Origin: an uncultured virus (IMG/VR IMGVR_UViG_3300028588_000812)
Taxonomy: Duplodnaviria; Heunggongvirae; Uroviricota; Caudoviricetes
DNA length: 64,000 bases
Reading direction: 5' to 3' (one strand)
IMG/VR virus record: IMGVR_UViG_3300028588_000812
The notes under the pieces are model-generated. The model did not search any database. It was not told the DNA's origin and worked only from the letters and a program-made list of their open reading frames with translations. Shown piece after piece: positions 1 through 64,000 of the stretch (positions are counted from its first letter, which is position 1; the number at the start of each line of letters is the position of its first letter). The translations under genes and the position numbers were made by a program.

Positions 1-289
1 GTGTTCCCATAAGAAAATTGATAGTTGTTTCATCTAGGATAGCACTTTTGATATCAATTTCTTGATTATTTAATTTATCAAAAACATTAACATCAAAAAC
101 AGAAGCTAAATAGGTAGCAACACCTTCTTCTTCTCGTTCTTCTTCAATTCTGTTAACAAAAAGTCTTCTACCAGAATTTTCATGTGGGTAAGTTAAATAT
201 GTAAGCAAGCTATTGTCATACCAAACAATATCCCTATCCAGTTCAAGCCATGTATATTCTAAAATTTCTTTTACAGTCATTCTAGGCAT
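1..289 (-). CDS. hypothetical protein, runs off the window start; probable paralog of 289..687
   Basis: ATG overlaps the upstream stop (TAATG at 291-287). Open frame MPRMTVKEILEYTWLELDRDIVWYDNSLLTY... resembles the neighbour's YDWHDGPLFCF region. Confidence 0.6.
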   Translation of the reverse strand, partial: MPRMTVKEILEYTWLELDRDIVWYDNSLLTYLTYPHENSGRRLFVNRIEEEREEEGVATYLASVFDVNVFDKLNNQEIDIKSAILDETTINFLMGT

Positions 290-687
290 TAGTTTGGTTC
301 TCCTAAATAGTAATCTTCTGCTGGCAATAGCTCTTCTTCTACTTTGTCCCCGTCAAGATAAACACGGTTAACAATACGTTCTTTAGAGCCTAACTTATCC
401 GAAACAATAAAGTTAGTTGTATATCTATGTAAAATTGCATCACGTACACTCATTCTACCTTCACGAAGATATAATTCAATATCATCATCTAATATAGAGT
501 AAAGATAGCTACCTGTTGTGTCAGCAATTGTAGGAATTTCTTGTACAAATGCTTTTACAATGTAACCAGGGTAAGGTTCAACAGGCACTGTAAAACAGAA
601 AAGTGGACCGTCATGCCAATCATATGTAAGATTAGTGTCAACTTCTGCATACATTAGTTGACGTGCACGTAATAAACTGGTAGACAT
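289..687 (-). CDS. hypothetical protein (possibly DUF6575-like)
   Basis: ORF 289..714, likely start MSTSLL at 687. Pattern DWHDGPLF...YLY...GRMSVRDAI...LP recalled from that family, unverified. Confidence 0.55.
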   Translation of the reverse strand: MSTSLLRARQLMYAEVDTNLTYDWHDGPLFCFTVPVEPYPGYIVKAFVQEIPTIADTTGSYLYSILDDDIELYLREGRMSVRDAILHRYTTNFIVSDKLGSKERIVNRVYLDGDKVEEELLPAEDYYLGEPN

Positions 688-715
688 AATAAAAAGTTTA
701 CCAGATTTAAACAAA

Positions 716-2086
716 TTATGCTACTTTTGCCCAACGATTTGTAGGGAAAGGTGTAGAAATAGCTGGGGCATTAGCTCGGGCGGCTTTAGCTTTCCAAGCT
801 TGACGGACCTTTTTACGCGCTGTGAAGAAAACGTCTACATGTTCATTATCTGTAGCACCTTTTTGAGAGCTAATGAGTTGGCTCTTAACAAACTCATTAG
901 AGTAAGAAGGCAAATCAAAATGTTTAGTAATAAATTCTCTACTATCAATGGTAGATTGTTTATTTCTAAGCTTATGTGCAATATCTTGTTCTGTTGAGCT
1001 TGACAAAAGAATTTTACCTTCTAGCTCATGAGATACACTGGTCATTAAGTTTGGAGCGCTAACAAGATTAACGCTTTTAACTTGTTTCCCAGTTGTATTG
1101 TATGAAGAAACTTGGATTGTTGTTCCTGAACCATCTTGGCCTTTAATAGTTTGAATAGAAACATATTGTTTAGATTGTTTCATATAATCAGGAATAGCGT
1201 TTTCATCTGAACGTAAACGGTACATTGCGTACATGCTAGCTTTGTCATGTGGAGCAAAACGGCTTGTTGGGTCTTGTGTGTAACCAGAATTCTTAAATTC
1301 ACCTTTTACCCAACTTTCTGGTGGGTTAGGCTGGTCTACTGCATCAAGTTTTGAGAAATCATTTTGGTATTGTTCACGGTATGCATCATAGTATGTCTGA
1401 GCAATTTTAGGTGAAGTATTCTGTAAAGCAGCAACATTAGTAATTTGTTGTTCTAATTGATTTTTAGAATGTTGAATAATATGAGGTAATGTTTCATAAG
1501 TTTTAAGGTTAACTTCATCAGGAGTACCTAAAGACCTTAGGGTTTGAACAGCATCTTGAACTTCTTTGGATGCTCCATCACGTTGAGACTCATTATTAAA
1601 AGTTTCTAACGTGTTGATGAGCTTATTGTATCTAGCTGTTCTGTCATCTAAAGAAGTTTCATTGATTGAACCATACAAGTTTTTCTCTTCTTGTAGTTCT
1701 CTAGAAGACTCAACAACTGACACTATTTCTTCTTTAGTAAAGAATGATGAGATAGCTAGGTAAGCCGTGGCAACACTATCAACTCTTTTGTTTTTGATTT
1801 CAGCTAGAGCATTTGATTGCATAGAACGGATAGTGGTTGCATTATTTAATCTACTTTGGGCACGTTCATCAGCAGGGTTATCTTGAATTTGTTTTTTGAG
1901 TACATCTAAACCTTCTGGCGTAGCATCATAGTCTAGCTGAGCATTAAACATTTTAGCTTTTGATAGTAAAGCTTCTGGGGAGGTTTTCCCATGCTTTTTG
2001 ACAGCACTAGTGTAAGCTATTCTACGTGCTTTCAAGCGTCGGTCCATGTCATAGCTACATCTTGGACCAGGTGATACTTCACACAT
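716..2086 (-). CDS. hypothetical protein with MCxxxPGPRCS N-terminal domain; C-terminus possibly a degenerate exonuclease fold
   Basis: 456-aa ORF; first ~100 aa resemble those of 2194..3252. Confidence 0.7.
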   Translation of the reverse strand: MCEVSPGPRCSYDMDRRLKARRIAYTSAVKKHGKTSPEALLSKAKMFNAQLDYDATPEGLDVLKKQIQDNPADERAQSRLNNATTIRSMQSNALAEIKNKRVDSVATAYLAISSFFTKEEIVSVVESSRELQEEKNLYGSINETSLDDRTARYNKLINTLETFNNESQRDGASKEVQDAVQTLRSLGTPDEVNLKTYETLPHIIQHSKNQLEQQITNVAALQNTSPKIAQTYYDAYREQYQNDFSKLDAVDQPNPPESWVKGEFKNSGYTQDPTSRFAPHDKASMYAMYRLRSDENAIPDYMKQSKQYVSIQTIKGQDGSGTTIQVSSYNTTGKQVKSVNLVSAPNLMTSVSHELEGKILLSSSTEQDIAHKLRNKQSTIDSREFITKHFDLPSYSNEFVKSQLISSQKGATDNEHVDVFFTARKKVRQAWKAKAARANAPAISTPFPTNRWAKVA

Positions 2087-2178
2087 TCGGGTTTTATTGC
2101 CTTTCTCAGAACTTGCTCTAAATAATATCTAACGGGGTTCCTTCTTACTATAGGAAAAACTAGCTAGCATAAGTTTCC

Positions 2179-2186
2179 TCCGATAT
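2179..2186 (+). promoter_or_regulatory. sigma28/WhiG-type -10 element TCCGATAT, probable leaderless start
   Basis: CCGATA ends 8 nt before ATG 2194; no SD. Confidence 0.55.
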
Positions 2187-2193
2187 CTTTTGC

Positions 2194-3252
2194 ATGTGCT
2201 ACCCAACCCCTGGACCTCGATGCAGTAATCATGCGTACAAAGAATATATTGATGCGCAACACAAGTTTGCCTCTTGTAGCGAACCTAATGAAAAAATTCT
2301 TTTAGGTGACCGTTTAGAGGAAAAGAAAGCTATATACGAAACAACTCCACGTGGACAGCATGAACTTCGTAGAAATGCTGATTTAGCTAAAGGCATTGAG
2401 CGCGAACAATTTCTTTTGCGTTTAAAAACAGCAGAAGAAACACGCAAGCAACAGTTAGCTGAATATAACTACGCAATTGTAAATAAAGATACAAGCTATG
2501 TAGAGTTAATGGCAGAGAAAGGCTACCGTAAAGGTCGCTATCAGGATGCTTGTGGAATTACAATTTTCTATTTGACCCAGCGTTATCCTAATAAAGAATT
2601 TGATATTGAAAATATTAATACAATTACTTTTGATGATAAGAAAATTTTTGTTATCCCAGAGAAATACCAAAAAGCTTGGGGTGTATGCAAAGAAGATAAT
2701 GGTTTCACATCAGAAGATGAAACTTTGAATAATATTTTTTCTAAAACTTTCAATCCAGCTAAACCTTCTCCTAATACAGAAAAAGAAATGATGGAGTGGT
2801 TTACGCAACAATTAAAGAATAGTGGTTACAGCGCAATAGCTTCAGTTAACAGAGCAACCCAAGATGTTGCTATTGCTGATGTAGATGATATTGCAAAGTT
2901 CTATTCTGTTAGTTTCAAACTTCAAAGAAGGTTAGGTGGAAGCACTAATTATGTTGGTAAACCTGAGGTTATTGAAGAGCTAATTAAAGATACTGTTTTT
3001 GAAGCAGGTAAAGTATTACAACCGGAAGGTGCACATAAAACAGCTATTTATGGTGTTCCGCCTCAAATCAAAGAAGATTGTATCCTTGACGAAGAATTAT
3101 ATGCATCCTGGCGTTTAACTTCTGATGAAGAAGATGGCTATTTTGAAGTACGCCGTCGTCATATCAGTAACAACTTTAATGTTATTGTTTGTTTGAAAGC
3201 TAAACGTCAAGTTTCCGTTACGGGTATTACAAGTAATATTAGTTTTAAATAA
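2194..3252 (+). CDS. hypothetical protein with MCxxxPGPRCS N-terminal domain
   Basis: 352-aa ORF divergent from 716..2086; shares PGPRCS, YxxTPxG and RLxxAxxxRxxQ. Confidence 0.7.
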   Translation: MCYPTPGPRCSNHAYKEYIDAQHKFASCSEPNEKILLGDRLEEKKAIYETTPRGQHELRRNADLAKGIEREQFLLRLKTAEETRKQQLAEYNYAIVNKDTSYVELMAEKGYRKGRYQDACGITIFYLTQRYPNKEFDIENINTITFDDKKIFVIPEKYQKAWGVCKEDNGFTSEDETLNNIFSKTFNPAKPSPNTEKEMMEWFTQQLKNSGYSAIASVNRATQDVAIADVDDIAKFYSVSFKLQRRLGGSTNYVGKPEVIEELIKDTVFEAGKVLQPEGAHKTAIYGVPPQIKEDCILDEELYASWRLTSDEEDGYFEVRRRHISNNFNVIVCLKAKRQVSVTGITSNISFK

Positions 3253-3296
3253 TAAAATAGGCCCTACCAGTTAATTCTGGTAGGGCCTATTTTATT
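3251..3296. terminator. bidirectional intrinsic terminator
   Basis: 20-bp perfect inverted repeat aataaaataggccctaccag between convergent genes. Confidence 0.8.
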
Positions 3297-4390
3297 TAGT
3301 TGTATTCTGTTCCACCCTTACGAGTAAGGTATTCTTCAGAAACGTATTTAGCAATCTTTGTGCCACCTGTTTCAAGGTTAACACGTTGTTTAGGACGAAT
3401 TACAACACCTTCGCGGATGTGTGATTCTGTGCCAGAAACAAGTTCTTTTCCAGATGCATGAGCTACCACTGTATTTACAGAGAATGGACCTTTGTAAAGT
3501 ACAGGTGGAGTAGGAATTCCAGCTTTTTCAGTTAATGTTTCAACTTCATCAGGGTTAAGCCACCTTGATACGCTAGTTCCATCTTCATTGTTGTAGTTAA
3601 CATTGATGTCAAAGACAACAAAGCCATGACCACCATTAGTGTAACCATATTTAAGGTCTTGAACTGCTCCGAAAGTTTCACCAAAGATAGCAATTTTGTT
3701 GAAATGAGCATTAGGGTATGTTTCAACAACAACTTGTACAAGCTTGTTTAGGTCATACTTTTTGCTCATTTGCCAGTAAAGGTTCTTTTCCTCTTCTTTT
3801 AGAGCTAGGTTGCTTTTACCTAGACCTTTAGAAGTGACTAATAGTTTATTTTCGCCCTGAGGGTCAACAAACGTGTAGCAAGAACATGTACCATGGATTT
3901 TTTCAGTAAGAACTACTTCTTCTCCATCCTCAAAAAGGTCAGGGAATTTCTTTAAGTTCTCAATTTCAATCCAACGAACAATTTCTGGTGCAGATTGTGT
4001 CATTCCAGCAAGGCTAGCAGGGACAACAGGTTCCCATTTAGTAATGCCAAGAATTTCAGCAAAATCTCCATCTTTCCCGATTTTTTCTAAAGCTCCATCA
4101 GGTAGTAGAGATAATGGTGCCACTACACCTTGTGAAAGTGCGCCACGTAGTGACACAGGTTTCACACGATTTTGTGCTTTACCAGAAAGTTTTCCTTCAA
4201 GCCCAAGAGCAATTGTAATGTTCTCAGGAAGAATAGCAAACTCTGGCACATAAAGCACTTCATCGCCAGTTTTCCACGTGCCTTTACCTACAACGATGTT
4301 GTAAAGACCTACGCGAGCAAGCTCTAGTCGGTCAGCATTGGGGTGTGGGAATACTTCAATTTTTTCAATAGTTACCTCAAATGTTGCCAT
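3296..4390 (-). CDS. RNA ligase, DRB0094/Rnl2-like family with N-terminal OB domain
   Basis: HPNADRL N-terminus; nucleotidyltransferase motifs EKIHGT, GETFG, FVVFDI, REGVVIRP, AKYVS; start MATFEV. Confidence 0.88.
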   Translation of the reverse strand: MATFEVTIEKIEVFPHPNADRLELARVGLYNIVVGKGTWKTGDEVLYVPEFAILPENITIALGLEGKLSGKAQNRVKPVSLRGALSQGVVAPLSLLPDGALEKIGKDGDFAEILGITKWEPVVPASLAGMTQSAPEIVRWIEIENLKKFPDLFEDGEEVVLTEKIHGTCSCYTFVDPQGENKLLVTSKGLGKSNLALKEEEKNLYWQMSKKYDLNKLVQVVVETYPNAHFNKIAIFGETFGAVQDLKYGYTNGGHGFVVFDINVNYNNEDGTSVSRWLNPDEVETLTEKAGIPTPPVLYKGPFSVNTVVAHASGKELVSGTESHIREGVVIRPKQRVNLETGGTKIAKYVSEEYLTRKGGTEYN

Positions 4391-4495
4391 TATTGGTACC
4401 TCTCTTTCATATAGGATAATGAGCTTCGAAATTCCACTCATGGGTTCCACCAGACACGAAAGAGTGTCAAGAACTACTATAACATACTTTTATAG

Positions 4496-4951
4496 TTAAA
4501 GCAAAGGTGACCAGATAGATTTGATAACTGATGAACGCTTAATTAACCATTCACGAATAGCTGGCTCATCTTCTTCTGTTACGAAAACAGAGGCTGAACA
4601 CACGGAAGCTTTTCTTTGCAACATATAAAATAAAGAAAGTTCATGGCAAATATCTTCTTCACCAGCACAAACATGACATTCTTCTTTGGAACCATAATAA
4701 TCATCATTTTCATCATTATGGTCATAACGCTTCCAATCCCAGCGCCAAAGTAAATTCAAATCTTCATCACCATCATAAAGCCAGTTGCCTTTATCTTCTA
4801 GCATTTTTTCGTTAGGAGAATACTTTGAAAGGCTATCAGCGAAACTTTCCCAACTATCAAATTCTTTATGAGCCTCAGAGTATGGCTGATAATAGTTACC
4901 TGGTGTGGCATAGTAAGGGTGGGATTCTTCCCACAAGTGTTGGTTAGTCAT
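4496..4951 (-). CDS. hypothetical phage/plasmid-type protein
   Basis: 151-aa Trp/acid-rich ORF coupled to the upstream gene. Confidence 0.7.
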   Translation of the reverse strand: MTNQHLWEESHPYYATPGNYYQPYSEAHKEFDSWESFADSLSKYSPNEKMLEDKGNWLYDGDEDLNLLWRWDWKRYDHNDENDDYYGSKEECHVCAGEEDICHELSLFYMLQRKASVCSASVFVTEEDEPAIREWLIKRSSVIKSIWSPLL

Positions 4952-5450
4952 GGGATAATCTTTTCTTTGTATTTGTTTCAGAAACTAAGAAAACTTGTAG
5001 TACATAATAAATGGCATCTTTATCATTTTCCCAATCAATACTTTCAGCATAATCAGCACTATATTGCCAGGAACCATCTACAAGCCAAAAACCAGATGTA
5101 GCAAAAATAAAACCACTATCATCCCATTCCCATGCTAATGGGCTTTTATCTGCAACAAGGTTTTGGTATGGCTCATCGATATCCGTAAACACTTTTTGTT
5201 CTTCTGGATTATTATAAAAGTTTAAATCACTTTCATGGTCATAACCATAGATTAGAGCGTGCTCTTTATCTGCGAAAAGAACTAACGTTCCTTCATCGCC
5301 GCTACCGTTTTCCCAGCGAACCCATTTGTAATCAGGGTTGCTTTCATCAAAGAAAACCTCATCGCCTTCAAATTGTTTCAAAAAATCGTAGCGTTCTGCT
5401 AACACATCATAAGAAGGTAATTCCTTCACTGATTGTTCAAAATTAGACAT
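4944..5450 (-). CDS. hypothetical protein
   Basis: 168-aa ORF with GAGG SD. Confidence 0.7.
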   Translation of the reverse strand: MSNFEQSVKELPSYDVLAERYDFLKQFEGDEVFFDESNPDYKWVRWENGSGDEGTLVLFADKEHALIYGYDHESDLNFYNNPEEQKVFTDIDEPYQNLVADKSPLAWEWDDSGFIFATSGFWLVDGSWQYSADYAESIDWENDKDAIYYVLQVFLVSETNTKKRLSHD

Positions 5451-5492
5451 AAATATCCTCCGGTTCTATAATAGCATCAAAAGTGAAGCCTC

Positions 5493-5501
5493 TGTTATAA
5501 T
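5493..5501 (+). promoter_or_regulatory. extended -10 housekeeping promoter TGT-TATAAT, leaderless
   Basis: 6 nt before ATG 5508. Confidence 0.6.
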
Positions 5502-5507
5502 TATTGA

Positions 5508-6083
5508 ATGCCTTCTCTTATAAAAGTCTCCCCCTTCTCTAAAACGTTTACTGAATACAAAGACGGTTTTAAAGCTGCTATCCATGATTGGCCTGATGAA
5601 GCTTTCTTACAAGGTGGAGATAGCGGCGTAGTATTGACAGAGAAAGGCACCTATCGTACTGCTTTTGTAGAAGCGTTTGTCAACGGAACTTTTATTAGAG
5701 GCGAAGGCTCTAATTTAGATGAAGCTGAAGAACAACTTTGGCAAAAATATCAAGCAACTCAAACTTGCAACTCTCATGAATATGTCACAAGAGGTTATAC
5801 AAATGGCGCAGGCTTCTGTGTACATTGTGGCCATTTTCAACCAGATTGTTTTAGTGCAGAAGATTTAAAACAATACTGTGACACATGCAATGTTCCTACC
5901 AAATGGGGGCAAGTTTCTAAAAGAAACGAAGCAACTTATGAATGGGAAAAAGTTTGGGCATGCAAAGAACATATAAGAGAATTGCAAACTTTACATATGT
6001 ACTACCTTCTGTTAAAAGAGGGCTTGAACGAAAAAGAAAGAATTGATTTAATCCATCTAAGATTTCTGCTTTTAGACGATTGA
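5508..6083 (+). CDS. hypothetical Cys/His-rich (Zn-binding-like) protein
   Basis: CxxH, CxxC, CxxC, CxxH pairs; FIRGEG motif. Confidence 0.7.
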   Translation: MPSLIKVSPFSKTFTEYKDGFKAAIHDWPDEAFLQGGDSGVVLTEKGTYRTAFVEAFVNGTFIRGEGSNLDEAEEQLWQKYQATQTCNSHEYVTRGYTNGAGFCVHCGHFQPDCFSAEDLKQYCDTCNVPTKWGQVSKRNEATYEWEKVWACKEHIRELQTLHMYYLLLKEGLNEKERIDLIHLRFLLLDD

Positions 6084-6125
6084 TTAACGGTACGAAAATA
6101 AAATAACTGATAGAATATTGGAAGT

Positions 6126-6932
6126 ATGAATACAAAAATTAACACAGCTTATGAAGACGCTCTACGAGTAGTCCTTGAAAAAGGAACCCACAAAGAAGAT
6201 CGAACAGGTACTGGTACTACCAGTTATTTTGCTCAACAAATTCGTTTTGATTTACAAGATGGTTTCCCTCTTATTACCACAAAAAAGACTGGCATGCGTT
6301 TAATTGCAGAAGAACTTATTTGGTTCTTGCAGGGTACCGGAAATATTGGTTATCTTAAGGAAAAGAACGTTAAAATCTGGGATGAATGGGCAGACGAGAA
6401 CGGTGACCTCGGACCAGTATACGGTGTTCAATGGAGACACTGGCCTGACGGTAAAGGCGGAAGCATTGACCAAATTGCAGATGTAATTGAACAAATTAAA
6501 ACAAACCCAGACTCACGTCGTTTGATTGTTGCTGCATGGAACCCTGCTGCTTTGCCTGAACAAGCATTACCTCCATGTCACTCCTGGTTCCAATTCTATG
6601 TTGTCAATGGTAAACTTTCTTGCCAACTTTATCAGCGTTCAGCGGATATGTTCCTTGGTGTTCCTTTCAATATTGCTTCTTACTCTCTATTAACACATAT
6701 GGTTGCTCAGCAAACAGGATTAGAAGTAGGAGAATTCATTTGGACCGGTGGTGATACTCACATTTATGACAACCACGTAGAACAAGTAAAACTACAACTT
6801 TCTCGTGATGCACGACCTTTCCCAACCTTAGTCCTTAATAAAAAAGATAGTATTGACGATTACACTTGGGATGACATCACTATTGAAGGTTACGACCCTC
6901 ACCCAGGTATTCGTGGCGAAGTTGCTGTCTAA
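6126..6932 (+). CDS. thyA: thymidylate synthase
   Basis: [23 protein letters not shown] (catalytic Cys), [18 protein letters not shown]. Confidence 0.98.
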
Positions 6933-6934
6933 GA

Positions 6935-7435
6935 ATGCCAGCTAACGTCAACTTAATTTGGGCACAAGATTTATCTGGTGGTATTGGATATGATAACGAA
7001 CTTTTATTCGATATTCCAGAAGATTTAAAATTTTTTTCTCAAACAACACGAAATTCCACTATTGTTATGGGTCGCAAAACTTGGGATTCCCTTCCTAAGA
7101 AGCCTTTACCTTCAAGAAGAAACATTGTTTTATCTAGAACGGTGAAACATTTAGAGGGAGCGGAAGTATATCCTTCTCTTGCCGAAGCTTTACAAAATAT
7201 TGACGGCGACCTTTGGGTTATAGGTGGTGAAAGCTTATACAATGAAGCTATTCATTCCGCCACTACATTATATGTAACTCAAATATTTGATAAAGCTCCA
7301 AATATTGATGCGTATGCTCCAAAACAAGATATAGTAGCTCAGCAATTTGAAAGAGTTAATGCAACTAAACGTTTAATTTCAGAAAAAACTGGTATTGAAT
7401 ACGAATTTGTTCATTATGCTAGACGTGAAAATTAA
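6935..7435 (+). CDS. folA: dihydrofolate reductase
   Basis: IPEDLKFF, VMGRKTWDSLP, PLPSRRNIVLSR, VIGGESLY; directly follows thyA. Confidence 0.96.
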   Translation: MPANVNLIWAQDLSGGIGYDNELLFDIPEDLKFFSQTTRNSTIVMGRKTWDSLPKKPLPSRRNIVLSRTVKHLEGAEVYPSLAEALQNIDGDLWVIGGESLYNEAIHSATTLYVTQIFDKAPNIDAYAPKQDIVAQQFERVNATKRLISEKTGIEYEFVHYARREN

Positions 7436-7442
7436 ATAAATC

Positions 7443-7484
7443 CTAAGAATGCCCTCAACCTGGTTAGGTTGAGGGCATTCTTAG
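7443..7484. terminator. bidirectional terminator
   Basis: 19-bp perfect inverted repeat between convergent genes. Confidence 0.75.
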
Positions 7485-8279
7485 CTAGAAGGTTGGAAAG
7501 AAAGGTTCTGACTGGCTAATTAGTTCTGTCATTTCTTTCATGCTGAACTTTTGGGTATGAAGTTCATACCATTCGCCGTTGTAGTGAGATAAGTTTTCGT
7601 CCCAAGGGTTGGTTACACGTCCCCATTTATAGAATGGTCTGATATCGTTTGGGTTTTCGGGATTAACACGAGTATATTCAACAATGTTTGCGTTACGGAT
7701 AGTGAGGTTTTCATCACGTTCACGTTCAACCCATTGGTGAGGGGTCATTTTTTCAATCACAAATTGGGCTGTGCTGATAAATTCACCATGTGTGACACCT
7801 ACGACAGCATCTGTTTCTTCAATACGTCCTAAATGTGTGAGTGCAGAATTTACACGTGAACGAACGCCTGTTGCTAGGCTTTCTCCACCTTGTGGTTTCC
7901 AATACCAGGCAAACTGATTTTTAATAGCTGTGGAATCTTTGAATAAGCTTTCTTGTTCAGCTTTGGAATAACGTCCATATTCACCCCAGTCTCGTTCGCG
8001 CCACAAGTCATCAATAATCCAGTTGTCACTAATGTTTAAATTGACTGCTGTTTCTATGGCACGGAAGAAAGGCGACACGTAATGTCTACTGAAAGCATAA
8101 CCATGCTCAGATAGCCACTCACCAGCCGCCTGCGCTTGTTTACGGCCCTTATTAGTCAATCGCACGTGAACGTCTGCGTTTTGATGAAAACCGCTTGGTG
8201 CCTTAGCTAGGCCCTTTTGAACAAGGTTAGCTTCTGATTGACCATGACGAACTAAAACAAGTGTCCTTGGGTATGTCAT
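7485..8279 (-). CDS. histidine phosphatase (phosphoglycerate mutase-like) family protein
   Basis: LVRHGQSEAN, SPFFRAIETA, ERDWG, GGES, VTHG. Confidence 0.9.
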   Translation of the reverse strand: MTYPRTLVLVRHGQSEANLVQKGLAKAPSGFHQNADVHVRLTNKGRKQAQAAGEWLSEHGYAFSRHYVSPFFRAIETAVNLNISDNWIIDDLWRERDWGEYGRYSKAEQESLFKDSTAIKNQFAWYWKPQGGESLATGVRSRVNSALTHLGRIEETDAVVGVTHGEFISTAQFVIEKMTPHQWVERERDENLTIRNANIVEYTRVNPENPNDIRPFYKWGRVTNPWDENLSHYNGEWYELHTQKFSMKEMTELISQSEPFFPTF

Positions 8280-8336
8280 TTATTATTTCCCTAATATTTA
8301 TGTTAAAACTTATATATCAAGGTTAACACGTTTAAC

Positions 8337-9356
8337 TTATGTAAGCAAATTGAAGTCAATATCTTTTAAAGTTCTTGTAACATATTTAGCTATATGCCAA
8401 GCCAAAACTGGTGGTACAGCGTTGCCTATCTGACGATGCGCTTCGGTTTGAGATAAAGGAAAACTATAGTTATCAGGAAAACTTTGCAACCTAGCACATT
8501 CTCGTACAGTCAATCTTCTCCATGTTTCAGGATTAGAGTTATCTTTGTCTATATCTATACTATTATAATGTGCATATTGATGCCCGTGAGCTTCTGCTCG
8601 AACGGTATGCGCTGGTTTATCAGCTTTTTCTTTTTCGTTTCCCTGGTGGGTTTTACCAAGAAGGAATTTTACTTTACTGTAATCTTTAGTTGTATGGTTA
8701 GTGGGAGCTTCTTCGCTATCTAACATATTTTCTAAATCACCTATAGCATCCTGCGTTGTCCTGTATGGCGAAAGTTTTGATGTTTGCTTTTCTCCATGTG
8801 TTTGCACGGGAAAAACAATTTTTCCTTTAAGGTTCTTGCGTCTGCCAATAATAATAACTCTTACGCGAGTTTGAGGAATACCATATTCTACAGCTTTTAA
8901 AATTTTATATTCAACGTCATAACCACTTTTACTTAATTCTTTGACAATTGTCTCTAAAGCAGAAGTATCTTCGGTTTTCTTAGTGTTACGGATACCATCG
9001 ACGTTCTCAGCAACAAACATTTTAGGTTTTACATACTCAATTACTTTCTTCATTTTAAGATAGGTACTGTTACCGTCAGGTGAAGTAGCTTTATAAGGGA
9101 AACCTCCAATAACAAGGTCTGCTTCTGGTAAACTTTTTACATCTAAATGGGTAATGTCTGTGGTAATAGCTTGCTGAGGCAAATTAAAATTGTAAGCTTT
9201 GGTAGCTTGTTTGCTTTTATCTGTAGCATACACAATTTCAAAAGGTAAATTGCGATATTTTTGGCCAAAAACTTCAAAGCCACCAAGGAAACCAAGGTCC
9301 ATACCTCCGCAGCCGGAAAAAAGTGAGATTACTTTAAATTTCTTTGTTTTAGCCAT
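8337..9356 (-). CDS. C5-cytosine DNA methyltransferase homolog lacking the catalytic Cys (GGFPY)
   Basis: LFSGCGG, ENV, QTRVRV, RRLTVRECARLQSFPD and QIGNAVPP present; motif IV is PY instead of PC. Confidence 0.88.
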   Translation of the reverse strand: MAKTKKFKVISLFSGCGGMDLGFLGGFEVFGQKYRNLPFEIVYATDKSKQATKAYNFNLPQQAITTDITHLDVKSLPEADLVIGGFPYKATSPDGNSTYLKMKKVIEYVKPKMFVAENVDGIRNTKKTEDTSALETIVKELSKSGYDVEYKILKAVEYGIPQTRVRVIIIGRRKNLKGKIVFPVQTHGEKQTSKLSPYRTTQDAIGDLENMLDSEEAPTNHTTKDYSKVKFLLGKTHQGNEKEKADKPAHTVRAEAHGHQYAHYNSIDIDKDNSNPETWRRLTVRECARLQSFPDNYSFPLSQTEAHRQIGNAVPPVLAWHIAKYVTRTLKDIDFNLLT

Positions 9357-9393
9357 TATTATCTACCTCAATTCTAGCATATAACAAGAAAAA

Positions 9394-9442
9394 GCCTAAA
9401 GTTAAAGCCAAACTACAATGTAGTTTGGCTTTAACTTTAGGC
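9394..9442. terminator. long hairpin / terminator
   Basis: 24-bp perfect inverted repeat gcctaaagttaaagccaaactaca downstream of 9448..11475. Confidence 0.7.
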
Positions 9443-9447
9443 GATAA

Positions 9448-11475
9448 TTATGACTGGCGTTCGTTATCCCATTTAGATAGCAAACCGTCTAATCCTCTTC
9501 CCATCATTTCCGCATCATTATAAGCACGGTGAGCATTTTCATACTTAATTCCAAACTCTTCACAGAATGAAGAAAGTTTAGCGTTAGGTGTTGAAGTCAC
9601 CATACGTGTTGTTAATGATTTGGTGTCAAGAATTTGGATTTGACCTTTACGTAGTGCTTCCGCAAAACCATCTAGGTGTTGACTTAACCATCTTTTCTCA
9701 AATGGAGCATTGTGAGCAACCATAATTCCAGACTTTAAAGTTTTAAGTAACTTCTTTTGTTCTTCAGCATGTTGGAATGAACGCTTCTTAGCAATTTTAC
9801 CTTCCGTAATACCGTGAACTTCTGTTGCACCTGTACTTTGAGCAGCTAAAGCACGACGAGTTAAACCGTAAAGTTTAGCTTGTTTATCAACTTCTCCACC
9901 TTGTGGTGAACGAACTGAGATACCTACTTCAATAATGTGACCAGCAGTAGGTTGCGTTCCAGAAGTTTCTAAGTCAATATGAACAAATTTCTTTTTACGT
10001 TCGCTTAATGGCTTTTCAGTATAAAGCTTCTGCATAGAGCTACGAAGAACATCTTCGTCTACTGAGTCTCCACGTAGTTCGTTGAAACGAGCTTTAGTTT
10101 GTTCTACAGTTTCTTCACGAAGAATTGCAGCTTCTTGGAAAACAACATCATGACCACGGCGAGCCGCTGTTAACATTGTTGGACTAAAAGCTTTACGACC
10201 TGAGATATTTTTAGGAATACGAGGGTCAACTTCTTTTCCCTTTTTAATGTTATCTACTCTAGCAACAAATTCTTCAACTTTAGCGCGGTTACTGTTCATT
10301 TCTGCACGTAATTCTGGTGTAACAGTGAAATGATATTCGCGGTATTCGCGGTCGTCAATAAGAACTGCTACAGCACCTTTGTCAAACCCGGCAGCATCAG
10401 CATACCAAAGAGTTTGTGCTCTATAGCCTTTAGGAACACCATCAAGACCTAATGATGTGTCTCCCCATTTGGAAGCGTCAGATGCGGTTTTGATTTCTAG
10501 AATACCATTTGGTTTTCCGTTTTCATCAGTCATTAAACCGTCAAAGTTTGCAAACTGATATTCATGCTCACTGTTTTTCCATGAAGATTTACAGTGAGTT
10601 AAGTTTGCCTCAGGGTTGTTCTCTGAGAAACGTTGAGCAATAGTCATTTCCCAAGCGTTACCACGTCCAGCATAACCAGTGTAGCTAATGTGACCATCTG
10701 CTTGAACTTCGACTTGCTCATCACTAATTGGATCTAATTTGCTAGTAAGAATTTCATTGTATTCAGCAGTGTTACGACCAGTTTCATCGCTTACACCAAC
10801 AATCTTTCCTACGTCAGAACCACCAATACCTTTTTGACGTTGTTCTAGCCATTCTCTTGAACCGGAAGGGAACTCACCTGTTTCAACTAGATTGTTTAGT
10901 GTGTTATCTGTGTATTCACGGAAAGTACCAGCTTCTGTTTCATCTTCAACAGTTTTCTCTGATAGGCGAGCAGCAGCCAAAGCAGTAATATCTTTGTATT
11001 CATTGGCTTGGTTTTTTAGAACCATAAATTCTTCGTAAGCTTCTTGCGACTCAAAACCTTTTTTGCGTACAAGCTCAAAACGTACTTTACCCGCTTTAGA
11101 TTGCTCTTCAAGCATTTTGTATTCTTGGTTAAGCATACGAGCGCGTTCTTTCATTACGTCACGTTCGTCAAGTAGGTCAATGAAGTTTTCATTGTTCACA
11201 CGGTCATTAACCCATTGCTTTATTTCTTCTGTTGTTCCAGCTTCTAAAATAGCATCGCGTTGCGCAATGTCTGCTTCTTTGTTAGCTACAGCAGGATGAA
11301 TTAAACCATTACGTTTTGAAGGTAAATAGTTTGAGGAAGCATCAGCTTTTGTCATATCTTCTTTAAGCTTAATCCATAGTCCAGCATTACCTGTTTCAAT
11401 TGCGTGTCTGAGCGCAACACGCATGCGGTCGCGTGAACAAAAGCGACCTAGCTCATCATGATATTCGTTTGCCAT
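9448..11475 (-). CDS. YqaJ (lambda-exonuclease-like) nuclease fused to a DEDDh 3'-5' exonuclease, with NxYHDxxGRFCS N-terminal tag
   Basis: WLEQRQKGIGGSD, RGNAWE, ANFDG, LEIKT, YRAQ; then IDLETSG, VAHNAPFE, LDT, HRAYNDA. Confidence 0.88.
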   Translation of the reverse strand: MANEYHDELGRFCSRDRMRVALRHAIETGNAGLWIKLKEDMTKADASSNYLPSKRNGLIHPAVANKEADIAQRDAILEAGTTEEIKQWVNDRVNNENFIDLLDERDVMKERARMLNQEYKMLEEQSKAGKVRFELVRKKGFESQEAYEEFMVLKNQANEYKDITALAAARLSEKTVEDETEAGTFREYTDNTLNNLVETGEFPSGSREWLEQRQKGIGGSDVGKIVGVSDETGRNTAEYNEILTSKLDPISDEQVEVQADGHISYTGYAGRGNAWEMTIAQRFSENNPEANLTHCKSSWKNSEHEYQFANFDGLMTDENGKPNGILEIKTASDASKWGDTSLGLDGVPKGYRAQTLWYADAAGFDKGAVAVLIDDREYREYHFTVTPELRAEMNSNRAKVEEFVARVDNIKKGKEVDPRIPKNISGRKAFSPTMLTAARRGHDVVFQEAAILREETVEQTKARFNELRGDSVDEDVLRSSMQKLYTEKPLSERKKKFVHIDLETSGTQPTAGHIIEVGISVRSPQGGEVDKQAKLYGLTRRALAAQSTGATEVHGITEGKIAKKRSFQHAEEQKKLLKTLKSGIMVAHNAPFEKRWLSQHLDGFAEALRKGQIQILDTKSLTTRMVTSTPNAKLSSFCEEFGIKYENAHRAYNDAEMMGRGLDGLLSKWDNERQS

Positions 11476-11616
11476 AGTAATTTATTTCTAACAGTTTTCT
11501 TTTAGTGAAGTGTTGCATTATCCTAGCTTATTTCTTAATGATACGCAAACGCATCTAAGATTTTTTATGATTTCAGAAACCGATTTGTTTTGCAAACCTG
11601 TGCAAAATATGTTAGA

Positions 11617-11624
11617 GCCGATAG
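11617..11624 (+). promoter_or_regulatory. sigma28/WhiG-type -10 element GCCGATAG upstream of pilT
   Basis: intergenic, ~50 nt before ATG, AAGGA SD downstream. Confidence 0.55.
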
Positions 11625-11673
11625 CTAAATAGAATGTTTATATTAAGTTCTAGAGTAAAGGAAACAAGCATCC

Positions 11674-12903
11674 ATGGATGAAATACGTGCTGTAGAAATT
11701 TTCCAGCGCGCAATTGGAGAAGGCTGCTCTGACGTACATATCAAACCAGGTTCTCCACCCAAAATGCGTAAAAATGGAAAGCTTTTTGCTGTTCCAAGCT
11801 ATGAAAGCTATATTCTTGATGCTGATACTACATCGCGTCTTACGCAAGAAACAATGGATGAGCATGCATTCGCTCAATACAACGCACCTGACGTGAAACA
11901 ACTGGATTATTCTTTTGAAATCCCTCAAGTTGGTCGTTTCCGTATGAATGCATACCATACTCGTGGTGCTAACGCTTTTGTAGGAAGACTTTTACAAAAC
12001 AAAGCTAAGACATTAGATGAATTAGCTGTTCCTTCTGGTGTAAAAAAGCTAGCAAAATCAAAAAACGGCTTAATTATTGTTTCAGGTGCTACAGGTTCTG
12101 GTAAATCTACCACTATGGCTGGAATTATTGACTTCATTAATAACACTCAGCCAGTGAACATTATTTCTGTTGAAGACCCTATTGAAGTTGTGCACTCTGA
12201 TGCTATGGCTTCAATTGCTCAACGTGAAGTCGGCGTTGACGTTGATAGTTTTGAGTTGGCTTTGGAGTCTGCTTTACGTGAAGACCCTGACGTAATTCTT
12301 ATTGGTGAAATTAGAAGTTTAAAGACACTACAAACAGCTATCCTAGCTGCTGACACTGGCCACCTTGTTATTGCTACATTGCACACCACTGACGCTTCTA
12401 AAGCTATAAACCGTATCATTACTATGTATCCTAATGAAGAAAGAGATTTAGCGCGTCAGCAATTGGCCGCAGTTCTACGTGGAATTATTGCACAGCGTCT
12501 AGTACCTAACCTTGTTGGTGGAAGAACTGTTATCAATGAAATTCTTGTTAACACCCCAGAAATTGCACAGGCAATTGTAGATGAAGAACCAGAACAATTG
12601 TACCGTGATATTATTGACCGCTCTCCAAGCATGAAAAGCTTTGAACAACATTTCGTTGAACGCGTGGAAGCTGGTTTAGTTTCCTTAGATACAGCTAAAG
12701 AATATTCTAATGCTGAATATTACGAAAATGTGGAAGTTAAAGAACCTCATCGTAACAACCAGCATGTTATTGAATCTCCTGGTACTAAAAGTCTTCCACC
12801 TATTCCTGGTGGTTCTGCAAGAAATCCAGTACATAATAAACCACCTTTACCTACACGCCCAGCGCAACTTAAAGGTAAGTCTCCTAGCCAATTGCTAGGT
12901 TGA
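11674..12903 (+). CDS. pilT: type IV pilus retraction ATPase PilT/PilU family
   Basis: SDVHI, GATGSGKST, EDPIE, ALREDPDVILIGEIR, TGHLVIATLHT; Pro-rich tail. Confidence 0.9.
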   Translation: MDEIRAVEIFQRAIGEGCSDVHIKPGSPPKMRKNGKLFAVPSYESYILDADTTSRLTQETMDEHAFAQYNAPDVKQLDYSFEIPQVGRFRMNAYHTRGANAFVGRLLQNKAKTLDELAVPSGVKKLAKSKNGLIIVSGATGSGKSTTMAGIIDFINNTQPVNIISVEDPIEVVHSDAMASIAQREVGVDVDSFELALESALREDPDVILIGEIRSLKTLQTAILAADTGHLVIATLHTTDASKAINRIITMYPNEERDLARQQLAAVLRGIIAQRLVPNLVGGRTVINEILVNTPEIAQAIVDEEPEQLYRDIIDRSPSMKSFEQHFVERVEAGLVSLDTAKEYSNAEYYENVEVKEPHRNNQHVIESPGTKSLPPIPGGSARNPVHNKPPLPTRPAQLKGKSPSQLLG

Positions 12904-12966
12904 TAGAGATACACAACAATCATGTTTCCAGAAGAAACTAACAGAGAAAGGCACCAGTGAAATATC

Positions 12967-13212
12967 ATGTCTGCAACAAACCGCGATAGTATCCTTATAG
13001 GTCTTAACTATTTAGAAGCTGTCCTAAAAAACGATTACGATATGAAAACAGTAATTAAAGAAACAGTAAGTAAAGATGAACTTCTTCACGCTCTTACTTC
13101 TGTAGCTATGATAATGACTGGTGTAGCAACACGTGAAAACGCAACTGGCGAGACATATTTTGATACAATAGATAAAGCACGTCAAATTGCTTTAGGAAAA
13201 ACCGAAGCATAA
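12967..13212 (+). CDS. hypothetical protein
   Basis: 81-aa ORF following pilT. Confidence 0.6.
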   Translation: MSATNRDSILIGLNYLEAVLKNDYDMKTVIKETVSKDELLHALTSVAMIMTGVATRENATGETYFDTIDKARQIALGKTEA

Positions 13213-13230
13213 CATACAACAAGGAACATA

Positions 13231-13719
13231 ATGGGCAGGATAGCTAAACAAGCATTAGCTTTTATAATAGGGCTAGGAATAGTTGGCGGTTTAGTTTACT
13301 GGTCAATGGCGAGTAGTTTAAACGAGTTTAAATCCGCTAAAGCTAACCAAACCATTATGGAAATACATTCTACAGATATGCTTTGTGCCACATATGATAC
13401 AACCGAAAAATGTACTAAAACTTTTGAAGTAAAATCTACTGGTTCTTATACTGATTTAAAAGGTGTTAAACAAAAGTTAACGCCTGAACAAGTAACTGCT
13501 CTAAAAAAGCTTATCCGTGAAGCAGATTTTAGTATTTTACAACCAGGCGAGGGAACTTATTGCCATGCTAACAATGACATGCCACAAATAAGTTACTCTT
13601 TCAATACAATAGATGACCCAACCTGGTATGTTCCTTGCACATCAACAAATGCACGTTCGCTACCTCTATTCAATTTTATTGAACAGGAATTAAAACTTCC
13701 ATTAGATACTAAAGCTTGA
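13231..13719 (+). CDS. membrane-anchored or secreted protein
   Basis: N-terminal hydrophobic helix, 4 Cys, AAGGA SD. Confidence 0.7.
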   Translation: MGRIAKQALAFIIGLGIVGGLVYWSMASSLNEFKSAKANQTIMEIHSTDMLCATYDTTEKCTKTFEVKSTGSYTDLKGVKQKLTPEQVTALKKLIREADFSILQPGEGTYCHANNDMPQISYSFNTIDDPTWYVPCTSTNARSLPLFNFIEQELKLPLDTKA

Positions 13720-13752
13720 TAAAAGTATTTAGCTTGTGCTATACTTTTGTTT

Positions 13753-14649
13753 ATGTCTCAAATTGTAAAAATTATACGTGGTATTCCTGGTTCAGGGAAA
13801 TCAACACTTGCTTTTGAATGGATGCGTAAAGATCCTCTCAACCGTGCACGTGTTAATCGTGATGCCATTCGTTATGAAAACTTCGGTGCATACACTTTGC
13901 CACCTGAATTGGAAAACGTTGTCACAAAAATCCAGTTAGAGACTTTCACTAAGTTGCTTTCTCTTGGTAAAAGTGTTGTTGTCGACGACACTAACTTACG
14001 CGAAAAGTCTATTAAGCCTTTCCTTGAAGTTGCTGCGCGTTTTAACATCCCAGTAACTCATCAAGATGTTGACGTTGATATCAAGGTTGCTTTAGAGCGC
14101 AACGCTAAGCGTGAACGTAAAGTTCCAGAGGAAGTTATTCGTAAGATGTACACAAACTTCCTAAAGCGTGGACCTTTCCCTGTATTAGAAAACTCTAGTG
14201 CATACTTCACTACATATGTACCTGACGAGAGTAAGCCAAAAGCTATTCTTCTAGACGTAGACGGTACAGCGATGCATATTTCACCTGACCGTGGACCTTT
14301 TGACTGGGATAAGGTTATCCTTGATGAGCCTAACGCTCCAGTTGTAGATGCAGTAAAGGCTCTCCGTGCATTCGGATATCAAATCATCGTAATGAGTGGC
14401 CGTGATGGTATTTCTAAGAAAGATACCATTTGGTCACTTAATGAAGCTGGTATTGAGTTTGATGAGATTCATATGCGTGCCGAAAATGATACACGTCCTG
14501 ACTGGAAAGTAAAGGGCGAACTGTTTGATGCACACATTCGTGAACGTTTCAATATCATGTTCTGTCTTGACGACCGCGACCAAGTTGTAGATTTCTACAG
14601 AAAAACTCTTGGTCTAACTGTATTCCAAGTCAACTACGGAAACTTCTAA
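13753..14649 (+). CDS. polynucleotide 5'-kinase/3'-phosphatase (T4 PseT-like)
   Basis: GIPGSGKST, NRDAIR, VVDDTN kinase domain; DVDGT...DDRDQVV HAD domain; TGC-TATACT 7 nt upstream. Confidence 0.92.
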   Translation: MSQIVKIIRGIPGSGKSTLAFEWMRKDPLNRARVNRDAIRYENFGAYTLPPELENVVTKIQLETFTKLLSLGKSVVVDDTNLREKSIKPFLEVAARFNIPVTHQDVDVDIKVALERNAKRERKVPEEVIRKMYTNFLKRGPFPVLENSSAYFTTYVPDESKPKAILLDVDGTAMHISPDRGPFDWDKVILDEPNAPVVDAVKALRAFGYQIIVMSGRDGISKKDTIWSLNEAGIEFDEIHMRAENDTRPDWKVKGELFDAHIRERFNIMFCLDDRDQVVDFYRKTLGLTVFQVNYGNF

Positions 14650-14657
14650 ACAATCAG

Positions 14658-14685
14658 TAAAGGGTTTCTTCTACCAAACCGATAT
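14658..14685 (+). promoter_or_regulatory. complete sigma28/WhiG-type promoter TAAA-N16-ACCGATAT, leaderless
   Basis: TAAA 14658-14661, ACCGATAT 14678-14685, ATG 14693. Confidence 0.65.
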
Positions 14686-14692
14686 AAGTATT

Positions 14693-15445
14693 ATGTTTGG
14701 TAGAAGAAACCCTTTTGATTTAGAACAAATAAAATCTAAGCTTAACCGCTCCCTTAAAGCTGACGTTGTAAGCGTTACAAACCTTAACCGTAGCTCTTTA
14801 AACGTTGAGTTATCATTAACAGATTATTTGTATGCTGATTTGAAAACAACTTTAGAAAAAGCTATCCAAATATTACAGGAACATAAATGTACTAAATCTG
14901 TTATACGCTTAAATTTAGCTAACGATGTACTAATTACTAATGGTACAATTCCTGAATCTAAAACTGCCGTAGAAATTCTAGAAGCAATTAAATCAAGATT
15001 ACCTTCCGCTCAATATGTCACTATTGATAAAGGAAGTGTTAGCTTTGAAATAAATGATTTGGAATTATTTTCTCGTTCAGCATTAAATGGTGCGTTAGTT
15101 CTTGTAGACCACTTTAATGAAGAGTTACCTAATGGTTCCCAAATCAAAGTAACTATCAATAAAACTATTGAAGTAACTTTTGAGTTTGCTTGGTTACAAG
15201 CTAAAGTAGTTAATGAAACTATTATCAACAGCGTGCGTTATTACGAAATGATGGAGTTCCTTCAAAAGAATCCCCATCCAGAAGTAGAAACTTTCTCTTT
15301 CAAATTTAGAGATAGCAGTAAAGGTTACTATACTGAGCTAAACATTATCTTTAAAGAAAAGCTTACTTCTAAAAATTCATTACAAGTTTCTGAATTTATT
15401 AGAAGTAAGCTTAACGAACGCTTTAGCCATTTACCTGTTTATTAA
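14693..15445 (+). CDS. hypothetical protein
   Basis: 250-aa ORF. Confidence 0.7.
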   Translation: MFGRRNPFDLEQIKSKLNRSLKADVVSVTNLNRSSLNVELSLTDYLYADLKTTLEKAIQILQEHKCTKSVIRLNLANDVLITNGTIPESKTAVEILEAIKSRLPSAQYVTIDKGSVSFEINDLELFSRSALNGALVLVDHFNEELPNGSQIKVTINKTIEVTFEFAWLQAKVVNETIINSVRYYEMMEFLQKNPHPEVETFSFKFRDSSKGYYTELNIIFKEKLTSKNSLQVSEFIRSKLNERFSHLPVY

Positions 15446-15585
15446 ACGATTGACCCAAGGCCCATAGTGACAGCAGTTGTTGCTAACATTGCGCCAAGCG
15501 CAATAAAAGCAGTAATTTTCATTACTCTTTGACGTTTAGCAAAAGCCGAAAGCTCTTGATTGTTTTTATTTTTCTTCTTGCTCAC
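15442..15585 (-). CDS. small basic single-pass membrane peptide (47 aa, not in ORF track)
   Basis: GTG-start frame MSKKKNKNNQELSAFAKRQRVMKITAFIALGAMLATTAVTMGLGSIV fills the gap after the lipoprotein gene. Confidence 0.55.
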   Translation of the reverse strand: MSKKKNKNNQELSAFAKRQRVMKITAFIALGAMLATTAVTMGLGSIV

Positions 15586-16300
15586 TTCTTATTTCCTGTC
15601 CTTGTGCTGGTTTGTTCTCTTTAGTCTTAACAGAATAACTTTCTGTTAACTGGTCTGCACCTATATTAAAGGTTTGTGTTAAATCTACTTTTTCTTGGTC
15701 AATTAAATTATCGGATACAATTACGTCTGCTCCCCATGTTGCTGAACTGCCAGGGTTTAGTTCCGCTTCAGGATTAACTGTCAAATCAGCAGGTACGTTA
15801 GGATAACCTAACATTGAGTGAAGAGCATAATCTGTGCTTACTGTTTTTAATTCCCCTGATGCGGATGTAACCGTTGACCAGTTAAATGTATTTAACTTTA
15901 TAGGGGAACTTCCATTATTAGTTAAAGTGTAACCAAGTGCAATAACACGTCTGTCTTTAACTAAATCAGTATCAGCTTCTGGCATAATTACATTGCCTTT
16001 ATCATCCAATTTAACTTCCGTAGAAACTGGTACGCCAGACTCTGCTACTTGTAATTCACTTTCTGTAGGGTAACCTGTACCTGCATAAAACACTTGTAAC
16101 TCAACACCATTAGAAAATGTGTTTGTACTAACAGGAACAGAGCTTCCGTTAGCTGTTGGGTTAACTAGAACTTCTTGAACTGCGGCAGTTTCAGAAGGTT
16201 CAGGTGTAGGTTCATTCGCACCGAAAAGCGAACACCCAGTCAACCCAACAGCTAACGATGACATTAAAGCCAAAGCAATAAAAGGTTTAATATTTCTCAT
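15566..16300 (-). CDS. lipoprotein
   Basis: start MRNIKPF at 16300, signal peptide with lipobox LTGC, PTPEPSET linker; TCCGATAT element 9 nt upstream. Confidence 0.8.
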   Translation of the reverse strand: MRNIKPFIALALMSSLAVGLTGCSLFGANEPTPEPSETAAVQEVLVNPTANGSSVPVSTNTFSNGVELQVFYAGTGYPTESELQVAESGVPVSTEVKLDDKGNVIMPEADTDLVKDRRVIALGYTLTNNGSSPIKLNTFNWSTVTSASGELKTVSTDYALHSMLGYPNVPADLTVNPEAELNPGSSATWGADVIVSDNLIDQEKVDLTQTFNIGADQLTESYSVKTKENKPAQGQEIRSEQEEK

Positions 16301-16301
16301 A

Positions 16302-18290
16302 CTATTTAATATCGGAGTTAGTTTTGTTTTTCTGGTAACAGTCATCACAAGTTTTAAACCAAGGCGCTGTAGGCTTGTTGCACTTAGCACATACACCTAA
16401 GCTAGAATTCTTAATTCCAATACTAAGAATTTTGATAATAGCATCCGTAATAATATCTTCTGCTTCACGTAATCTATTTTCATTTAGAGTACCTAACCAG
16501 CGAGTACCTTGCTTTTCTGTACCGAACATGACCATAGCCATTTTCAATTCTGCATTAATTTTGATTGCATGTTCAAGTGCTTCAATAGTATTAGCTGCTT
16601 CTTTGGCAGGCAAAGTCTTAGCAGACTTAGCCCATAACCATACATTGTCATTAAAGAAGCTACTTAGACGGTTACTCTCTTCACGGTATGGTGAACATAA
16701 CCATTCAGCAATTTGTGTCAAACTAGGTAAAGCAGAGTCATATGGACCTGAACCTAGTTGCCATAATTCATTAATGTCAACATTAAGGTTACTAGGATAA
16801 TCGTTGATATCAAAGATTTTACCTTCATTCCATGGTGCAGTTGGAATATGCAATGCATGCAAAATGGTCATAATGTTTTTACTAAGAACACTTAATGTAG
16901 CAGCTTCTAATGGCTCGTCAATTAATGTTTTGTTAGCAATGACCTGCCATTGGTAGATAGCTGGTAGTAGTTGTGAAGCTGCGACAGCACCACCATTAAT
17001 ATCTAAACCTAAATCATTTAATCTAGGCGCAATAATAGCAGTTTCTACATCTAAATCTGTAGGAGCTTTACCTGCTGCTGCGAGTACGGCTGTCTTAACT
17101 AAATCGCGGTCTTTAGATAGCCAAGGTAGACCTTCTCCAAGGTAAACGCTACCTTCTTCACTTAAACCAAAACGACCTGCACGCCCAGCAATTTGAGCGC
17201 CTTCCCAAATATGTAATGGTCGCACAGTTGAACCATCAAACTTTTCAGTTTGTGTGAATACAACATTATCAATAGGAAGGTTAATTCCATGACCAATAAC
17301 ATCAGTAACAACCATTACATCATATTTGCCATCTTCGTAAGCTTCAATTTGCTTTTTGCGTGCTTTAAGAGGTAAGTCACCATAAAGGATACCTACCTTA
17401 CGTCCTTTCTTTTGCAAGAAGTTAGCTACCGTATAAACAGATTTACGAGAGAAACACACAATAGCAGTTTTATTTGGAACTTTGGCAATATCTATCGTAC
17501 CTTTATAAACAATAGGCGTCTTACGTGTAAAGCTCTGGCTATCTGAATGCCATGCTTGACTTGTAAGTTTTTCTACTAAAGGTACTGCTTCCGCAGCAGT
17601 TAACCCATAAATATTTGTATAGTCTGTGCTGTAAAGAAGTTTTGTCCAGACATGACCTCTACTTGGCTCAGCAAGCCAGTGTGCTTCGTCAATTAAGATA
17701 GAATGACCTTCCGTGGGGGCCATTTCTGCTGTAGTTGCTAGTAGTTTAGCCTGTGGGTTAATTTGCTCTTCACCAGTAATGAACCCAACTTTGTCAGCAC
17801 CATAACGGTCAACCATTTTGTTATAAACTTCGAAAGCCAATAGACGTAAAGGCCCACAGTAAACATGTGTTTTGTCTGGGTTGTTGTCATAATCATGGAA
17901 CAATTGTTCTAATCCATTATATGTTTTGCCAGAGTTAGTAGGACCAACAAAAAGCATTGTTTTAGCAGGCTGACTTGTGCGACGACGAGTGTCAACAACT
18001 ATGTTGCTACGCAAACGTGCTTTAAGCTCTGCAACGTTCTTGCGGAAATTCTCTTCTTTAACTTCATCGCTAACTTTGTTAGCTTTTTCTTCTTCACGAG
18101 TTAATTTGATGATTGTTTTTAGAGCATTGAAATCATCAATAGAGATAGCCCATTTGCCGCGACTATTTTTAACTTTACCCACTTGGGCTTTGTTCATAAG
18201 TTCTGTAAACTCATGATTTTTTAAACCTAAACTTGTTGTAGCTGTATGTACAGTAATAATGTTTGGTTTTGAATTAGGAACTGAGGTCAT
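16302..18290 (-). CDS. Suv3-like SF2 helicase with C-terminal Zn ribbon
   Basis: GPTNSGKTY, YCGPLRLLAFEVY, ITGEE, DEAH, QIAGRAGRFG; CAKC...CDDC. Confidence 0.88.
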   Translation of the reverse strand: MTSVPNSKPNIITVHTATTSLGLKNHEFTELMNKAQVGKVKNSRGKWAISIDDFNALKTIIKLTREEEKANKVSDEVKEENFRKNVAELKARLRSNIVVDTRRRTSQPAKTMLFVGPTNSGKTYNGLEQLFHDYDNNPDKTHVYCGPLRLLAFEVYNKMVDRYGADKVGFITGEEQINPQAKLLATTAEMAPTEGHSILIDEAHWLAEPSRGHVWTKLLYSTDYTNIYGLTAAEAVPLVEKLTSQAWHSDSQSFTRKTPIVYKGTIDIAKVPNKTAIVCFSRKSVYTVANFLQKKGRKVGILYGDLPLKARKKQIEAYEDGKYDVMVVTDVIGHGINLPIDNVVFTQTEKFDGSTVRPLHIWEGAQIAGRAGRFGLSEEGSVYLGEGLPWLSKDRDLVKTAVLAAAGKAPTDLDVETAIIAPRLNDLGLDINGGAVAASQLLPAIYQWQVIANKTLIDEPLEAATLSVLSKNIMTILHALHIPTAPWNEGKIFDINDYPSNLNVDINELWQLGSGPYDSALPSLTQIAEWLCSPYREESNRLSSFFNDNVWLWAKSAKTLPAKEAANTIEALEHAIKINAELKMAMVMFGTEKQGTRWLGTLNENRLREAEDIITDAIIKILSIGIKNSSLGVCAKCNKPTAPWFKTCDDCYQKNKTNSDIK

Positions 18291-18528
18291 TGGTTTTAAT
18301 TTTCTGTGATGGTAAGACGGAATATACTTTTTTAGGTGTTACATGGACACCTGGCCATTTAGTATTATTCAGCGGCGAAATAATCTCGTGCGTTGAATAT
18401 TCTATTAATGGCTGCATATTTATTACTCCCTGCGTATGTTTACTAAGACTGGCATTTGATGATGTTTCATCAATGTTTAGGTCTTTAGTAATAACAAAGC
18501 TAGGAAGTAATCTTACATCATTGGTCAA
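18274..18528 (-). CDS. hypothetical protein
   Basis: 84-aa ORF overlapping the helicase start; AAGGAG SD. Confidence 0.5.
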   Translation of the reverse strand: MTNDVRLLPSFVITKDLNIDETSSNASLSKHTQGVINMQPLIEYSTHEIISPLNNTKWPGVHVTPKKVYSVLPSQKIKTNDLSS

Positions 18529-18757
18529 AACTTGATCTCCTTAAAGGTTAATCTCAGTATAGCATTTTTATGTTTTTTACCGTTAAAGCTACATTGGTAC
18601 GTATTATATTTATAGGCTTAATCTTATTTTACAATAAAAGTAAAGTAGTCATAAAACGCATTTTAAGCACTTATGGATGACAAGCGGGTAAGTCAGCATT
18701 GTTATGGTTAAAAGAGCTTAGAATGGCACTGAGAACCTTACAGAAGGTATTCTAGGC

Positions 18758-18803
18758 AATAAGTTAGCCCCTCATGAGTTTTATCATGAGGGGCTAACTT
18801 ATT
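18758..18803 (-). terminator. intrinsic terminator
   Basis: 20-bp perfect inverted repeat after 18807..19022. Confidence 0.75.
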
Positions 18804-18806
18804 TGT

Positions 18807-19022
18807 TTAATATTCTAAATCGGAGGGATTAATCTCAAAACCTTGTGAGACAAGCTTTTCTACTTTTTCACGAGCATGGTGGGTGCAGAAGTAAAGCTGG
18901 AAATCATCTTTGAATGCAACATGGCGTGCTTTAACACTTCCGCCACAAGCATCACAAATTTCACTAGTTACTGTAGGTTTTGTTTCCGTTTCAAGAACAG
19001 GGGCGGTAGTTGCAATTGACAA
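18807..19022 (-). CDS. small Zn-finger protein of actinobacterial type
   Basis: CDACG...LYFCTHH pattern, like small conserved actinobacterial proteins. Confidence 0.7.
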   Translation of the reverse strand: MSIATTAPVLETETKPTVTSEICDACGGSVKARHVAFKDDFQLYFCTHHAREKVEKLVSQGFEINPSDLEY

Positions 19023-19095
19023 AATATGTTTCCTCTCAAGTAGTTATTTAAACTATCTTTATATTACCATTACTAACGTGTAAAATCAAGCTAGA

Positions 19096-19590
19096 TTATA
19101 AATCAATCATACGACGTAAGTTGTTAGAAACTTCTTTAAGCAAATCTAACTCACTACGTAAGTCACGGTTGTGCTGTTGAATTTCCTTTGCTACGTTTAA
19201 CGCTACAATGTATATAGAATATTCCTCTTCACACAAAAGTTCTGCTGCTGCTTCACGTTGTTTTTCAGTTGCGCCAGAAATACCAATAATTAAACGTTTC
19301 TTTTTACCTTCGTAAATCCATCTTGCTTGCGTTGTATAGCGGTCAGCATTACGCATTTCAACCCTAATTTGGTTCAAGCGAATGCGTAATTCAACTAGCT
19401 CTCTATTAACGCTAGCGATGTCAGTATAATCAATATCAGGGTTAGGCTGGTACTTTTCCCAGGCACTTGTGATAGTTACTTCTGAGGCTTTAGGTAATTT
19501 AGGCTGTTCCTTAACATCATCAAACTTAAAAGCTTGACCGTAGAGCGCCATTCCTTGAACTGTTTTGACCGGATTTTGGGGGTCTGCCAT
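19096..19590 (-). CDS. coiled-coil hypothetical protein
   Basis: 164-aa helical ORF with GGAG SD. Confidence 0.7.
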   Translation of the reverse strand: MADPQNPVKTVQGMALYGQAFKFDDVKEQPKLPKASEVTITSAWEKYQPNPDIDYTDIASVNRELVELRIRLNQIRVEMRNADRYTTQARWIYEGKKKRLIIGISGATEKQREAAAELLCEEEYSIYIVALNVAKEIQQHNRDLRSELDLLKEVSNNLRRMIDL

Positions 19591-19603
19591 TATTTATTTA
19601 CTC

Positions 19604-20452
19604 CTATACATACGCAATAATAGTATACACCATAAGTACAGTTGTGCTCAGAGTTAATGCCGGTAATAGGATAACTTTTTCAAAAGTACCGTCAGCACGA
19701 ATTCTCATGAAAGCTGGTAAAGCAACATCATACCATCTTTTACCTCTAACCTTGATAGGCCAAGCCATTGGGACACCCATTTTTGTAATAGCGTCACCAA
19801 GAAGATGGATAAACCAACCAAATGCAACACCTATACCAAGGTAAGCATATGTCCCACCAAAACCTGGAATTTCAAGACCAAAAGTGCTATCTTCTGGTGA
19901 AGGAATAAACAATGCAATTAACGCAGCTAAAGCTAATGAGCCTACCATAAGAAGATAAGGTCCATATTTTTTACGTGCTTTTTTAATTTGGTGTTCTAAC
20001 AATCCACCTAAAGCTAAGTTGATATAGATGGAAAGAAGAATAATAGCGTTAAGTTGACCTAAAGTATATTCACGGCCATATAGCTCAACAATGTTTGTTG
20101 GCAACGTAGCTAAGAATGTGACCACACCAGCTATCAGAGCAACCGCTGTAGTATGGAACAGCGTTCGGTGACCATCAGATTTAGCTTCTTCTCTCCGCGT
20201 CTTAGTAAGATTATAAACTGCTACGCTTAGCGAGTTAGCAATAATATGGAAAATTCTTCCAAAAATACCAAATGAGTTTACTACTGTTGAACGACCAGAA
20301 TCAATGTCAGGAGCAAGCGCTGCTCCGGCTGCTACAACTGTTCCCATAATGGCGACGGTTGGATGAACTGGTGCGACTGCTGCTGAATACCATGCTATAC
20401 CAGCCAAAGCTGCTGTTGCACCACTTAAAGCGTGCGTTGGTCCCATTACCAT
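19604..20452 (-). CDS. metal-dependent membrane hydrolase (YdjM/DUF457-like)
   Basis: MGPTHALSG, APDID, HRTLFHT, HLLGDAITKMGVP; multiple TM helices. Confidence 0.85.
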   Translation of the reverse strand: MVMGPTHALSGATAALAGIAWYSAAVAPVHPTVAIMGTVVAAGAALAPDIDSGRSTVVNSFGIFGRIFHIIANSLSVAVYNLTKTRREEAKSDGHRTLFHTTAVALIAGVVTFLATLPTNIVELYGREYTLGQLNAIILLSIYINLALGGLLEHQIKKARKKYGPYLLMVGSLALAALIALFIPSPEDSTFGLEIPGFGGTYAYLGIGVAFGWFIHLLGDAITKMGVPMAWPIKVRGKRWYDVALPAFMRIRADGTFEKVILLPALTLSTTVLMVYTIIAYV

Positions 20453-20494
20453 ATGCTTTAATCTCTTTCGTTAAGTTCTTCTATGTATATAGGC

Positions 20495-20545
20495 TATTAA
20501 ACACTAAATGCCCGCTTTTAGTAAGCGGGCATTTAGTGTTTAATA
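20495..20545. terminator. intrinsic terminator
   Basis: 23-bp perfect inverted repeat. Confidence 0.75.
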
Positions 20546-20554
20546 TATTTAATA

Positions 20555-20740
20555 TTACTTCTCTACGAACATTCCGAATAGATTGCCGAAGAATGTAGCT
20601 ACTGAAGAAATGATTGTGAATAGAAGGCTTCCTAGTCCGTCGAAGAAACCTCCAACGTCCCCACCAGTCATTTTCCAGATAGCAAGAGCAATGCCAAGTA
20701 CAAGAATGGCAGTTACTGTTGATCTAAGTAGGTTACGCAT
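20555..20740 (-). CDS. small membrane protein
   Basis: 61-aa hydrophobic ORF with AAGGA SD and its own terminator. Confidence 0.7.
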   Translation of the reverse strand: MRNLLRSTVTAILVLGIALAIWKMTGGDVGGFFDGLGSLLFTIISSVATFFGNLFGMFVEK

Positions 20741-20832
20741 TTATTTTCCTTAATTAAAGTTTAACTATACTTTATATATAACGAGGCTAGTCTTGAAAAT
20801 GAACAAAACTAGCCTCGTTTATTTATTTTTAT

Positions 20833-21705
20833 TTAGCAGGTTGCAAGCATTTCACGTAATGCAGCAGCATCAGCTTCTGTAATACTTAATTGCCATTTGG
20901 ATGCAACAGTTGTCCAGCTTTTAGCATACTCGCAGTAATAACCTGTATCACTAGGTTTCCACTCTGACGGACCTTGGTCAGATTTGGAGCGATTTTCACC
21001 AGCAGAAACTGCAATCAAATGAGTTCCTTCAAGATTATTTGCATAATCTTGTTTCTTTTGTTTGTCCCATCCTTGTCCACCATGTTGAGCGGTGTAACTA
21101 AGAGGTATCATATGGTCAATATCTAAACTACGAGGGTTAGTAATTTCTTTGCCACTGTAAAAATCTACCCATTTGCCGCCTTTGATTTCACATGCGCTAT
21201 TGATATCAGTAGTAGGGTTACCCTGTTTATCTACTAATTCTAGTTCAACAGCATCACGCGCTAAAACTTGTTCACGAACCGTCCAGCAAGAACGAACATC
21301 AATCCAGTGGTTCCATTCATCACGGTCATAAGAAATTTTATCTGGGTTAGCTATCCTTATAGCAGATAAATTGGTATCAGCAGTGCCTTTGTCTACACCT
21401 GAGCTACCTTTTCCGCCTTCTTCGTATTTGTCAATACCTTCGCCGGGAGAAGGATTACTTGGGCTGTCTCCACCTTCAATAACATCTTTAACTTTATCGC
21501 TTACGCTAGGAGCAATACCTGTAGCCCATTGCTTAACACTTTCAGTTTTACTTTGAAGAATTTCAATAATACCTTTAGCACCTGGGTCATAAGGGATTTG
21601 GAAAAAGGCAAAGATAAGTCCAGCTACAACAAAAAACCATACTACTTTGTCAGTGGTTCCACCACCGCGTCCGCCACCTGAGCTTCTTCTAGACCTGTTA
21701 GCCAT
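20833..21705 (-). CDS. membrane-anchored extracytoplasmic HNH nuclease (DUF1524-like)
   Basis: N-terminal TM; YDRDEW, REQVLARD, LDIDHMIPLS, ANN...LIAVSAGENRSKSDQGPSEWKP, YCEYA. Confidence 0.85.
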   Translation of the reverse strand: MANRSRRSSGGGRGGGTTDKVVWFFVVAGLIFAFFQIPYDPGAKGIIEILQSKTESVKQWATGIAPSVSDKVKDVIEGGDSPSNPSPGEGIDKYEEGGKGSSGVDKGTADTNLSAIRIANPDKISYDRDEWNHWIDVRSCWTVREQVLARDAVELELVDKQGNPTTDINSACEIKGGKWVDFYSGKEITNPRSLDIDHMIPLSYTAQHGGQGWDKQKKQDYANNLEGTHLIAVSAGENRSKSDQGPSEWKPSDTGYYCEYAKSWTTVASKWQLSITEADAAALREMLATC

Positions 21706-21758
21706 TTATTTTTATTCCCTTAATTAATCTTATTGTTCTTGCTTTATATCTATCGTCG

Positions 21759-23885
21759 TTAAGGCTTTGAAGGAAGCTTAGGTAATGACGGTAATGTAAC
21801 ATTAGCGTTACCATTTTTAGGCATAGTTCTCATCGCTGGTAATGGAGGCAATGGGGGTAATGGAGGCAAGCTATCTAATCCTGGCTTACTAGGTAAACCA
21901 ACAACAGGCTTAGGTTCTTCTACGCTTTGAGAAACAGCGACCTCTTCTTCCTCTTCTGGTTCAGGTACAACAAATTTCTTTGGCACAGACTGAATAGTAG
22001 GTGGAATATCAATATCTATTGGTTCTTGGTTTGCATAGAACTGTTCTAGATATAATTCTGCTTCTGATTTAGACATGTCCTCTTTGACGGGAGGTAACAT
22101 GGTTGCGCTGTCATCTAAGCCAAGTTCTTGAAGAAGTTTTTTGTCATCTTCTGATAAATCCGCCTCAGAATTAAAGTTTTCGGGTTCAAGTTCTTCTGGA
22201 ATTTCACCAGGAGCACCCAATGGAGCTTCTACGATAGCTTCCTGACGAGCAAGTTCTTCTTCATCTAAGCTTTCTGTAACTGTTTCACCAGCAATATCAA
22301 TTTTTCCATCTTCAAAGTTGTATGATGCTGCTAATTCTTCTAATTCATCATCTAAGTCCATATCTTCTGAGGATGTGTTACCTGTTGGATATAGTTCTGG
22401 TTCACGATGAGGGTTAGCTTGTAAGAATTCTTCAATCCAGTCTTGTTCAGCAAAGTAACCTTGGAATTGGTGTTGGTCACCACCGAAACGTACAATACCG
22501 CGACCTTTAATGTGACCTGGTAGTTGTGTAGCTGCACCGGAGTCTAGAACCATAGAAGATGGGGTAGCGTCTAGACGACCAGCGGCAATACGGATGTCAA
22601 GGTTGGCTTTAAGCTCACCCTTGATAACTGTAGCGTCAGGACGCTGAGTAGCAAGTACAAGATGGACACCGGAAGCACGACCTAGACGAGCAATTTCACC
22701 TAGCATAACAGCAGCTTCACCATGAAGTTGGTCACGCATTTTACCTTCATCAGTTTTTGCACCTTCTAACGACAAGAACATGAACGCCTCATCGACCATA
22801 AGCATAATTGCGTATGGTGGCTTACCATTTTCGTCAAGCAAGTTACTAAAGTGGTTTACCCCTTTAGCTTCCATTTCTTCATAGCGGGTTTCCATAACTT
22901 CTTTAGCGTAACGAACAATTTCTACACCGTCTTCAAGGTTAGCACCAATACCTAGAACAGTTTTCTTGTAACGCTTGAATGGTGTAAGTTCTACTCGTTT
23001 AACGTCAACACCGAGGAAGCGCCACATATCGTTATGTTGAATACAATGGAATACTAAGTTCCTTTGAAGAACAGATTTACCGGAACCAGTAGAACCACAA
23101 ATAAGCATGTGAGGAGTTTTGGTTAAGTCAACACTAACTTCACCTTGTGTACCTAAACCTAATGGAATTTCATACCAAGGATGTTTACCAACACCAGGAT
23201 ACATTGCTCTTTCAGGAAGGTGGCTAATTGGTTGTGCGATTACTGTTCCGTCAGCAGATTTCCATTCATAAATCCATGAGTTATTATCTGTAACGGTTGT
23301 GTTGAAGTGGCTTTCAAATCCGTCACGGGCAGCGATAGATGAAGAATCCCAGTTGGCAGGAATGCTAATATGAGTTTCACCAGGAGTTGTTAAATCTTCC
23401 CATTTTTTGATACGAACAAAGCCCCAAGGGTTAAGCTCTGAACCTCTTCCATAACGGAAGCCAGCAGAGGCAACAGCAAACATTCTTTGAAGAATTCTGT
23501 CGCGTTGAGATAATGGTTTTGCTGTTTGAATCCATACAACAAGTAGTAAAATAAGTGCTGGTATCCAAGCATCAGCCATATGTAAACCTATCATGGCAAA
23601 AGTTGCGATTAATAAGGCCCAGTTTATGCTTTTAATAGAAAGAAACTTTTTAACAAACTTATTTTGTGACTTAGGCAAAAGGTTTCTTGGGTCTTCGCGG
23701 AAAGCAAAACGCGTTACTCTGGCAAACGAGTTGCCAAAGTACGGTGTTGCTACACCTTTTCCACGTCGCATTGGAACCCATTTACGGTTCCACAAAATAG
23801 TTGCTCCAATATATAGAGCAATCAAACCTACAAAAATAGTTGGCAATCCTACTGTGTAGTAGTCTGCCCCAAACATATCATCCAT
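21759..23885 (-). CDS. FtsK/SpoIIIE-family membrane ATPase (TcpA/TraB-like DNA translocase or coupling protein)
   Basis: N-terminal TMs; PHMLICGSTGSGKS, DVKRVEL, LMVDEA, ARLGRASGVHLVLATQRPD, KGRG; acidic/Pro-rich tail. Confidence 0.88.
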   Translation of the reverse strand: MDDMFGADYYTVGLPTIFVGLIALYIGATILWNRKWVPMRRGKGVATPYFGNSFARVTRFAFREDPRNLLPKSQNKFVKKFLSIKSINWALLIATFAMIGLHMADAWIPALILLLVVWIQTAKPLSQRDRILQRMFAVASAGFRYGRGSELNPWGFVRIKKWEDLTTPGETHISIPANWDSSSIAARDGFESHFNTTVTDNNSWIYEWKSADGTVIAQPISHLPERAMYPGVGKHPWYEIPLGLGTQGEVSVDLTKTPHMLICGSTGSGKSVLQRNLVFHCIQHNDMWRFLGVDVKRVELTPFKRYKKTVLGIGANLEDGVEIVRYAKEVMETRYEEMEAKGVNHFSNLLDENGKPPYAIMLMVDEAFMFLSLEGAKTDEGKMRDQLHGEAAVMLGEIARLGRASGVHLVLATQRPDATVIKGELKANLDIRIAAGRLDATPSSMVLDSGAATQLPGHIKGRGIVRFGGDQHQFQGYFAEQDWIEEFLQANPHREPELYPTGNTSSEDMDLDDELEELAASYNFEDGKIDIAGETVTESLDEEELARQEAIVEAPLGAPGEIPEELEPENFNSEADLSEDDKKLLQELGLDDSATMLPPVKEDMSKSEAELYLEQFYANQEPIDIDIPPTIQSVPKKFVVPEPEEEEEVAVSQSVEEPKPVVGLPSKPGLDSLPPLPPLPPLPAMRTMPKNGNANVTLPSLPKLPSKP

Positions 23886-23895
23886 CGTGTTATAG

Positions 23896-23903
23896 ATATC
23901 GGC
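23896..23903 (-). promoter_or_regulatory. sigma28/WhiG-type -10 element GCCGATAT
   Basis: 11 nt before the FtsK-like ATG; no SD. Confidence 0.55.
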
Positions 23904-23909
23904 TTCAAC

Positions 23910-23950
23910 ATAAAATTCCCCTTCAAACTAAGTTTGAAGGGGAATTTTAT
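23910..23950 (-). terminator. terminator after ssb
   Basis: 20-bp perfect inverted repeat. Confidence 0.75.
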
Positions 23951-23966
23951 TTAGTCTAATTTAAGA

Positions 23967-24416
23967 TTAGAATGGCATGTCATCGTTAGATGATGCTGCT
24001 ACTGCTGGGGCTGTGTAGCCGCCACCAGCATTGTTACCGCCACCGTTGTTTGAACGGACAGCTTTTTGAACTGTAGCTGTAGCGAATTGTAATGTTGGAC
24101 CAACAACGTCAGCAACTAATTTACGAGAAGTTTTCTCTTCGTTTGTTTCTTTGTCGTTGTACTTTTCGGCAACATAACGGCCTTGTACGAATACCTGGTC
24201 GCCTTTCTTCAATGAAGCGCCAATGTTTTCGGCTAATGCTTCCCAAGCTACAACTTTAACCCAGTCGGTTACTCCATTTTCCCAAGCGCCAGAAGCCTTG
24301 TTGAAGCTACGAGGGGTGTCTGCAACAGAAAGTGTTACAACTGCTTTACCGTTTGGTGTGAACTTTAGTTCTGGGTCGCGTGCTAGGTTACCTACAACAG
24401 TTACTGTGTTACTCAT
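23967..24416 (-). CDS. ssb: single-stranded DNA-binding protein, actinobacterial type
   Basis: TVVGNLARDPELKFTPNGKAV...VADTPR; Gly-rich linker; acidic DDMPF tail. Confidence 0.95.
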   Translation of the reverse strand: MSNTVTVVGNLARDPELKFTPNGKAVVTLSVADTPRSFNKASGAWENGVTDWVKVVAWEALAENIGASLKKGDQVFVQGRYVAEKYNDKETNEEKTSRKLVADVVGPTLQFATATVQKAVRSNNGGGNNAGGGYTAPAVAASSNDDMPF

Positions 24417-24464
24417 TTTATTTTACCTTAGTTTCTCTAATAATTTATTGGGTTTTTAATTGTT

Positions 24465-24770
24465 CTATTTCTTTGGAAATAGAATGACAACTAGGTTGTC
24501 TTTTGTTGGCTTTCTATTACTTGTAGAAATTTCTGAAAATTTCTCTACAAGAGAAGAAAGCCATTCCACACCTTGTTCAGGGTGGGCTTTTTCTCTTCCC
24601 ATAAGTTGAAGTCGTAACTTAACTTGATGCTTTTTGTTAAGTGCTTGTTCAATTTTACGAGATTTTACTTCTAAATCATGTTCAGCTATGTTTTTGTGGA
24701 AACGAATTTCTACCATTTTTGGCTGAGTTTGATTTTTGTTCTGTTCTGACTTGTCATACTTATTCATCAA
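24465..24770 (-). CDS. translation initiation factor IF3, C-terminal domain only
   Basis: EIRFHKNIAEHDLEVK...VKLRLQLMGREKAHPEQG matches IF3C; no N-domain. Confidence 0.8.
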   Translation of the reverse strand: MMNKYDKSEQNKNQTQPKMVEIRFHKNIAEHDLEVKSRKIEQALNKKHQVKLRLQLMGREKAHPEQGVEWLSSLVEKFSEISTSNRKPTKDNLVVILFPKK

Positions 24771-25269
24771 ACAAGCCCTTAATCATATCTAACGTGTATC
24801 TTTCTCTTACGAGTCTTTTAACTTGTTTAGCTACGTCATAAGCAGAACGTTCGTGGTCCCTTGTTCCTACAGCATTACCCGCAAGCTCTTTGGGCCTTCT
24901 GCCTGTAAGTTCTTCTGGGTATTCTGTACCACTACCATTTTTACCAGGACGTACAATAACTGCTTTAGGTATAAGTGCTGAAATCGCACCAACTACCATT
25001 CCTAAATGAATTAAATGTTTCGGATTCATTAGGCTTTTCTTACCGTTATTGTAAGCCTGTGGAGTAGCTACACCTTCAATACCTACGGCTGCATCAGGCC
25101 ATTTAGATATGATTGTATCAATAATGTGTTGAGCTACTTCAACCGCCCATGTAACAGGTGGTGTATCGTCGGGTCTTTTGAATGTAGTGGATAAAACAAC
25201 TACATCGTCGGTGATGACGCTGACCGCAGTGTATCTGGGGCCAGGGTCAATACCAATTATTGTTTCCAT
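24760..25269 (-). CDS. RuvC-like Holliday junction resolvase
   Basis: IIGIDPGPRYTAVSV, VGIEG, HERSAYDVA. Confidence 0.75.
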   Translation of the reverse strand: METIIGIDPGPRYTAVSVITDDVVVLSTTFKRPDDTPPVTWAVEVAQHIIDTIISKWPDAAVGIEGVATPQAYNNGKKSLMNPKHLIHLGMVVGAISALIPKAVIVRPGKNGSGTEYPEELTGRRPKELAGNAVGTRDHERSAYDVAKQVKRLVRERYTLDMIKGLFDE

Positions 25270-25280
25270 CAGTTCCTTAA

Positions 25281-27056
25281 TTATACGTTCTCTACAGCAA
25301 CGCGTACTGCATGGTCAAGGACTTCTGGACCGCCCGCACTGTAGTGGTCAATAAAGTCCTCTACAAGAGCTTCAGGAATTTTCTTGACGTTACTATAATC
25401 GGCACCAAAGGTGTAAGCTAGTAATTTAGTAATACGAATTAAATCACCTTTATCGCTTACGTCAAAACCGGAATCAGCAAACATTTGTTTGAAGTTTGTA
25501 ATTGTTTCGTCAGAAGGTAATTCTTCACCTTCAACTTCATCAGAATTTAGATGTTGTTGAGGGTATAGAACACTGCTGTCATAAACATTTTCAGAGCTTG
25601 CAGCAACAGCAGGTGTTTCTGATGCAGCTACAACTTCTTCTTCTGTTGCTTCTGGTTCGTCATTCACAACGGCAATATTTCCAGTACCACCGGATTCGAT
25701 GATACTTCTTGCTGTTGCAAGTCTATCTGCTGCACTAGGTTGAGCTTTTTCTTCAACTTGTGGTACAGCAGTTGGTTCTGGTTGAGTTTGTGTAACTTCT
25801 GGTTCAGGCTGAGAAACCGCAGGGGCAGGAACGCTTTGAGGGCGTTCAGTGGCAACTGCGTTACCTGTTAAAGAAGCTGGTACAGGAACAGCGAAGCCCT
25901 TGAAAGAAATAGAAGCTTCAACTGCTCTACGGAAACGCTTGACGCCTTCTTTACCTACACTGCTTACCCAGTTACGGTGATTTTCTTCACTGTAAGTAAT
26001 TGTGTGGGTACCATCATTGTTATCTGAGAAACCAATTGGAAGAGGGAAACTCTTTTTAATTAGCTCATAAACAATTCCACGAATACGAGTGTGTGATGCG
26101 GCAGCGCGGTCAACACGTGAACCTTCACCGTAAGAAGCTACTTGAACTCGGTCGGTAATAGCAAAGACAATATCCATGTAGTAGGAAGCAGCATCGTCAA
26201 CATTGGTTAGTTGGCTTAGAGAAATAGATTTTTCTTCTGCTTGTGTTTGAATTCTATCATTGATAAGAGTATCAACACCTACACCAGCGGCGATTACACC
26301 AGAACCAAGGTTTAGGCGACCATCACTGTTATATTCTTTCCAAGAAGGAGCTTCTGTTGAAAAGTTTTGACGTGGTTCAGGGCGAGAGTTATCTCGTTTG
26401 TCTGGTCCAGCTAAAGCTACGTTAACTGTCTCAGGTGCTACACCGTTTAATAGTAGCTGAGCGGCCATAGCGTCTAGTACAGAGCCACGAACACCTGGTG
26501 TAGCACTGGCTGCTTTAAAGTTAGCTAAAAGCTCTTCTACGTTGACTGTAGCGCTTCCAGCTTGTGGGTTACCAGCACTTGGATTAGCCATATCAGTGGG
26601 ACTAGCGACATAGCGACCACCTGAATGCTTAGGGTCTTCGTTAGGGTTTGTTACAGCTTCGCCAGAAAGAACGTTGTTAATTCCAACAAGAATTACTTTA
26701 ACGTTTTCACGAGCTACACCAGGGTCTTTGAAATCTTCCATAGGTCTTTTACGCTCTACGTTAGCTTTACGCTGAGTTTCAATTCTAAAACTGACTTGTT
26801 CGTCATTATCTCTGGCTGTTTTAACTAGCTCATAGACAGGTTCATCAGTTCTAATCCAACCGTGGATGGGGAACTTAGTATTAGGAACTGCGAAGTGCAC
26901 GTCGGCTACTTCTTTAGCAGTATTTTCTCTGATCTCTTTAATGGTTCCTTTGTTAACTTGAACGTTAACTTCTGCGCGGACACCATTTTCATCAGTACCA
27001 TCATGAGAAACAAAACTGAATGGGGTTGATTGTTTCTTATTTTGTTCGGTTGACAT
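25281..27056 (-). CDS. hypothetical protein in a recombination gene cluster
   Basis: 591-aa ORF, GGAG SD, low-complexity linkers. Confidence 0.75.
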   Translation of the reverse strand: MSTEQNKKQSTPFSFVSHDGTDENGVRAEVNVQVNKGTIKEIRENTAKEVADVHFAVPNTKFPIHGWIRTDEPVYELVKTARDNDEQVSFRIETQRKANVERKRPMEDFKDPGVARENVKVILVGINNVLSGEAVTNPNEDPKHSGGRYVASPTDMANPSAGNPQAGSATVNVEELLANFKAASATPGVRGSVLDAMAAQLLLNGVAPETVNVALAGPDKRDNSRPEPRQNFSTEAPSWKEYNSDGRLNLGSGVIAAGVGVDTLINDRIQTQAEEKSISLSQLTNVDDAASYYMDIVFAITDRVQVASYGEGSRVDRAAASHTRIRGIVYELIKKSFPLPIGFSDNNDGTHTITYSEENHRNWVSSVGKEGVKRFRRAVEASISFKGFAVPVPASLTGNAVATERPQSVPAPAVSQPEPEVTQTQPEPTAVPQVEEKAQPSAADRLATARSIIESGGTGNIAVVNDEPEATEEEVVAASETPAVAASSENVYDSSVLYPQQHLNSDEVEGEELPSDETITNFKQMFADSGFDVSDKGDLIRITKLLAYTFGADYSNVKKIPEALVEDFIDHYSAGGPEVLDHAVRVAVENV

Positions 27057-27149
27057 AATTGATTTACTCCTTGTGATTTCTACTTTGTGTGTAATACTAT
27101 TTTATCATTCAATCAAAAAACATCGCATTTTTTTAACTATATTAATAAA

Positions 27150-27181
27150 AAAGGTGGAGACAATTTTCTGTCTCCACCTTT
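27150..27181 (-). terminator. terminator
   Basis: aaaggtggagaca / tgtctccaccttt hairpin with T tract on the minus strand. Confidence 0.7.
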
Positions 27182-27195
27182 AATACTATTTGAAA

Positions 27196-29043
27196 CTAAA
27201 TATCTTCTGGACCATGAATTTCTTCAAGGAATACACCTTTGGGATTGCGGAGTTCTCCATGGAAAGCATGCATATCCCATACGCGACGTAAGGACTGGAA
27301 TGTATTATACACTTCGTCACTAATATCAATGCGTTGAGTTGTCACGCCCTTAGGTGAAATGTGAATTCCAACAGCCGCATCAATTTGAGGCATATCTACT
27401 AGCTCTTTATTATCAATAGCGATTTTGTCACCACGAGCGTTAGCAGCAAGCTGGTAAGATACATCCATATGTAAACCTTTACGGTTTGTGTTGTGAGTAA
27501 TCAACCCACCAGTAATATGAGTGTGGCTTCCTGCTACTTCAATAGCAACAGTGTGATGTTCCTCTTCTGTAATCTCAATAGAAGTAACACGTGTCACAGA
27601 GGGACCGTGAGTGAAGATTGTTCCTTCTTTTTCAAAAGGAGTTTTAAGGTAGCTGTAGCCGGTCTTAGGGTCTGTTGTAATATTAGCGGGTTGACCGTAA
27701 TTAGCGAAAAGCTGTTGAAGACTTTCTAAAGCAGGTCGGTTTAGAACAACAAATAATTCTTCTGCATAAATTTCTTTATTAGCAAACACTTCGCGGACAC
27801 CTGCAAAGAAAGCATAAAGCTGGTTAGGTGTTGCACCATAAACGAAATCAGGTAAATCGGAAGTATCAACAAGGTCTAAGAAGTCATCTACAGTGATACC
27901 GTTTTTGCGAGCAATCTTAGCAAAACCTTTGGTGGTGTTAAGTTTTCCAGCTTTATTGAATTGGAAACCAATTTCTTGTAGTTCTTGTTTCAAACCATCT
28001 TTAGAAATTTTAGGAAGTTCAATAAGGTTCTCTGTACGCCAATCTTGACGTGAGAAATTACGTAAGGTCCAGAATAGACCTAATAGGTAAGGTGAAAGGT
28101 TTTTCTTATAAGGCCATTCAATGGCTTGACGGTATTGGCTGTAGTTCCAACCCATAGCAACATAAACCTCATCACCAATCTTAAGGTCTTCTGCTGTTAC
28201 CCAACCAAGTTGCTGGCTCTTACGTGAAGACCAGAAAGGATGATTAAGAGTTGATGTAACACGGTGGCCACTTGCAGTTGTAATTGTTGCAACTTTATGG
28301 AAACCATTATCGCCAGCATAGCTCACTTTTGCTGTATGTAGCCCGGATTTGTCCCAAGCTACAACTTCATCACCTTCAACAACATCTATAGCTTTCTTGG
28401 TGCTTCCATCAGGAAGTAGAACAGGTGTGTCATCTACAACACACTTGTAGTCGCCAATAATAGTTTTTCCGTTAATGTTACAAATAACATCTGTTGTGTG
28501 AGCGTATCCCAAGTTATCTTCCTTTGTCGTACCGTATCCGGTAATTTCTAAATGTTGCATTTCAGGTTGGAATTTATCCAACCAAAACTTAAATTGGTCT
28601 AAAGACTTTGATTCGTAATCTGTCAAAGTTAGGTGAGAAATATTTAATCCTGCACCAAGTAACTCACAACCTAAATGAATTTTTGAACCTTGATTACCTG
28701 CAAAGTCGCGTTCTCTATCAGAAGCTTTCTTGAAATAATCAATAGCTCCGAAAGGATTGGCTTTCACACGCTCAAAGAACATGTTAGGATTAGCTTTAGC
28801 TAAATCTACTGCTGCTTTAGCGGAAAGCCTTGCGGCCCAAGGGACTAGATAAGGTGAACTTCTAACTGAAATAATATTAGTTGTAGAAGGCACTAAGTCA
28901 CCTGAGATAACTAGTTCCTTAATTTTTTTAAGGGGAAGCTTTTCAGGCAAAACAAAATCTGGGCGGCGATATAATCGACCAATAGCATCTGTAGTAGCAA
29001 TAGCTAAAACAGGATCTGGGGTATCATCTGTGGTGGTGCTCAA
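27196..29043 (-). CDS. PD-(D/E)xK exonuclease (phage Cas4/RecB-like) interrupted by an intein
   Basis: VPSTTNII, LVPWAA, GSKIH, GYAHTTD, IIGDYK|T...YQLAA after intein removal. Confidence 0.8.
   Translation of the reverse strand: MSTTTDDTPDPVLAIATTDAIGRLYRRPDFVLPEKLPLKKIKELVISGDLVPSTTNIISVRSSPYLVPWAARLSAKAAVDLAKANPNMFFERVKANPFGAIDYFKKASDRERDFAGNQGSKIHLGCELLGAGLNISHLTLTDYESKSLDQFKFWLDKFQPEMQHLEITGYGTTKEDNLGYAHTTDVICNINGKTIIGDYKCVVDDTPVLLPDGSTKKAIDVVEGDEVVAWDKSGLHTAKVSYAGDNGFHKVATITTASGHRVTSTLNHPFWSSRKSQQLGWVTAEDLKIGDEVYVAMGWNYSQYRQAIEWPYKKNLSPYLLGLFWTLRNFSRQDWRTENLIELPKISKDGLKQELQEIGFQFNKAGKLNTTKGFAKIARKNGITVDDFLDLVDTSDLPDFVYGATPNQLYAFFAGVREVFANKEIYAEELFVVLNRPALESLQQLFANYGQPANITTDPKTGYSYLKTPFEKEGTIFTHGPSVTRVTSIEITEEEHHTVAIEVAGSHTHITGGLITHNTNRKGLHMDVSYQLAANARGDKIAIDNKELVDMPQIDAAVGIHISPKGVTTQRIDISDEVYNTFQSLRRVWDMHAFHGELRNPKGVFLEEIHGPEDI
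27490..28443 (-). mobile_element. intein (318 aa, Cys1...His-Asn, +1 Thr) with degenerate LAGLIDADG-like insert
   Basis: CVVDDTPVLLPDGS block A, STLNHPFW block B, GGLITHN|T block G. Confidence 0.88.
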
Positions 29044-29110
29044 TTTGTGTCCTCTTAAATTGTGGTTACAAGTAAACTATACATGTTTAAAATCACAATG
29101 TCAAGTTGAC

Positions 29111-29152
29111 ATATAAAAAATCCCCACATTTTAATGTGAGGATTTTTTATAT
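29111..29152 (-). terminator. terminator
   Basis: near-perfect inverted repeat atataaaaaatcc-cacatt / aatgtg-ggattttttatat. Confidence 0.6.
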
Positions 29153-29174
29153 ATTAAGTAGTTAAACCTTAACG

Positions 29175-29840
29175 TTATATTCTATGGATAGAGCAATAAG
29201 GAGCGTTAGGGGGATGTTGCGTTGTGCCAGGTCGGAAACCAGGTTTGCCTGTACAACCTTTACGCCATTCTTCATGAACAATCCTACCTGTACGTGACCT
29301 AGTAGGCTCATCAGATGCAATTTTAATCAAACTGGTCATACCGAATTCTCTTAAAATATCAATAACTTTAAGGGGAGGTACAGTCATAGCGTTATCACCA
29401 TTTGAAATAATAAAATCATAATGGTGAATATCAAATAAACCTGTTACAACTGTTTCGCTTCCCTCTGCATCAATTACTCTGGCTACAACTGATTCGCCAA
29501 TAACACCAGCGAAATCATATTTCTTTCCATCTGAAATTTGGAAGGTAGTAGCAAATTTACCAGCGTAAGCAAGGTATCCTAGCTCACGAGCATAACCTTT
29601 ACCAATTACTTCAAGTAAAGCTTCGACCGCTTCGTTAAAGCTCATTGCCATACCATTGTCAAAAGGACGAGGGAAACCTGTGCTTTTATCTAAAATTTTC
29701 CAGTTGTACATTTTACGAGAAGATAGACCTTCTGCAAAAATGCTAACAGTGAAATGAGTTGTAGTCCATGTCCATGAAGAAACTACAGCACTAGATTTGT
29801 GTTCCCAAGGAATTGGTTGTTTTTCAAATGTTTTATTCAT
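29175..29840 (-). CDS. hypothetical protein
   Basis: likely start MNKTFEK at 29840, coupled to the upstream gene; C-terminal C...H...C..H. Confidence 0.7.
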   Translation of the reverse strand: MNKTFEKQPIPWEHKSSAVVSSWTWTTTHFTVSIFAEGLSSRKMYNWKILDKSTGFPRPFDNGMAMSFNEAVEALLEVIGKGYARELGYLAYAGKFATTFQISDGKKYDFAGVIGESVVARVIDAEGSETVVTGLFDIHHYDFIISNGDNAMTVPPLKVIDILREFGMTSLIKIASDEPTRSRTGRIVHEEWRKGCTGKPGFRPGTTQHPPNAPYCSIHRI

Positions 29841-30102
29841 ACATACCTGCGACAAACATGATAACGCCTGCAAGCACAAGAATAACTACAGTTAATCCTA
29901 TAATGGGAAATAAGATAGAAGCAGTACGTTTAACAGTTTCTTTAGATGACTGGTTTAAATTCTTATTGCTTGATTTGTCTTCGGATACAAACCAAGGTTT
30001 TGCATCTGAGTTATCTTGTCTTTGTGGTACTGGACGGGACTCTAAATCGCTTACACGGTCAGGCTTTTTTGCACCGTTGTTGTCATTGAATAACATGGAC
30101 AT
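29833..30102 (-). CDS. small C-terminally anchored membrane protein
   Basis: hydrophobic C-terminal helix; in the minus-strand operon. Confidence 0.65.
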   Translation of the reverse strand: MSMLFNDNNGAKKPDRVSDLESRPVPQRQDNSDAKPWFVSEDKSSNKNLNQSSKETVKRTASILFPIIGLTVVILVLAGVIMFVAGMYE

Positions 30103-30103
30103 A

Positions 30104-30586
30104 TTAATTGCACTCCTTTACAAAGTTAGATACTTTCTCTATCTTTATATCGCCTACAAAATTAATTGCAAGTCTTTTTATGATTTTGTGATGACCGCAG
30201 AAAACTGGGGCATCAATTTGACGGGAAATGAGGATTGAGAAATCTTCATCTAAAACATTTAGTAACTCTAAAGCTTTAGGTAACCAAAAGTTTTCATACA
30301 GCAAAGCGCTAGGTGGCATTTTGCGATTTAATGATTTGATTGATACAACACTTTCTTCTAAAGAGATATTGTACGAATCGGATTGAATGTTATTAACACA
30401 AATGCTTTCTGTTGCATAATCTAATTTAAAGGCAGAACCTAAAGAAGGTATGTAACCAATGAAATCATTACGTAAAGGCGAATAGAAAGGTATGCCTTCA
30501 CTTTTTATTAAAGAATATATATCACCTTTGCGTAACCCAAACATTTCTTCTAAGCTTTCTAAGCTGTAAGGGTATAAATCTTTCAT
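30104..30586 (-). CDS. hypothetical protein
   Basis: 160-aa ORF, ATGA-coupled. Confidence 0.65.
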   Translation of the reverse strand: MKDLYPYSLESLEEMFGLRKGDIYSLIKSEGIPFYSPLRNDFIGYIPSLGSAFKLDYATESICVNNIQSDSYNISLEESVVSIKSLNRKMPPSALLYENFWLPKALELLNVLDEDFSILISRQIDAPVFCGHHKIIKRLAINFVGDIKIEKVSNFVKECN

Positions 30587-30879
30587 AGTAGAACTTCACG
30601 AACCTCTTCGGGTAAATTATCACATGCCAATAAAGCATGCTTTTCTTCTTCATTTAAATAGATAGGAATAGAACCTTCTTTTAAGCCCAAAGCAGAACTT
30701 AAAAATTGTGTATTAATATTTAAAGATGAAGACCTAATTTTTGCTACACCTAATTCTATTCTGATTTCTTCTAACACACTGTTTTCATGGATTAATACTT
30801 CACTACTAAGAAAATTGCGTAATGTAGCAAAACTTTCTGGTCCTAACCAAAAAGGAACATGACGGGTCAACGTAATCAC
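30583..30879 (-). CDS. hypothetical protein
   Basis: 98-aa ORF coupled at both ends. Confidence 0.6.
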   Translation of the reverse strand: MITLTRHVPFWLGPESFATLRNFLSSEVLIHENSVLEEIRIELGVAKIRSSSLNINTQFLSSALGLKEGSIPIYLNEEEKHALLACDNLPEEVREVLL

Positions 30880-31544
30880 CTTACTTCACCGTAAATTTGT
30901 TCTTCATTAATAACTGAGTAAGTTCCAGGTTCGCAAGCACCAGCAACACATTCAACAAGGTAAGATTTCTTAAGCTGGTAATTAAATTCTACCGCTTCAC
31001 CATCTTCATAATCATCACGGTTTAAAGTAATACTGTCTTCTAATGTTCCAGTTTCTTCTGGATTTGCAATACTAGTAACTGTTGCGTCTTCTTTTGTACC
31101 ACTAACATAAAGTTTGTCGTAATCGGTTGAAACTATTTTTACTGTACTTGCAGAAGGAATACCTATCCAAGCAACACTAATCCAGTCCCACCAATTACTG
31201 GTAGGAGCTAACGTGTCTTCTGAGATTGCAACCTTTGTTCCTAATGGAGGGTTACCGCCATTATCAGCCCAAGCGCCACGTAATACGATAGAACGGTGAC
31301 TGTCATCACCTACAGTATTAAATGTCATTACAGTGGCACCTAGCCCTGTAATGAGCACCCCAACAAATAAAGCTAATAGTAGAGCAAAACCAATAATGTT
31401 TTTTACCCATGTAGCTATAATTGAACCCCAGCCTTCTTGCTGAATTTCTACAATCTCAGCGCCGGGTACTGTTAAACGTCCAACTTGTTCGCTACTATCT
31501 ACAGTAGCGCTTTTATCTATAAATTTACCTGATTTACGTGCCAT
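30876..31544 (-). CDS. single-pass membrane protein
   Basis: TM helix then extracytoplasmic domain with CVAGAC. Confidence 0.7.
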   Translation of the reverse strand: MARKSGKFIDKSATVDSSEQVGRLTVPGAEIVEIQQEGWGSIIATWVKNIIGFALLLALFVGVLITGLGATVMTFNTVGDDSHRSIVLRGAWADNGGNPPLGTKVAISEDTLAPTSNWWDWISVAWIGIPSASTVKIVSTDYDKLYVSGTKEDATVTSIANPEETGTLEDSITLNRDDYEDGEAVEFNYQLKKSYLVECVAGACEPGTYSVINEEQIYGEVR

Positions 31545-31562
31545 AATATATACCTATCAACC

Positions 31563-32936
31563 TTAGAATAGGTCGTCTGGACGAATCCCTTCTGGAAGCT
31601 TGTTTACATCAACATTCTTAGGTAAGTTAGTTGGAGTGCGGTCTTTTTGTTCAGTTAGAAGAGGAATACGAGGTTTCTTTTCTTCTTCCTCTTCTTCCTC
31701 ATCTTGGTATTGAGCTAGCTCAGCTTCAAGTCTTGATACTTTTGCTTTCTCAGACTCTAACTCAACTTTCAAAGCACCAAGTTCGGCATTATTAGTTGAA
31801 GGAACTTGATTTGCTTCAAGTTCTAAGTATTGAGCGTACAAAGCATTGTATTGTGCTGTAATTTGTTCAATATAAGTATTCAATTCAGCTACTTGTTCCG
31901 CGCTACCATTATCATCTGAGGAAGCAGGAACGTTAGCAATGTCAGCTTCATAACGTTGATATAGCTCATTGTATTGTGCTGTAACTTGCTCAATATATGC
32001 TTCAAGTTCAGCAATACGAGCATCAGCGTCAGGATTACCAGCGGCAACTTCTGAAACGTTATTTTTAAGAGCTTCTAATTCATCTACTTTAGCTTGTAAA
32101 GCCGCAGTATCTGTTTGGTATTGAGTGTACAATTCGTTATATTGTGCTGTAACTTGCTCAATATATGCTTCAAGTTCAGCGACATGTGCACTGTTATCTG
32201 GTGCTTCTTCTGTAACAGGAACACTAGCAGGAACGTTAGCAAGTTCGGTTTCAAGTTCAGCAATACGGGCATCGCGTAACGCTACTAGTTCAGAGGTATC
32301 TTCACCAGTTGTACCTGCATTATCAATTTGTTCTTGAAGCCCAGCCATATCAGTTTGGTACTGTTCATACAATTCATTGTATTGTGCTGTAACTTGCTCA
32401 ATGTAAGCATCGCGTTCAGCAATTGCTGTTTCATATTCCGCTGCATTGCTAAGAGCAGAAGGTGAAACAGAAGTGTCAACGACAACGCCGTTATTTTCTA
32501 GTTGTGCACGTAGACTTTCCACTTGGGAATTGGACTCTTGCAGACGCTGCATAAGCGCTGCCATTTCTTTATCATCGCTACCTGCTTGAATACCTTGTTT
32601 AATTTGACCATTGTATTCAATGTATTGAATTTGGTTACGTAAGTTTAGGTTGTCTGTTTCTGCTTTATCTAACTCGTCACCTAAATAGTGAACAGTTTTG
32701 TCGCGTTCATGTAAAGCAGTTTGGTACCAAGCTAATGATGGGATAACAATATCTTCAACGAACTTATCTACTTCGTTGAATACATATCCGTAGGTTTTAG
32801 AGGAATTAGGAACCTGAGCAGCACGGAAACGTACTGCTTTAGCGGTTGACTCCGTTAAAACATTTTCATCAATGGTAGTTTCAACAGGAATTCCTCTTTT
32901 TTCTAGAGAACCTGAGCGACCGGTTTCTTCATTCAT
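31563..32936 (-). CDS. DivIVA-like coiled-coil protein with four internal repeats
   Basis: N-terminal F...GYVFNEVDKFVEDI DivIVA-like motif; 4x YIEQ(V/I)TAQYN(E/A)LY. Confidence 0.7.
   Translation of the reverse strand: MNEETGRSGSLEKRGIPVETTIDENVLTESTAKAVRFRAAQVPNSSKTYGYVFNEVDKFVEDIVIPSLAWYQTALHERDKTVHYLGDELDKAETDNLNLRNQIQYIEYNGQIKQGIQAGSDDKEMAALMQRLQESNSQVESLRAQLENNGVVVDTSVSPSALSNAAEYETAIAERDAYIEQVTAQYNELYEQYQTDMAGLQEQIDNAGTTGEDTSELVALRDARIAELETELANVPASVPVTEEAPDNSAHVAELEAYIEQVTAQYNELYTQYQTDTAALQAKVDELEALKNNVSEVAAGNPDADARIAELEAYIEQVTAQYNELYQRYEADIANVPASSDDNGSAEQVAELNTYIEQITAQYNALYAQYLELEANQVPSTNNAELGALKVELESEKAKVSRLEAELAQYQDEEEEEEEKKPRIPLLTEQKDRTPTNLPKNVDVNKLPEGIRPDDLF
31825..32420 (-). repeat. 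four intragenic repeats encoding (E)xxAYIEQVTAQYNELY
   Basis: tattgtgctgtaa(c/t)ttg(c/t)tca recurs near 31850, 31972, 32140 and 32381. Confidence 0.85.
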
Positions 32937-32967
32937 AATTAGCGTTATATACCTTTCTTAACATCAA

Positions 32968-33001
32968 ATATCGGCTGACTTTTTATCTAGTGTGTTATCA
33001 T
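32968..33001. promoter_or_regulatory. back-to-back promoters: GCCGATAT (minus, DivIVA-like operon) and TGT-TATCAT (plus, sigma/peptidase operon)
   Basis: tatcggc at 32969-32975; TATCAT at 32996-33001, 10 nt before ATG 33012. Confidence 0.55.
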
Positions 33002-33011
33002 ATAGGTAACC

Positions 33012-33317
33012 ATGAGCACAGAATTAAATACATTTTCGATATATTTTTCTCTTCTTGAAAGACGCGGAGAAAAAACAGATCGTTTAATAAAAGAAATCAT
33101 TGATCTTTCAAAACAATTGAATGTATATGATGAAGTTACCCTTGTCAGCGCTAGCCCTGCTAAAACAGCCGGACCAGATGAAAACAAACTTACTTACTCT
33201 ATACAAGTCACAAGTCCTAACAATAAAAAGGCTACTGACATTGTTGCCTTCTTAGAATACATCTTCCAAAAGATGTTTGATAAGTACCCAGCCTTTACGG
33301 AGCCAGAAACAGTATAA
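33012..33317 (+). CDS. hypothetical protein
   Basis: 101-aa ORF, TAATG-coupled to the sigma gene. Confidence 0.65.
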   Translation: MSTELNTFSIYFSLLERRGEKTDRLIKEIIDLSKQLNVYDEVTLVSASPAKTAGPDENKLTYSIQVTSPNNKKATDIVAFLEYIFQKMFDKYPAFTEPETV

Positions 33318-34606
33318 TGAGACAATCATTTTCCAATTTAACAGAATTAAGCCGCAACATCTTAGATGAACTATCAGATGGACAATGGCACCCATTCTAT
33401 AAAATAAATAAAAACGTAGAAAGAGGATCGGCTAAAGCAAAAGAATTTAAAACAGTTCTTAGCGAAGAATTAGAACGTCTAGTTGACTATGATGTACTAA
33501 TGGCCGGAGAAAACGAATCCTACCGTTTTCGTAGTGATATTTTAGAAGGGTGGAGAGCAGTATCTGACAACCCACAAATTTTAGAAAAACAATACCAACC
33601 ACGTTGGTTTGGTGGAATTCTAGAAGATGACGGTTGGGTAAAAGCTCCACTTAAAAGTTACGATTTAGTACATTTCAAAGCAGACTCCAGTTTGACACGT
33701 GAAATACTACATAAAAAGCTAGGCGGAAGATTAGCTTTAATTCAAATTGATAGTGGCTTATACCGTGTGTTTAGTACAGACGGCCAAGCTTCTTTTGAAA
33801 AAATTAAAGAAATTAAAGAAAGCATTCCAGCTTACGACATTCGTAGCATGCGTTTAGAAAAAGATTTAAAACGCCGTGACTTAGATGATTTACCACCTTT
33901 ATATCTATCAGATTTATGTAAATATTATGGTAAGTTCGCTAAAGTTCTATTAAGGCCATATAACTCTAGTATTACTAAGCATATCCCTGACCATGATGAC
34001 GTGCAACAACAAATTTATCTTTGGGTATTAGATGCTGTACAACGCTATGATGACAGCAAAAGCATTCCATTCGCTGCTTATTTAGGTACCTCTTTGACAA
34101 AATGGGTATTCAACCTAAATAGAACATCCTTCGGGCGTTCGGTAGCGGATGCTGAGTTAAAGCACTCTCGTGCAATTAACAACTTCAAGATTATGCACGG
34201 TCGTGAACCAAAAATGGAAGAGCTTGCAGAACTTCTTGGAGAAGATGTAGCAGCAATCAAAAGAGACTCCTTAGTTATCAACACAGTTGTTAACTTACGT
34301 AACATTTCTACTATCCACACCGAAGAATCAGATATCCCAATTCCTTCTAACGAACTTGTTGATGATAATTTAGATGCTTTAGTTTCTAATACTCTTCTTT
34401 CCGCAGCAATTATCACTGCGGTAAAAGAAGATATGAAGAATAGAAATGCTAATCGTGACCTTTCAGGGTTACTTGGTATTTACTATGAAAGCTGGGGACA
34501 AGATATTTCAACAAAGAAAATTAAAATGTGGACACGTTCCGCTAAAACGCAAGAAACAATCAAAAGGGTGTTAGAGATTGTAGCCCTCAAACTCAGAAAG
34601 AACTAA
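33317..34606 (+). CDS. divergent sigma70-family factor with ~200-aa N-terminal extension
   Basis: region 2 DDVQQQIYLWVLDAVQRYDDSKSIPFAAYL; region 3 HGREPKMEELAELLGED. Confidence 0.75.
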   Translation: MRQSFSNLTELSRNILDELSDGQWHPFYKINKNVERGSAKAKEFKTVLSEELERLVDYDVLMAGENESYRFRSDILEGWRAVSDNPQILEKQYQPRWFGGILEDDGWVKAPLKSYDLVHFKADSSLTREILHKKLGGRLALIQIDSGLYRVFSTDGQASFEKIKEIKESIPAYDIRSMRLEKDLKRRDLDDLPPLYLSDLCKYYGKFAKVLLRPYNSSITKHIPDHDDVQQQIYLWVLDAVQRYDDSKSIPFAAYLGTSLTKWVFNLNRTSFGRSVADAELKHSRAINNFKIMHGREPKMEELAELLGEDVAAIKRDSLVINTVVNLRNISTIHTEESDIPIPSNELVDDNLDALVSNTLLSAAIITAVKEDMKNRNANRDLSGLLGIYYESWGQDISTKKIKMWTRSAKTQETIKRVLEIVALKLRKN

Positions 34607-34613
34607 ATAAAAC

Positions 34614-35633
34614 ATGCTTTCCCTATTAGTAGGTATTCCTCTAATCTACATTCTTGCATTTCATGCAGTAAAAATGTTTATTCCTGATTGGTCCCAACCA
34701 GATAGAGGTTTTGCCGTATTTGAAAAACAATGGTCTAGAATATTTGCTATAGCAGGTGCAGCAGCAACCATATTAGCAGTAAGTGTTGATTTCTTCACAC
34801 CTGCAAGCACAATGACAGCTTTAGTTGTCGGGGTAATCAGTGGATTATTAGGTATTTCAGCTTATACTGACGGTGTTGTAGGTAAAGTACCTTCTGAATT
34901 AAGCAGTATTACTGTAAATTCAGCTTTTATCTTAGGTATTGGCGCTTTAGTTGTTAATTCTTTAAACCTCAAAGAAGCTCAGAATTTCTATCAAAGCATT
35001 TATCTTTACACACCTGGTGACTCATGGTTATGGATTGGCGCAGGGGTAGCTGTTGGTTTAATTGGTTTCCTAGGATGGATGCGCTTTAACAACACTATTG
35101 GTTTAATCGCTATTTTGTTCTCAGCTTTAGGTTTATGGACTTCTGCTTACGTTGGGCTTAAAGCTCTTTCATTAACGTTAGGAAACCAATTTGGCAATTT
35201 AGAATTCTGGAATAGCTTCCTATCCACTGGTTTAGCTGGTGTTCTAGCATTTATTTTGTTCACTGTAGCTTTTGAGCTTGGTGCTGGTAGCAAACTCGGT
35301 GGCGCTGATACTCAGGCGCTTTATGCAGCAGGTTGGGCATTCGGAGCAATTGTTGGCCCAGCTTATTTAGCTTTAGGTTTAGTAGTAGCAGCATTTGTAC
35401 AACTAATTATTCACATTCTAGCTAGGTTCATTAACTTTGGTGGTTATTACAAAGAAATTCCTAATAGCTCATTGAAGATGAAATCTTTGCAGCGTAAATG
35501 GGATAAAAAAGGCTTAGAGGGTCAACCTCCAACACATCATAAAGCTTTAGCTTTGCCTTTCTTGCCTGTTATGAACGTTTGTCTTATTGCTATTACTGTT
35601 ACTACAGTTTCAGGTTTAGTTAACGTTTATTAA
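34614..35633 (+). CDS. prepilin peptidase-like (A24 aspartic) polytopic membrane protein
   Basis: ISAYTD and LGGAD catalytic-Asp motifs; terminal LPFLP; many TMs. Confidence 0.75.
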   Translation: MLSLLVGIPLIYILAFHAVKMFIPDWSQPDRGFAVFEKQWSRIFAIAGAAATILAVSVDFFTPASTMTALVVGVISGLLGISAYTDGVVGKVPSELSSITVNSAFILGIGALVVNSLNLKEAQNFYQSIYLYTPGDSWLWIGAGVAVGLIGFLGWMRFNNTIGLIAILFSALGLWTSAYVGLKALSLTLGNQFGNLEFWNSFLSTGLAGVLAFILFTVAFELGAGSKLGGADTQALYAAGWAFGAIVGPAYLALGLVVAAFVQLIIHILARFINFGGYYKEIPNSSLKMKSLQRKWDKKGLEGQPPTHHKALALPFLPVMNVCLIAITVTTVSGLVNVY

Positions 35634-35649
35634 AACTTTTTATATATAA

Positions 35650-35694
35650 AACTAAATAACCCCCGTAAGTTAAACTTACGGGGGTTATTTAGTT
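35650..35694. terminator. bidirectional terminator
   Basis: 22-bp perfect inverted repeat between convergent genes. Confidence 0.8.
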
Positions 35695-35704
35695 AGGTTA
35701 TGCC

Positions 35705-35950
35705 TTACTTCTTGAAGTCAGTACATTTACCTGAGTTAGAGTTAGAGATACATTCACCAACCTTATCTGCTTGACCATTGATAGCAGTCATTAAGATGCC
35801 ACCAACAACCATACAGATAAGAACGAACATAGCAATGATGATAATTGTCTGAACAATGTCACCATTTTCGTTTCTGTTAGTTGTACGATCCATAACTCTC
35901 ATGCGTGCCATGTCCATTTTAACGGCACCCTTTAGAATCAAGTCGTTCAT
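35705..35950 (-). CDS. short Flp-like prepilin
   Basis: basic leader, ENG|DIVQTIIIIAMFVLI hydrophobic helix, C-terminal Cys pair; strong SD, own CCGATA element and terminator. Confidence 0.65.
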   Translation of the reverse strand: MNDLILKGAVKMDMARMRVMDRTTNRNENGDIVQTIIIIAMFVLICMVVGGILMTAINGQADKVGECISNSNSGKCTDFKK

Positions 35951-35992
35951 TTTCTTTCCTTTTTGTAGTCGTGGTTTGGAGACTCATATATA

Positions 35993-36000
35993 ATATCGGT
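35993..36000 (-). promoter_or_regulatory. sigma28/WhiG-type -10 element ACCGATAT
   Basis: intergenic, upstream of the Flp-like pilin. Confidence 0.55.
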
Positions 36001-36027
36001 ATGATTGGGCATTTTGAACTCTATTTT

Positions 36028-37116
36028 CTAGAATTCAATGTCCCCATCATCATCAACGTCGAAATCGTCATTTTCTCCGTTGTTATTATTGCTAACGGGG
36101 TTGTTCTCCCTAAAGTCTTTCCATTCAGTCTTTAAGGTATCCAACCACGCAATATTAGTATCAATAAGGCGTGTAATCTCTTCTGTCTTATCTTCTGGGA
36201 TAAGAGGTAGGAGGTCACCAAGGTTAGCGTTTTCAGATAGGTCAGAGAAGTTTTGTAACCCGTTAATAAGGTTCCATAGTCCCTCTAGCTTCTGAACAAT
36301 TAAGGTTGGGTCATCCCCACCTAAGAACTCATCTAATGAATCGTCGTCATCGTCAATATATTCAATTGGTGATGAGGGCGAATTAGAGAAATCATTCGTG
36401 TCAAAGTCGTCATCAAAATCTTCATCAAAGTTTTCTTCTTCCTCTTTGCGATTTTGGAATTCACGAATAGAGTCTTCAATAAGATGCTTAGCTTCTTCTG
36501 GGGAAGCATCAGCAGTGCGCTCTTCAATATCTTCTAGAAGCTCAGGAAGGGAGCTTTTCAAACCACGTGCAGCAAGTTCACCAACGTAAACTTCTGTTCC
36601 TTCTGGTGCAACAGTTTCAATTGCTTCAATAACTGTAGCTTGGTTAAGAAGTTTGTAGGCGTAAGAACGTGAGTAATCAAAGTTTTCACGAACATAAGCT
36701 TCAAATGAAGAGTAACCAAGAGCTTTGTAAGCCTTACCAGCGTGAGCACGCTTGATTAGTAAGTAAAGAAGGTTGGTTGTACCTTTAATTTTTTCTGTAA
36801 TTTCACGAGCTTCGCTTTCAGTCAAAGGTGGCAAAGCCATGTCAACTACTGTGACAACTTCTTCACCTTTAGAATCAATCTGAATAACGGTCATGTGTTC
36901 GCCTTCACCTGTAGCTGCAACAGAAACGATTGAACCATGTTCACCGTCAATTGCTTCTACACGTTCCACTTCATTAAATGAAACAGGCTCTGGCTGGTTA
37001 GCAGAAATTACGGGTGGTGGGGCAAAGCCATTGGAATTAGCAGGTGCTGCTACTTCCTCATCATTGGAATCGTCATCGTTATCCCAATCAATATTGTCAC
37101 CGTTGTAATCGCTCAT
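36028..37116 (-). CDS. acidic protein with central putative DNA-binding helical domain
   Basis: AYKALGYSSFEAYVRENFDYSRSYAYKLL motif; D/E-rich ends; GCCGATAG at 37149-37156. Confidence 0.7.
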   Translation of the reverse strand: MSDYNGDNIDWDNDDDSNDEEVAAPANSNGFAPPPVISANQPEPVSFNEVERVEAIDGEHGSIVSVAATGEGEHMTVIQIDSKGEEVVTVVDMALPPLTESEAREITEKIKGTTNLLYLLIKRAHAGKAYKALGYSSFEAYVRENFDYSRSYAYKLLNQATVIEAIETVAPEGTEVYVGELAARGLKSSLPELLEDIEERTADASPEEAKHLIEDSIREFQNRKEEEENFDEDFDDDFDTNDFSNSPSSPIEYIDDDDDSLDEFLGGDDPTLIVQKLEGLWNLINGLQNFSDLSENANLGDLLPLIPEDKTEEITRLIDTNIAWLDTLKTEWKDFRENNPVSNNNNGENDDFDVDDDGDIEF

Positions 37117-37183
37117 TATTGTCCTTCCTAAACTTTAAGCTAGAAAAACTATCGGCACGATAGGGACAAAAAACCTGCGATTT

Positions 37184-39532
37184 TTAAAAAGTTAAATCAT
37201 CTTCGATGTCATCTAATGATGATGGAGCAGAAGGGTCGTTTTCTTCTTCGTCATCATCAAAGATATTATCGTTAGCTCCATCTTGTGAATCAAGGATTGA
37301 ACCTTTAAGTAGATTAGGAATAACAGTTACCACTTTGTCAACAATATCGTTAGCATCTTCGGTGTGGTTAATCATAATGATTTGGTCAATAGGAAGGTTT
37401 TGAATTGTTGAAAGCATAGTAGAGCGACGTTCAGCATCCTGAGCCGTTAGAACCTCATCTAACCATAGCAATGAAGGGTTACCACCTGTGATAAGGAAAG
37501 CAATAGCTAGACGCAAAGCGAAAGCTACAGCGGATTCCTCTCCACCAGATAACCAGCCAACTGCGCGTTCTTCACCGGTACTGCTTACAACAGTAATATT
37601 AAAGGACTCATCCAAACGAATTTCAGTATAAGCACCATTAGTTATACCACTAATCAAATCTGTAGCATGTTCTGAAATTTCAGGCGCAAGGGCAGCAATA
37701 CTGTCCTTACGGAACTTATCAATAATTTCTACAGTTAATGCTTTACGTTCTTGGGCAGCAAGAAGTTCTTTTTTGCGCTTCCACTGCTCAATAGCTGAAC
37801 GAAGATTGTTGCTAGCAACAGATAACCTTGATTCGAAAGTGCTCAACTCGGAATAAGCTTCATTCATGCGGCTTGACAAGTTACCAGCTTCTTTTTGTAA
37901 TTTGTCTTGCTTAATACGGGCAGCATTGTATTTCTCTTCTGAAAAGAGCTTTTTGAACTCAGAAAGCTCAGGGTAAAGTTGAGCAATTCTTTGAGTTTTT
38001 GTAGTCAAGTTAGAATTAGCGACTTCGTATTGGCTCTTGTCATCGTTAAAGCGTTTGGCGGTTAGACCATCCTCAGTAATACGATCTTTAGCTTCTTCTA
38101 AGTCAGAAATTTCTTTTTCAATTACTGTCAAATCAGCAAAAGTATCTAAACGAGCTTTTACGGTCGCCAAAGATTGAGTATCTTCTTCAAGTTTAGCTTT
38201 CCATTGAACTAACTGGTTAGCTTGACGAAGTTGACTTTCCTGTGAAGACAACTGAGTTTGTAACTTGTTGATTTCTTCAATGTTATCTAATTGCTTTTGT
38301 TCAAAATCAGAAGCGAAAGTTTCAAAATCTTTTACAAGACCTTCAACGTCAGCTAATACTGTGTTACATGTAGGGCATTCTTTATGGTCGCCAGATAACG
38401 CTGTAACTTTTTCACGATAGTCTTCTGCTTTGTTACCATAGACAGCATTTGCTTGCCTTAATGTAAGAATACTATTTTTAGTAGTTTCAATATTTTCAGC
38501 TAATTCTGTTTCTGAAATGTTTTCACTTTGAGCAATTTTTTGTTCAAGGTCGCTAATAGAATAAGTAAACGCTTCAATAGCATTTTCTATTTGAGCTTTT
38601 TCTACACGTAAACCATTAAGTTTTTGGTTAGCTTCTGATAATTTAGCAATAGTTTCTTTATGACGGTCGCGTAACGCTTGAATATCATAATCAACTGTGT
38701 TCTTAACTACATAACCTAAACGGTCTACAGTCGCCTGGTCTGCTTCAACACTTGTTTCAAGGTTACTAATTTCACTACTAATTCTTAGAATTGAAGCTTC
38801 TGTTGTGCGGAGAATTTCAATTTGACTAGTAAGTTCTTTTAAGACAATTTGTATAGAATTAAGTTCATCTTGCTTGGTTTCTTTAACTTCACGTAATTCG
38901 TTAACTTTGTTTGAAAGTAAATGAACCTGTGCTTCTGTTTCGTCAATAGCAGACTCTGAACCAGGAATTGATTTCAAGACTTCTTTAGTATCTTTTTCGC
39001 TTTTACGCGCTTTAACTAATGCCTCATTGATTGTATTGATGCCAGCAAGTCTTTCAATGGTATCTTTACGTTCAGCGGGCCTATCTGTTACTAAAGCGTC
39101 AAGTTCTTTTTGGCGCACAATAAAAGCAGTTGTGAAGCCTTTAGCATCAACACCTAAACGTTGGGTAATCCATGCATTAGCTGCTTTGCTGCTGGACACA
39201 GTTGTAGGCACACCATCAACATAAATATCTACGGCAACAGAAGCTTTACTGGAAGCTTGGATTTCTCTAATAATTTCAATTGTTTGACCTAAATGAATAA
39301 ATACTACAGATGCTGAACATTCTTCTTTACCAGAACCTGTTCTACGAAGAGAAGCAATAGTTGCGTTAGGTGGAGCAACACCAAAAAGAGCAAAAAGGGT
39401 ACCAGCTAAGAAAGTTGTTTTACCTGCACCATTAGAACCAAAGATACCAGTAATACCTTCTAGTTGTGGCTGGAAAACTGCTTCACGAATAGCTCGGAAA
39501 TTACGTAAACGAATTTTTTCTAAAATAATCAT
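37184..39532 (-). CDS. sbcC: SbcC/Rad50-like SMC ATPase
   Basis: GSNGAGKTT, CPTC zinc hook, LSGGE, LWLDE, INH. Confidence 0.92.
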   Translation of the reverse strand: MIILEKIRLRNFRAIREAVFQPQLEGITGIFGSNGAGKTTFLAGTLFALFGVAPPNATIASLRRTGSGKEECSASVVFIHLGQTIEIIREIQASSKASVAVDIYVDGVPTTVSSSKAANAWITQRLGVDAKGFTTAFIVRQKELDALVTDRPAERKDTIERLAGINTINEALVKARKSEKDTKEVLKSIPGSESAIDETEAQVHLLSNKVNELREVKETKQDELNSIQIVLKELTSQIEILRTTEASILRISSEISNLETSVEADQATVDRLGYVVKNTVDYDIQALRDRHKETIAKLSEANQKLNGLRVEKAQIENAIEAFTYSISDLEQKIAQSENISETELAENIETTKNSILTLRQANAVYGNKAEDYREKVTALSGDHKECPTCNTVLADVEGLVKDFETFASDFEQKQLDNIEEINKLQTQLSSQESQLRQANQLVQWKAKLEEDTQSLATVKARLDTFADLTVIEKEISDLEEAKDRITEDGLTAKRFNDDKSQYEVANSNLTTKTQRIAQLYPELSEFKKLFSEEKYNAARIKQDKLQKEAGNLSSRMNEAYSELSTFESRLSVASNNLRSAIEQWKRKKELLAAQERKALTVEIIDKFRKDSIAALAPEISEHATDLISGITNGAYTEIRLDESFNITVVSSTGEERAVGWLSGGEESAVAFALRLAIAFLITGGNPSLLWLDEVLTAQDAERRSTMLSTIQNLPIDQIIMINHTEDANDIVDKVVTVIPNLLKGSILDSQDGANDNIFDDDEEENDPSAPSSLDDIEDDLTF

Positions 39533-39535
39533 AAT

Positions 39536-40753
39536 TTAGTGGCTATGACCTTCCTCAAAACCTTTATCTCTTGCTTCTCTAATATATTCTTCTGCGTCTT
39601 TAACTACTGTGTCTCGGTATTCTTCTGGGACACTTTTAGCTACATCTGTAATCCAGTCTTTGTATGAAGAAAGAATGTTTACAGAATGTTTGTTACCTAG
39701 AGATAATTCATTCTTAGAAGAAACCTTATCTTTTTCAATTCTGTCGCTTTTAGGGAACTCTAGTTGCCATGAAAGCATATGGGCACTTAACTCATTAATC
39801 TTTGATGCATCTAAAGAAGTACGAATACCACGGTTAGTGTTTATAATTCGTTGACGTACGATAGGCTCTTGTTCAGCTTCTTTAGTTCTGTTAAGACTAA
39901 TCTCTAATAAATCCATAACCTGGCTTGCTGTTTTACCATCTGCATCAATAACATCTAAATCATATTGTGGACGTTGCTTAATATCATGAGCTTTGAATGT
40001 TGATTGACCATTATCATCAATTGTTACCATCATCCAACCACGTGCACCAGCAGCGTCACTGAAACCACGACGCACAAGAGAACCGCTATACCAAGTGTTT
40101 AGGCTTTCTCCACCTACAGGATAACGGGAATGGTAATGTCCAAGTAATTTAGCTGTGAAGCTATCATCAATAATCATTTCAACAGGAATAAACTGTTCTC
40201 TAATAGATTCTGCGCAACGCATTAGCTCTTGGTTTTTTGGATCTAAAGCAGCACCATGAGTAGTGAAGACGTTGAAGTAACCTTCTTTAGGTTGAACGTC
40301 AGGTGACTCGGATGAGCTTAAACCGTGGTGAGAAACAATATGCAACATAACACCATCAGCAATTTCGTGTTGCTTGTAAGGGTCAATGAATGCATGAATA
40401 CCTTTATCAGGGTCATTGATTGGGGCAATAGCAGCTAATTCTGCTCTAGCATCTGTAGCATCATGGTTACCAGCTAGAACAACAACTTTAATGTTTCGCT
40501 TGGACAACTCACGAAGGTAATGTTGTACTGTGACAATATCACGCATAGATGGTTTAGAAGCATGGAATAAGTCCCCTGCAATAACTACACAATCAATTAA
40601 CTCTTCTTCGTTAGCTTTAATGATTTGAGCCACAACTTCACGAAGGGCATTATAACCATCTTGGGCACGAATATTAATTCCTTGTGCGTTTGAACGGACT
40701 TTGGTTTTGTACCCAACATGGGCATCAGCGAAAAAAGCAATACGGCAACTCAT
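39536..40753 (-). CDS. sbcD: SbcD/Mre11-like nuclease
   Basis: ADAHVG, AGDLFH, AGNHD, THG, LGHYH, YSGS; TGG-TAAAAT 8 nt upstream. Confidence 0.92.
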   Translation of the reverse strand: MSCRIAFFADAHVGYKTKVRSNAQGINIRAQDGYNALREVVAQIIKANEEELIDCVVIAGDLFHASKPSMRDIVTVQHYLRELSKRNIKVVVLAGNHDATDARAELAAIAPINDPDKGIHAFIDPYKQHEIADGVMLHIVSHHGLSSSESPDVQPKEGYFNVFTTHGAALDPKNQELMRCAESIREQFIPVEMIIDDSFTAKLLGHYHSRYPVGGESLNTWYSGSLVRRGFSDAAGARGWMMVTIDDNGQSTFKAHDIKQRPQYDLDVIDADGKTASQVMDLLEISLNRTKEAEQEPIVRQRIINTNRGIRTSLDASKINELSAHMLSWQLEFPKSDRIEKDKVSSKNELSLGNKHSVNILSSYKDWITDVAKSVPEEYRDTVVKDAEEYIREARDKGFEEGHSH

Positions 40754-40800
40754 ATGTAACCATTTTACCATGAGTTGCCGTATTGCCTTGGAAAATTAAC

Positions 40801-41997
40801 TTATTCAGAAGGGGTTTCTTCTACGTTATTATTATCGTTTAAATAGTTCTCATCTGTGATAGGTTTTAACACAATTGTGCTTTTACCAGTTGCATCTTTT
40901 ACTGTAGCTGTAAGGGTTTGGAAACCAGTGTAAGAGTACACAACGTCTCCACTTCTCATAACAGTTAACCAGCGGTTAAGGTCTACAGATACTTGGTATA
41001 AGCCCTCAGAGGCCGGTAGAGCCTTTATGGGCGTACCTTCCGCATCAACTCCCACAGCTTCCTTGTTAGAGCGCACAGACATGCCTCCTGAGCTAATAAG
41101 GATGCTTTGAGCAGGATATTGAACACCTGTCTGGTTTGTATCTGTTGCTTCGGATGTTAATTTAACAGAACCATCAACATCAAGATAATATGAGCGTCCG
41201 GATAAATAGTCACGAATAGAAGTTGGTGTGTTTGGTTGCTTGAAGTCTGTGTTACTAAAAGTACCATCCCATGTCAAACCATCTTTACTTGTTCCTGACC
41301 ATACTGTTTGATTAGTCATTCCAAGTAGAGCTAAAGTCGTATCAACTGTTTCGCTATCGTTATCATTTAAACCAGCAGCGTAAAGGCTTGTAAATGATTT
41401 AAAATTAAATGCCATGAAGGCAGTATCATTTAATTCAAGGTCAGCTTTATCAGTTCTATCTTTAGTGTTATCAAATTGGTCAACTGCGTAGTTAACATCA
41501 CTGTATGCTCCATCTTGGATAAATAAAATCATATTACCCACTTGTTGAAAGCCTAAACCGCCTTTAGAGTTAATTAAGTCAGCTACTTTGATAGCGGCAT
41601 CTTCATTTTCATAAACAATAAAAGTAGTTGGTAAACCTAGAACACCCTGTGACTGAAAATCATTACCAGGTGACATTGTGAAAGCAACATAATCTGCGTT
41701 TTCATCATAATCATCAAAGTTTAAATCCTTTAAGGCGGGATTAGTTGAATAACCTAACAGGGTATCCCACCATTTCTGTGATGGTGGTGCAACAACAATT
41801 GATGCAGCAGGTTCCCCATTGACTGTGGTAACTTCACTTATATCTGTACCAACTGTAGATTTGCTTATTTTATCTTCAACAGTTTCAGGCTGATTGTTTT
41901 TGACAGCAAAGAAAGTAATAACAGCAACTAGTACGGCTACAACAGCAATAGCTATTATTATAAAAAGTTTACGGTGTTCTTTCAGAGTATTCATCAT
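40801..41997 (-). CDS. membrane-anchored extracytoplasmic protein
   Basis: N-terminal TM; GGCGATAA element at 42003-42010. Confidence 0.75.
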   Translation of the reverse strand: MMNTLKEHRKLFIIIAIAVVAVLVAVITFFAVKNNQPETVEDKISKSTVGTDISEVTTVNGEPAASIVVAPPSQKWWDTLLGYSTNPALKDLNFDDYDENADYVAFTMSPGNDFQSQGVLGLPTTFIVYENEDAAIKVADLINSKGGLGFQQVGNMILFIQDGAYSDVNYAVDQFDNTKDRTDKADLELNDTAFMAFNFKSFTSLYAAGLNDNDSETVDTTLALLGMTNQTVWSGTSKDGLTWDGTFSNTDFKQPNTPTSIRDYLSGRSYYLDVDGSVKLTSEATDTNQTGVQYPAQSILISSGGMSVRSNKEAVGVDAEGTPIKALPASEGLYQVSVDLNRWLTVMRSGDVVYSYTGFQTLTATVKDATGKSTIVLKPITDENYLNDNNNVEETPSE

Positions 41998-42021
41998 ATA
42001 TATTATCGCCTTATTTAAAAC

Positions 42022-42065
42022 AAAAGGTGGGGTTTCTCACATTTCTGTAAGAAACCCCACCTTTT
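42022..42065 (-). terminator. terminator after pilin operon
   Basis: aaaaggtggggtttct / agaaaccccacctttt. Confidence 0.7.
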
Positions 42066-42071
42066 AGTTAT

Positions 42072-45000
42072 TTAGTTTTGTGTTACAAAACTCTTAGCTA
42101 CTGATTTCTCAGATGTAGCTGTTGCTGATTTAGCTTCAACACGTAAGATGTAGCTTGTGTTGCTAGTTAAACCAGAGATTGTTACGCTAGGTGCAACTGG
42201 CATTCCGAATACTGGTGCTGGTTGCGCTACGTTGACTGACTTAGTTACACCATTTGCTGTGTAGTAAACTACATAACTTGTGGCATTTGTAACAGTACCC
42301 CATTTAGCTGTTACGCTACTGTTGGTAATTGTTGAAAGTTCAACGTTAGCTGGGATATCAAGCGGTTGACTGATACTGAATGGTGCAGAAGCTCCGGAAG
42401 TTGCAGTAGGGTTAGTAGCTGAAACTGTAATTGAAGCTGTTGAACCAGCAGGAACAGTAACCTTTGTAGAGTTAGTTGTAACTGATGTTGTTGTTGATGT
42501 ACCATTAATGGTTGTCACAACTGTGTACTTAGTGATACCTTGCCATGCGTTCCAACCTACAGTGTAAGTATTAGCTGATTGAGAAATAACAGCGATACCA
42601 GTTGGTGTAGGTGGTTTACCTTTACCATATTCACATAATGCAGAATAGTTAGGGTCTGACTCTTCTTGAAGAGCACAGTCTTGACCTTCTACTTGTGCAG
42701 GAGGGGTAATTGAGTTAGAAACTTCTGATTGGTTAGGGTTACCTTGTTGTACAGAACCACCACGTGAAGTTCCACCAGCCCATACTTGTGCAGGTGCAGC
42801 AGCATAGTAGTTAGGGTACTTAGAAGGCCATGTGGTCCAATCAGCACAACCCATGCTACATGATAGTGAGTTTAGGAAACCTAATCTACCTACAACGTCA
42901 CTCTCTGCTGACATACCATCGTAGTTAAGAACTGTCTTAGACCAACGGTTGTTATCTCCACGAAGAGTTTGGTTTTGTGAGTAAGCAGTGAACATACCTG
43001 AATTTACATTCTGGTTGTTTAATGTTTCTCCACCACCGTTAACCCATGTGTATGTTTGAACATATGAACCCATACCACGGTTAACACCAGTATCAACTTG
43101 ACGGAACATTCTTGTTTGAACACCACTTGCAAAACGCTTGTCCTCATAGTTACCACCCATCCAACGAGGAAGGTCAGGCTTGGATAAGAACTTAGCAGTG
43201 TTACTTACACGAGTTAAACCGTTGTGTGCTGATGATGTAACTGTGAAACGGTAAGCACTACCTGGCATTTCGTTTTGGTAAAGTAAGCTTTGGTTACCTG
43301 TTACATAAACAGCAGATGCGTTTTGTGTACCAGCTTGGTCAACTGTTGCGCCGGAAGCGTAACGGTCACGTACAAGGCTGTAACCTCTAGAAGCGTTCAT
43401 TGATTGATTCCATGTAACGTTAATGGAAGCATATGAGTTACTTGAACGAGAGAACATACCAACTGGAAGGTAGTTAGTTGAACTCATTGGGCGAGAAAGG
43501 TCACAAGGGTTGCTTGGTGTACCGTTAGGGTCACTCCAACAAGTGTAAGCGTTAGGAAGAGGCTTGCTTTCGTCAATAACACGGAATACAGATGCGTTAA
43601 CAACGTTAGCAATACCGAACTTACCTGGTTTTTGCTTCACTTCAACAGAGCTAGCAACACCTGGTCCAGCATCGTTATATGGAACAGCTTTGTAGCAGTC
43701 ATATGAACCCCAGTCTGCTTGTGAGTCAGTAATAGTATTACCAGTGAAGTTCAAACGTGCTTGTGCTGTTGCATAGTCACATTCTGTTGTTCCAGCTAAT
43801 GTTTCAAAGGTTTGCATACGGAAACCATCAGTGTTAGCTGCACGAGCAGATACACTAATAATAGCGTCAGTAGTTGTTGAACGTGTTGAAGTGTCAGGTG
43901 TAGCAGCAACAAGTGTTGAAGCGCTTGGTGGGCTAACTAGACGTTCTGTTTCTGATGCAACACTTTCTCCACCAGCGTTATAAGCTTTAACAGTATAGTT
44001 TCTGTTTGCACCATAAGCACTAGAAAGTTGTGTCCATTGTGTACCTGCGCTTGTAACTGTAGCTACAGGTGTAGCAAAGTTGGTTCCTTCGTAAATACGG
44101 TATCCTTCAACACCATATGTAGATGACCAAGCTAATTGGTTAGTTAAACCACGAGCAACAGTGTAACGGTTACCACTTAAAATGTCAGTTGTTGCAACAG
44201 ATTTAGCAGCAATGTTAGTTTCTGCGGCACGTGAAAGAGTTTCAGTTCCAGTTCCGTTTTTTGTAGCAGCTAATGTTGCAAGGCTGTTAACGTTTACGAA
44301 ACCAACTTCATCAGGAACAACAGTACCTGTGATAGGACCACAGGCAGGTGAGTTTCCACCAGAACCGTTAGCTTGGATAGTCCAACGGTATGTTGTACCC
44401 CATGCAAGGTCTTTATCAACGAAAGTCAAAGTATCTGGGTCACCAATAACAAATGAACCTTCAGTAGCGTTTGTGCTGCTGTTTACACGGTAAATTGTGT
44501 ATGATGTTGCACCAGAAGGTGAGTACCATGACAATGTAGCTTGTGTTTCTGTAGGAACAATATCCACACGGAAGTTAGCAGGACATTCAGGAATGCTGCT
44601 GTAGCTGTCTGGGATTGTACCAGTTGTTGAACCACCAGCAGTTGTAGCTGCGCTTGATTCCATTTGAATTGGAGTTCCACGACCATCTGCGTTAGCAGCG
44701 ATACGGAATTCTACACGCTCAATACGGCTCAATGAAGAAGCTGGTGCGCTATTAGTGTCAGTAATAGCAGGAACAGTAATTAATTCATTTTTAGCATCGT
44801 AGTAATCAAATACATGGCGCTTTTCTGGGTTAGCGAATCCTACAGGGTTGTGACCTTTAACTGTAATCTTTTGTCCAGTTGTTCCTGCGGAAATGTCATA
44901 ACGAATTTCAATTATTGCTTTATAAGCAGGTAATTGAGACGCAATTGCTCGGGCGGGAAGAGCATTTGGACTCGCAGGGTCATAAGCAAAGTATGTAATT

Positions 45001-45290
45001 TCATAATCTTTGCTTGCTTGACGGATTTGGACTGTAATAGAGTTATCAGTAGCAGTCAATACTTTCTGTGCGGAAGATAAATCTCTCTGCATAGAAGCGA
45101 CTGCGTTAGAAACTTCGTTTTGAGTAGTTGTTACATTACCAAAACGGGATGCAGAATTCAGGGTTGTGTTAATAAGTGTCACAACCATGACTGAAACAGC
45201 AGCTAGAAGGGCAATGGCTACTAGTATTTCTACTAGAGTCATACCTTCTTCTCTGTTTGGTACGTTACGTTTTAAAAATTTCACCTTCAT
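42072..45290 (-). CDS. giant prepilin-type protein (PilW-like N-terminus) with multiple fibronectin type III domains; probable adhesin
   Basis: EEG|MTLVEILVAI class III signal; FN3 patterns LSW..PSGATSYTIYR...LAWGTTYRWTIQA and GLTSNTSYILRVEA. Confidence 0.85.
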   Translation of the reverse strand: MKVKFLKRNVPNREEGMTLVEILVAIALLAAVSVMVVTLINTTLNSASRFGNVTTTQNEVSNAVASMQRDLSSAQKVLTATDNSITVQIRQASKDYEITYFAYDPASPNALPARAIASQLPAYKAIIEIRYDISAGTTGQKITVKGHNPVGFANPEKRHVFDYYDAKNELITVPAITDTNSAPASSLSRIERVEFRIAANADGRGTPIQMESSAATTAGGSTTGTIPDSYSSIPECPANFRVDIVPTETQATLSWYSPSGATSYTIYRVNSSTNATEGSFVIGDPDTLTFVDKDLAWGTTYRWTIQANGSGGNSPACGPITGTVVPDEVGFVNVNSLATLAATKNGTGTETLSRAAETNIAAKSVATTDILSGNRYTVARGLTNQLAWSSTYGVEGYRIYEGTNFATPVATVTSAGTQWTQLSSAYGANRNYTVKAYNAGGESVASETERLVSPPSASTLVAATPDTSTRSTTTDAIISVSARAANTDGFRMQTFETLAGTTECDYATAQARLNFTGNTITDSQADWGSYDCYKAVPYNDAGPGVASSVEVKQKPGKFGIANVVNASVFRVIDESKPLPNAYTCWSDPNGTPSNPCDLSRPMSSTNYLPVGMFSRSSNSYASINVTWNQSMNASRGYSLVRDRYASGATVDQAGTQNASAVYVTGNQSLLYQNEMPGSAYRFTVTSSAHNGLTRVSNTAKFLSKPDLPRWMGGNYEDKRFASGVQTRMFRQVDTGVNRGMGSYVQTYTWVNGGGETLNNQNVNSGMFTAYSQNQTLRGDNNRWSKTVLNYDGMSAESDVVGRLGFLNSLSCSMGCADWTTWPSKYPNYYAAAPAQVWAGGTSRGGSVQQGNPNQSEVSNSITPPAQVEGQDCALQEESDPNYSALCEYGKGKPPTPTGIAVISQSANTYTVGWNAWQGITKYTVVTTINGTSTTTSVTTNSTKVTVPAGSTASITVSATNPTATSGASAPFSISQPLDIPANVELSTITNSSVTAKWGTVTNATSYVVYYTANGVTKSVNVAQPAPVFGMPVAPSVTISGLTSNTSYILRVEAKSATATSEKSVAKSFVTQN

Positions 45291-45319
45291 ACATTATATA
45301 TATCGGTTAAAATTTCGAA

Positions 45320-46624
45320 CTACAACTCTTCTACGTAAGTATTGACCCAAATGTGCCTTGTTGTGATAGATTCTAGCGACCTAGCAGCCAGATCCATGTA
45401 AACTTTAGCTGAATCGTAAACATTTACAGTTGCACAAGCCATACCACCAAAGAAAATACCTGGTCCGGTAACATTACATGTAGCATTTTCGCTAGTGTAA
45501 AGGAACTGAGTGCGGTTTGCTGTTGTTGAACTACCTACAGTTAAGTTACCACCAACTGAACGAATAACAAGCTTAGTTGGAGCACCAGTAGAGTTTACAG
45601 ACACACCTGGTTTAACTGTAACGTTACCCAAAACATTCAAACGTAATGGTGAACCAGCACTAAAACTAGCAGGAACCGTTGTATTAATATCAAAATCTAA
45701 TCCACCTAAACAAGTGTTAGTAGGAAGATTAAGAACACCACTGTTTTCAGATGCTTTCCAAATTGGATAACCAGTTCCAGTACAAATAGATTTAACATTC
45801 TCTGTAACACCAGCTAAGCTTACCTCAGAGTTACGGTAACTTTGGGTAACAGGAGCGGTATTACATACGTTAGAAGGAACACAACCTGTGTTGACGCCAG
45901 GATAACTTGAAATAATGTTGCTAATACCATGTTGAGTGTTAGCAATAGCGACTGCTGTATTAGTGGAAGCTACAGTTCCATTTGTAGCAGTTCCTGTAGG
46001 AACACTACCGCTTTTTGCACTATCAAAAGAATAAAGTTTCGTTGTACCAGAGAAATTTACACCAGTTGTACCCAAAATACCATAAGCCCATGAGCTATCA
46101 GCGCTTAATGTATAAGCTACATTTACTGCTCCGTCAGCCTGAGAAACATATTTTCCGCTATTAACTTTAGAACCTTGGAAAATGGAACGCAAAGTTACGC
46201 CTTCGTCAGGGCCTAAGCTTGAAATATATCCGGTTGAGTAGACGTAGTAAGCAACGGTGTTACCAGATGTAACAACACGTTCAGTATATACTCTCCATTT
46301 TAAACCTTCAACATTATAAGCGCCAACTGGTGGTGTTCCAGTTGTTGCGTTAGCAATAGTTCTCTTACTTTCAAGCCATTTTGTGTCAGTGCTGTTGTTT
46401 GCATTAAATAAAGCGTTTTCAATACCGTTGTTTGCAGCAGAAAGATTAGCTTCACGTAAAGAGTTTACTCGGGAAGATTGAGATTGTGTTGTCGCTGTTG
46501 TAGCAACAATTACTGATACCAATAGCAATAGCATTAGTAACAAGATAGCGAAAATCATCGCTGCGCCAGACTCTCGGTCTTCGCCATTACGATAATTTTT
46601 TAATTTATCCATCATTTTTAACAT
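45320..46624 (-). CDS. PilX-like minor pilin
   Basis: ESG|AAMIFAILLL without E5 (typical of PilX); AANNGIENA; VYSTGY; beta-rich C-terminus. Confidence 0.75.
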   Translation of the reverse strand: MLKMMDKLKNYRNGEDRESGAAMIFAILLLMLLLLVSVIVATTATTQSQSSRVNSLREANLSAANNGIENALFNANNSTDTKWLESKRTIANATTGTPPVGAYNVEGLKWRVYTERVVTSGNTVAYYVYSTGYISSLGPDEGVTLRSIFQGSKVNSGKYVSQADGAVNVAYTLSADSSWAYGILGTTGVNFSGTTKLYSFDSAKSGSVPTGTATNGTVASTNTAVAIANTQHGISNIISSYPGVNTGCVPSNVCNTAPVTQSYRNSEVSLAGVTENVKSICTGTGYPIWKASENSGVLNLPTNTCLGGLDFDINTTVPASFSAGSPLRLNVLGNVTVKPGVSVNSTGAPTKLVIRSVGGNLTVGSSTTANRTQFLYTSENATCNVTGPGIFFGGMACATVNVYDSAKVYMDLAARSLESITTRHIWVNTYVEEL

Positions 46625-46635
46625 TTATAAAATCC

Positions 46636-47289
46636 TTAGTTCTTACAACCGAATGGAATTGTCCCATTAGCATTGATTGAGTCTGGAATACAATCATTTG
46701 GGGTTGGTGTGCGAGTGTAAGAAGTGACATATGTGTTCCACTTGCCTTCGCCTGAGTAAACATCTTGCCATGTTACTGTTACATAAACTCTTTTAGGGAA
46801 GTAACTTGTGCTAGCTGAGCCTTGACCGTCAGTTAAGTAAACAATCTTAGTCTGAACATAGAAAGTTGAACCTACTCCACCTTTTTCATTAGTAGCTTGA
46901 CGAGCTTGACAATAAACTAAACCTTCATAAGGGTCACCAGTACCTTTAGTAACAATTACTGTGCTTGATGCTGGTATAGATGATTGGTCCGCTGAACATT
47001 TTCCAGGTCCGTATAATGATGCATCTGTAGTATCTGCTGGTTTAACATACAATCTTTTGTAATCAGCTTGTTTAGCGACTGCTAGAACGTCTTGGGCAAT
47101 GGAAGATGCTTTTGAGCGGTTTTCATTGTATGCAGATGTTCGGAACGCCGTGGAAAGAGAATTAGCGGTGAAGATTAGTACGATTGCAATAATAACAATA
47201 GCAACCATGGTTTCTACAACAGTTAATCCTTCTTCTGGGTTCAAACGTTTGGCTTTCAAGTTGAAAGCTTTAAAAGGTGAAGAGTTCAT
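46636..47289 (-). CDS. PilV-like minor pilin
   Basis: likely start MNSSPF at 47289; EEG|LTVVETMVAI; KRVYVTVTW. Confidence 0.8.
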   Translation of the reverse strand: MNSSPFKAFNLKAKRLNPEEGLTVVETMVAIVIIAIVLIFTANSLSTAFRTSAYNENRSKASSIAQDVLAVAKQADYKRLYVKPADTTDASLYGPGKCSADQSSIPASSTVIVTKGTGDPYEGLVYCQARQATNEKGGVGSTFYVQTKIVYLTDGQGSASTSYFPKRVYVTVTWQDVYSGEGKWNTYVTSYTRTPTPNDCIPDSINANGTIPFGCKN

Positions 47290-47299
47290 ATCAAAATAT

Positions 47300-47347
47300 A
47301 TATCGGTAAAAAGAAAAAGACCTCGTTTACTGAGAAAATGCCGATAG
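47300..47347. promoter_or_regulatory. divergent pair of sigma28/WhiG-type -10 elements (pilin operon on minus, sigma gene on plus)
   Basis: tatcgg 47301-47306 (minus) and GCCGATAG 47340-47347 (plus). Confidence 0.65.
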
Positions 47348-47379
47348 CTCAGTGTAGAGGAGCTACCCCCATCGTAAAT

Positions 47380-48120
47380 ATGTCCAAACCATCTGAAGAA
47401 GAGCAAGAACGTACCGCTGCATTGTGGGCAGAATATAAGTCTGTACCTACATCACGTTTACGTAACATTCTTGTCGAAAAATATACGCCATTAGTGCATA
47501 AAATTGCTGGAACTTTTGCCCACAAAAAGCCATCTGTGTTAGATTACGATGATTTAGTGCAAGCTGGGCGTATGGGTTTACTTGATGCAATAGAGAAATT
47601 TGACCCTCAAAACGAGCGTAAAGCTCAATTCCAAACTTATGCCACTTTCCGTGTGCGCGGCGCTATTCTTGACGAAATAAACTCAATGGATTGGACCCCA
47701 CGTAGCGTCAGGCAAGATATTAAAGAAGTTCTTAGAAGTATCGAAAAGCATTATTCCAAAACATCTTTAGAGCCTACCGTGCAAGATATAGCAAAATCAG
47801 CAAATCTTGACAAAGAACGAACCAGAATTATTCTTAGCCAAATGGATAAAACTTATGTTGTCCATGTAGACAATGACATTATTGATATTGTTGGCCCCAC
47901 AACTGACCATGCAAAATCAGAGCTAGAAAGTATTATTAGCATTGCAATGGACAAAGTTCTAACGCCCCTTGAAAAATCTTTTGTTCAAATGAAATACTTC
48001 ATGGGATACAATAATAAAGAAATACAAGAGGCGCTAGAACTAAAAGTCAGCGAACTTAAACATGTCAGAGATTCAGCTATTGTTAAACTTAGTGCAGAGC
48101 TAGAAAACCCTATCAACTAA
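47380..48120 (+). CDS. FliA/WhiG (sigma28)-family RNA polymerase sigma factor
   Basis: RNILVEKYTPLV, DDLVQAGRMGLLDAIEKFDP, FQTYATFRVRGAILDE, DWTPRSVR; likely start MSKPS. Confidence 0.92.
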   Translation: MSKPSEEEQERTAALWAEYKSVPTSRLRNILVEKYTPLVHKIAGTFAHKKPSVLDYDDLVQAGRMGLLDAIEKFDPQNERKAQFQTYATFRVRGAILDEINSMDWTPRSVRQDIKEVLRSIEKHYSKTSLEPTVQDIAKSANLDKERTRIILSQMDKTYVVHVDNDIIDIVGPTTDHAKSELESIISIAMDKVLTPLEKSFVQMKYFMGYNNKEIQEALELKVSELKHVRDSAIVKLSAELENPIN

Positions 48121-48123
48121 TAA

Positions 48124-50214
48124 TTAGTGTTGCCCTCCACTAACAAGAATTAGAAGATAATCCTGAACAAATTCTTTCCATTCTTTCGAGCCTGAACGGT
48201 TCTCTATTGTCTGGGATGCTTTAAGTTCACTAAGTTCAATTAGTAACTCAGCAATTTCCCCTACAAGCTTATCGCCCTCAGCTTTAAAATCAATAGACAT
48301 TAAGAATGACCCTGTAGCTTGCATGGAAGGGCAACCTTCTTCAATTTCTATTTCAAAATCATTCTCCTGAACATCACCTTCTGAATTAACTTCACTTTCA
48401 AGTGTAGTGAAAAGTTGTTCAATAAAGTAAGGAAGAACTGTTTGATTGACAGTAAGCATGCTTAATGCATCCTTAGACCATTCTTCTTGAATAATGGCAT
48501 GCCCCAAACGGTGAAGCAAATGAGATAGACCGGTGTTAAGAAGAACATTAATATCATAGAACTCAGGGCTAATATTAGATTTAGTTAAACCAGCAGTGTA
48601 TAGCTCTGTGAAGAACTTCTCACCATCCTTTTCAGGTAGATGACGTACACCTTCTGTATATGTCCATGCAAGAGATTCATTGGGGAAGCTCACACCACGA
48701 ATTAAACATCCAATTGGATTAATATTTACAGTAGTTGAAGATACAATAGTATTTAACCTTGCATAACGTACAGCTAATGTAATTAATTTAGCAATAACAA
48801 TTTCAGATACGTTAGATGGTGTATCTTTAAGTTCAACTTTACCTGACGCCCAATCTTGTTCATATAGAAGAGGCATGTTAATAGTGTTCACAAGTGGACG
48901 CATTGCTTCTGGAAGGTTCTCAGAAGTAATCTCAGAAGAATAGTAATGAACAATTTCTTCGATTGATGAGTTCAAGCCTGGTGGAACAACAAAGTTAAAT
49001 AAAGATTTCTCTTTTTCTTCTGAGATAATTTCATTGAAAGCTTCATTCATGCCTGTCTCAGCAAATAATGCATCTACAGCGTTAATCTCTTGGAGATATT
49101 CCATACCATTCATATCATCTTGCATGATGGATGCAATATTTGATGGAGACATAAACACATAAGCTCTGTCAATGGCTTCTGCTAAATAACATAGTTCTAC
49201 ATCATTAGGTGTTGGTTTAGCGGTACGGTCACCAGAAGTTCTTCTGGCGACAACACTGTTGGCTTTTTTAATAGGGTTAATGTAACTAAAACTTTTAACT
49301 AAAGCATCAGTTGAACCGCTTGCCATTTTGACAACAAGAGAAAGCATTTCACCGCGTAGACGACCCATAGCTTCGGTAGAAATGTTCATCTGGTACATTC
49401 CTGTAATACTCTGCATTAAGGACGCTGTAGCCTCAAAATAGGCCGCTGTATCAGGGTATGGGTAGTCTAGTAACATAAAGTTATCAAGTGACAACTCAGG
49501 ATATTTACGCTCTGCATTTAATTCATCGTACTCTTTTTCAGAGATAACAATAAAAGCAGGAGAGTTTGAGCTTACGTAAAGAGTTTTAGCGATATGAGCT
49601 TGAACTAAAGGAACAGTAACTTTGTAAGATGTTAAATCATTTTGCTCAGGGATTTCTTCTAAGTTGTTAAGAAGAACGCCAGCTAAAGCTTGGAAACCAT
49701 CTTGGTTGTCTTCAAAGTTGATTTCACCATACTCTTCATCGTCTTCATCATAGTATTCTTCGTCGTCTTCGTCAGTGTCATCACCATCGTTGTCATGTGC
49801 TGCATCTGCGAGGATTTCTTCATCTAATGGTAACTCATCTTCATCAACTTCAAATGGTTCTAGTTTGCCATTTTCGTTAACGATAGAGTTGTTTACGATA
49901 TCACCAAAAACATGTTCTAAAGTATATGGTGGTAGAACCATATGTTGTGTTAGCTCAATGGTTTCTTTATTGTTAATGTTACGAAAAATAAGGTCCGCTT
50001 TAGTAGGGTTACTTTTTTGAGGAACTACATCTGTAATAATAAGGCGTTCTGTAATTCCTAGCTTCTTAGAAAACTTTTTGAAGTTAGGGGTATCTTTCGC
50101 AACCAGACATACGCATGCCAATTTCTGGCCACTTACGTTAACATGAATAGTTTCAATTTTACTTAACGTAAGTTGGAAGATTTTTTGTTCAGGTTTTGAT
50201 TGATCATTAGCCAT
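48124..50214 (-). CDS. large acidic hypothetical protein
   Basis: 696-aa ORF, GGAG SD. Confidence 0.75.
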   Translation of the reverse strand: MANDQSKPEQKIFQLTLSKIETIHVNVSGQKLACVCLVAKDTPNFKKFSKKLGITERLIITDVVPQKSNPTKADLIFRNINNKETIELTQHMVLPPYTLEHVFGDIVNNSIVNENGKLEPFEVDEDELPLDEEILADAAHDNDGDDTDEDDEEYYDEDDEEYGEINFEDNQDGFQALAGVLLNNLEEIPEQNDLTSYKVTVPLVQAHIAKTLYVSSNSPAFIVISEKEYDELNAERKYPELSLDNFMLLDYPYPDTAAYFEATASLMQSITGMYQMNISTEAMGRLRGEMLSLVVKMASGSTDALVKSFSYINPIKKANSVVARRTSGDRTAKPTPNDVELCYLAEAIDRAYVFMSPSNIASIMQDDMNGMEYLQEINAVDALFAETGMNEAFNEIISEEKEKSLFNFVVPPGLNSSIEEIVHYYSSEITSENLPEAMRPLVNTINMPLLYEQDWASGKVELKDTPSNVSEIVIAKLITLAVRYARLNTIVSSTTVNINPIGCLIRGVSFPNESLAWTYTEGVRHLPEKDGEKFFTELYTAGLTKSNISPEFYDINVLLNTGLSHLLHRLGHAIIQEEWSKDALSMLTVNQTVLPYFIEQLFTTLESEVNSEGDVQENDFEIEIEEGCPSMQATGSFLMSIDFKAEGDKLVGEIAELLIELSELKASQTIENRSGSKEWKEFVQDYLLILVSGGQH

Positions 50215-50262
50215 ATTAAAAATTGTTCTCCATAACTTAAAGCGTAGAAATTATAGTATAGC

Positions 50263-50298
50263 ACAAAACCCCCTGATTGATTAACCAGGGGGTTTTGT
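50263..50298 (-). terminator. terminator
   Basis: acaaaaccccctg / cagggggttttgt. Confidence 0.7.
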
Positions 50299-50309
50299 TT
50301 TAGAACAAA

Positions 50310-50984
50310 TTATTTTAGACTAGAAGGTGGTGGTGGTAATGGTCTACGGATAGCAGGACTTTTAGGTGCACTATCTTTTTCAGTTTGTTCTTTATTAACA
50401 AACCCACTTGGTTTAGAAGAACCAGAAACAACTGGTGGTGGACCAGGAATTGATGGGACACTACTTTTTGCAGGTACGGTAGGCGCAACTGGCGCAGGTT
50501 CGTTATATTCTGTCCCATAATCATAAGGATTAGGTTCAGTTTCTACATCAGGTTGTACAGGATTTTGCTGTAAGAAAGCATCTTCCTCATCAACTGGTGT
50601 ACGGAATGGGTTTAATGTTGTTGCTCCGTTAAGCTCTGAAAGTCCAGCAGAAATACTTTCTACATTGCTGGAACCAGCTTTTGGAGCGAAACCAACAGGT
50701 TTCTTGCTTTCTTGTTGACTGAAAACATTTTTGGCAAGCGTGTCTTTAGAAATACTTTTCTTATCTTTGTCATCAATACGTAATGCACGTTTTGTTCCAA
50801 CAGATTTGAACTTGCTTTTTTCTTCTTTGCTAAGAGGTTTACCATCAGCGGTTACTTCTTTAGCTTTCTTTTCTTTAGAATACTCTAAATATAAGTTAAT
50901 CCCAATGAAAAGTGCAATAGCTAGGAAAATAGCTAAAAATCCCCAACCAACATATTGCGCAATGTTTGTAATATTAAAGTTCAT
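50310..50984 (-). CDS. single-pass membrane protein with Pro-rich disordered tail
   Basis: N-terminal TM, Pro-rich C-terminus. Confidence 0.7.
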   Translation of the reverse strand: MNFNITNIAQYVGWGFLAIFLAIALFIGINLYLEYSKEKKAKEVTADGKPLSKEEKSKFKSVGTKRALRIDDKDKKSISKDTLAKNVFSQQESKKPVGFAPKAGSSNVESISAGLSELNGATTLNPFRTPVDEEDAFLQQNPVQPDVETEPNPYDYGTEYNEPAPVAPTVPAKSSVPSIPGPPPVVSGSSKPSGFVNKEQTEKDSAPKSPAIRRPLPPPPSSLK

Positions 50985-50995
50985 TTTTATTTTCC

Positions 50996-51604
50996 TTATG
51001 CTCTTCCAGTATTTCGGGTTTCTTCTTCATCATCGTATACAACATCCTCTTCTTCGCTGTAATACTCTTGTTCTTCTTCCTCTTCGAGTTCATACTCACG
51101 AGGGTCAGGAATACCTTTCATAGCTAACTCAATTTCGTATGGGGTTCTACGAATAATGTTATAAGCTGTTAAAGCAGCAGCAACCATAATGCTTCCACCA
51201 ACACCAACAGGCATCCAGCTTCCCGCAACAATAAGTAATGCAGCAACAATAGTCAAACCAATCAGAACAGGGGTTACTCTCTTTTTAGGAATAACTTCTT
51301 CTTTATAGTTGAAGAGGTTCCATTCGCCTATCTTAGTACCATAAACAATGGATAAACCCAATGCAAATACAATTAAACCAGCAGGTGTACCCACGACAGG
51401 ACGAATGAAGTTTAGGTTATCTGGTAAAGGTAAGGATGACGCTACAATAAGAACAGCAGCGATAGCCAACCATATAAACCAGTAAGTTTTACGTTTGCTA
51501 GGCTCTAGAGAGTCCACAAAATTACGCAAACGAACAGTCAATGCCTCGAAACCCCAACTGTTGGGGTTTTCGTTGACATTCTCGGTGTTTTTTATTTTCG
51601 CCAT
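50996..51604 (-). CDS. 4-TM membrane protein with acidic tail
   Basis: four hydrophobic helices; GCCGATAT at 51630-51637. Confidence 0.75.
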   Translation of the reverse strand: MAKIKNTENVNENPNSWGFEALTVRLRNFVDSLEPSKRKTYWFIWLAIAAVLIVASSLPLPDNLNFIRPVVGTPAGLIVFALGLSIVYGTKIGEWNLFNYKEEVIPKKRVTPVLIGLTIVAALLIVAGSWMPVGVGGSIMVAAALTAYNIIRRTPYEIELAMKGIPDPREYELEEEEEQEYYSEEEDVVYDDEEETRNTGRA

Positions 51605-51702
51605 TTAAGACCTTCCATACCTTAATATTATATCGGCAATCACATTCAAGGAATAATTAGCAAATATGGTATCCTTATATAACTGATTTTAAGAGGAATT
51701 TA

Positions 51703-54507
51703 ATGGCTGTAGAATATAAACTTTCAAGTGATGCACCACGTTCTATTATTATAGAAGGTGAAGGAACTTTAACACCGTTCGTAGAATATATGGACGGTAC
51801 AATTGTAGAAACATTTGAAGGTGAACTATGCGAAATTCCTTTTACCCAAGAGAATGCTACTAAGTTACGTAACTTCCTTAGAGGTAAAGATTACGAAATT
51901 CCACCCCGAGAAAGAGCTATTTTAGCTCATCTGGCAGACAACCCAGACTCGCTTAATGACAAAGACCTACGCTGGACCATCAAATTAACTGATTTACAAG
52001 TTAACGTACTTGCCAAAAAGTATGCAAAAATTAAAACTGAATGGGATTTAGTTCACTATTTGCCTTTGCGTTATTTAGACAAAAGTAACCCACAATCTGT
52101 TTCTGAGCTAATCATAGGTCAATGGGCTGTTGTTAGTGGAACTGTTGTGGCGGTAGAACCTAACCATCAACATGATTTTGTAAAAATTGTTGTTGCAGAT
52201 ATTAAAAGCCAACGTATCGCAGCTACATTTTTCCGCCAAAAATGGTTAGCATGGCAGTTTAAAGAAGGCGATGAAGTAGTTCTATACGGAAATTACTCTG
52301 AATATGTCAACAAACGTAACCAACGCACTTTCCCTCAAATTACTAACCCAAAAATTGATAAAATCAAATCCATAAAAGATAATGGATATGGAATGATTCC
52401 AATTTATCCACAAAAATCAGAAGACAAATCTTGGGCTTTAAAAGTTGCACAAGAAAACTTGCTTTCCAAAATAGTATGGATTGAAGATCCAGTTCCTGTA
52501 CCAATTTTAAAGAAATATAATCTTATTTCACGTACAGAAGCATATAAGAAAATTCATTTCCCTGATACTCGTGAAGAAGTTGAAGCCGCAAGACGTAGGA
52601 TTGCTTTTGACGAATTCGTAAGATTACAAGTTTACATTGCAAACCGCAGAGAAGACTTAGGTGAAAACACTGCTAGCGCAAAAAGGGAAACCAAATGGGC
52701 TGACAATTTCACTAGTTCGCTTCCTTTTGATTTTACTGGAGCGCAAACACGTGTAATTGGAGAAATTCTTACTGACTTAGCTTCTAATACACCTATGTAT
52801 AGGTTATTACAAGGTGACGTAGGTTCTGGAAAAGCTTTACCTTTAGATGCCTTAGTCCTTACACCTAAAGGTTACCGCAAAATGGGTAGTCTCAAACCAG
52901 GTGATATTGTTGTTACTCCTAATGGTGGCATTACAACAATTACGCATTTCTTCCCACAAGGAAAACGTCCCATTTACAAGCTTGTATTCTCTGATGGTAC
53001 AAGCGCTAGAGCAGACCAAGAGCATCTTTGGAAAGTACAGGAAGAGCTAAACGGAGAAAGTGAATTATTACCTTCCCGTTTGATGACAACTAATGATTTA
53101 ATTAAAAATGGTTTAACTGTATATGGTGGAAGTACACCTAAATGGCATATTCCTCAACCTAACATGGATATCATTTCATCTTATGTTCCTCATACTGAAA
53201 ATCATAAAGTTAAAGGTGCGACAAAGCAGATTGTTTCTATTACATTTGAAGGTCAAGAGTTAGCTGCTTGTATTAAACTTTTGAATAGCGAAGGTTTGTT
53301 TATCACTAATGATTATACTGTTACCCATAATACTGAAATTTCAAGTGTTGCAACATTAGCTGCTGTCGAAAGTGGATATCAAGTTGCTTTGTTAGCTCCA
53401 ACAGATATTTTGGCTACTCAACTTTATGAGCGTCTTACAAAAACTTTCCGTAAAGCTGGTGTTACTGAACAGCAACTTAAATTAGGTTTATTCAACGGAC
53501 GTGTTTTAGGTAAAAAACGTACCACTCTTCTTGAAGAGTTAAAGAATGGTGATATTAACGTTATTGTAGGAACTCATGCTTTGTCGCAAAAATATGTTGA
53601 ATTTAAAAACTTAGGTTTAGCTATTGTTGACGAACAACATAAATTCGGTTCTGCTCAACGTTCAGCGTTACGTAAAATTAATGCTGATGGAAGTACCCCA
53701 GACATGTTAGCTATGTCTGCTACTCCTATCCCTAGAACAACATCACAAATTATTTTTGGTGACATGGATATTAGTATTGTTGATGAACTTCCCGCTGAAC
53801 GTATTCCAATTAAAACAGAATGGCATGAAACACCTGACGAAGCATGGGTTAAAGTTCGTGAAGAAGTAGAAAAAGGTCATCAAGCTTACATTGTTACAGC
53901 ATTAGTTGACGAAAGCGAAAGCGAAAAAATGGCTGATGTGGAATCTGCTGTACAAACACATCTTGCTTTACAGAACAACGTTTTCCCTGAAATGACCATT
54001 GGTTTGTTACATGGTAAATTAAGTCGTGATGAAAAAGCAGAAGTAATTGATAAATTCTATAAGAATGAAATTCAAGTTCTTGTTGCAACAACCGTTGTTG
54101 AAGTTGGTGTTAACGTACCTAATGCTACTGTTATGACAATTCTTAACGCTAATCGTTTTGGTATTGCCTCCCTTCATCAAATCCGTGGTCGTGTTGGTCG
54201 TGGTGCTTTTGCCTCATACTGTTATCTTGTTGGTGAAGCTACAGTTCCAGAAGCAGAAGAAAGATTGAATGCTTTAGTGTCATCTAATGACGGTTTCTGG
54301 CTAGCCGAAAAAGACCTCGAAATTCGCGGAGAAGGTTCATTATTTGGGCGTTTACAATCCGGTGATAGCGATTTATATGTCGGTAATTTGAAAGAACACA
54401 AAGACCTTCTAGAGGTAGCAAAGAAAGTAGCAAAGCAAGCAAAGAAATCTGTTCTTCTTAACGCGGAAGTAAAAATGCTCTACAAAGACAAAACTATCTT
54501 AGCGTAA
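51703..54507 (+). CDS. recG: RecG DNA helicase containing an intein
   Basis: wedge OB domain, RLLQGDVGSGK|T, APTDILATQ, DEQHKFG, MSATPIPRT, LHQIRGRVGRG, DLEIRGEG. Confidence 0.95.
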   Translation: MAVEYKLSSDAPRSIIIEGEGTLTPFVEYMDGTIVETFEGELCEIPFTQENATKLRNFLRGKDYEIPPRERAILAHLADNPDSLNDKDLRWTIKLTDLQVNVLAKKYAKIKTEWDLVHYLPLRYLDKSNPQSVSELIIGQWAVVSGTVVAVEPNHQHDFVKIVVADIKSQRIAATFFRQKWLAWQFKEGDEVVLYGNYSEYVNKRNQRTFPQITNPKIDKIKSIKDNGYGMIPIYPQKSEDKSWALKVAQENLLSKIVWIEDPVPVPILKKYNLISRTEAYKKIHFPDTREEVEAARRRIAFDEFVRLQVYIANRREDLGENTASAKRETKWADNFTSSLPFDFTGAQTRVIGEILTDLASNTPMYRLLQGDVGSGKALPLDALVLTPKGYRKMGSLKPGDIVVTPNGGITTITHFFPQGKRPIYKLVFSDGTSARADQEHLWKVQEELNGESELLPSRLMTTNDLIKNGLTVYGGSTPKWHIPQPNMDIISSYVPHTENHKVKGATKQIVSITFEGQELAACIKLLNSEGLFITNDYTVTHNTEISSVATLAAVESGYQVALLAPTDILATQLYERLTKTFRKAGVTEQQLKLGLFNGRVLGKKRTTLLEELKNGDINVIVGTHALSQKYVEFKNLGLAIVDEQHKFGSAQRSALRKINADGSTPDMLAMSATPIPRTTSQIIFGDMDISIVDELPAERIPIKTEWHETPDEAWVKVREEVEKGHQAYIVTALVDESESEKMADVESAVQTHLALQNNVFPEMTIGLLHGKLSRDEKAEVIDKFYKNEIQVLVATTVVEVGVNVPNATVMTILNANRFGIASLHQIRGRVGRGAFASYCYLVGEATVPEAEERLNALVSSNDGFWLAEKDLEIRGEGSLFGRLQSGDSDLYVGNLKEHKDLLEVAKKVAKQAKKSVLLNAEVKMLYKDKTILA
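52834..53331 (+). mobile_element. 166-aa mini-intein starting with Ala, probable class 3
   Basis: ALPLDALVLTPKG...HLW...AACI...VTHN|T inserted in the Walker A motif. Confidence 0.9.
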
Positions 54508-54510
54508 CGA

Positions 54511-54518
54511 GCCGATAA
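54511..54518 (+). promoter_or_regulatory. consensus sigma28 -10 element GCCGATAA
   Basis: intergenic, upstream of 54555. Confidence 0.6.
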
Positions 54519-54554
54519 AGTATTTAGATTTCATTTCAATATTAAGAAGGAATA

Positions 54555-55193
54555 ATGGCTGAAAAAATTTTTCTCATCACAGATGTAGAGTTAGCAGAAC
54601 ACACCAAAGAAAAGCAACTAGAGTTGGTTGCCGCATTACAACAAATCCATGCAGCTTACCCAGATGCTGATGGAGCAAGCCTTATTAGCTATGCTCTTCA
54701 GTTAGCTTCTACCCAAAACGCTGAAACAGAAGATTGGGATTACATTAAGGGTGCAGCGTTTGACCCAATCAATAACATTCTTCCAGAAGTAAATGAAGCA
54801 GAAGTTGAAGAATGGTTACATAATGAAGTCGTACCAGTATACGAAAATGCCATTACGGAAGATACTGTAACAGAAGATGAAGAACAAGTTGATTTTGTAG
54901 ATTATGATGTAGAAGCAGAAGAGACAACTTCCGAAGAAACTGTAGATGCACCAGTACAGGAACATTATGAACCTCAGCCATTACCACCTGTACCTTCCGA
55001 AACTCACGTAATAGAAAACATTATTGAAGATGACGAAGAAGAAGAAGCAGATGAAGACGAAGTAGTCGTTGAAGAACCTGCTAAAGATGAAGACCATAAT
55101 CAAGATGAAGATTACTTCGCTAACCCAACTACTGTTAGCCGTCAAAGAAAATGGCGTGGACTTCTTTCCGAAGCTGGAAAACTAGACCGCTAA
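54555..55193 (+). CDS. very acidic hypothetical protein
   Basis: 212-aa E/D-rich ORF with AAGGA SD. Confidence 0.7.
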   Translation: MAEKIFLITDVELAEHTKEKQLELVAALQQIHAAYPDADGASLISYALQLASTQNAETEDWDYIKGAAFDPINNILPEVNEAEVEEWLHNEVVPVYENAITEDTVTEDEEQVDFVDYDVEAEETTSEETVDAPVQEHYEPQPLPPVPSETHVIENIIEDDEEEEADEDEVVVEEPAKDEDHNQDEDYFANPTTVSRQRKWRGLLSEAGKLDR

Positions 55194-55203
55194 GCTTTAA
55201 CAT

Positions 55204-55246
55204 AAAAGTTGGTTCTAAGAGAAATTACCTCTTAGAACCAACTTTT
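55204..55246 (+). terminator. terminator
   Basis: aaaagttggttctaagag / ctcttagaaccaactttt. Confidence 0.75.
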
Positions 55247-55321
55247 TGCTATTATACCGAAAATATTTGTTAGATATAAAACAAATAAGTTTTAAATGAT
55301 CACGACAGGAATAGTCCTATA

Positions 55322-55624
55322 ATGGAAAACCCAGTAAAAACACAAGTATTGAAAAACCTTAGCTCTTACATGCCTAAAGGTGGTTTTTCTACAGATACTC
55401 GTCCCGTAACTAAATTACACGAAGCTGTACCTGTTACAATGGCAGAAGAAACAACTATCATTACTCTTCACAGCCACCGCATTATTATTGAACGTCAAGA
55501 CAATCTATATAAGACACTTGCAGTATTAGAAGGAGTTCTACTTGTTGCTTCTTCATTATTTATGATCAGTTTATCTGCTGCAAGCATTATTTTTGCAATG
55601 AGCATGGTATCAGGCGTAGTTTAA
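55322..55624 (+). CDS. C-terminally anchored membrane protein
   Basis: 100-aa ORF with long hydrophobic C-terminus. Confidence 0.6.
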   Translation: MENPVKTQVLKNLSSYMPKGGFSTDTRPVTKLHEAVPVTMAEETTIITLHSHRIIIERQDNLYKTLAVLEGVLLVASSLFMISLSAASIIFAMSMVSGVV

Positions 55625-55643
55625 TCTTTTACATTTAATACTT

Positions 55644-55691
55644 ATAATAAAATAACCCCACCGATTATTTTCGGTGGGGTTATTTTATTAT
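55644..55691. terminator. bidirectional terminator
   Basis: 21-bp perfect inverted repeat between convergent genes. Confidence 0.8.
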
Positions 55692-55695
55692 GTTT

Positions 55696-56154
55696 TTAAC
55701 TATACTGTTCAGTGGTTTCTTGAACAAAGCTAGGGCAAACTCCTTCTTTGACTTCTTTACTAGTTAAAGAATAGTAAACCCTATAAGTTTCGCCTCCAAT
55801 AACGCTGTTTGCTTCTACACAGAATTGGCGAGTGTTGTTATCTCCCCATTCACCTGTTCGCAAAACAATGTTAGTTTGACTGTTAGACCTGATACGAATT
55901 TTACTATCAAACTCAGCAGTAGTTGGAACAGCGTTATATGCCTCTTGATTCTGCTGCCATTGAGACAAACTTTGGGCAGAAGATGTTAAATCTGTTTGAA
56001 CTTGTGCTCTAATAGCAGTTTTCTTTTGTTCAAGATATGCGGGTATCGCAATAGCAGTTAAAATGCCAATAATTAAGATAACAGCACAAAGTTCAATTAA
56101 GGTGAAACCCTCTTCTGAACGCAAATGCTTAATATCACGTAAACTCTTACTCAT
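55696..56154 (-). CDS. type IV pilin (PilA/PilE-like)
   Basis: EEG|FTLIELCAVILIIGILTAIAIPAY with E5; C-terminal Cys pair. Confidence 0.9.
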   Translation of the reverse strand: MSKSLRDIKHLRSEEGFTLIELCAVILIIGILTAIAIPAYLEQKKTAIRAQVQTDLTSSAQSLSQWQQNQEAYNAVPTTAEFDSKIRIRSNSQTNIVLRTGEWGDNNTRQFCVEANSVIGGETYRVYYSLTSKEVKEGVCPSFVQETTEQYS

Positions 56155-56185
56155 AATACTATTATCGGCATTATGAGTAAGAGTT
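56142..56185. promoter_or_regulatory. 16-bp perfect inverted repeat enclosing a GCCGATAA -10 element and overlapping the pilin start codon
   Basis: aactcttactcataat-[actattatcggc]-attatgagtaagagtt. Confidence 0.75.
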
Positions 56186-56195
56186 CCGTATTAGA

Positions 56196-57005
56196 TTAGC
56201 CTCTGTAGCTTTTTTCTTGCTGTTCAAGTACAGCATCACGACGATTAACTTTTGAAGGCTCAATGAAACCATCGCCAACAATTGAACGCAAACGGTCAAA
56301 CGCACGAGGACCAATCCATCTATTTAATTGGTCAGGTGTTAAGTTAGTTGTAATAAGTAAAGTCAACTGATGAGTATAAATATGGTCAATAAGCTCAAAC
56401 CATACTTCAGTTCTCTTTTGTGCATCAGAGAAGAAACCTTGACCTACATCATCAATGAAATAGATTTTGTTACGGTCATTAAATAACGCTTCAAGTAGCT
56501 CTGGTTTTTTGTAACCTGAAACGGTAATTTTGCCTAAAACACCAGTTTCAGTATCATTAACAATCTGTCCAGCAGTCACAATACCAGCAGCAATAGCCAT
56601 ATTGATATATGCATAGCAACCCCAAGACTTTCCTACACCCATATTTCCGTGGAACACAAGTGAAGTTTTGTGAAGACCTTTACCTTGATTAAGTCTAGAG
56701 ATACGGTCCTTCACAACAGGATGGTCTACTGTAGCGCCAGCAAACGTTGCCCCTACACGCTTCTTCCAGTCCTCTACAGAGCGTTCAATGCGTTCATGGT
56801 TAACCTTATCAACAACTAGTCTATCTTTGTTGAGAGAGCGTCTGAGGCGTTCAGAGTATTCAACATCAGAGACTTCTTCTTTCACTCTTTCAGTTTTATC
56901 TTTAAAAATTTTATCTGCACGACGAGCCGCACGCACTTTAGCGTCGTGAGTTTCTTGGACTAAAGCTTCCAGTTCAGCTTTTTGACGATCATTAAAATTT
57001 TCCAT
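56196..57005 (-). CDS. DnaC/IstB-like AAA+ ATPase
   Basis: GNMGVGKS, YFIDDVG, LITTNL, RAFDRL; likely start MENFN with GGAG SD; GCCGATAT at 57048-57055. Confidence 0.8.
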   Translation of the reverse strand: MENFNDRQKAELEALVQETHDAKVRAARRADKIFKDKTERVKEEVSDVEYSERLRRSLNKDRLVVDKVNHERIERSVEDWKKRVGATFAGATVDHPVVKDRISRLNQGKGLHKTSLVFHGNMGVGKSWGCYAYINMAIAAGIVTAGQIVNDTETGVLGKITVSGYKKPELLEALFNDRNKIYFIDDVGQGFFSDAQKRTEVWFELIDHIYTHQLTLLITTNLTPDQLNRWIGPRAFDRLRSIVGDGFIEPSKVNRRDAVLEQQEKSYRG

Positions 57006-57096
57006 GTTGACTCCATTATACACAACTACTACTTTTATCTCCTATAAATATCGGCTTTACTTCCAAAAAGCCCAAAATAATGATACAATAACAAAT

Positions 57097-57684
57097 ATGG
57101 ATAAAAGTAAAGTAAAACCTGCAAAAGAAAACTCTACAAGAAAATTTGTAACTTTGCTTTTAGCGTTCACACTACCTTTCGCATCAATTCTTACAGTGCA
57201 ACATTTTTGGTTAAATAACTTCTATGTGCCCTCTGCAAGCATGGAAACAACCCTTATGACTAAGGACCGTGTTTTTGCTACTGTAACAAATGATAACTTT
57301 ACACCAGAACGTGGAAACATTGTTGTTTTCAATGATATTCAAGGTTGGCTAAACCAATCACAATATCCTACAGAAGATAAGCTCGTTAAAAGAATTATTG
57401 GTTTACCTGGTGATACTATTTCTGCTGATGAAAACGGCAACGTTATTATCAATGGGGAAATAATTGATGAACCATATATTAAACAAGGCGCAACAACTGC
57501 TGAGTTCCCTGAACAAAAAGTACCAGAAGGTCATGTATTTGTTATGGGAGATAACCGTGAAGCTTCCGCTGATTCACGATATCATATTGCACAAGGGAAA
57601 CAATTTATTGCTATCTCAGATATTCAAGCCCAAGTTGCATTTAGATATTGGCCTTTAAATAAAATTGGACCTGTTCCCAACTAA
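57097..57684 (+). CDS. lepB: signal peptidase I
   Basis: VPSASMETTL, DRV, VKRIIGLPGD, VMGDNREASADSR; start MDKSK 7 nt after TGA-TACAAT. Confidence 0.92.
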   Translation: MDKSKVKPAKENSTRKFVTLLLAFTLPFASILTVQHFWLNNFYVPSASMETTLMTKDRVFATVTNDNFTPERGNIVVFNDIQGWLNQSQYPTEDKLVKRIIGLPGDTISADENGNVIINGEIIDEPYIKQGATTAEFPEQKVPEGHVFVMGDNREASADSRYHIAQGKQFIAISDIQAQVAFRYWPLNKIGPVPN

Positions 57685-57685
57685 C

Positions 57686-57730
57686 CAAAAGAGTAATGCC
57701 CCGCTAAAATGACGGGGCATTACTCTTTTG
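57686..57730 (+). terminator. terminator
   Basis: caaaagagtaatgccccg / cggggcattactcttttg. Confidence 0.75.
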
Positions 57731-57745
57731 CGGTATACTGAACAT

Positions 57746-58060
57746 ATGGCAAATAAAATTAAAATCCCTTTTCTAGGTAAAGTAGTTGCAAAAAGCGTTA
57801 TGCGCGGCGCTTATGTTGGCGTTTCAGGTAACACAAGTCAACTAGCTAAAGTTCGTAAACAAATTGAAGCTCATAATGCAAAACTAGCCGCTGACCAAAG
57901 AGTAGCATTTGCAGAAGAAATGCCCGAATTTGGTCCCAACACTGTAATCTATTCAGGTGTAGAAGCAGAAGATGCTCTAGATGATTTACTAGAAAACCCA
58001 GCAGACGGAGAAGAAGCTGTCACTGAGCGTTTACATAGAAATAAAAAGTTACATCCATAA
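57746..58060 (+). CDS. hypothetical protein
   Basis: start MANKIK 6 nt after TATACT. Confidence 0.65.
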   Translation: MANKIKIPFLGKVVAKSVMRGAYVGVSGNTSQLAKVRKQIEAHNAKLAADQRVAFAEEMPEFGPNTVIYSGVEAEDALDDLLENPADGEEAVTERLHRNKKLHP

Positions 58061-58068
58061 ATTATAAT

Positions 58069-58108
58069 GTACGGGCTATGAAACTAATTACAGTTTCATA
58101 GCCCGTAC
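58069..58108. terminator. bidirectional terminator
   Basis: 17-bp perfect inverted repeat between convergent genes. Confidence 0.75.
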
Positions 58109-58121
58109 TATTTATTATAAC

Positions 58122-58778
58122 TTAGCAGTCCCAACCGCCATTATGCTCTTCTCGCTTAAATGTTTCTTCTAACGCGCCCGTAACCATTTCATAAGTGCTA
58201 CTATCAAGCTGATTATCAAAGCTATAATAACCTGGTCTACTAAAACCAGTATCAAGTTTATTAAATGGATTGCTTATACCATTCATTTCCATATCAACAC
58301 CATTTTGATAACCCTTATAGCCAACTTCACTTAGCTCTTGATTAAGTTTTTCAGCATCATCTTTTGTTACAACAATACCTTTTTGTTGCAAGCTTTCTAC
58401 CAAAAATCTTGCAGAACCAGCAGCTTCCCTTACTTCTTCTTGGTCTACTTGAGTATAACTAATATATGGTTCATCTAATCCTGGCCCGTCATTGTAATGG
58501 TCTGCATTTCGTAACGCGCTATGAGTGTCAAGCGCATCAGGGTCTATATTTTTATACTTCTTAACATCTTCTTGTCTTGCTTGTTCAAAAGCGGTGCCAT
58601 CTGAATTCTTTTCAACAGTAGAACCGTGTTCATAAGATCCACCAGAAGCTGCTTCAAAATCTTTTCTTAATGCAAAATAGGCGTTAAAGTCACCAGAAGC
58701 AGCCGCTGTATCTACTGCTCTACGCATTTCCCCTTTACTACAAAAACGACCATTACCGTCATGGTATGGATTAGGCAT
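58122..58778 (-). CDS. hypothetical protein with NPYHDxxGRFCS N-terminal tag
   Basis: first ~42 aa similar to those of 9448..11475. Confidence 0.75.
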   Translation of the reverse strand: MPNPYHDGNGRFCSKGEMRRAVDTAAASGDFNAYFALRKDFEAASGGSYEHGSTVEKNSDGTAFEQARQEDVKKYKNIDPDALDTHSALRNADHYNDGPGLDEPYISYTQVDQEEVREAAGSARFLVESLQQKGIVVTKDDAEKLNQELSEVGYKGYQNGVDMEMNGISNPFNKLDTGFSRPGYYSFDNQLDSSTYEMVTGALEETFKREEHNGGWDC

Positions 58779-58880
58779 AACATTCCCCTTAAATAAAAGC
58801 TTTAATAGTTTATTGATATCAACATTGAGAAAGAGTTAGTACGTCTGTACAGGTTAAGAGCAAAATAAGATGCTAAGTGT

Positions 58881-59408
58881 TTATAGCTTAGTACCATCAG
58901 ATAAGATATAAGGTTCAAAATTATCAAACTCTTCATCGGGAACATCAAGCTCACGAACAGTAACTTTTAATTCGCCATATTTTTCATGGGTAGCAGAAAG
59001 CCATAAATATGGCCCTTCCTCATGAAAGTGTATTTCTGTTCTATCAGGAAGTCTTTGTTCCGTACCTGACCAAAATGGTACATAGAAACCGCCACCATAC
59101 ATGTATTCCATAAACTGTACAGGGTCATGAAAAGGGCAAGGTACCCCTTTATCTCTAAAATCATCATCAGCATCACACAAACCCCACCCTTGATAATCGC
59201 CTTCCCATTCAACAATAGTTGAACAAACACTATCAGGATAACTGGCTCCAAATGCTGACCATGTAAGATAACCAGGGCATTTTTCTACTCCAACAGAAGT
59301 AGGCTCCCCAAATATCATACCAAGTTCGCGCGCAGCTACAGAATAAGCTTCACCAGTTTCTTTAACACGGTCACGGATAGCTTTTTTACGATTACTATTA
59401 CGAGTCAT
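58881..59408 (-). CDS. hypothetical protein with actinobacterial MTRNxxRKxAIRxRxxxTGExYxxAAR N-terminus and Cys-rich domain
   Basis: recognisable N-terminal pattern; CPG, VC, LCD, CPFH. Confidence 0.7.
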   Translation of the reverse strand: MTRNSNRKKAIRDRVKETGEAYSVAARELGMIFGEPTSVGVEKCPGYLTWSAFGASYPDSVCSTIVEWEGDYQGWGLCDADDDFRDKGVPCPFHDPVQFMEYMYGGGFYVPFWSGTEQRLPDRTEIHFHEEGPYLWLSATHEKYGELKVTVRELDVPDEEFDNFEPYILSDGTKL

Positions 59409-59588
59409 TACAAACTTTCACAAGCTAGAAACCTACGTCAAACCAGCTTGGTTTTTACTCAGTAAAATAACAAACGGTTAATAATAGAATCCACTAAGGA
59501 CTTTGCTCTTAACCTTAATTCTTACGTAGGAAGAGCTAAGACAAGACAGGCTACTATAACAGCCGGTCTAGTAATCATAGCACAAAAA

Positions 59589-59620
59589 TTGGGGTGCTAC
59601 TGAAAATAGTAGCACCCCAA
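59589..59620 (-). terminator. terminator
   Basis: ttggggtgctact / agtagcaccccaa. Confidence 0.7.
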
Positions 59621-59631
59621 AATAGCTTTAG

Positions 59632-59862
59632 TTAAAGTAGTTTTTTCAAAGCAGTTAAACTTACAACCAAATCGTCAATAATATCAGCATCAAATTGCCC
59701 CGCTAAGTCAACCTTTGCAATTACAGGTAAAGTTAATTCTTCTACTTCTTTGCCACGAACAACAATAAGTTTACCTGTGCTATCACTGATAACAACAGCA
59801 GAAGGCTTAACCTTATTTGTGTTCATAGTTTCTACATTATGGTCTTGTTGAACCGCACCCAT
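59632..59862 (-). CDS. hypothetical protein
   Basis: 76-aa ORF; GGCGATAG element at 59893-59900. Confidence 0.55.
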   Translation of the reverse strand: MGAVQQDHNVETMNTNKVKPSAVVISDSTGKLIVVRGKEVEELTLPVIAKVDLAGQFDADIIDDLVVSLTALKKLL

Positions 59863-60007
59863 TACAACTCATTCCTTAGATAGATACCCATTCTATCGCC
59901 TTAAACTGAAATTTACAACATATGAATGCGACATTCAATAACTATTTGGTAAACACGTTCTCATGGTAAGATATACTTATTCATAAATGTTATAGAAAGG
60001 GTATCCA

Positions 60008-60193
60008 ATGCCAGAGCTAGAAGAAGATATTCTGATTTTAGAATTATCTAATGATGAAACATTAACAGTTCCACTACCAGCAGGAACCTTTGATAAATTT
60101 GAAGAACAAGCCAAGCAAGAAGGCGTTCCTTTTAACGAAGATTTTATAGTCAACATCTTGATGAAAGCCCTAGAACACGAAGAAAAGCAGTAA
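60008..60193 (+). CDS. small hypothetical protein (possibly RHH-like)
   Basis: 61 aa with GAAAGG SD; beta-helix-helix-like pattern. Confidence 0.5.
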   Translation: MPELEEDILILELSNDETLTVPLPAGTFDKFEEQAKQEGVPFNEDFIVNILMKALEHEEKQ

Positions 60194-60376
60194 CTGTAGA
60201 CGCCATTCTGAGACTAGATAACGTTTCAAGCATAACTTGCTCGTAGAAGGTGTTTAGTAGCTTAGAAAAGCCCACAGGGAGCTAATTAGGTGCTATTCTA
60301 GGGCTATTACGACTTGACAAGATTAGATGCTGTAAGCCTTTCAAAAAAGACAAAAATTAACTGAACCAAAACTATT

Positions 60377-60805
60377 ATGACATTCCAAATACAGGAAATT
60401 GCACCTAAGTCATTAGACAACTTACAGGATATTTTTGTCTCATTTACAAAAGATTACCCAAACTTCTACCAATGGTTAGACAATATTAAAACATTAAATA
60501 ATCGTAGAGTGTTTGTTACTAAACAAAATCTAACAGAAAAATACCAAGCTATTGCTATACTTAAAATAAATACTGATAACACAATCAAAATTTCTACCTT
60601 CAAAGTTTTAGAAACAGCACGTAACAAAAACCTAGGAAGTAAACTAATGAATACAATTGTTAATTTGTATCCATCAGAAACTATATTTTATATAGAAACT
60701 AAACCTCACAATAAAAACCTTATTAGTTTCCTCAATCATAATGGTTTCATTCAAATAGATAAAAACTTAAACCATAATAGTGATATAACATTAACCAGAA
60801 TATAA
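60377..60805 (+). CDS. GNAT-family acetyltransferase
   Basis: KISTFKV...RNKNLGSKLM (acetyl-CoA loop), N...ISFLNHNGF; markedly AT-rich. Confidence 0.8.
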   Translation: MTFQIQEIAPKSLDNLQDIFVSFTKDYPNFYQWLDNIKTLNNRRVFVTKQNLTEKYQAIAILKINTDNTIKISTFKVLETARNKNLGSKLMNTIVNLYPSETIFYIETKPHNKNLISFLNHNGFIQIDKNLNHNSDITLTRI

Positions 60806-60848
60806 GAAGTAGCCCCTCACCAGAATTAACTGGTGAGGGGCTACTTCT
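60805..60848. terminator. bidirectional terminator
   Basis: 19-bp perfect inverted repeat. Confidence 0.75.
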
Positions 60849-60911
60849 GTTACACGTTTAGCAAATAACTTAACTACAAGAAATAATTAGCTTTAAGCTA
60901 AACTCATTGTT

Positions 60912-61550
60912 TTACAAATATGTTACTTCAAGTTTATCTTTAACCTTTTTGCTTAAAGGAGCTTCTTTTAACGCATTTTCAGCTTTAAGTTTTTCATCTT
61001 GATAAATAGCAATCTCTTCCGCAGAAGCTTCTCGTACAGAAGTAATTTCATCTTTAACATTATTCAAAGCTTTAGCGAAATACTTATTATTAGCTACGAA
61101 AACAGAACTAGCTAATACATCATCAGTTAATTCTCGAACAGGGAAATCATATCTCTCATGTAACCATAAGCGGTAAGCATTTTTGTAAGCTGTGTTTTTT
61201 AAGCTTTCTTCTTGCAGACATTCAACGTGCCTATATTTACTCATAGAATATTTAGAAGCATTTTCTCCTAATATTATACTTCCAGTTACACCAAGTAAAC
61301 CTAAGAATGCATAAAAACCCAAAGGATATATAGCGACAAGAGTCAAGAGAATGCTACCAACAGTTAAAATAATTGCAACCCCTTCAAGATTATCAGAAGT
61401 TTTAAAACTCATCTTATTCTTCTTGGCAACTAAACTGTCAACCATGTTTCCAAAAGGCAAAGGGAAAGGCTTAGAAGGATCAATAACTTCACTACTATAA
61501 AACCTTGTTAACTCATCAGAATAATCTTGCTCAGTAATTAACTTACTCAT
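60912..61550 (-). CDS. 2-TM membrane protein, paralog 1 of the EVTYL family
   Basis: start MSKLITEQDY; KPFP, NAYRxWLxxRY, REASxEEIAxY, EVTYL. Confidence 0.75.
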   Translation of the reverse strand: MSKLITEQDYSDELTRFYSSEVIDPSKPFPLPFGNMVDSLVAKKNKMSFKTSDNLEGVAIILTVGSILLTLVAIYPLGFYAFLGLLGVTGSIILGENASKYSMSKYRHVECLQEESLKNTAYKNAYRLWLHERYDFPVRELTDDVLASSVFVANNKYFAKALNNVKDEITSVREASAEEIAIYQDEKLKAENALKEAPLSKKVKDKLEVTYL

Positions 61551-62328
61551 ATTTATTTTACAATCTACTAGAACGTTTATACATTCAAGCATAGCAGAAA
61601 ATAAAAAGCGTCTTCATAATTACTAGATGTAATTACAAAAACGCTTAACTCAAAATTATAAATAGGTTACTTCAACCTCATCTTTAACCTTATCGCTTAG
61701 AGGCGCTTCTTTTAATGCTTTCTTAGCTTCTTGTTGAACATTTTCATAAACAGCAATTTCTTCTTCAGAAGCTTCCCTTACAAAAGTAATTTCATCTTTA
61801 GCATCATTCAAAACTTTAGCGAAATACTTATTCCCAATTACAAAAACAGAACTAGCTAATACATCATCAGTTAATTCTTCAATAGGAAAATTATACCTAT
61901 CATTTAACCAAGTACGATAAGCATTTGTGTAAGCCGTACTCTTTTGACCCTCTTTAAGTGAGATTTCAATATGCTTAGATTTATTAATATAATACTTGGA
62001 AGAAGTTTCTCCTAATAATATAGCTCCTGCCACACCAAGTAAACCCAATAAACCATAAGCACCAATAAAAGGAATACCGACCAAAGTGAATGTTATACTA
62101 ACAAAAAGCAAAACGATTGCGGCAATTTGAAGCGAATTAGAAATTCCAAAATTTATCTTATCTTTTTTAGTAAGCAACCTGTCAACAGTATATAAAGGAA
62201 AAGGCTTAGAAGGCTTAAAGTATTCATTCTCATAAAACTTTGTTAACTCATCAGAATAATCTTGCTCAGTAATTAACTTACTCATATTTATTTTACAATC
62301 TACTAGAACGTTTATACATTCAAGCATA
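61505..62328. repeat. 89-bp identical direct repeat (61505-61593 and 62240-62328)
   Basis: covers promoter, leader and first codons of two paralogs. Confidence 0.9.
61656..62285 (-). CDS. 2-TM membrane protein, paralog 2
   Basis: same motifs as 60912..61550. Confidence 0.75.
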   Translation of the reverse strand: MSKLITEQDYSDELTKFYENEYFKPSKPFPLYTVDRLLTKKDKINFGISNSLQIAAIVLLFVSITFTLVGIPFIGAYGLLGLLGVAGAILLGETSSKYYINKSKHIEISLKEGQKSTAYTNAYRTWLNDRYNFPIEELTDDVLASSVFVIGNKYFAKVLNDAKDEITFVREASEEEIAVYENVQQEAKKALKEAPLSDKVKDEVEVTYL

Positions 62329-62390
62329 CCAGGAAATAAAAATTATCCCTCTGATTGGACTTATCATTCAGAAGGGTAATAATTTAAGTA

Positions 62391-62996
62391 TTACAAGTAA
62401 GTCACTTCAAGTCTATCCTTGAATGCTTCATAAGCAATAATTTCTTCTGGCGAAGCTTGTCGCACAGTTTTAATCTTATTTTTATTCTCGTTCCACACTT
62501 GCGTAAAATAATCATCATTAAATTTGAAAGTATTATTAGCCATAGCATTATTAATACTCTCATCACTTAAAGCTGGAATACCATAACGAGTATTTAACCA
62601 TTCATTATAGGCGTTCTTAAAAGAATAATTATTTGGCAACAACTTTACCATATCCACATGAGCTTTACTTTTCATAGCATGAATTTTTCCACCTCGAATG
62701 CTAACCCACAATAAACCACCCCAAACAAAAGCCCATATTGTATAAGGCCAAGCACTTTCTTCTATAACAGCAACAACAGTTAACAAAACAAAACCAACTA
62801 TCATTGAAGTAACTGATGCTGCTAAAGCCCCAATACGTACAAAATCATATTTTATATTAGGATCATAAAAGCCTGAACTATCTAAAATCCCCTTAACAGG
62901 AACAGGAAAAGCCTTATCTGTATAAATAGTTGCACTATCATAAAAAGTTGACAACTTATCATTTAACTCTTGTTCAGTAGGTTTATAGACCACCAC
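62391..62996 (-). CDS. 2-TM membrane protein, paralog 3 (diverged)
   Basis: KAFP, NAYNEWLNTRY, RQASPEEIIAY, EVTYL. Confidence 0.7.
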   Translation of the reverse strand: MVVYKPTEQELNDKLSTFYDSATIYTDKAFPVPVKGILDSSGFYDPNIKYDFVRIGALAASVTSMIVGFVLLTVVAVIEESAWPYTIWAFVWGGLLWVSIRGGKIHAMKSKAHVDMVKLLPNNYSFKNAYNEWLNTRYGIPALSDESINNAMANNTFKFNDDYFTQVWNENKNKIKTVRQASPEEIIAYEAFKDRLEVTYL

Positions 62997-63092
62997 AGGC
63001 TCACAATCAATTTAATATTTCTAATTGCCTACAAGCATACCAGGGAAACAGAAATGGCACACACAATTGCCAACAATCATGCGGGCAATATA

Positions 63093-63141
63093 AAATACAG
63101 TAGGCCCTCAGCTAAGTTCTAGCTGAGGGCCTACTGTATTT
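63093..63141 (-). terminator. terminator
   Basis: 22-bp perfect inverted repeat. Confidence 0.75.
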
Positions 63142-63148
63142 CGCTTTA

Positions 63149-64000
63149 TTACTTGTTCGTTGCTCTTACAACATTTAGTGGGTTAGATGAACTTGTAAGG
63201 ATACCCTTGTCTACACGATTTGCACCGCGACCTTGATAGTCTCTACAGTCATATGTGCCGACTTTCCATGAAGAACCTTGTGGCGCTGATGCGGCACCGT
63301 TTCCCATGTCCCCACCTTGGGGGGTATTAAAGGATGCAGTTACACGATAGGTACGTTCTACAACGAAACCTTGGCTTGCACTTTCAGATGCCCAGTTAAA
63401 GGACATAGCCTTGTTTCCGTTAGCATTGTTGTTGTTATACCATTGTCCGAACTTCTCGATAGAGGCGTTACTTCTGTTAGCAAAATACTTGAAGTATTGG
63501 ATGCTAGCATTAGCGTCTGTACCATAGAATGGAGTTGAACCACCTTTAACCTCAGTCTTATAGGCTATGTTAGTAACATCTTTAACCCCGTTACTTGAAC
63601 CACCATCTGTTACATCAACATCACGTGCAGTTGAAGTGTCTACGATACGAACGTTAGCAAAGTCTAGATTAACTCTCTCACCGTTACGCATAGCTGCGGC
63701 TGGTGTTGTTGGTGATAATCTTCCTGATGTTACAGCAGCACGGTCTAGACCAAATGTTGTTGGTGTTCCCAATTTACATTGCCATTGAACTTGCGGACAA
63801 GTTGCAGGGTTTGTAAATTTGTCAATATTTGGTAATGCGCCTTGACTGTTGTATGGACCTTCTGTAGCGTTAGCAGCACCAGGTCGGCAAGAGTGTGTCC
63901 AGTATGTTGTTGCTGAACCAGGTTGTGTTCCACCTGAACTCCATTGAGAGTAAACTACTTGATTTCCCCATGCAATCCATTTAAGGTTGTTATAGGTTTT
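63149..64000 (-). CDS. 3' part of a probable secreted/surface protein; start lies beyond the window
   Basis: frame of 63149..63772 stays open to 64000 (KTYNNLKWIAWGNQ...CPQVQWQCKLGTPT); G/S/T/N- and Cys-rich. Confidence 0.7.
   Translation of the reverse strand, partial: KTYNNLKWIAWGNQVVYSQWSSGGTQPGSATTYWTHSCRPGAANATEGPYNSQGALPNIDKFTNPATCPQVQWQCKLGTPTTFGLDRAAVTSGRLSPTTPAAAMRNGERVNLDFANVRIVDTSTARDVDVTDGGSSNGVKDVTNIAYKTEVKGGSTPFYGTDANASIQYFKYFANRSNASIEKFGQWYNNNNANGNKAMSFNWASESASQGFVVERTYRVTASFNTPQGGDMGNGAASAPQGSSWKVGTYDCRDYQGRGANRVDKGILTSSSNPLNVVRATNK

Follow-up and report, generated by a model that had tools for sequence, protein, structure and literature searches.

Control of pili by sigma-28-family factors is already known from cells, as described in the sources cited here. 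In the Actinomycetota, WhiG has been re-used for pili, with regulons that include type IV pilus genes and the gene of the sigma factor itself, and with promoters that combine a GCCGATAA-like -10 element and a well conserved -35 element, T(A/C)AA, at N16 (PMC12871210). FliA has been re-used for pili in Bdellovibrio (PMC5430801), where the attack-phase regulon described includes a Tad/Flp pilin operon (PMC5430801, PMC3627812). In the open complex at P. aeruginosa fliC, GCCGATAA spans -15 to -8, ten residues of sigma-28 are named as -10 contacts, and the -35 element (TCTAAAG) is essential, with activity cut by the Q228A substitution (PMC12784957). Among phages, the sigma factors encoded by SPO1 switch transcription from early promoters of the host sigma to phage-specific later promoters (PMC13401047), and those described for group 2 jumbo phages are minimal gp55-like and RpoD-like proteins, not of the sigma-28 type (PMC7824862). 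The case described here would be a further variant of such control, found on a replicon that is unclassified and has phage-like gene content.

The replicon, uncultured and from plant litter (37–40% G+C), was analysed as a window of 64,000 nt. At 47380..48120 on the + strand it encodes a 246-aa protein (longest ORF from 47338; conserved ATG at 47380), for which the best NCBIfam models were WhiG (E 1.7e-44) and FliA (E 1.5e-40), though the scores fell under every curated cut-off (152.5 vs 343 for WhiG; 139.4 vs 189.6 for FliA_WhiG). The best PDB sequence matches were S. venezuelae WhiG, to whose structures the protein is 30–31% identical in fold alignments, and the sigma-28 structures of E. coli, P. 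aeruginosa, and Aquifex. An AF2 model (pLDDT 81.5) has three helical domains (2, 3, and 4) and a disordered 3.2 linker, and its top fold matches were a chain titled RPSD (presumably SigD of B. subtilis), WhiG, and sigma-28. Together with the DWxPRS signature, present as DWTPRS at residues 104–109, these matches uphold the assignment to the FliA/WhiG family made by an earlier, sequence-only reading of this DNA.

In a pairwise alignment, seven of the ten -10-contact residues of P. aeruginosa sigma-28 are identical (D66, Y76, R80, R82, D87, D93, and R97 correspond to D75, Y87, R91, R93, D98, D104, and R108), while of the remaining three H100 corresponds to R, which E. coli FliA and WhiG also have, R101 to Q, also found in WhiG, and R104 to K, a conservative exchange (PMC12784957; PDB 9wsm, 6pmi, 1rp3). 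Across 32 members of the clade, R91, D98, W105, T106, P107, R108, and R111 do not vary. Judged by these alignments, the factor retains most of the residues that read GCCGATAA. The recognition helix of region 4, in contrast to that of canonical sigma-28, is substituted, differing from E. coli FliA at the presumed -35-reading positions, which were mapped through the E. coli alignment, as the P. aeruginosa alignment ended at residue 169.

The hexamer CCGATA occurs 16 times on the two strands of the window, a total not above chance (11.15 ± 3.96 in shuffles; at least 16 in 13 of 100 shuffles); its signal is positional, not numerical. With untouched longest-ORF calls, 11 of the 16 occurrences are intergenic, in a window that is 6.7% intergenic (binomial P 4e-10). 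Once the starts of four genes had been refined, 15 of the 16 fell 0–60 nt upstream of a start on the same strand (observed range, 8–50 nt) compared to 3.2% of positions (P 7e-22), four of the 15 assignments hinging on the choice of an internal start (16300, 47289, 47380) or on overlap with an opposite-strand ORF (57049). Fully automatic greedy gene calls placed 11/16 upstream; the 179 other hexamers with this base composition together occur 4623 times, and 65 of these occurrences qualified (P 1.7e-17). When all hexamers were scanned blind, CCGATA ranked first for intergenic enrichment once words of pure A/T were set aside, while its 18 one-mismatch variants were upstream at near-background rates (0–11%). 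The extended form RCCGATAT was seen eight times (1.5 expected; none of 100 shuffles reached eight); the consensus is r-CCGATA-t. Depletion from coding sequence was modest (3 observed, 9.2 ± 2.8 expected from 500 synonymous-codon shuffles, of which 1.6% gave three or fewer; P 0.016). The earlier observation of upstream boxes is confirmed: positional enrichment over background holds, and all 15 CCGATA sites it listed are present at the coordinates and on the strands claimed. The 16th, at 15709 (-) and absent from that list, is intragenic in ORF 15566–16300. Of the variants it had named, GGCGATA is found at 30148..30154 (-), 42004..42010 (-), and 59894..59900 (-), three of seven occurrences in the window, and GACGATA at 21751; the GGCGATA sites lie 45 nt before an 89-aa ORF with a Shine-Dalgarno sequence (29833–30102), 6 nt before the ATG of 40801–41997, and 31 nt before 59632–59862, respectively.

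The boxed genes are scattered across the window, with pilus-like genes among them. A pilus-like block at 42072..47289 (-), recognised by N_methyl and fn3 domains and prepilin-type N-termini, comprises a PilV-like prepilin (46636–47289), a 434-aa PilX-like protein (45320–46624), and a 1072-aa prepilin with a C-terminal FN3 domain (42072–45290). Boxes precede the first by 11 nt (47301..47306, -) and the last by 10 nt (45301..45306, -), and others stand 8 nt before the ATG of a type IV pilin gene at 55696–56154 (56163..56168, -) and 50 nt before a PilT-family ATPase gene at 11674–12903 (11618..11623, +; PilT/PilU model TIGR01420, 368.6 bits, over the 319.1 cut-off). Four of the five pilus-like genes thus carry their own box (hypergeometric P 0.008) and the fifth is in an operon with a boxed gene, so that the proposed link between box and pilus stands. 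The label "pilV" is overstated, as its matches all fall below curated cut-offs. The sigma gene is itself boxed, as had been claimed, by 47341..47346 (+), 33 nt from its start and the divergent partner of the box at 47301.

Boxes also precede several membrane, lipoprotein-like, and unassigned proteins. Those at 2180..2185 (+) and 14679..14684 (+) each lie 8 nt before the ATG of a gene without an assigned function (2194–3252, 352 aa; 14693–15445, 250 aa), and two more unassigned genes have boxes at 33 nt (37150..37155, -; 36028–37116, 362 aa) and 37 nt (54512..54517, +; 54555–55193, 212 aa). The box at 16310..16315 (-), in the final codons of an upstream helicase gene, is 9 nt from an internal ATG (16300) of a lipoprotein-like ORF, and the protein started there has a lipobox N-terminus. 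A 4-TM protein gene (50996–51604) follows a box at 51631..51636 (-) by 26 nt. The genes following the boxes at 32969..32974 (-, 32 nt) and 35994..35999 (-, 43 nt) encode a coiled-coil protein (31563–32936) and an 81-aa membrane protein (35705–35950), for which the earlier labels "DivIVA-like" and "Flp-like" found no family support. The remaining two precede an FtsK/SpoIIIE-like gene (21759–23885; box 23897..23902, -, 11 nt) and a gene whose product is DnaC-like by PHROG (56196–57023, 8.7e-16; box 57049..57054, -, 25 nt). These two genes were the only basis for the "DNA-transfer programme" of the sequence-only reading, a claim that is not sustained, as just 2 of 15 DNA- or nucleotide-metabolism genes are boxed and no relaxase or secretion-system genes were found in the window. 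Promoters of another class, with the extended -10 element TGnTAkAmT, serve most of the DNA and nucleotide genes.

The box is strictly oriented with its gene and is not palindromic, the sequence flanking it is not conserved between sites, and its distances to the ATG fall into two classes. In the near class the interval is 8 nt in three genes, 9 nt in one, 10 nt in one, and 11 nt in two; the remaining eight of 15 sites have leaders of 25–50 nt with Shine-Dalgarno sequences. Since GCCGATAA spans -15 to -8 at fliC, 8 nt separate CCGATA from +1 in canonical sigma-28 promoters (PMC12784957), a distance that matches the near spacing, and these seven boxes fit sigma-28 geometry for leaderless mRNA. 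No conserved -35 element was found upstream of the boxes (best column, A at -21, 14 of 22 sites), in contrast to the Actinomycetota WhiG promoters (PMC12871210) and to P. aeruginosa fliC (PMC12784957). TAAA at canonical spacing is present only at 14658, and the suggestion that the promoters are -10-dominated, with a divergent region 4, is in keeping with these results. The box and the upstream gene's terminator are fused at four sites; at two of them the box lies in the terminator loop, and at two of the four the ATG lies in the 3' arm. The hairpin after the PNKP gene (14659–14715; -32.5 kcal/mol, z -8.5) carries box 14679 at its top, and the hairpin at 56135–56190 (-28.5 kcal/mol, z -7.7) has box 56163 in its loop and the ATG in its 3' arm. 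The box at 23897 and the variant at 42004 directly follow terminators (23910–23950, -26.4 kcal/mol, z -6.6; 42021–42066), the stems of which fill the -35 zone.

Boxes in hairpin loops at two sites could be visible to an RNA- or ssDNA-binding factor, and an invariant core of 6–7 nt without a second box could be half an operator. CCGATA could then be the site of a DNA-binding regulator, or a processing or translation signal near message 5' ends, and not a -10 element. We consider this very improbable, given the orientation and asymmetry of the box, the unconserved flanks, the two distance classes, which fit a promoter with or without a leader and not a translation signal, and the match to the -10 element of the very sigma family encoded alongside. 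CCGATA is a genuine upstream element, oriented and conserved, and it matches the sigma-28 -10 core.

Its conservation was assessed in two relatives (L115 and L116), both compared over the same 8-kb neighbourhood, which covers four of the 15 boxes; the box is kept at all seven orthologous positions (4/4 and 3/3, respectively) while the flanking DNA diverges. The sigma is 64% and 61% identical in L115 and L116, neighbouring proteins are 33–47% identical, and the synteny of the pilus-like block is kept in both. Upstream of the sigma orthologue the box is found at 2757+ in L115 and 4544+ in L116, and that of the PilV-like gene at 2709- and 4509-, each 11 nt before the ATG. The prepilin/FN3 box and start are nearly identical in both (564- and 2393-). 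The box at 51631 has a counterpart upstream of the L115 orthologue (6578-), conserved in position relative to the gene, the two boxes occupying different columns of the pairwise alignment.

We give a probability of roughly 0.7 to the explanation that the boxes are a -10 class read by RNA polymerase with a sigma-28-family factor, most probably the replicon's own 47380–48120 protein. Sigma regions 2.3–3.0 would read the extended -10 element as FliA and WhiG read GCCGATAA, and, as region 4 has diverged, a sequence-specific -35 element would not be needed. Transcription would start about 8 nt past the box, at seven of the 15 sites on the ATG or 1–3 nt before it, giving leaderless or near-leaderless mRNA. 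The class would drive the sigma gene itself (a putative positive feedback), all the window's pilus-like genes, and a number of membrane and unassigned proteins, while TGnTAkAmT is presumably read by the host primary sigma. The coexistence of a promoter class of primary-sigma type with a class that would be specific to the element's own sigma, in a window that has no RNA polymerase gene, recalls the phage systems (PMC13401047, PMC7824862), though in this case the box is the -10 of bacterial sigma-28 and not a phage-specific motif of the kind described there; the two classes would form a two-tier, probably temporal, programme. Where the ATG lies in a terminator's 3' arm, the start codon would be free only in transcripts that begin from the box.

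The same boxes could be genuine sigma-28 promoters read by a host FliA, SigD, or WhiG, with the replicon sigma redundant, otherwise specific, or host-boosting, in which case the replicon would tie the boxed genes to the motility or developmental state of its host. The box is identical to the universal -10 core of sigma-28 promoters as described (PMC12784957, PMC12871210), and a second, very divergent sigma-like protein is present at 33317–34606, so the assignment of sigma to promoter is not one-to-one by default. Canonical sigma-28 promoters, however, rely on the -35 element absent here (PMC12784957), and the replicon sigma keeps the -10-reading residues, with its gene boxed in all three genomes compared. 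Nor was the enrichment seen in 34 viral loci from IMG/VR with more distant sigma homologues (26–42% identity), where only 6 of 143 CCGATA were upstream-intergenic. We regard reading by a host sigma as unlikely. We infer that the boxes fire, in an order and from start points of the kind proposed, and that they probably depend on the replicon's sigma rather than the host's, for which the term "master switch" goes beyond what is shown; the sigma-28 regulon interpretation of the sequence-only reading is partly supported.

The genes of the window are those of a large replicon of phage-like type and not of a conjugative element, at odds with the transfer programme of the earlier reading. The window could instead be a chromosome piece of an unbinned small-genome bacterium (0.6–1 Mb; episymbiont or predator type), with the sigma as the cell's ordinary FliA/WhiG controlling type IV pili, as described in Actinomycetota and Bdellovibrio (PMC12871210, PMC5430801). 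Homologues of the sigma and of PilT occur on contigs ranging from 617 kb to 1.0 Mb, which is in keeping with small cells and beyond the 735-kb phage genome given as the largest described as of 2020 (PMC7162821); the window has housekeeping-type genes (thyA, folA, ssb, signal peptidase I, recG-like, sbcCD, pilT); capsid, portal, and terminase families were not found in it; and no relative was found in IMG/VR. Among 185,579 species (one genome each), however, relatives of the sigma (best 34%), PilT, and a 696-aa neighbour were not found, diverse as the clade is (about 80 proteins at 39–99% identity). There is no tRNA in the 64 kb, the Pfam hits include neither ribosomal proteins nor aminoacyl-tRNA synthetases, and 40 of 68 proteins are without a Pfam family. 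Modules typical of phages (an RNA ligase alongside polynucleotide kinase, a fusion of RecE-like and DnaQ parts, an exonuclease that bears an intein, a gene for the IF3 C-domain only, and families of tandem paralogues) likewise weigh against a cellular chromosome, which we consider improbable. The replicon is best termed unclassified and phage-like. Unlike Actinomycetota WhiG, its sigma is on a replicon absent from GTDB representatives, and the general annotation of the window revealed no RsiG-like anti-sigma. Unlike Bdellovibrio FliA, with which it shares the direction of a broad non-flagellar programme with pilins by a flagellar-type sigma, it sits among phage-type replication, repair, and nucleotide genes, with no flagellar gene in the window, and its prepilins are type IVa-like, compared to Flp in the regulon described (PMC5430801).

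Parts of 40–59 kb, including the whole prepilin/FN3 gene, are represented in contigs assembled from four metatranscriptome libraries; such contigs, with DNA carry-over possible, cannot show starts or rank genes. RNA contig X20 (42055–45325) extends 19 nt beyond the 45301 box and X19 (to 45545) enters the upstream gene; therefore, read-through exists at this site.

All 15 CCGATA sites that the sequence-only reading had listed upstream of genes were present in the window, and one further copy was found inside a gene (15709, minus strand). The total was unremarkable (16 compared to 11.15 ± 3.96 expected), so the case for CCGATA as the candidate −10 box of sigma-28-type promoters rests on placement. 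Under automatic greedy ORF calls, 11 of the 16 boxes were intergenic and 0–60 nt upstream of a same-strand start, compared to 65/4623 occurrences of the 179 remaining hexamers with the same base composition (P = 1.7e-17), and in the raw longest-ORF table 11/16 boxes fell within the 6.7% of the DNA that is intergenic (P = 4e-10). With refined starts, 15/16 boxes qualified against a background of 3.2% (P = 7e-22). For this count, the start of three genes was moved to an internal, conserved ATG (16300, 47289, and 47380), and the box at 57049, located within an overlapping ORF of the other strand, was included. When all hexamers were ranked blind, CCGATA came top of those not made up of A/T alone. 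Coding sequence contained three boxes compared to 9.2 ± 2.8 in synonymous shuffles (1.6% as low), indicating that the box is somewhat avoided there. Single-mismatch variants occurred upstream at background levels (0–11%), with the exception of GGCGATA, for which three of seven copies (42004, 59894, and 30148) occupy the promoter-like positions that had been noticed. The extended word RCCGATAT occurred eight times (1.5 expected). Overall, placement of the box confirmed the original observation.

Conservation was tested on two metagenome loci, L115 and L116, in which the sigma factor is 64% and 61% identical to that of the window (the two close loci among the best 80). Gene order around the sigma gene (47380–48120, plus strand) is kept in both, with neighbouring proteins only 33–47% identical, and the box is kept at all available orthologous positions (4/4 in L115, 3/3 in L116). 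In alignments it appears as a conserved block in diverged DNA, joined by the start codon at the gene for the prepilin with a fibronectin type III (FN3) domain (box at 45301); the box pair at 51631, before a gene with four transmembrane (TM) helices, gave no column-for-column alignment. As a specificity control, 34 IMG/VR loci with more distant sigma homologues were scanned, and 6 of their 143 boxes were upstream-intergenic. A DNA-pattern scan with the conserved FN3 promoter-plus-start matched one viral and two genome contigs, all without protein similarity and dismissed as chance; in these three loci CCGATA is scattered throughout, without the upstream placement of the window.

Across the 15 window sites and seven sites in relatives the CCGATA core is invariant, preceded by G or A in 20/22 sites and, in the window, followed by T in 10/15. 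TAAA at canonical spacing (N15–16) occurs only at 14658 (1/22 sites), as the sequence-only reading had cautioned, and a search for a −35 element recovered no fixed-distance TAAA and no other conserved upstream word, the best column being A at −21 (14/22). In a sigma-28 study, GCCGATAA is placed at −15 to −8 (PMC12784957), which puts +1 8 nt after CCGATA. The distance from box to ATG is 8 nt at 2194, 14693, and 56154, 9 nt at one gene, 10 nt at one, and 11 nt at two, and the orthologous sites of L115 and L116 keep the 11-nt distance. This geometry (8–11 nt, seven sites) is consistent with a predicted transcription start about 8 nt downstream of the box, from which the seven sites would produce leaderless mRNAs or mRNAs with leaders of 1–3 nt. 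The other eight boxes have predicted leaders of 25–50 nt that carry purine-rich, Shine-Dalgarno-like stretches.

Membership of the sigma factor in the sigma-28 family was borne out, as the top NCBIfam models were WhiG (1.7e-44), FliA_WhiG (1.5e-40), and FliA (2.9e-39), with the SigB/F/G model (2.2e-21) behind and the RpoD models well behind too. Scores were below the curated cut-offs (152.5 bits vs 343 for the WhiG equivalog, 139.4 vs 189.6 for the TIGR02479 subfamily, and 135.3 vs 201 for FliA), and the protein is thus a divergent branch of the family and no orthologue of any curated member; Pfam detected region 2 only. The best sequence matches in the PDB were S. venezuelae WhiG (6pfv/6pfj) and FliA (6pmi, 9wsf, and 1rp3, from the sigma-28 factors of E. 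coli, P. aeruginosa, and Aquifex). An AF2 model built with 32 clade members (pLDDT 81.5) contains sigma2, sigma3, a disordered finger, and a four-helix sigma4 (helices 6–103, 108–162, and 177–242; disordered linker 160–175), and sigma2, sigma3, and sigma4 are predicted to be present without region 1.1. The best fold matches of the model were 9a7s (a chain titled RPSD, which we take to be B. subtilis SigD), WhiG, and sigma-28, with alignments to sigma-28 structures spanning 220–264 columns.

In P. aeruginosa sigma-28, residues D66, Y76, R80, R82, D87, D93, and R97 are named as extended −10/−10 readers (PMC12784957), and these GCCGATAA-reading residues are identical in the window's sigma (D75, Y87, R91, R93, D98, D104, and R108, respectively). 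Relative to P. aeruginosa, H100 is replaced by R (as in E. coli and WhiG), R101 by Q (as in WhiG), and R104 by K, and the −10 contact residues are mostly invariant across the sigma clade. The recognition helix of region 4 is heavily substituted (SRVSQLHSQAIKRL in E. coli FliA vs SELKHVRDSAIVKL in the window's sigma). According to the same P. aeruginosa study, loss of the glutamine Q228 cripples −35 reading (PMC12784957), and the corresponding position appears to be H in the window's sigma by an indirect mapping, the P. aeruginosa alignment stopping before region 4. Close homologues of the sigma comprise about 80 metagenome-only proteins (39–99% identity; P0001–P0083); from P0084 down identities are ≤37%, the named proteins are WhiG or FliA, and the organism, where given, is Spirochaetota or Leptospira. 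General Pfam, PHROG, and NCBIfam scans of the window proteins returned no FlgM or RsiG anti-sigma family. A second sigma-like protein of 429 aa (33317–34606, plus strand) is very divergent, with residues 211–350 resembling sigma-28 regions 2–3 (1rp3, E = 0.0016; TIGR02479, 2.9e-7) and without the DWxPRS stretch; its gene forms a unit of three on the plus strand with those of a 101-aa and an 8-TM protein and lacks a CCGATA box in its own orientation.

The genes directly behind the 15 boxes encode the sigma, PilT (box at 11618), a pilin (56163), a PilV-like protein (47301, with a 434-aa gene behind it), the FN3 prepilin, a lipoprotein, an FtsK-like ATPase, the 4-TM protein, an 81-aa membrane protein, a coiled-coil protein, a DnaC-like protein, and four unknowns. 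A box stands directly before four of the five pilus-like genes (P = 0.008) and the fifth lies in an operon with one, compared to only 2/15 DNA/nucleotide genes with a box. Of the proposed pilus and DNA-transfer programme the pilus link is therefore real and the transfer label is not, so that the interpretation is supported in part. No relaxase, type IV secretion, or VirB-type family was found in the window, and the only candidate for transfer is the FtsK/SpoIIIE-like ATPase (PF01580, 2e-18; TraB model 23.7 bits vs a cut-off of 800). Membrane or secreted proteins were considered as a common theme and set aside (7/15 box genes vs 16/52 others; P = 0.20, not significant). The type IV pilus-like parts are a retraction ATPase of the PilT/PilU family (11674–12903; TIGR01420, 368.6 bits, above the 319.1 cut-off), a 152-aa pilin (55696–56154), a PilV-like prepilin (46636–47289), a PilX-like protein of 434 aa, and a 1072-aa prepilin with FN3 at its C-terminus (42072–45290). 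The N_methyl family (PF07963, cut-off 21.2) is exceeded by the FN3 prepilin (24.2), just met by the pilin (21.2), and scores below the cut-off in the PilV-like protein (18.8); prepilin-type G-x-T-L/V-x-E motifs were seen in the pilus-like N-termini. PilB (assembly ATPase), PilC (platform), and PilD (prepilin peptidase) were not found among the 68 ORFs of the window, in which the sole peptidase is a type I signal peptidase (57004–57684).

TGnTAkAmT extended −10 words precede several DNA/nucleotide genes; 6 of the 15 words in the window lie within 80 nt upstream of a start, compared to a background of 4.3%. Examples lie at 5493(+), 6108(+), 9371(−), 13737(+), 18556(−), and 50255(−); most stand before genes of DNA or nucleotide metabolism, and two are only 1–6 nt from a start codon. 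This looks like a primary-sigma class, and together the two classes suggest a two-tier programme.

On this evidence it is probable (about 0.7) that the window holds a −10-only, sigma-28-type promoter class that is read by the replicon's own sigma, produces many leaderless messages, and governs pilus-like and membrane genes. Phage-encoded sigma factors are textbook knowledge. Sigma-28 control of pili has already been described in two sources, for Actinomycetota, where WhiG controls pili and itself and TSS-mapped Rubrobacter targets are cited (PMC12871210), and for Bdellovibrio, whose FliA drives ~77% of the genes of the attack phase as well as the Tad/Flp operon (PMC5430801). A jumbo-phage survey describes gp55-like and RpoD-like sigmas only (PMC7824862), whereas the window's sigma is of sigma-28 type, and open-access PMC and bioRxiv full text contained no description of a phage or plasmid promoter class that is sigma-28-type, −35-less, and leaderless. 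If the reading is true, a six-base box would place ~18 transcription units, mostly for proteins of unknown function, in a single regulatory tier to which every pilus-like gene of the replicon is linked, and a replicon that is mobile or phage-like would be able to carry sigma-28 specificity pared down to a −10-only form with leaderless messages.

At four sites (23897, 42004, 14679, and 56163) the box is fused to the preceding gene's terminator. At 23897 and 42004 a strong hairpin and T-run ends 7–10 nt before the box, so that the terminator occupies the −35 zone. At 14679 and 56163 the box sits atop a 19–21-bp hairpin (−32.5 and −28.5 kcal/mol; z = −8.5 and −7.7), with the start codon at the loop base or in the 3′ arm. 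RNA initiated at the box would lack the 5′ arm and so leave the ATG free, and a read-through transcript would fold the ATG away. We infer from this arrangement a coupling of terminator and start at 14679 and 56163, in which a single hairpin would end the upstream message, hold the next promoter in its loop, and hide the next start in read-through RNA, such that only leaderless, box-initiated transcripts would be translated. If the reading is right, such a compact terminator-promoter-start module would be directly testable and reusable in synthetic circuits. The joint reading, that of an unclassified lineage of very large replicons with its own sigma-28-type tier and −35-less, terminator-embedded promoters from which only box-born leaderless RNA is translated, is improbable as a whole. 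Most worth following are the embedding of promoters in terminators and the replicon lineage, which is unplaced and possibly very large.

A 101-aa IF3-like ORF (24465–24770, minus strand) consists of the C-terminal domain only (PF00707, 3.1e-18; TIGR00168, 59.8 bits vs a cut-off of 60), and no adjacent sequence encodes an IF3 N-domain. In E. coli, IF3 acts against leaderless mRNAs, and a protein with the C-domain only might tune the ribosome for leaderless transcripts.

Near-identical DNA (80–100% of sampled 31-mers over 10 kb) was found in three leaf-litter runs from 2019, possibly the source of the window, and in 15 straw-metagenome runs from 2025, and six metatranscriptome runs contained 19–33% of sampled 31-mers. 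RNA contigs from four libraries cover parts of 40–59 kb, including the whole FN3 prepilin gene; these are assembled contigs, which cannot show ends or rank genes, and are therefore not counted as support. None of the 32 listed contig pieces (of 125) spans the terminator at 42021–42066, and the listed pieces over 50996–51604, 56196–57023, and 46636–47289 all end short of the boxes. Word depth in the RNA contigs was 15–30 over 42.0–45.3 kb, the prepilin/FN3 gene end to end, compared to ≤9.6 in neighbouring bins; the giant pseudopilin (42072–45290) may give rise to the region's most abundant message, a lead only, as the depth of contigs provides no ranking of genes.

Single-protein and profile scans of IMG/VR with the sigma found nothing closer than 42%, and the 696-aa conserved protein near the sigma gene had no relative there and no usable match in an ESM Atlas look-up. 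In the GTDB representatives (one genome each, 185,579 species) the sigma reached ≤34% identity and neither PilT nor the 696-aa protein had a relative, and the INPHARED phage and PLSDB plasmid collections held only distant sigma matches (≤35.5%, partial, and ≤32.8%, respectively). Homologues of both sigma and PilT occur on metagenome contigs of 60,888, 104,850, and 1,000,729 bp and, the sizes being equal, probably share them; others lie on contigs of 617–908 kb. These large-contig homologues (P0019/P0145, P0026/P0134, P0020/P0161, P0004, P0035, P0123, P0147, P0158, and P0164) had no relatives in the searched GTDB-representative or IMG/VR collections. Longer PilT-like proteins (P0137, P0138, P0144, and P0148; 625–706 aa, 39–44% identical) are present in NCBI records, two of which carry the names of a firefly and of a plant-parasitic nematode and presumably derive from associated microbes or contaminating contigs.

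The gene content of the replicon is phage-like, and a large phage or phage-like element has, as a rough estimate, about even odds; another extrachromosomal replicon and an unbinned small-genome cell are each about half as probable. The phage-type replication, recombination, and nucleotide modules are present and are suggestive, not diagnostic, of phage identity. They include an RNA ligase, a polynucleotide kinase/phosphatase, thymidylate synthase (ThyA), DHFR, a RecE-like/DnaQ exonuclease, SbcC, SbcD, SSB, a DnaC-like loader, and an intein-bearing exonuclease. The replication, repair, and nucleotide genes of the window also comprise a C5 methyltransferase, Suv3-like and RecG-like helicases, and the FtsK/SpoIIIE-like ATPase; the other recognisable genes are the IF3 C-domain ORF, the type I signal peptidase, and the sigma factor. 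No PHROG or Pfam match to capsid, portal, terminase, or tail genes was obtained in the window, which is a fragment of a larger replicon; 'major tail protein' matches covered the FN3 domain only and terminase matches the P-loop only, and both were rejected. The window is 93% coding with 32–42% G+C, no tRNA was found within its 64 kb, and the presence of Shine-Dalgarno sequences and of strong intrinsic terminators speaks only against hosts in which these are missing. The clade occurs in litter and straw metagenomes of different years with relatives on contigs of up to 1 Mb, and a decision between giant phage, megaplasmid, and tiny cell would be of interest in itself.

At E ≤ 0.001, 40 of the 68 ORFs taken as genes match no Pfam family, and weak-threshold Pfam and PHROG scans of 14 unexplained proteins gave nothing interpretable. 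RNA ligase and polynucleotide kinase/phosphatase form a classic phage RNA-repair pair; here their genes (3296–4450, minus strand, and 13747–14649, plus strand) are ~9 kb apart on opposite strands, and neither has a CCGATA box. The exonuclease-like gene (phrog_298; 27196–29043, minus strand) is split by an intein (PF14890, residues 209–518). Shared N-termini without a family match were seen in the divergent pair 716–2086 (−)/2194–3252 (+), both starting M-C-x-x-x-P-G-P-R-C-S, and in the RecE-like/DnaQ exonuclease (9448–11475, minus strand) and a 218-aa protein (58122–58778, minus strand), which start Y-H-D-x-x-G-R-F-C-S. The region 60912–64000 (minus strand) contains at least three tandem paralogous genes of ~200–226 aa with 1–2 predicted membrane helices each, the first two sharing an identical 29-residue N-terminus, and the ORF at 63149–64000 may be a fourth member.

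Follow-up and report, generated by a model that had tools for sequence, protein, structure and literature searches.

Type IV pilus genes and an FtsK/TcpA-like ATPase on a giant phage-like element: a possible transfer apparatus

Introduction

Why would a virus-like element carry genes for a type IV pilus together with a membrane DNA pump? The question is raised by a stretch of 64,000 nucleotides (hereafter the window) that is filed in IMG/VR as DNA of an uncultured virus (IMGVR_UViG_3300028588_000812). A sequence-only reading had proposed that it encodes a self-sufficient, retractile-pilus-assisted transfer system. To follow up this proposal, the 64 window ORFs of at least 80 aa were scanned with Pfam, 50 of them with PHROGs and 25 with NCBIfam, and the features that bear on it are collected in Table 1.

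Table 1 Coordinates of features in the window.
Feature	Position	Strand	Evidence
PilT/PilU-family retraction ATPase, 409 aa	11674..12903	+	TIGR01420, PDB matches
YdjM-like membrane metal-dependent hydrolase, FtsK module	19604..20452	-	PF04307 64.8 bits
Membrane-anchored HNH/GmrSD_C nuclease	20833..21705	-	PF07510 42.8 bits; TM at residues 17-35
FtsK/TcpA-like ATPase, 708 aa	21759..23885	-	PF01580, three predicted TM segments
SSB, conserved module	23967..24416	-	PF00436 96.5 bits
591-aa conserved protein, first gene of module	25281..27056	-	homologues in relatives
Coiled-coil protein (earlier 'DivIVA-like')	31563..32936	-	weak coiled-coil/SMC-type matches
Divergent A24-type (GxGD-like) prepilin peptidase candidate	34614..35633	+	9 TM segments
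81-aa single-TM ORF adjoining peptidase	35705..35950	-	claimed Flp-like
398-aa bitopic protein, last of pilin operon	40801..41997	-	strong single N-terminal TM segment
Giant pilin, 1072 aa	42072..45290	-	class III signal, pilin head, FN3/Ig-like domain chain
CCGATA[AT] promoter-like motif, one of 13	45300..45306	-	
CCGATA[AT] motifs, + strand starts	2180, 14679, 54512	+	
CCGATA[AT] motifs, lowest coordinates	57048, 56162, 51630, 47300, 35993, 32968, 23896, 16309, 15708	-	
PilX/DUF7305-like protein, 434 aa	45320..46624	-	N-terminal TM segment, Atlas lead
PilV-like minor pilin, 218 aa from internal ATG	46636..47292	-	class III motif EEG|LTVVE
FliA/WhiG-family sigma factor, divergent from pilin operon	47338..48120	+	TIGR02479, PRK06288, Sigma70_r2
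Major-pilin-like type IVa pilin, 152 aa	55696..56154	-	N_methyl, TIGR02532
Signal peptidase I (S26)	57004..57684	+	PF10502 126.4 bits

Results

The pilus genes of the window include a retraction ATPase, a major-pilin-like gene and a minor-pilin operon, as had been read from the sequence. The ATPase scores 368.6 bits against TIGR01420 (pilT_fam; NCBIfam cut-off 319.1), its best solved relatives in the PDB are PilT proteins at 244 bits, with PilB at about 90 bits, and 18 relatives show no variation in the Walker A, Asp-box, Walker B and His-box columns. The pilin described earlier as PilA-like is a major-pilin-like gene that reaches 21.2 bits for N_methyl, equal to the Pfam cut-off, and 22.5 bits for TIGR02532 (NCBIfam cut-off 16.3), and its product has the class III signal EEG|FTLIE and two C-terminal cysteines. 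The operon that had been called pilV-pilX-pilW-like consists of four genes. Its PilV-like product remains below cut-off for both N_methyl (18.5-18.8 bits) and TIGR02523 PilV (E 1.3e-4), and the sole support for the PilX-like protein comes from Atlas clusters, DUF7305/PilX_N (score 0.97), which we treat as a lead only; nothing useful is found in Pfam, where the Tad family appears at E 0.23 only. The largest product is a giant pilin that matches N_methyl (24.2 bits, cut-off 21.2) as well as fn3 in Pfam and in which G16, L19, V20 and E21 are nearly invariant among 17 homologues. Its predicted model places a helix at residues 19-46 ahead of a series of beta domains, for which Foldseek gives arrays of FN3/Ig domains. 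The bitopic protein that ends the operon has no family match in Pfam or NCBIfam.

A further claim was that the element encodes its own prepilin peptidase and signal peptidase I. Signal peptidase I is confirmed by PF10502 and by TIGR02227 (123.8 bits, NCBIfam cut-off 47), and the stretches SM..., KR..GLPGD and GDNR..S.DSR are present. The prepilin peptidase is a more qualified case: the window protein alone matches no family in Pfam or NCBIfam, and the assignment is carried by its relatives. Its family is rare (24 representatives in a set of 1.84 billion proteins), and 8 of 22 members match PF01478 Peptidase_A24, with a best E of 1.7e-5, while no other family is matched by more than one member. 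Residues D86 in AYTDxxVxKVP and G229 and D232 in GGAD are invariant. The predicted model has a pLDDT of 93.2, and its similarity to FlaK (3s0x; Z 6.9, rank 28) lies inside the noise band. Two neighboring assignments are not confirmed. The 81-aa ORF had been taken for an Flp-like pilin; it has no Pfam match even at E<=1, and the Flp motif, G/xxxxE[YFW] followed by a hydrophobic run, is absent from all six frames. The proposed DivIVA-like scaffold has only weak matches of coiled-coil/SMC type in Pfam and NCBIfam.

The earlier description of an FtsK/TcpA-like membrane ATPase beside a membrane-anchored nuclease agrees with the predicted TM segments and with the matches to PF01580 FtsK_SpoIIIE (67 bits, Pfam cut-off 24) and PF07510. 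Walker A and Walker B columns of the ATPase are invariant in 30 relatives, and no FtsK gamma or winged-helix domain is matched in Pfam. When the family profile is compared with the PDB, the best chains are those of a 'DNA translocase coupling protein' (6o1w/x/z), with 138.5 bits for 6o1z and 138.2 for 6o1w versus 117.5 for FtsK. A review cites a TcpA structure from pCW3, with the code written 6OZ1, and we infer that this TcpA and the coupling protein are the same. The same review states that TcpA is similar to FtsK and possibly transports double-stranded DNA. The nuclease domain is probably outside the cell; homologues at 37% identity occur in relatives G003 and G004, where they do not adjoin the FtsK-like gene, which counts against a transfer role.

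The ATPase gene belongs to a conserved module. Its first gene encodes a 591-aa protein that has no family match in Pfam, PHROGs or NCBIfam and has homologues in relatives L088, L126, G003 and G004 and in five Rhodococcus plasmids, where they adjoin SSB and FtsK. In L088, as in the IMG/VR relatives, a YdjM-like hydrolase gene also lies near the FtsK-like gene, and SSB keeps its placement relative to the latter in L088 and in a Rhodococcus plasmid. A circular 331-kb plasmid of Rhodococcus pyridinivorans has the same order of 591-aa homologue, SSB, FtsK/SpoIIIE and YdjM hydrolase, the last 37% identical to the window protein, and also carries a conjugal-transfer cluster.

The pilins and the FtsK-like gene have a sequence signal in common. 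Of the 13 occurrences of CCGATA[AT] in the window, 12 have, 3-45 nt further on, a same-strand ATG at the start of an ORF of 60 aa or more; for 179 permuted motifs the mean fraction was 0.10, and no permuted motif with 8 or more hits reached 0.8. The motif precedes the major pilin (as GCCGATAA, ending 7 nt before the ATG), the pilV operon (10 nt), the giant pilin (9 nt) and the FtsK-like gene (CCGATAT, 10 nt). CCGATAT also ends 42 nt upstream of the formerly Flp-like ORF, with a Shine-Dalgarno-like stretch between, and 31 nt upstream of the coiled-coil protein. At PilT a variant, GCCGATAG, is located ~47 nt upstream, and in relative L020 the motif itself ends 8 nt before the PilT gene. CCGATA[AT] is a -10-like motif of SigD/sigma-28 type, a promoter-like signal that pilins and pump have in common and that matches the FliA/WhiG-family sigma factor encoded by the element. 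This protein scores 52 bits for Sigma70_r2 in Pfam, and 139.3 bits for TIGR02479 and 152.7 bits for WhiG PRK06288, below the respective cut-offs of 189.6 and 343. Where the motif lies very near the ATG, as it often does, the transcripts would be leaderless.

The notion of a giant replicon of no described class holds. Proteins identical to the FtsK-like protein of the window are found on 9 JGI contigs, the longest of 787,832 bp, and a 708-aa member of its cluster is on a contig of 791,407 bp. The contigs of relatives measure 0.6-0.9 Mb, and the near-equal sizes of two pairs (884,011/885,359 bp and 715,573/728,514 bp) suggest that these are whole replicons. We take the window to come from an extrachromosomal element of giant size, about 0.79 Mb. 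From equal 'longest contig' figures we further infer that in relatives PilT is carried along with the giant pilin and the FtsK-like gene: a 617,315-bp contig would carry all three (80%, 74% and 76%, respectively), a 696,453-bp contig PilT and the FtsK-like gene, a 60,888-bp contig PilT and the giant pilin, and contigs of 62,684 and 43,568 bp the FtsK-like gene and the giant pilin.

Discussion

What could such a gene set do? Our best reading, at somewhat less than even odds, makes it a transfer apparatus that combines pilus and translocase and belongs to a giant element, possibly one without a capsid. The element would replicate by its phage-like DNA metabolism genes, and the FliA/WhiG-type sigma factor with its matching -10-like motif would serve a set of envelope genes, namely the type IVa major pilin, the minor-pilin operon with the 1072-aa pilin and its long FN3/Ig chain as main product, the small hydrophobic protein beside the A24 peptidase, and the FtsK/TcpA-like ATPase. 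Pilins matured by the prepilin peptidase would be assembled into a filament by an extension ATPase and platform protein that another part of the element, or the host, would supply, with the giant pilin at the tip or as decoration. The filament would bind another cell, PilT retraction would pull the envelopes together, and a hexameric FtsK/TcpA-like pump would then drive element DNA, probably in double-stranded form, through the membrane of the donor. The HNH nuclease, facing outward, and the YdjM hydrolase would be accessory factors of the envelope or of DNA processing. According to the review, PAPI-1 transfer requires type IV pili, and Streptomyces TraB transports dsDNA with no help from further T4SS components. 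If this reading is true, a pilus and a membrane DNA pump may be how an oversized element moves between cells.

Several observations count against transfer. The pilus genes, the FtsK-like gene, their common motif and their co-occurrence support the earlier proposal, which holds only in part. The FtsK-like gene lies among replication and repair genes (SSB, RuvC-like) and not among pilus genes, and its plasmid_TraB score is far under the NCBIfam cut-off (23.7 bits versus 800); the lack of an FtsK gamma or winged-helix match counts in the same direction. As had been noted, T2SSF/PilC, a second T2SSE, VirB4, relaxase, capsid and terminase families have no match in the window (Pfam, PHROGs); no oriT/clt-like site was seen there either. 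With no extension ATPase (PilB) or platform protein (PilC) in the window, the description as self-sufficient is not supported, nor is the label of a monoderm host. In favor of transfer, five distant relatives filed as viral in IMG/VR (345-438 kb; FtsK-like protein at 41-48% identity) all encode T2SSE ATPases and, in the same cluster, an AAA_10 ATPase (111-179 bits), and four have two T2SSF genes; against it, none of the five matches relaxase PF03432.

The main rival is a huge phage that manipulates its host by means of pilus genes. As the sequence-only reading had it, phage-like DNA metabolism genes are interleaved with those of the pilus: Pfam identifies RNA ligase, ThyA, DHFR, PNKP, SbcCD, SSB, a RecG that contains a Hint domain, an intein-bearing exonuclease and a YqaJ-DEDDh exonuclease. 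Inteins and homing endonucleases, the pairing of RNA ligase with PNKP, and rIIA-like, PhoH, Dda-like and UvsX-like genes would all suit a phage, as would the viral filing of the relatives' contigs. Relative G004 (420,240 bp, 55-bp terminal overlap), in which 18 of the 64 proteins of the window recur, adds a 44-tRNA array plus tmRNA and PHROG matches to 'tail protein', 'endolysin' and 'transglycosylase'; in the window no tRNA and no Rfam family was found. Against a phage stands the lack of detected virion genes in the window and in distant complete relatives: Terminase_6N, Terminase_6C, Phage_capsid, Phage_portal and Phage_sheath_1 were matched in none of the five. In G004, 232 ORFs compared with PHROGs matched neither capsid, portal and sheath families nor a full terminase. 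Identity to these relatives is only 22-48%, so the virion genes that they lack may still be present in the window's element.

The element comes from decaying plant litter. Six leaf-litter RNA libraries contain the window stretch (50-63% of sampled words); their contigs, which cannot prove transcription, cover the 398-aa bitopic protein gene and in each of 3 runs have their longest representative on the giant pilin gene. Straw metagenomes of a different year (11 runs) have about 80-82% of the words, and a 62-kb contig there reaches a depth of 121.

Proposed cell contact and retraction with a candidate DNA pump

We tentatively read the window as encoding a filament for contact and retraction together with an FtsK/TcpA-type pump that moves the element: the filament would make cell contact, PilT would retract it, and the pump would move the element's DNA. 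The components are each of a known kind, and it is their combination and its carrier that are undescribed in the literature searched.

The presence of a PilT, claimed by the sequence-only reading, is borne out by a TIGR01420 score of 368.6 bits (NCBIfam cut-off 319.1), by PilT structures being its best PDB matches (244 bits, with PilB at ~90 bits), and by intact catalytic boxes. The columns G138-K144, E167-E171, D204-E212 and T228-H237, which we take to be the Walker A, Asp box, Walker B and His box, are invariant in 18 relatives. Canonical PilT carries the motif AIRNLIRE. This motif is absent from the window PilT, where the aligned place holds TPEIAQAIVDEE (given as PEIAQAIVDE), and a Nocardioides PilT that has TPRLAEAIADPD at the same place is much like it. 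Judged by its sequence, the window protein is a bona fide member of the PilT/PilU family.

A class III signal (Gly -1, Glu +5, basic leader, hydrophobic helix) is found in three ORFs, those of the giant pilin, the pilV-like protein and the major-pilin-like protein; a fourth match to the regular expression, in a nested ORF of 45 aa, was taken as chance. Against an N_methyl gathering score of 21.2 bits, the giant pilin scores 24.2 and the major pilin 21.2, and the pilV-like ORF falls short at 18.5-18.8. The PilA-like pilin that had been proposed is retained on the strength of its signal and its N_methyl score; it also has two cysteines near the C-terminus. The true start of the pilV-like protein is probably an internal ATG at 47292. 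The gene between it and the giant pilin encodes a protein of 434 aa that begins with a hydrophobic helix and for which a DUF7305/PilX_N-like assignment (Atlas cluster score 0.97) serves as a lead only, and the last gene of the operon encodes a 398-aa bitopic protein. The proposed minor pilin operon stands as regards its pilV-like and giant pilin members, and its PilX-like member stays at the level of that lead. In the model of the giant pilin (pLDDT 77.5), the pilin helix (residues 19-46) leads into a small alpha/beta head, after which beta-sandwich domains follow one another in a chain; Foldseek returned only multi-FN3/Ig arrays. Residues G16, L19, V20 and E21 are nearly invariant across 17 homologues, and the family is rare, with only 27 matches among 5.8 billion cluster representatives.

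The prepilin peptidase candidate is a protein with nine TM segments that itself matched nothing in the family libraries, PF01478 included. Its family is tiny (24 representatives among 1.84 billion proteins), and both D86 and the GGAD aspartate D232 are invariant in 22 sequences, eight of which match PF01478 (best E 1.7e-5); no other family recurs. Structural comparison of the model with FlaK (3s0x_B) gave Z 6.9, rmsd 4.1 and 148 aligned residues at rank 28, which is inside the noise band of helical models, and neither Foldseek with the model nor the family profile against PDB sequences returned anything. We consider a divergent A24-type peptidase quite probable. The pilus had also been called self-sufficient, a label that is not supported: PilB, PilC and PilM/N/O had no match among the 64 window ORFs.

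Other envelope genes fared unevenly. The small ORF beside the peptidase, once read as an Flp-like pilin, has no Pfam match at E<=1 (PF04964 included), and the Flp motif G/xxxxEY was found in none of the six frames, so that this assignment fails both tests. The supposed DivIVA-like scaffold has no DivIVA match at E<=0.01 and matches coiled-coil families only (Pfam, NCBIfam), and we no longer give it that name. Signal peptidase I is confirmed by Pfam, NCBIfam and its sequence, and the membrane-anchored nuclease does combine a TM anchor with a GmrSD_C/HNH domain, the latter predicted to be external.

Coordinates and attributes of window features discussed in the text
Feature	Coordinates	Strand	Length (aa)	Remarks
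First C..PGPRCS protein	716-2086
Second C..PGPRCS protein (w2194)	2194-3252
First YHD-motif protein	9448-11475
PilT	11674-12903	+
Signal-like TM protein (w15566)	15566-16396
YdjM hydrolase	19604-20452	-
Nuclease	20833-21705	-		membrane-anchored
FtsK-like ATPase	21759-23885	-	708	three TM segments
SSB	23967-24416	-
IF3 C-terminal domain protein	24465-24770		101	65.9 bits; between SSB and RuvC-like gene
591-aa protein	25281-27056	-	591
Exonuclease with intein	27196-29043			Intein_splicing 43 bits
Coiled-coil protein	31563-32936			formerly DivIVA-like
A24-like peptidase	34614-35633	+		nine TM segments
Small ORF beside peptidase	35705-35950			formerly Flp-like
Giant pilin	42072-45290	-	1072	class III signal
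pilV-like protein	46636-47406			class III signal
FliA/WhiG-family sigma factor	47338-48120
RecG with Hint domain	51703-54507			weak Hint_2
Major-pilin-like protein	55696-56154		152	class III signal
Second YHD-motif protein	58122-58778
Small membrane paralogue 1	60912-61592
Small membrane paralogue 2	61656-62327
Small membrane paralogue 3	62391-62996

Among solved structures, the FtsK-like family is nearest to a coupling protein

The claim of an FtsK/TcpA-like membrane ATPase is upheld by the three TM segments and by a PF01580 (FtsK_SpoIIIE) score of 67.1 bits, well above the cut-off of 24. When its family was compared with the PDB, chains named 'DNA translocase coupling protein' (6o1w/x/z, 138 bits) ranked ahead of FtsK (117 bits) and of type VII EssC-type proteins (52-56 bits); from the molecule name and a review, we infer that these chains are TcpA. 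PF01580 was the only family matched, with PRK10263 at 72 bits against a cut-off of 1566 and with no alpha domain and no gamma (KOPS-reading) domain.

A 2025 review describes TcpA as more similar to FtsK than to TrwB and as a possible mover of dsDNA; it adds that Streptomyces TraB needs no other T4SS parts to move dsDNA and that PAPI-1 transfer depends on type IV pili, which it calls essential. Like TcpA of the pCW3 Tcp system of Clostridium perfringens, the window protein joins an N-terminal membrane anchor to an FtsK-like motor; unlike the Tcp system, the window shows no TcpF/VirB4, TcpH, TcpC or TcpM-type partners, its FtsK-like gene lies among genes for replication and repair (SSB, RuvC-like and others), and the protein's C-terminal third is proline-rich and unmatched. 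With Streptomyces TraB/Spd the window shares a single membrane FtsK-like ATPase as candidate exporter, many small membrane proteins and no relaxase seen. However, it shows no winged-helix or clt recognition part and scores 23.7 bits on plasmid_TraB (NCBIfam) against a cut-off of 800; moreover, Streptomyces transfer proceeds without a pilus, and the hosts differ (window GC 0.38).

Pilins and the FtsK-like gene share a promoter-like motif

The window contains 13 copies of the motif CCGATA[AT], of which 12 are followed within 3-45 nt, on the same strand, by the ATG of an ORF of at least 60 aa. Among 179 permuted control motifs the mean of this fraction is 0.10, and none with at least 8 occurrences reaches 0.8. 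The motifs that precede genes lie at 2180, 14679, 16309, 23896, 32968, 35993, 45300, 47300, 51630, 54512, 56162 and 57048, and the distance to the ATG is 7 nt for the major pilin, 9 nt for the giant pilin, and 10 nt for both the pilV-like and the FtsK-like gene. It also stands ahead of the gene for the coiled-coil protein, the small ORF next to the peptidase, the gene for a 3-TM protein, window ORF w54555 and the DnaC-like gene, and it redefines the starts of window ORFs w2194, w14693 and w15566. The last of these probably starts at an internal Met (244 aa) just past a CCGATAT motif; its product contains a signal-like TM segment and is weakly AmoB/cupredoxin-like (E 4.6e-4, below cut-off).

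Two spacing classes are seen, one of 7-12 nt without a Shine-Dalgarno sequence (about half of the genes) and one of 25-42 nt with it. The short spacing without Shine-Dalgarno implies leaderless transcripts, which hints that the host translates such transcripts well. PilT belongs by a variant, GCCGATAG, ~47 nt upstream in the window; in L020, a relative's contig, GCCGATAT ends 8 nt ahead of the PilT ATG. Four of five motifs in L020 and four of seven in L088, another relative's contig, stand ahead of ORF starts, and in the distant relatives the figure is 16-27%.

CCGATA[AT] is presumably equal to the -10 element of sigma-28/SigD promoters. Divergent from the pilin operon lies a sigma gene whose best-fitting subfamily is FliA/WhiG, with a TIGR02479 score of 139.3 bits that is below the cut-off of 189.6. 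The full sigma-28 pattern TAAA-N14-16-CGATA occurs once in the window against 1.83 occurrences expected, and no conserved -35 element was found; the enrichment is limited to the -10 part. The shared motif places the pilins and the FtsK-like gene, and PilT by its variant, in one expression class. Of the new evidence, this speaks most strongly for treating them as a single system. Shared timing of this kind would fit a phage programme equally well.

Close relatives are very large contigs from plant litter

The FtsK-like protein is present letter for letter in a cluster on nine JGI contigs, the longest of 787,832 bp, and a 708-aa member of its cluster lies on a contig of 791,407 bp. Contigs of other relatives measure 617,315, 603,234, 696,453, 715,573/728,514/725,246 and 884,011/885,359 bp. 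Sizes that agree so nearly between separate assemblies point to complete replicons of 0.6-0.9 Mb. Going by identical 'longest contig' values, the 617-kb contig carries all three of PilT (80% identity), the FtsK-like protein (76%) and the giant pilin (74%), and pairs of the three occur on contigs of 696,453, 60,888, 62,684 and 43,568 bp. These values suggest that the three genes travel together.

The segment 40801-50214 was found complete in three leaf-litter metagenome runs, possibly its source, at ~80-82% of sampled words in 11 straw metagenome runs of another year, and at 50-63% of sampled words in six leaf-litter RNA libraries. One straw run gave a single contig of 62,209 nt at depth 121, which spans all of the 19.9 kb that was compared and shows 102 differences from it. 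The longest contig of each of three RNA libraries maps to the giant pilin gene; such contigs do not rank expression, the libraries may contain DNA, and stretches left uncovered (for example 53.3-54.6 kb in some runs) do not show that a region is silent.

A 12-kb megablast against deposited phages gave no match, and the 50,697 deposited phage records showed no close relative. Scans of IMG/VR with single proteins, PilT or the FtsK-like protein, gave no relative, the closest found by an FtsK-like search being at most 48% identical, and an IMG/VR search with a PilT alignment gave distant matches only. A metagenome scan with patterns general to PilT returned 80 ordinary loci, of which only L020 (47%, on a 240-kb contig) is related. 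The lineage is not described in the parts of the literature that our searches reached.

Distant relatives and Rhodococcus plasmids

A GTDB scan with the FtsK-like alignment yielded a single contig with synteny, L088 (49,970 bp, from the bin of a Polynucleobacter MAG), which shares the FtsK-like protein, SSB, the RuvC-like protein, the 591-aa protein, the YdjM hydrolase and window ORFs w29175 and w19096. In IMG/VR, contigs of 89-438 kb carry the FtsK-like protein at 41-48% identity, and five of them (G001-G005, 345-438 kb) were examined closely. T2SSE ATPases are present in all five, with one to seven matches each; in four of the five, two T2SSF platform genes flank an ATPase of ~570-640 aa; and in all five an AAA_10 ATPase of ~400 aa (111-179 bits) lies within this secretion-ATPase/platform cluster, which in G003 and G004 also contains a ParA-like ATPase. 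N_methyl matches are sub-threshold and confined to two of the five, and neither a secretin nor PF01478 was found in any. The arrangement of the ATPase between two T2SSF genes and the ParA-like ATPase are Tad-like, as is the A24-type peptidase beside a small hydrophobic ORF in the window. In contrast to Tad, the small ORF of the window fails the Flp tests, the clear pilins are type IVa-like and come with PilT, the five relatives have no secretin, and their cluster holds the extra AAA_10 ATPase.

Six-frame searches of the five relatives for Terminase_6N, Terminase_6C, Phage_capsid, Phage_portal and Phage_sheath_1 (PF03237, PF17289, PF05065, PF04860, PF04984) found none in any of them, with controls positive in known genomes, and the one relaxase family searched (PF03432) was likewise found in none. 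The relative G004 (420,240 bp, GC ~0.56) has a 55-bp terminal overlap and shares 18 of 64 window proteins at 22-43% identity. It encodes a full replisome, RNR and RecA/UvsX-like, Lon-like, rIIA-like, PhoH and Dda-like genes. A PHROG scan that covered 232 of its ORFs (200 aa or longer, without nested ORFs and three short ones that cross piece boundaries) showed no capsid, portal, sheath, tube, baseplate or full-length terminase, and the same picture was obtained for 85 ORFs of at least 300 aa in G003 (nine boundary-spanning and three nested ORFs left out). We read the 'terminase' rows in both scans as short P-loop or intein stretches of other ATPases. The G004 rows that count toward a phage, 'tail protein', 'endolysin' and 'transglycosylase', we read as cell-wall hydrolase domains. 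G003 was rejected as a reference genome: it has a perfect inverted terminal repeat of 110,183 bp and a 107-kb segment with GC 0.53 against 0.42 elsewhere, and it is probably a chimeric or fold-back assembly despite its rating of 100% complete. The scanned ORFs include at least 11 transposases of the TnpB/IS605 type (phrog_506) for G004 and at least 6 for G003.

The region 340001-360600 of G004 (L244, L245) holds 44 tRNA genes for all amino acids, followed by a tmRNA with the tag ANSDNFALAA. The earlier suggestion of a monoderm host is not established, as GC among the relatives ranges over 0.38-0.635 and we take this tag to look proteobacterial.

The 591-aa protein matches five Rhodococcus plasmids and no phage; its Atlas score of 0.76-0.77, with TM below 0.5, is too weak for use. 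In one of these plasmids, NZ_CP096039.1 of Rhodococcus pyridinivorans (331,002 bp, circular), the gene order mirrors that of the window: a 557-aa homologue comes first, followed by SSB, FtsK/SpoIIIE and another FtsK-like ORF, then by two small ORFs and a metal-dependent hydrolase (YdjM in the window). This order indicates that the FtsK-like module is common to replicons that isolates keep as plasmids. Homologues of nine of 64 window proteins are present on the plasmid, including RecG (43%), SbcCD, a DnaC-like protein and a DEDDh exonuclease. The differences are that its GC is 0.635 against 0.38 in the window, that identities are only 25-43%, that it has a separate annotated conjugal-transfer cluster ~150 kb from the FtsK module, and that tblastn finds no PilT or pilin homologue on it.

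Transfer machine, phage or accessory trait

What, then, would a pilus and an FtsK-like ATPase do together on such a replicon? The thin pilus of R64 is an instance of type IV pilus-assisted conjugation. In PAPI-1 a mobile element brings its own type IV pilins and peptidase, which make the contact for DNA transfer; the window's pilins and candidate peptidase would serve likewise. Both of these systems differ from the window in using type IVb pili, a canonical T4SS, a relaxase and a VirD4-type coupling protein, whereas the window has type IVa-like pilins, a PilT motor and an FtsK/TcpA-like candidate pump.

That the element is instead a true huge phage, with virion genes outside the window that are too divergent to be seen in the relatives, we hold to be somewhat unlikely. 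Pilins, PilT and peptidase would then serve host takeover by remodelling or retracting host type IV pili, for example in blocking superinfection or altering adhesion or twitching, and the FtsK-like protein would act in genome segregation, concatemer handling or packaging. Features in common with huge phages are the size class, DNA metabolism genes of phage type, inteins and sigma factors of the element's own, as well as the tRNA array and tmRNA of G004 and its rIIA-like, PhoH, Dda-like and UvsX-like genes and lysin-type rows. The relatives are filed as viral with CheckV completeness of 100%, FtsK/SpoIIIE-like genes occur in 396 deposited phage records at ~28-32% identity, and the major pilin matches the PHROGs 'pilin' moron family phrog_3433 (E 1.5e-7). 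Moreover, phages classically time their genes through a sigma factor of their own that acts on its own class of promoters. However, searches for terminase, capsid, portal and sheath were negative in the window and in all five relatives, as were the ORF scans of G004 and G003, and neither the deposited phage records nor IMG/VR yielded a close relative. PilT, the giant pilin and the FtsK-like protein are kept together down to ~40-50% identity, unlike typical morons, and the conserved gene order is common to a Rhodococcus plasmid. Contigs of 787-885 kb also exceed the megaphage maximum of 735 kb given in the accessible part of a 2026 jumbo-phage review, a text that makes no mention there of pili, pilin, FtsK or a secretion system. 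Should the element prove to be a phage, none larger would be known, and no other phage would have preceded it in encoding a conserved set of PilT, pilin and peptidase. It is improbable, in our judgement, that we are dealing with a giant plasmid-like replicon whose pilus is an accessory adhesion or twitching trait and whose FtsK-like protein resolves or segregates the replicon with no DNA transfer. The FN3-rich giant pilin does look like a long FN3/Ig adhesin-type stalk that would bind other cells or plant polymers, the element comes from decaying leaf litter and straw, the FtsK-like gene sits amid replication and repair genes, and the FtsK module of the Rhodococcus plasmid is distant from its conjugal-transfer cluster; against this, one promoter motif serves the pilins and the FtsK-like gene, the FtsK-like family is nearer to a conjugative coupling protein than to chromosomal FtsK and has no gamma domain, and an AAA_10 ATPase lies inside the relatives' secretion-ATPase/platform cluster.

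A competence-like machine for DNA uptake would use the same parts in the opposite direction, with the pilus binding DNA, PilT reeling it in, the nuclease cutting it and the FtsK-like motor importing it to supply a 0.8-Mb replicon with the nucleotides it demands. The window does encode a retraction ATPase, pilins and a membrane-anchored nuclease whose domain is predicted to be external, the ComG pilus with the NucA/EndA nuclease offers a parallel, the window is rich in genes of nucleotide salvage and synthesis such as ThyA and DHFR, and the major pilin has weak matches to ComP_DUS (E 0.0023) and ComGC (E 4.9e-7), both below cut-offs. We nevertheless regard uptake as distinctly improbable, given that ComEC, ComEA, ComFA and DprA are unmatched in the window, that the nuclease is not adjacent to the FtsK-like gene in G003 and G004, and that FtsK-type pumps are, to our knowledge, exporters or segregation motors and not uptake motors. 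The contigs of 0.6-0.9 Mb and such cellular-type genes as signal peptidase I, SSB, RecG, the sigma factors and the IF3 C-terminal domain could also be thought to come from a very small cell's chromosome, such as that of an ultra-small episymbiont dependent on type IV pili. This is highly improbable: the 64-kb window has no tRNA, no Rfam family at gathering score and, among its 64 ORFs, no match to ribosomal protein or aminoacyl-tRNA synthetase families; the IF3 gene comprises the C-terminal domain only; four conserved rRNA primer sites are absent from G003 and G004; and the FtsK-like protein reaches only 67 bits on PF01580 and has neither an alpha nor a gamma domain.

The reading of a pilus joined to an FtsK/TcpA-type pump has a bolder form, which we hold to be rather unlikely. 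It posits bacterial giant elements of 0.6-0.9 Mb that are capsid-less, larger than known phage, equipped with a phage-like replication and tRNA apparatus and in possession of their own transfer machine. A sigma-28-type regulon would build a retractile type IV filament tipped by the giant FN3 pilin, and the filament would be coupled to an FtsK/TcpA-type dsDNA pump, which would amount to conjugation without a relaxase or a classical T4SS on a possible intermediate between huge phages and megaplasmids. If the reading of a pilus with an FtsK/TcpA-type pump holds, replicons larger than the largest reported phage genome would be abundant in plant-litter communities, as judged from the depth in one straw run and the RNA libraries, and would be missed by present virus or plasmid classification. 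Conjugation detectors may likewise be evaded by a pilus-plus-FtsK route, because they depend on VirB4 and a relaxase. The CCGATA[AT] class and the element's own sigma factor provide a direct experimental handle, and cultured Rhodococcus megaplasmids with the SSB-FtsK-hydrolase module are a tractable model for that module.

Gene content and repeated proteins of the window

The window is densely coding, with GC of 0.35-0.41. Its ORFs of at least 80 aa were scanned with Pfam (64 ORFs), PHROGs (50) and NCBIfam (25). About half have no family, and the remainder are mostly phage-type DNA metabolism genes, in keeping with the jumbo-phage-like set that the sequence-only reading saw interleaved here. 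They comprise an Rnl2-type RNA ligase, PNKP, ThyA, DHFR and a C5 methyltransferase, as well as a YqaJ-DEDDh exonuclease, a Suv3-like helicase, SSB and SbcCD; a DnaC-like loader and two sigma-like proteins are also encoded. That reading had seen no relaxase, VirB4, PilB/PilC, capsid or terminase, and the Pfam and PHROGs scans of the window ORFs agree, with no match to these families or to portal. PHROG 'terminase' and 'tail' rows were returned for PilT, the FtsK-like protein and the giant pilin, and we read them as coverage of P-loop or FN3 domains only.

Intein or Hint interruptions are found in the exonuclease and in RecG, and in the relatives inteins interrupt secretion ATPases and DNA polymerase. 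The stand-alone IF3 C-terminal domain protein is possibly a translation-initiation modulator, which is of note beside the leaderless-type promoters. The two C..PGPRCS proteins are paralogues with this motif at their start and belong to no known family; homologues of the pair directly adjoin PilT in the 240-kb relative (L020, 12459-15031). Two proteins of unrelated length have the N-terminal motif (N)xYHDxxGRFCS in common. Finally, three small membrane protein paralogues lie in tandem, and the first two begin with the same 29 residues, MLECINVLVDCKINMSKLITEQDYSDELT, which points to a recent duplication.
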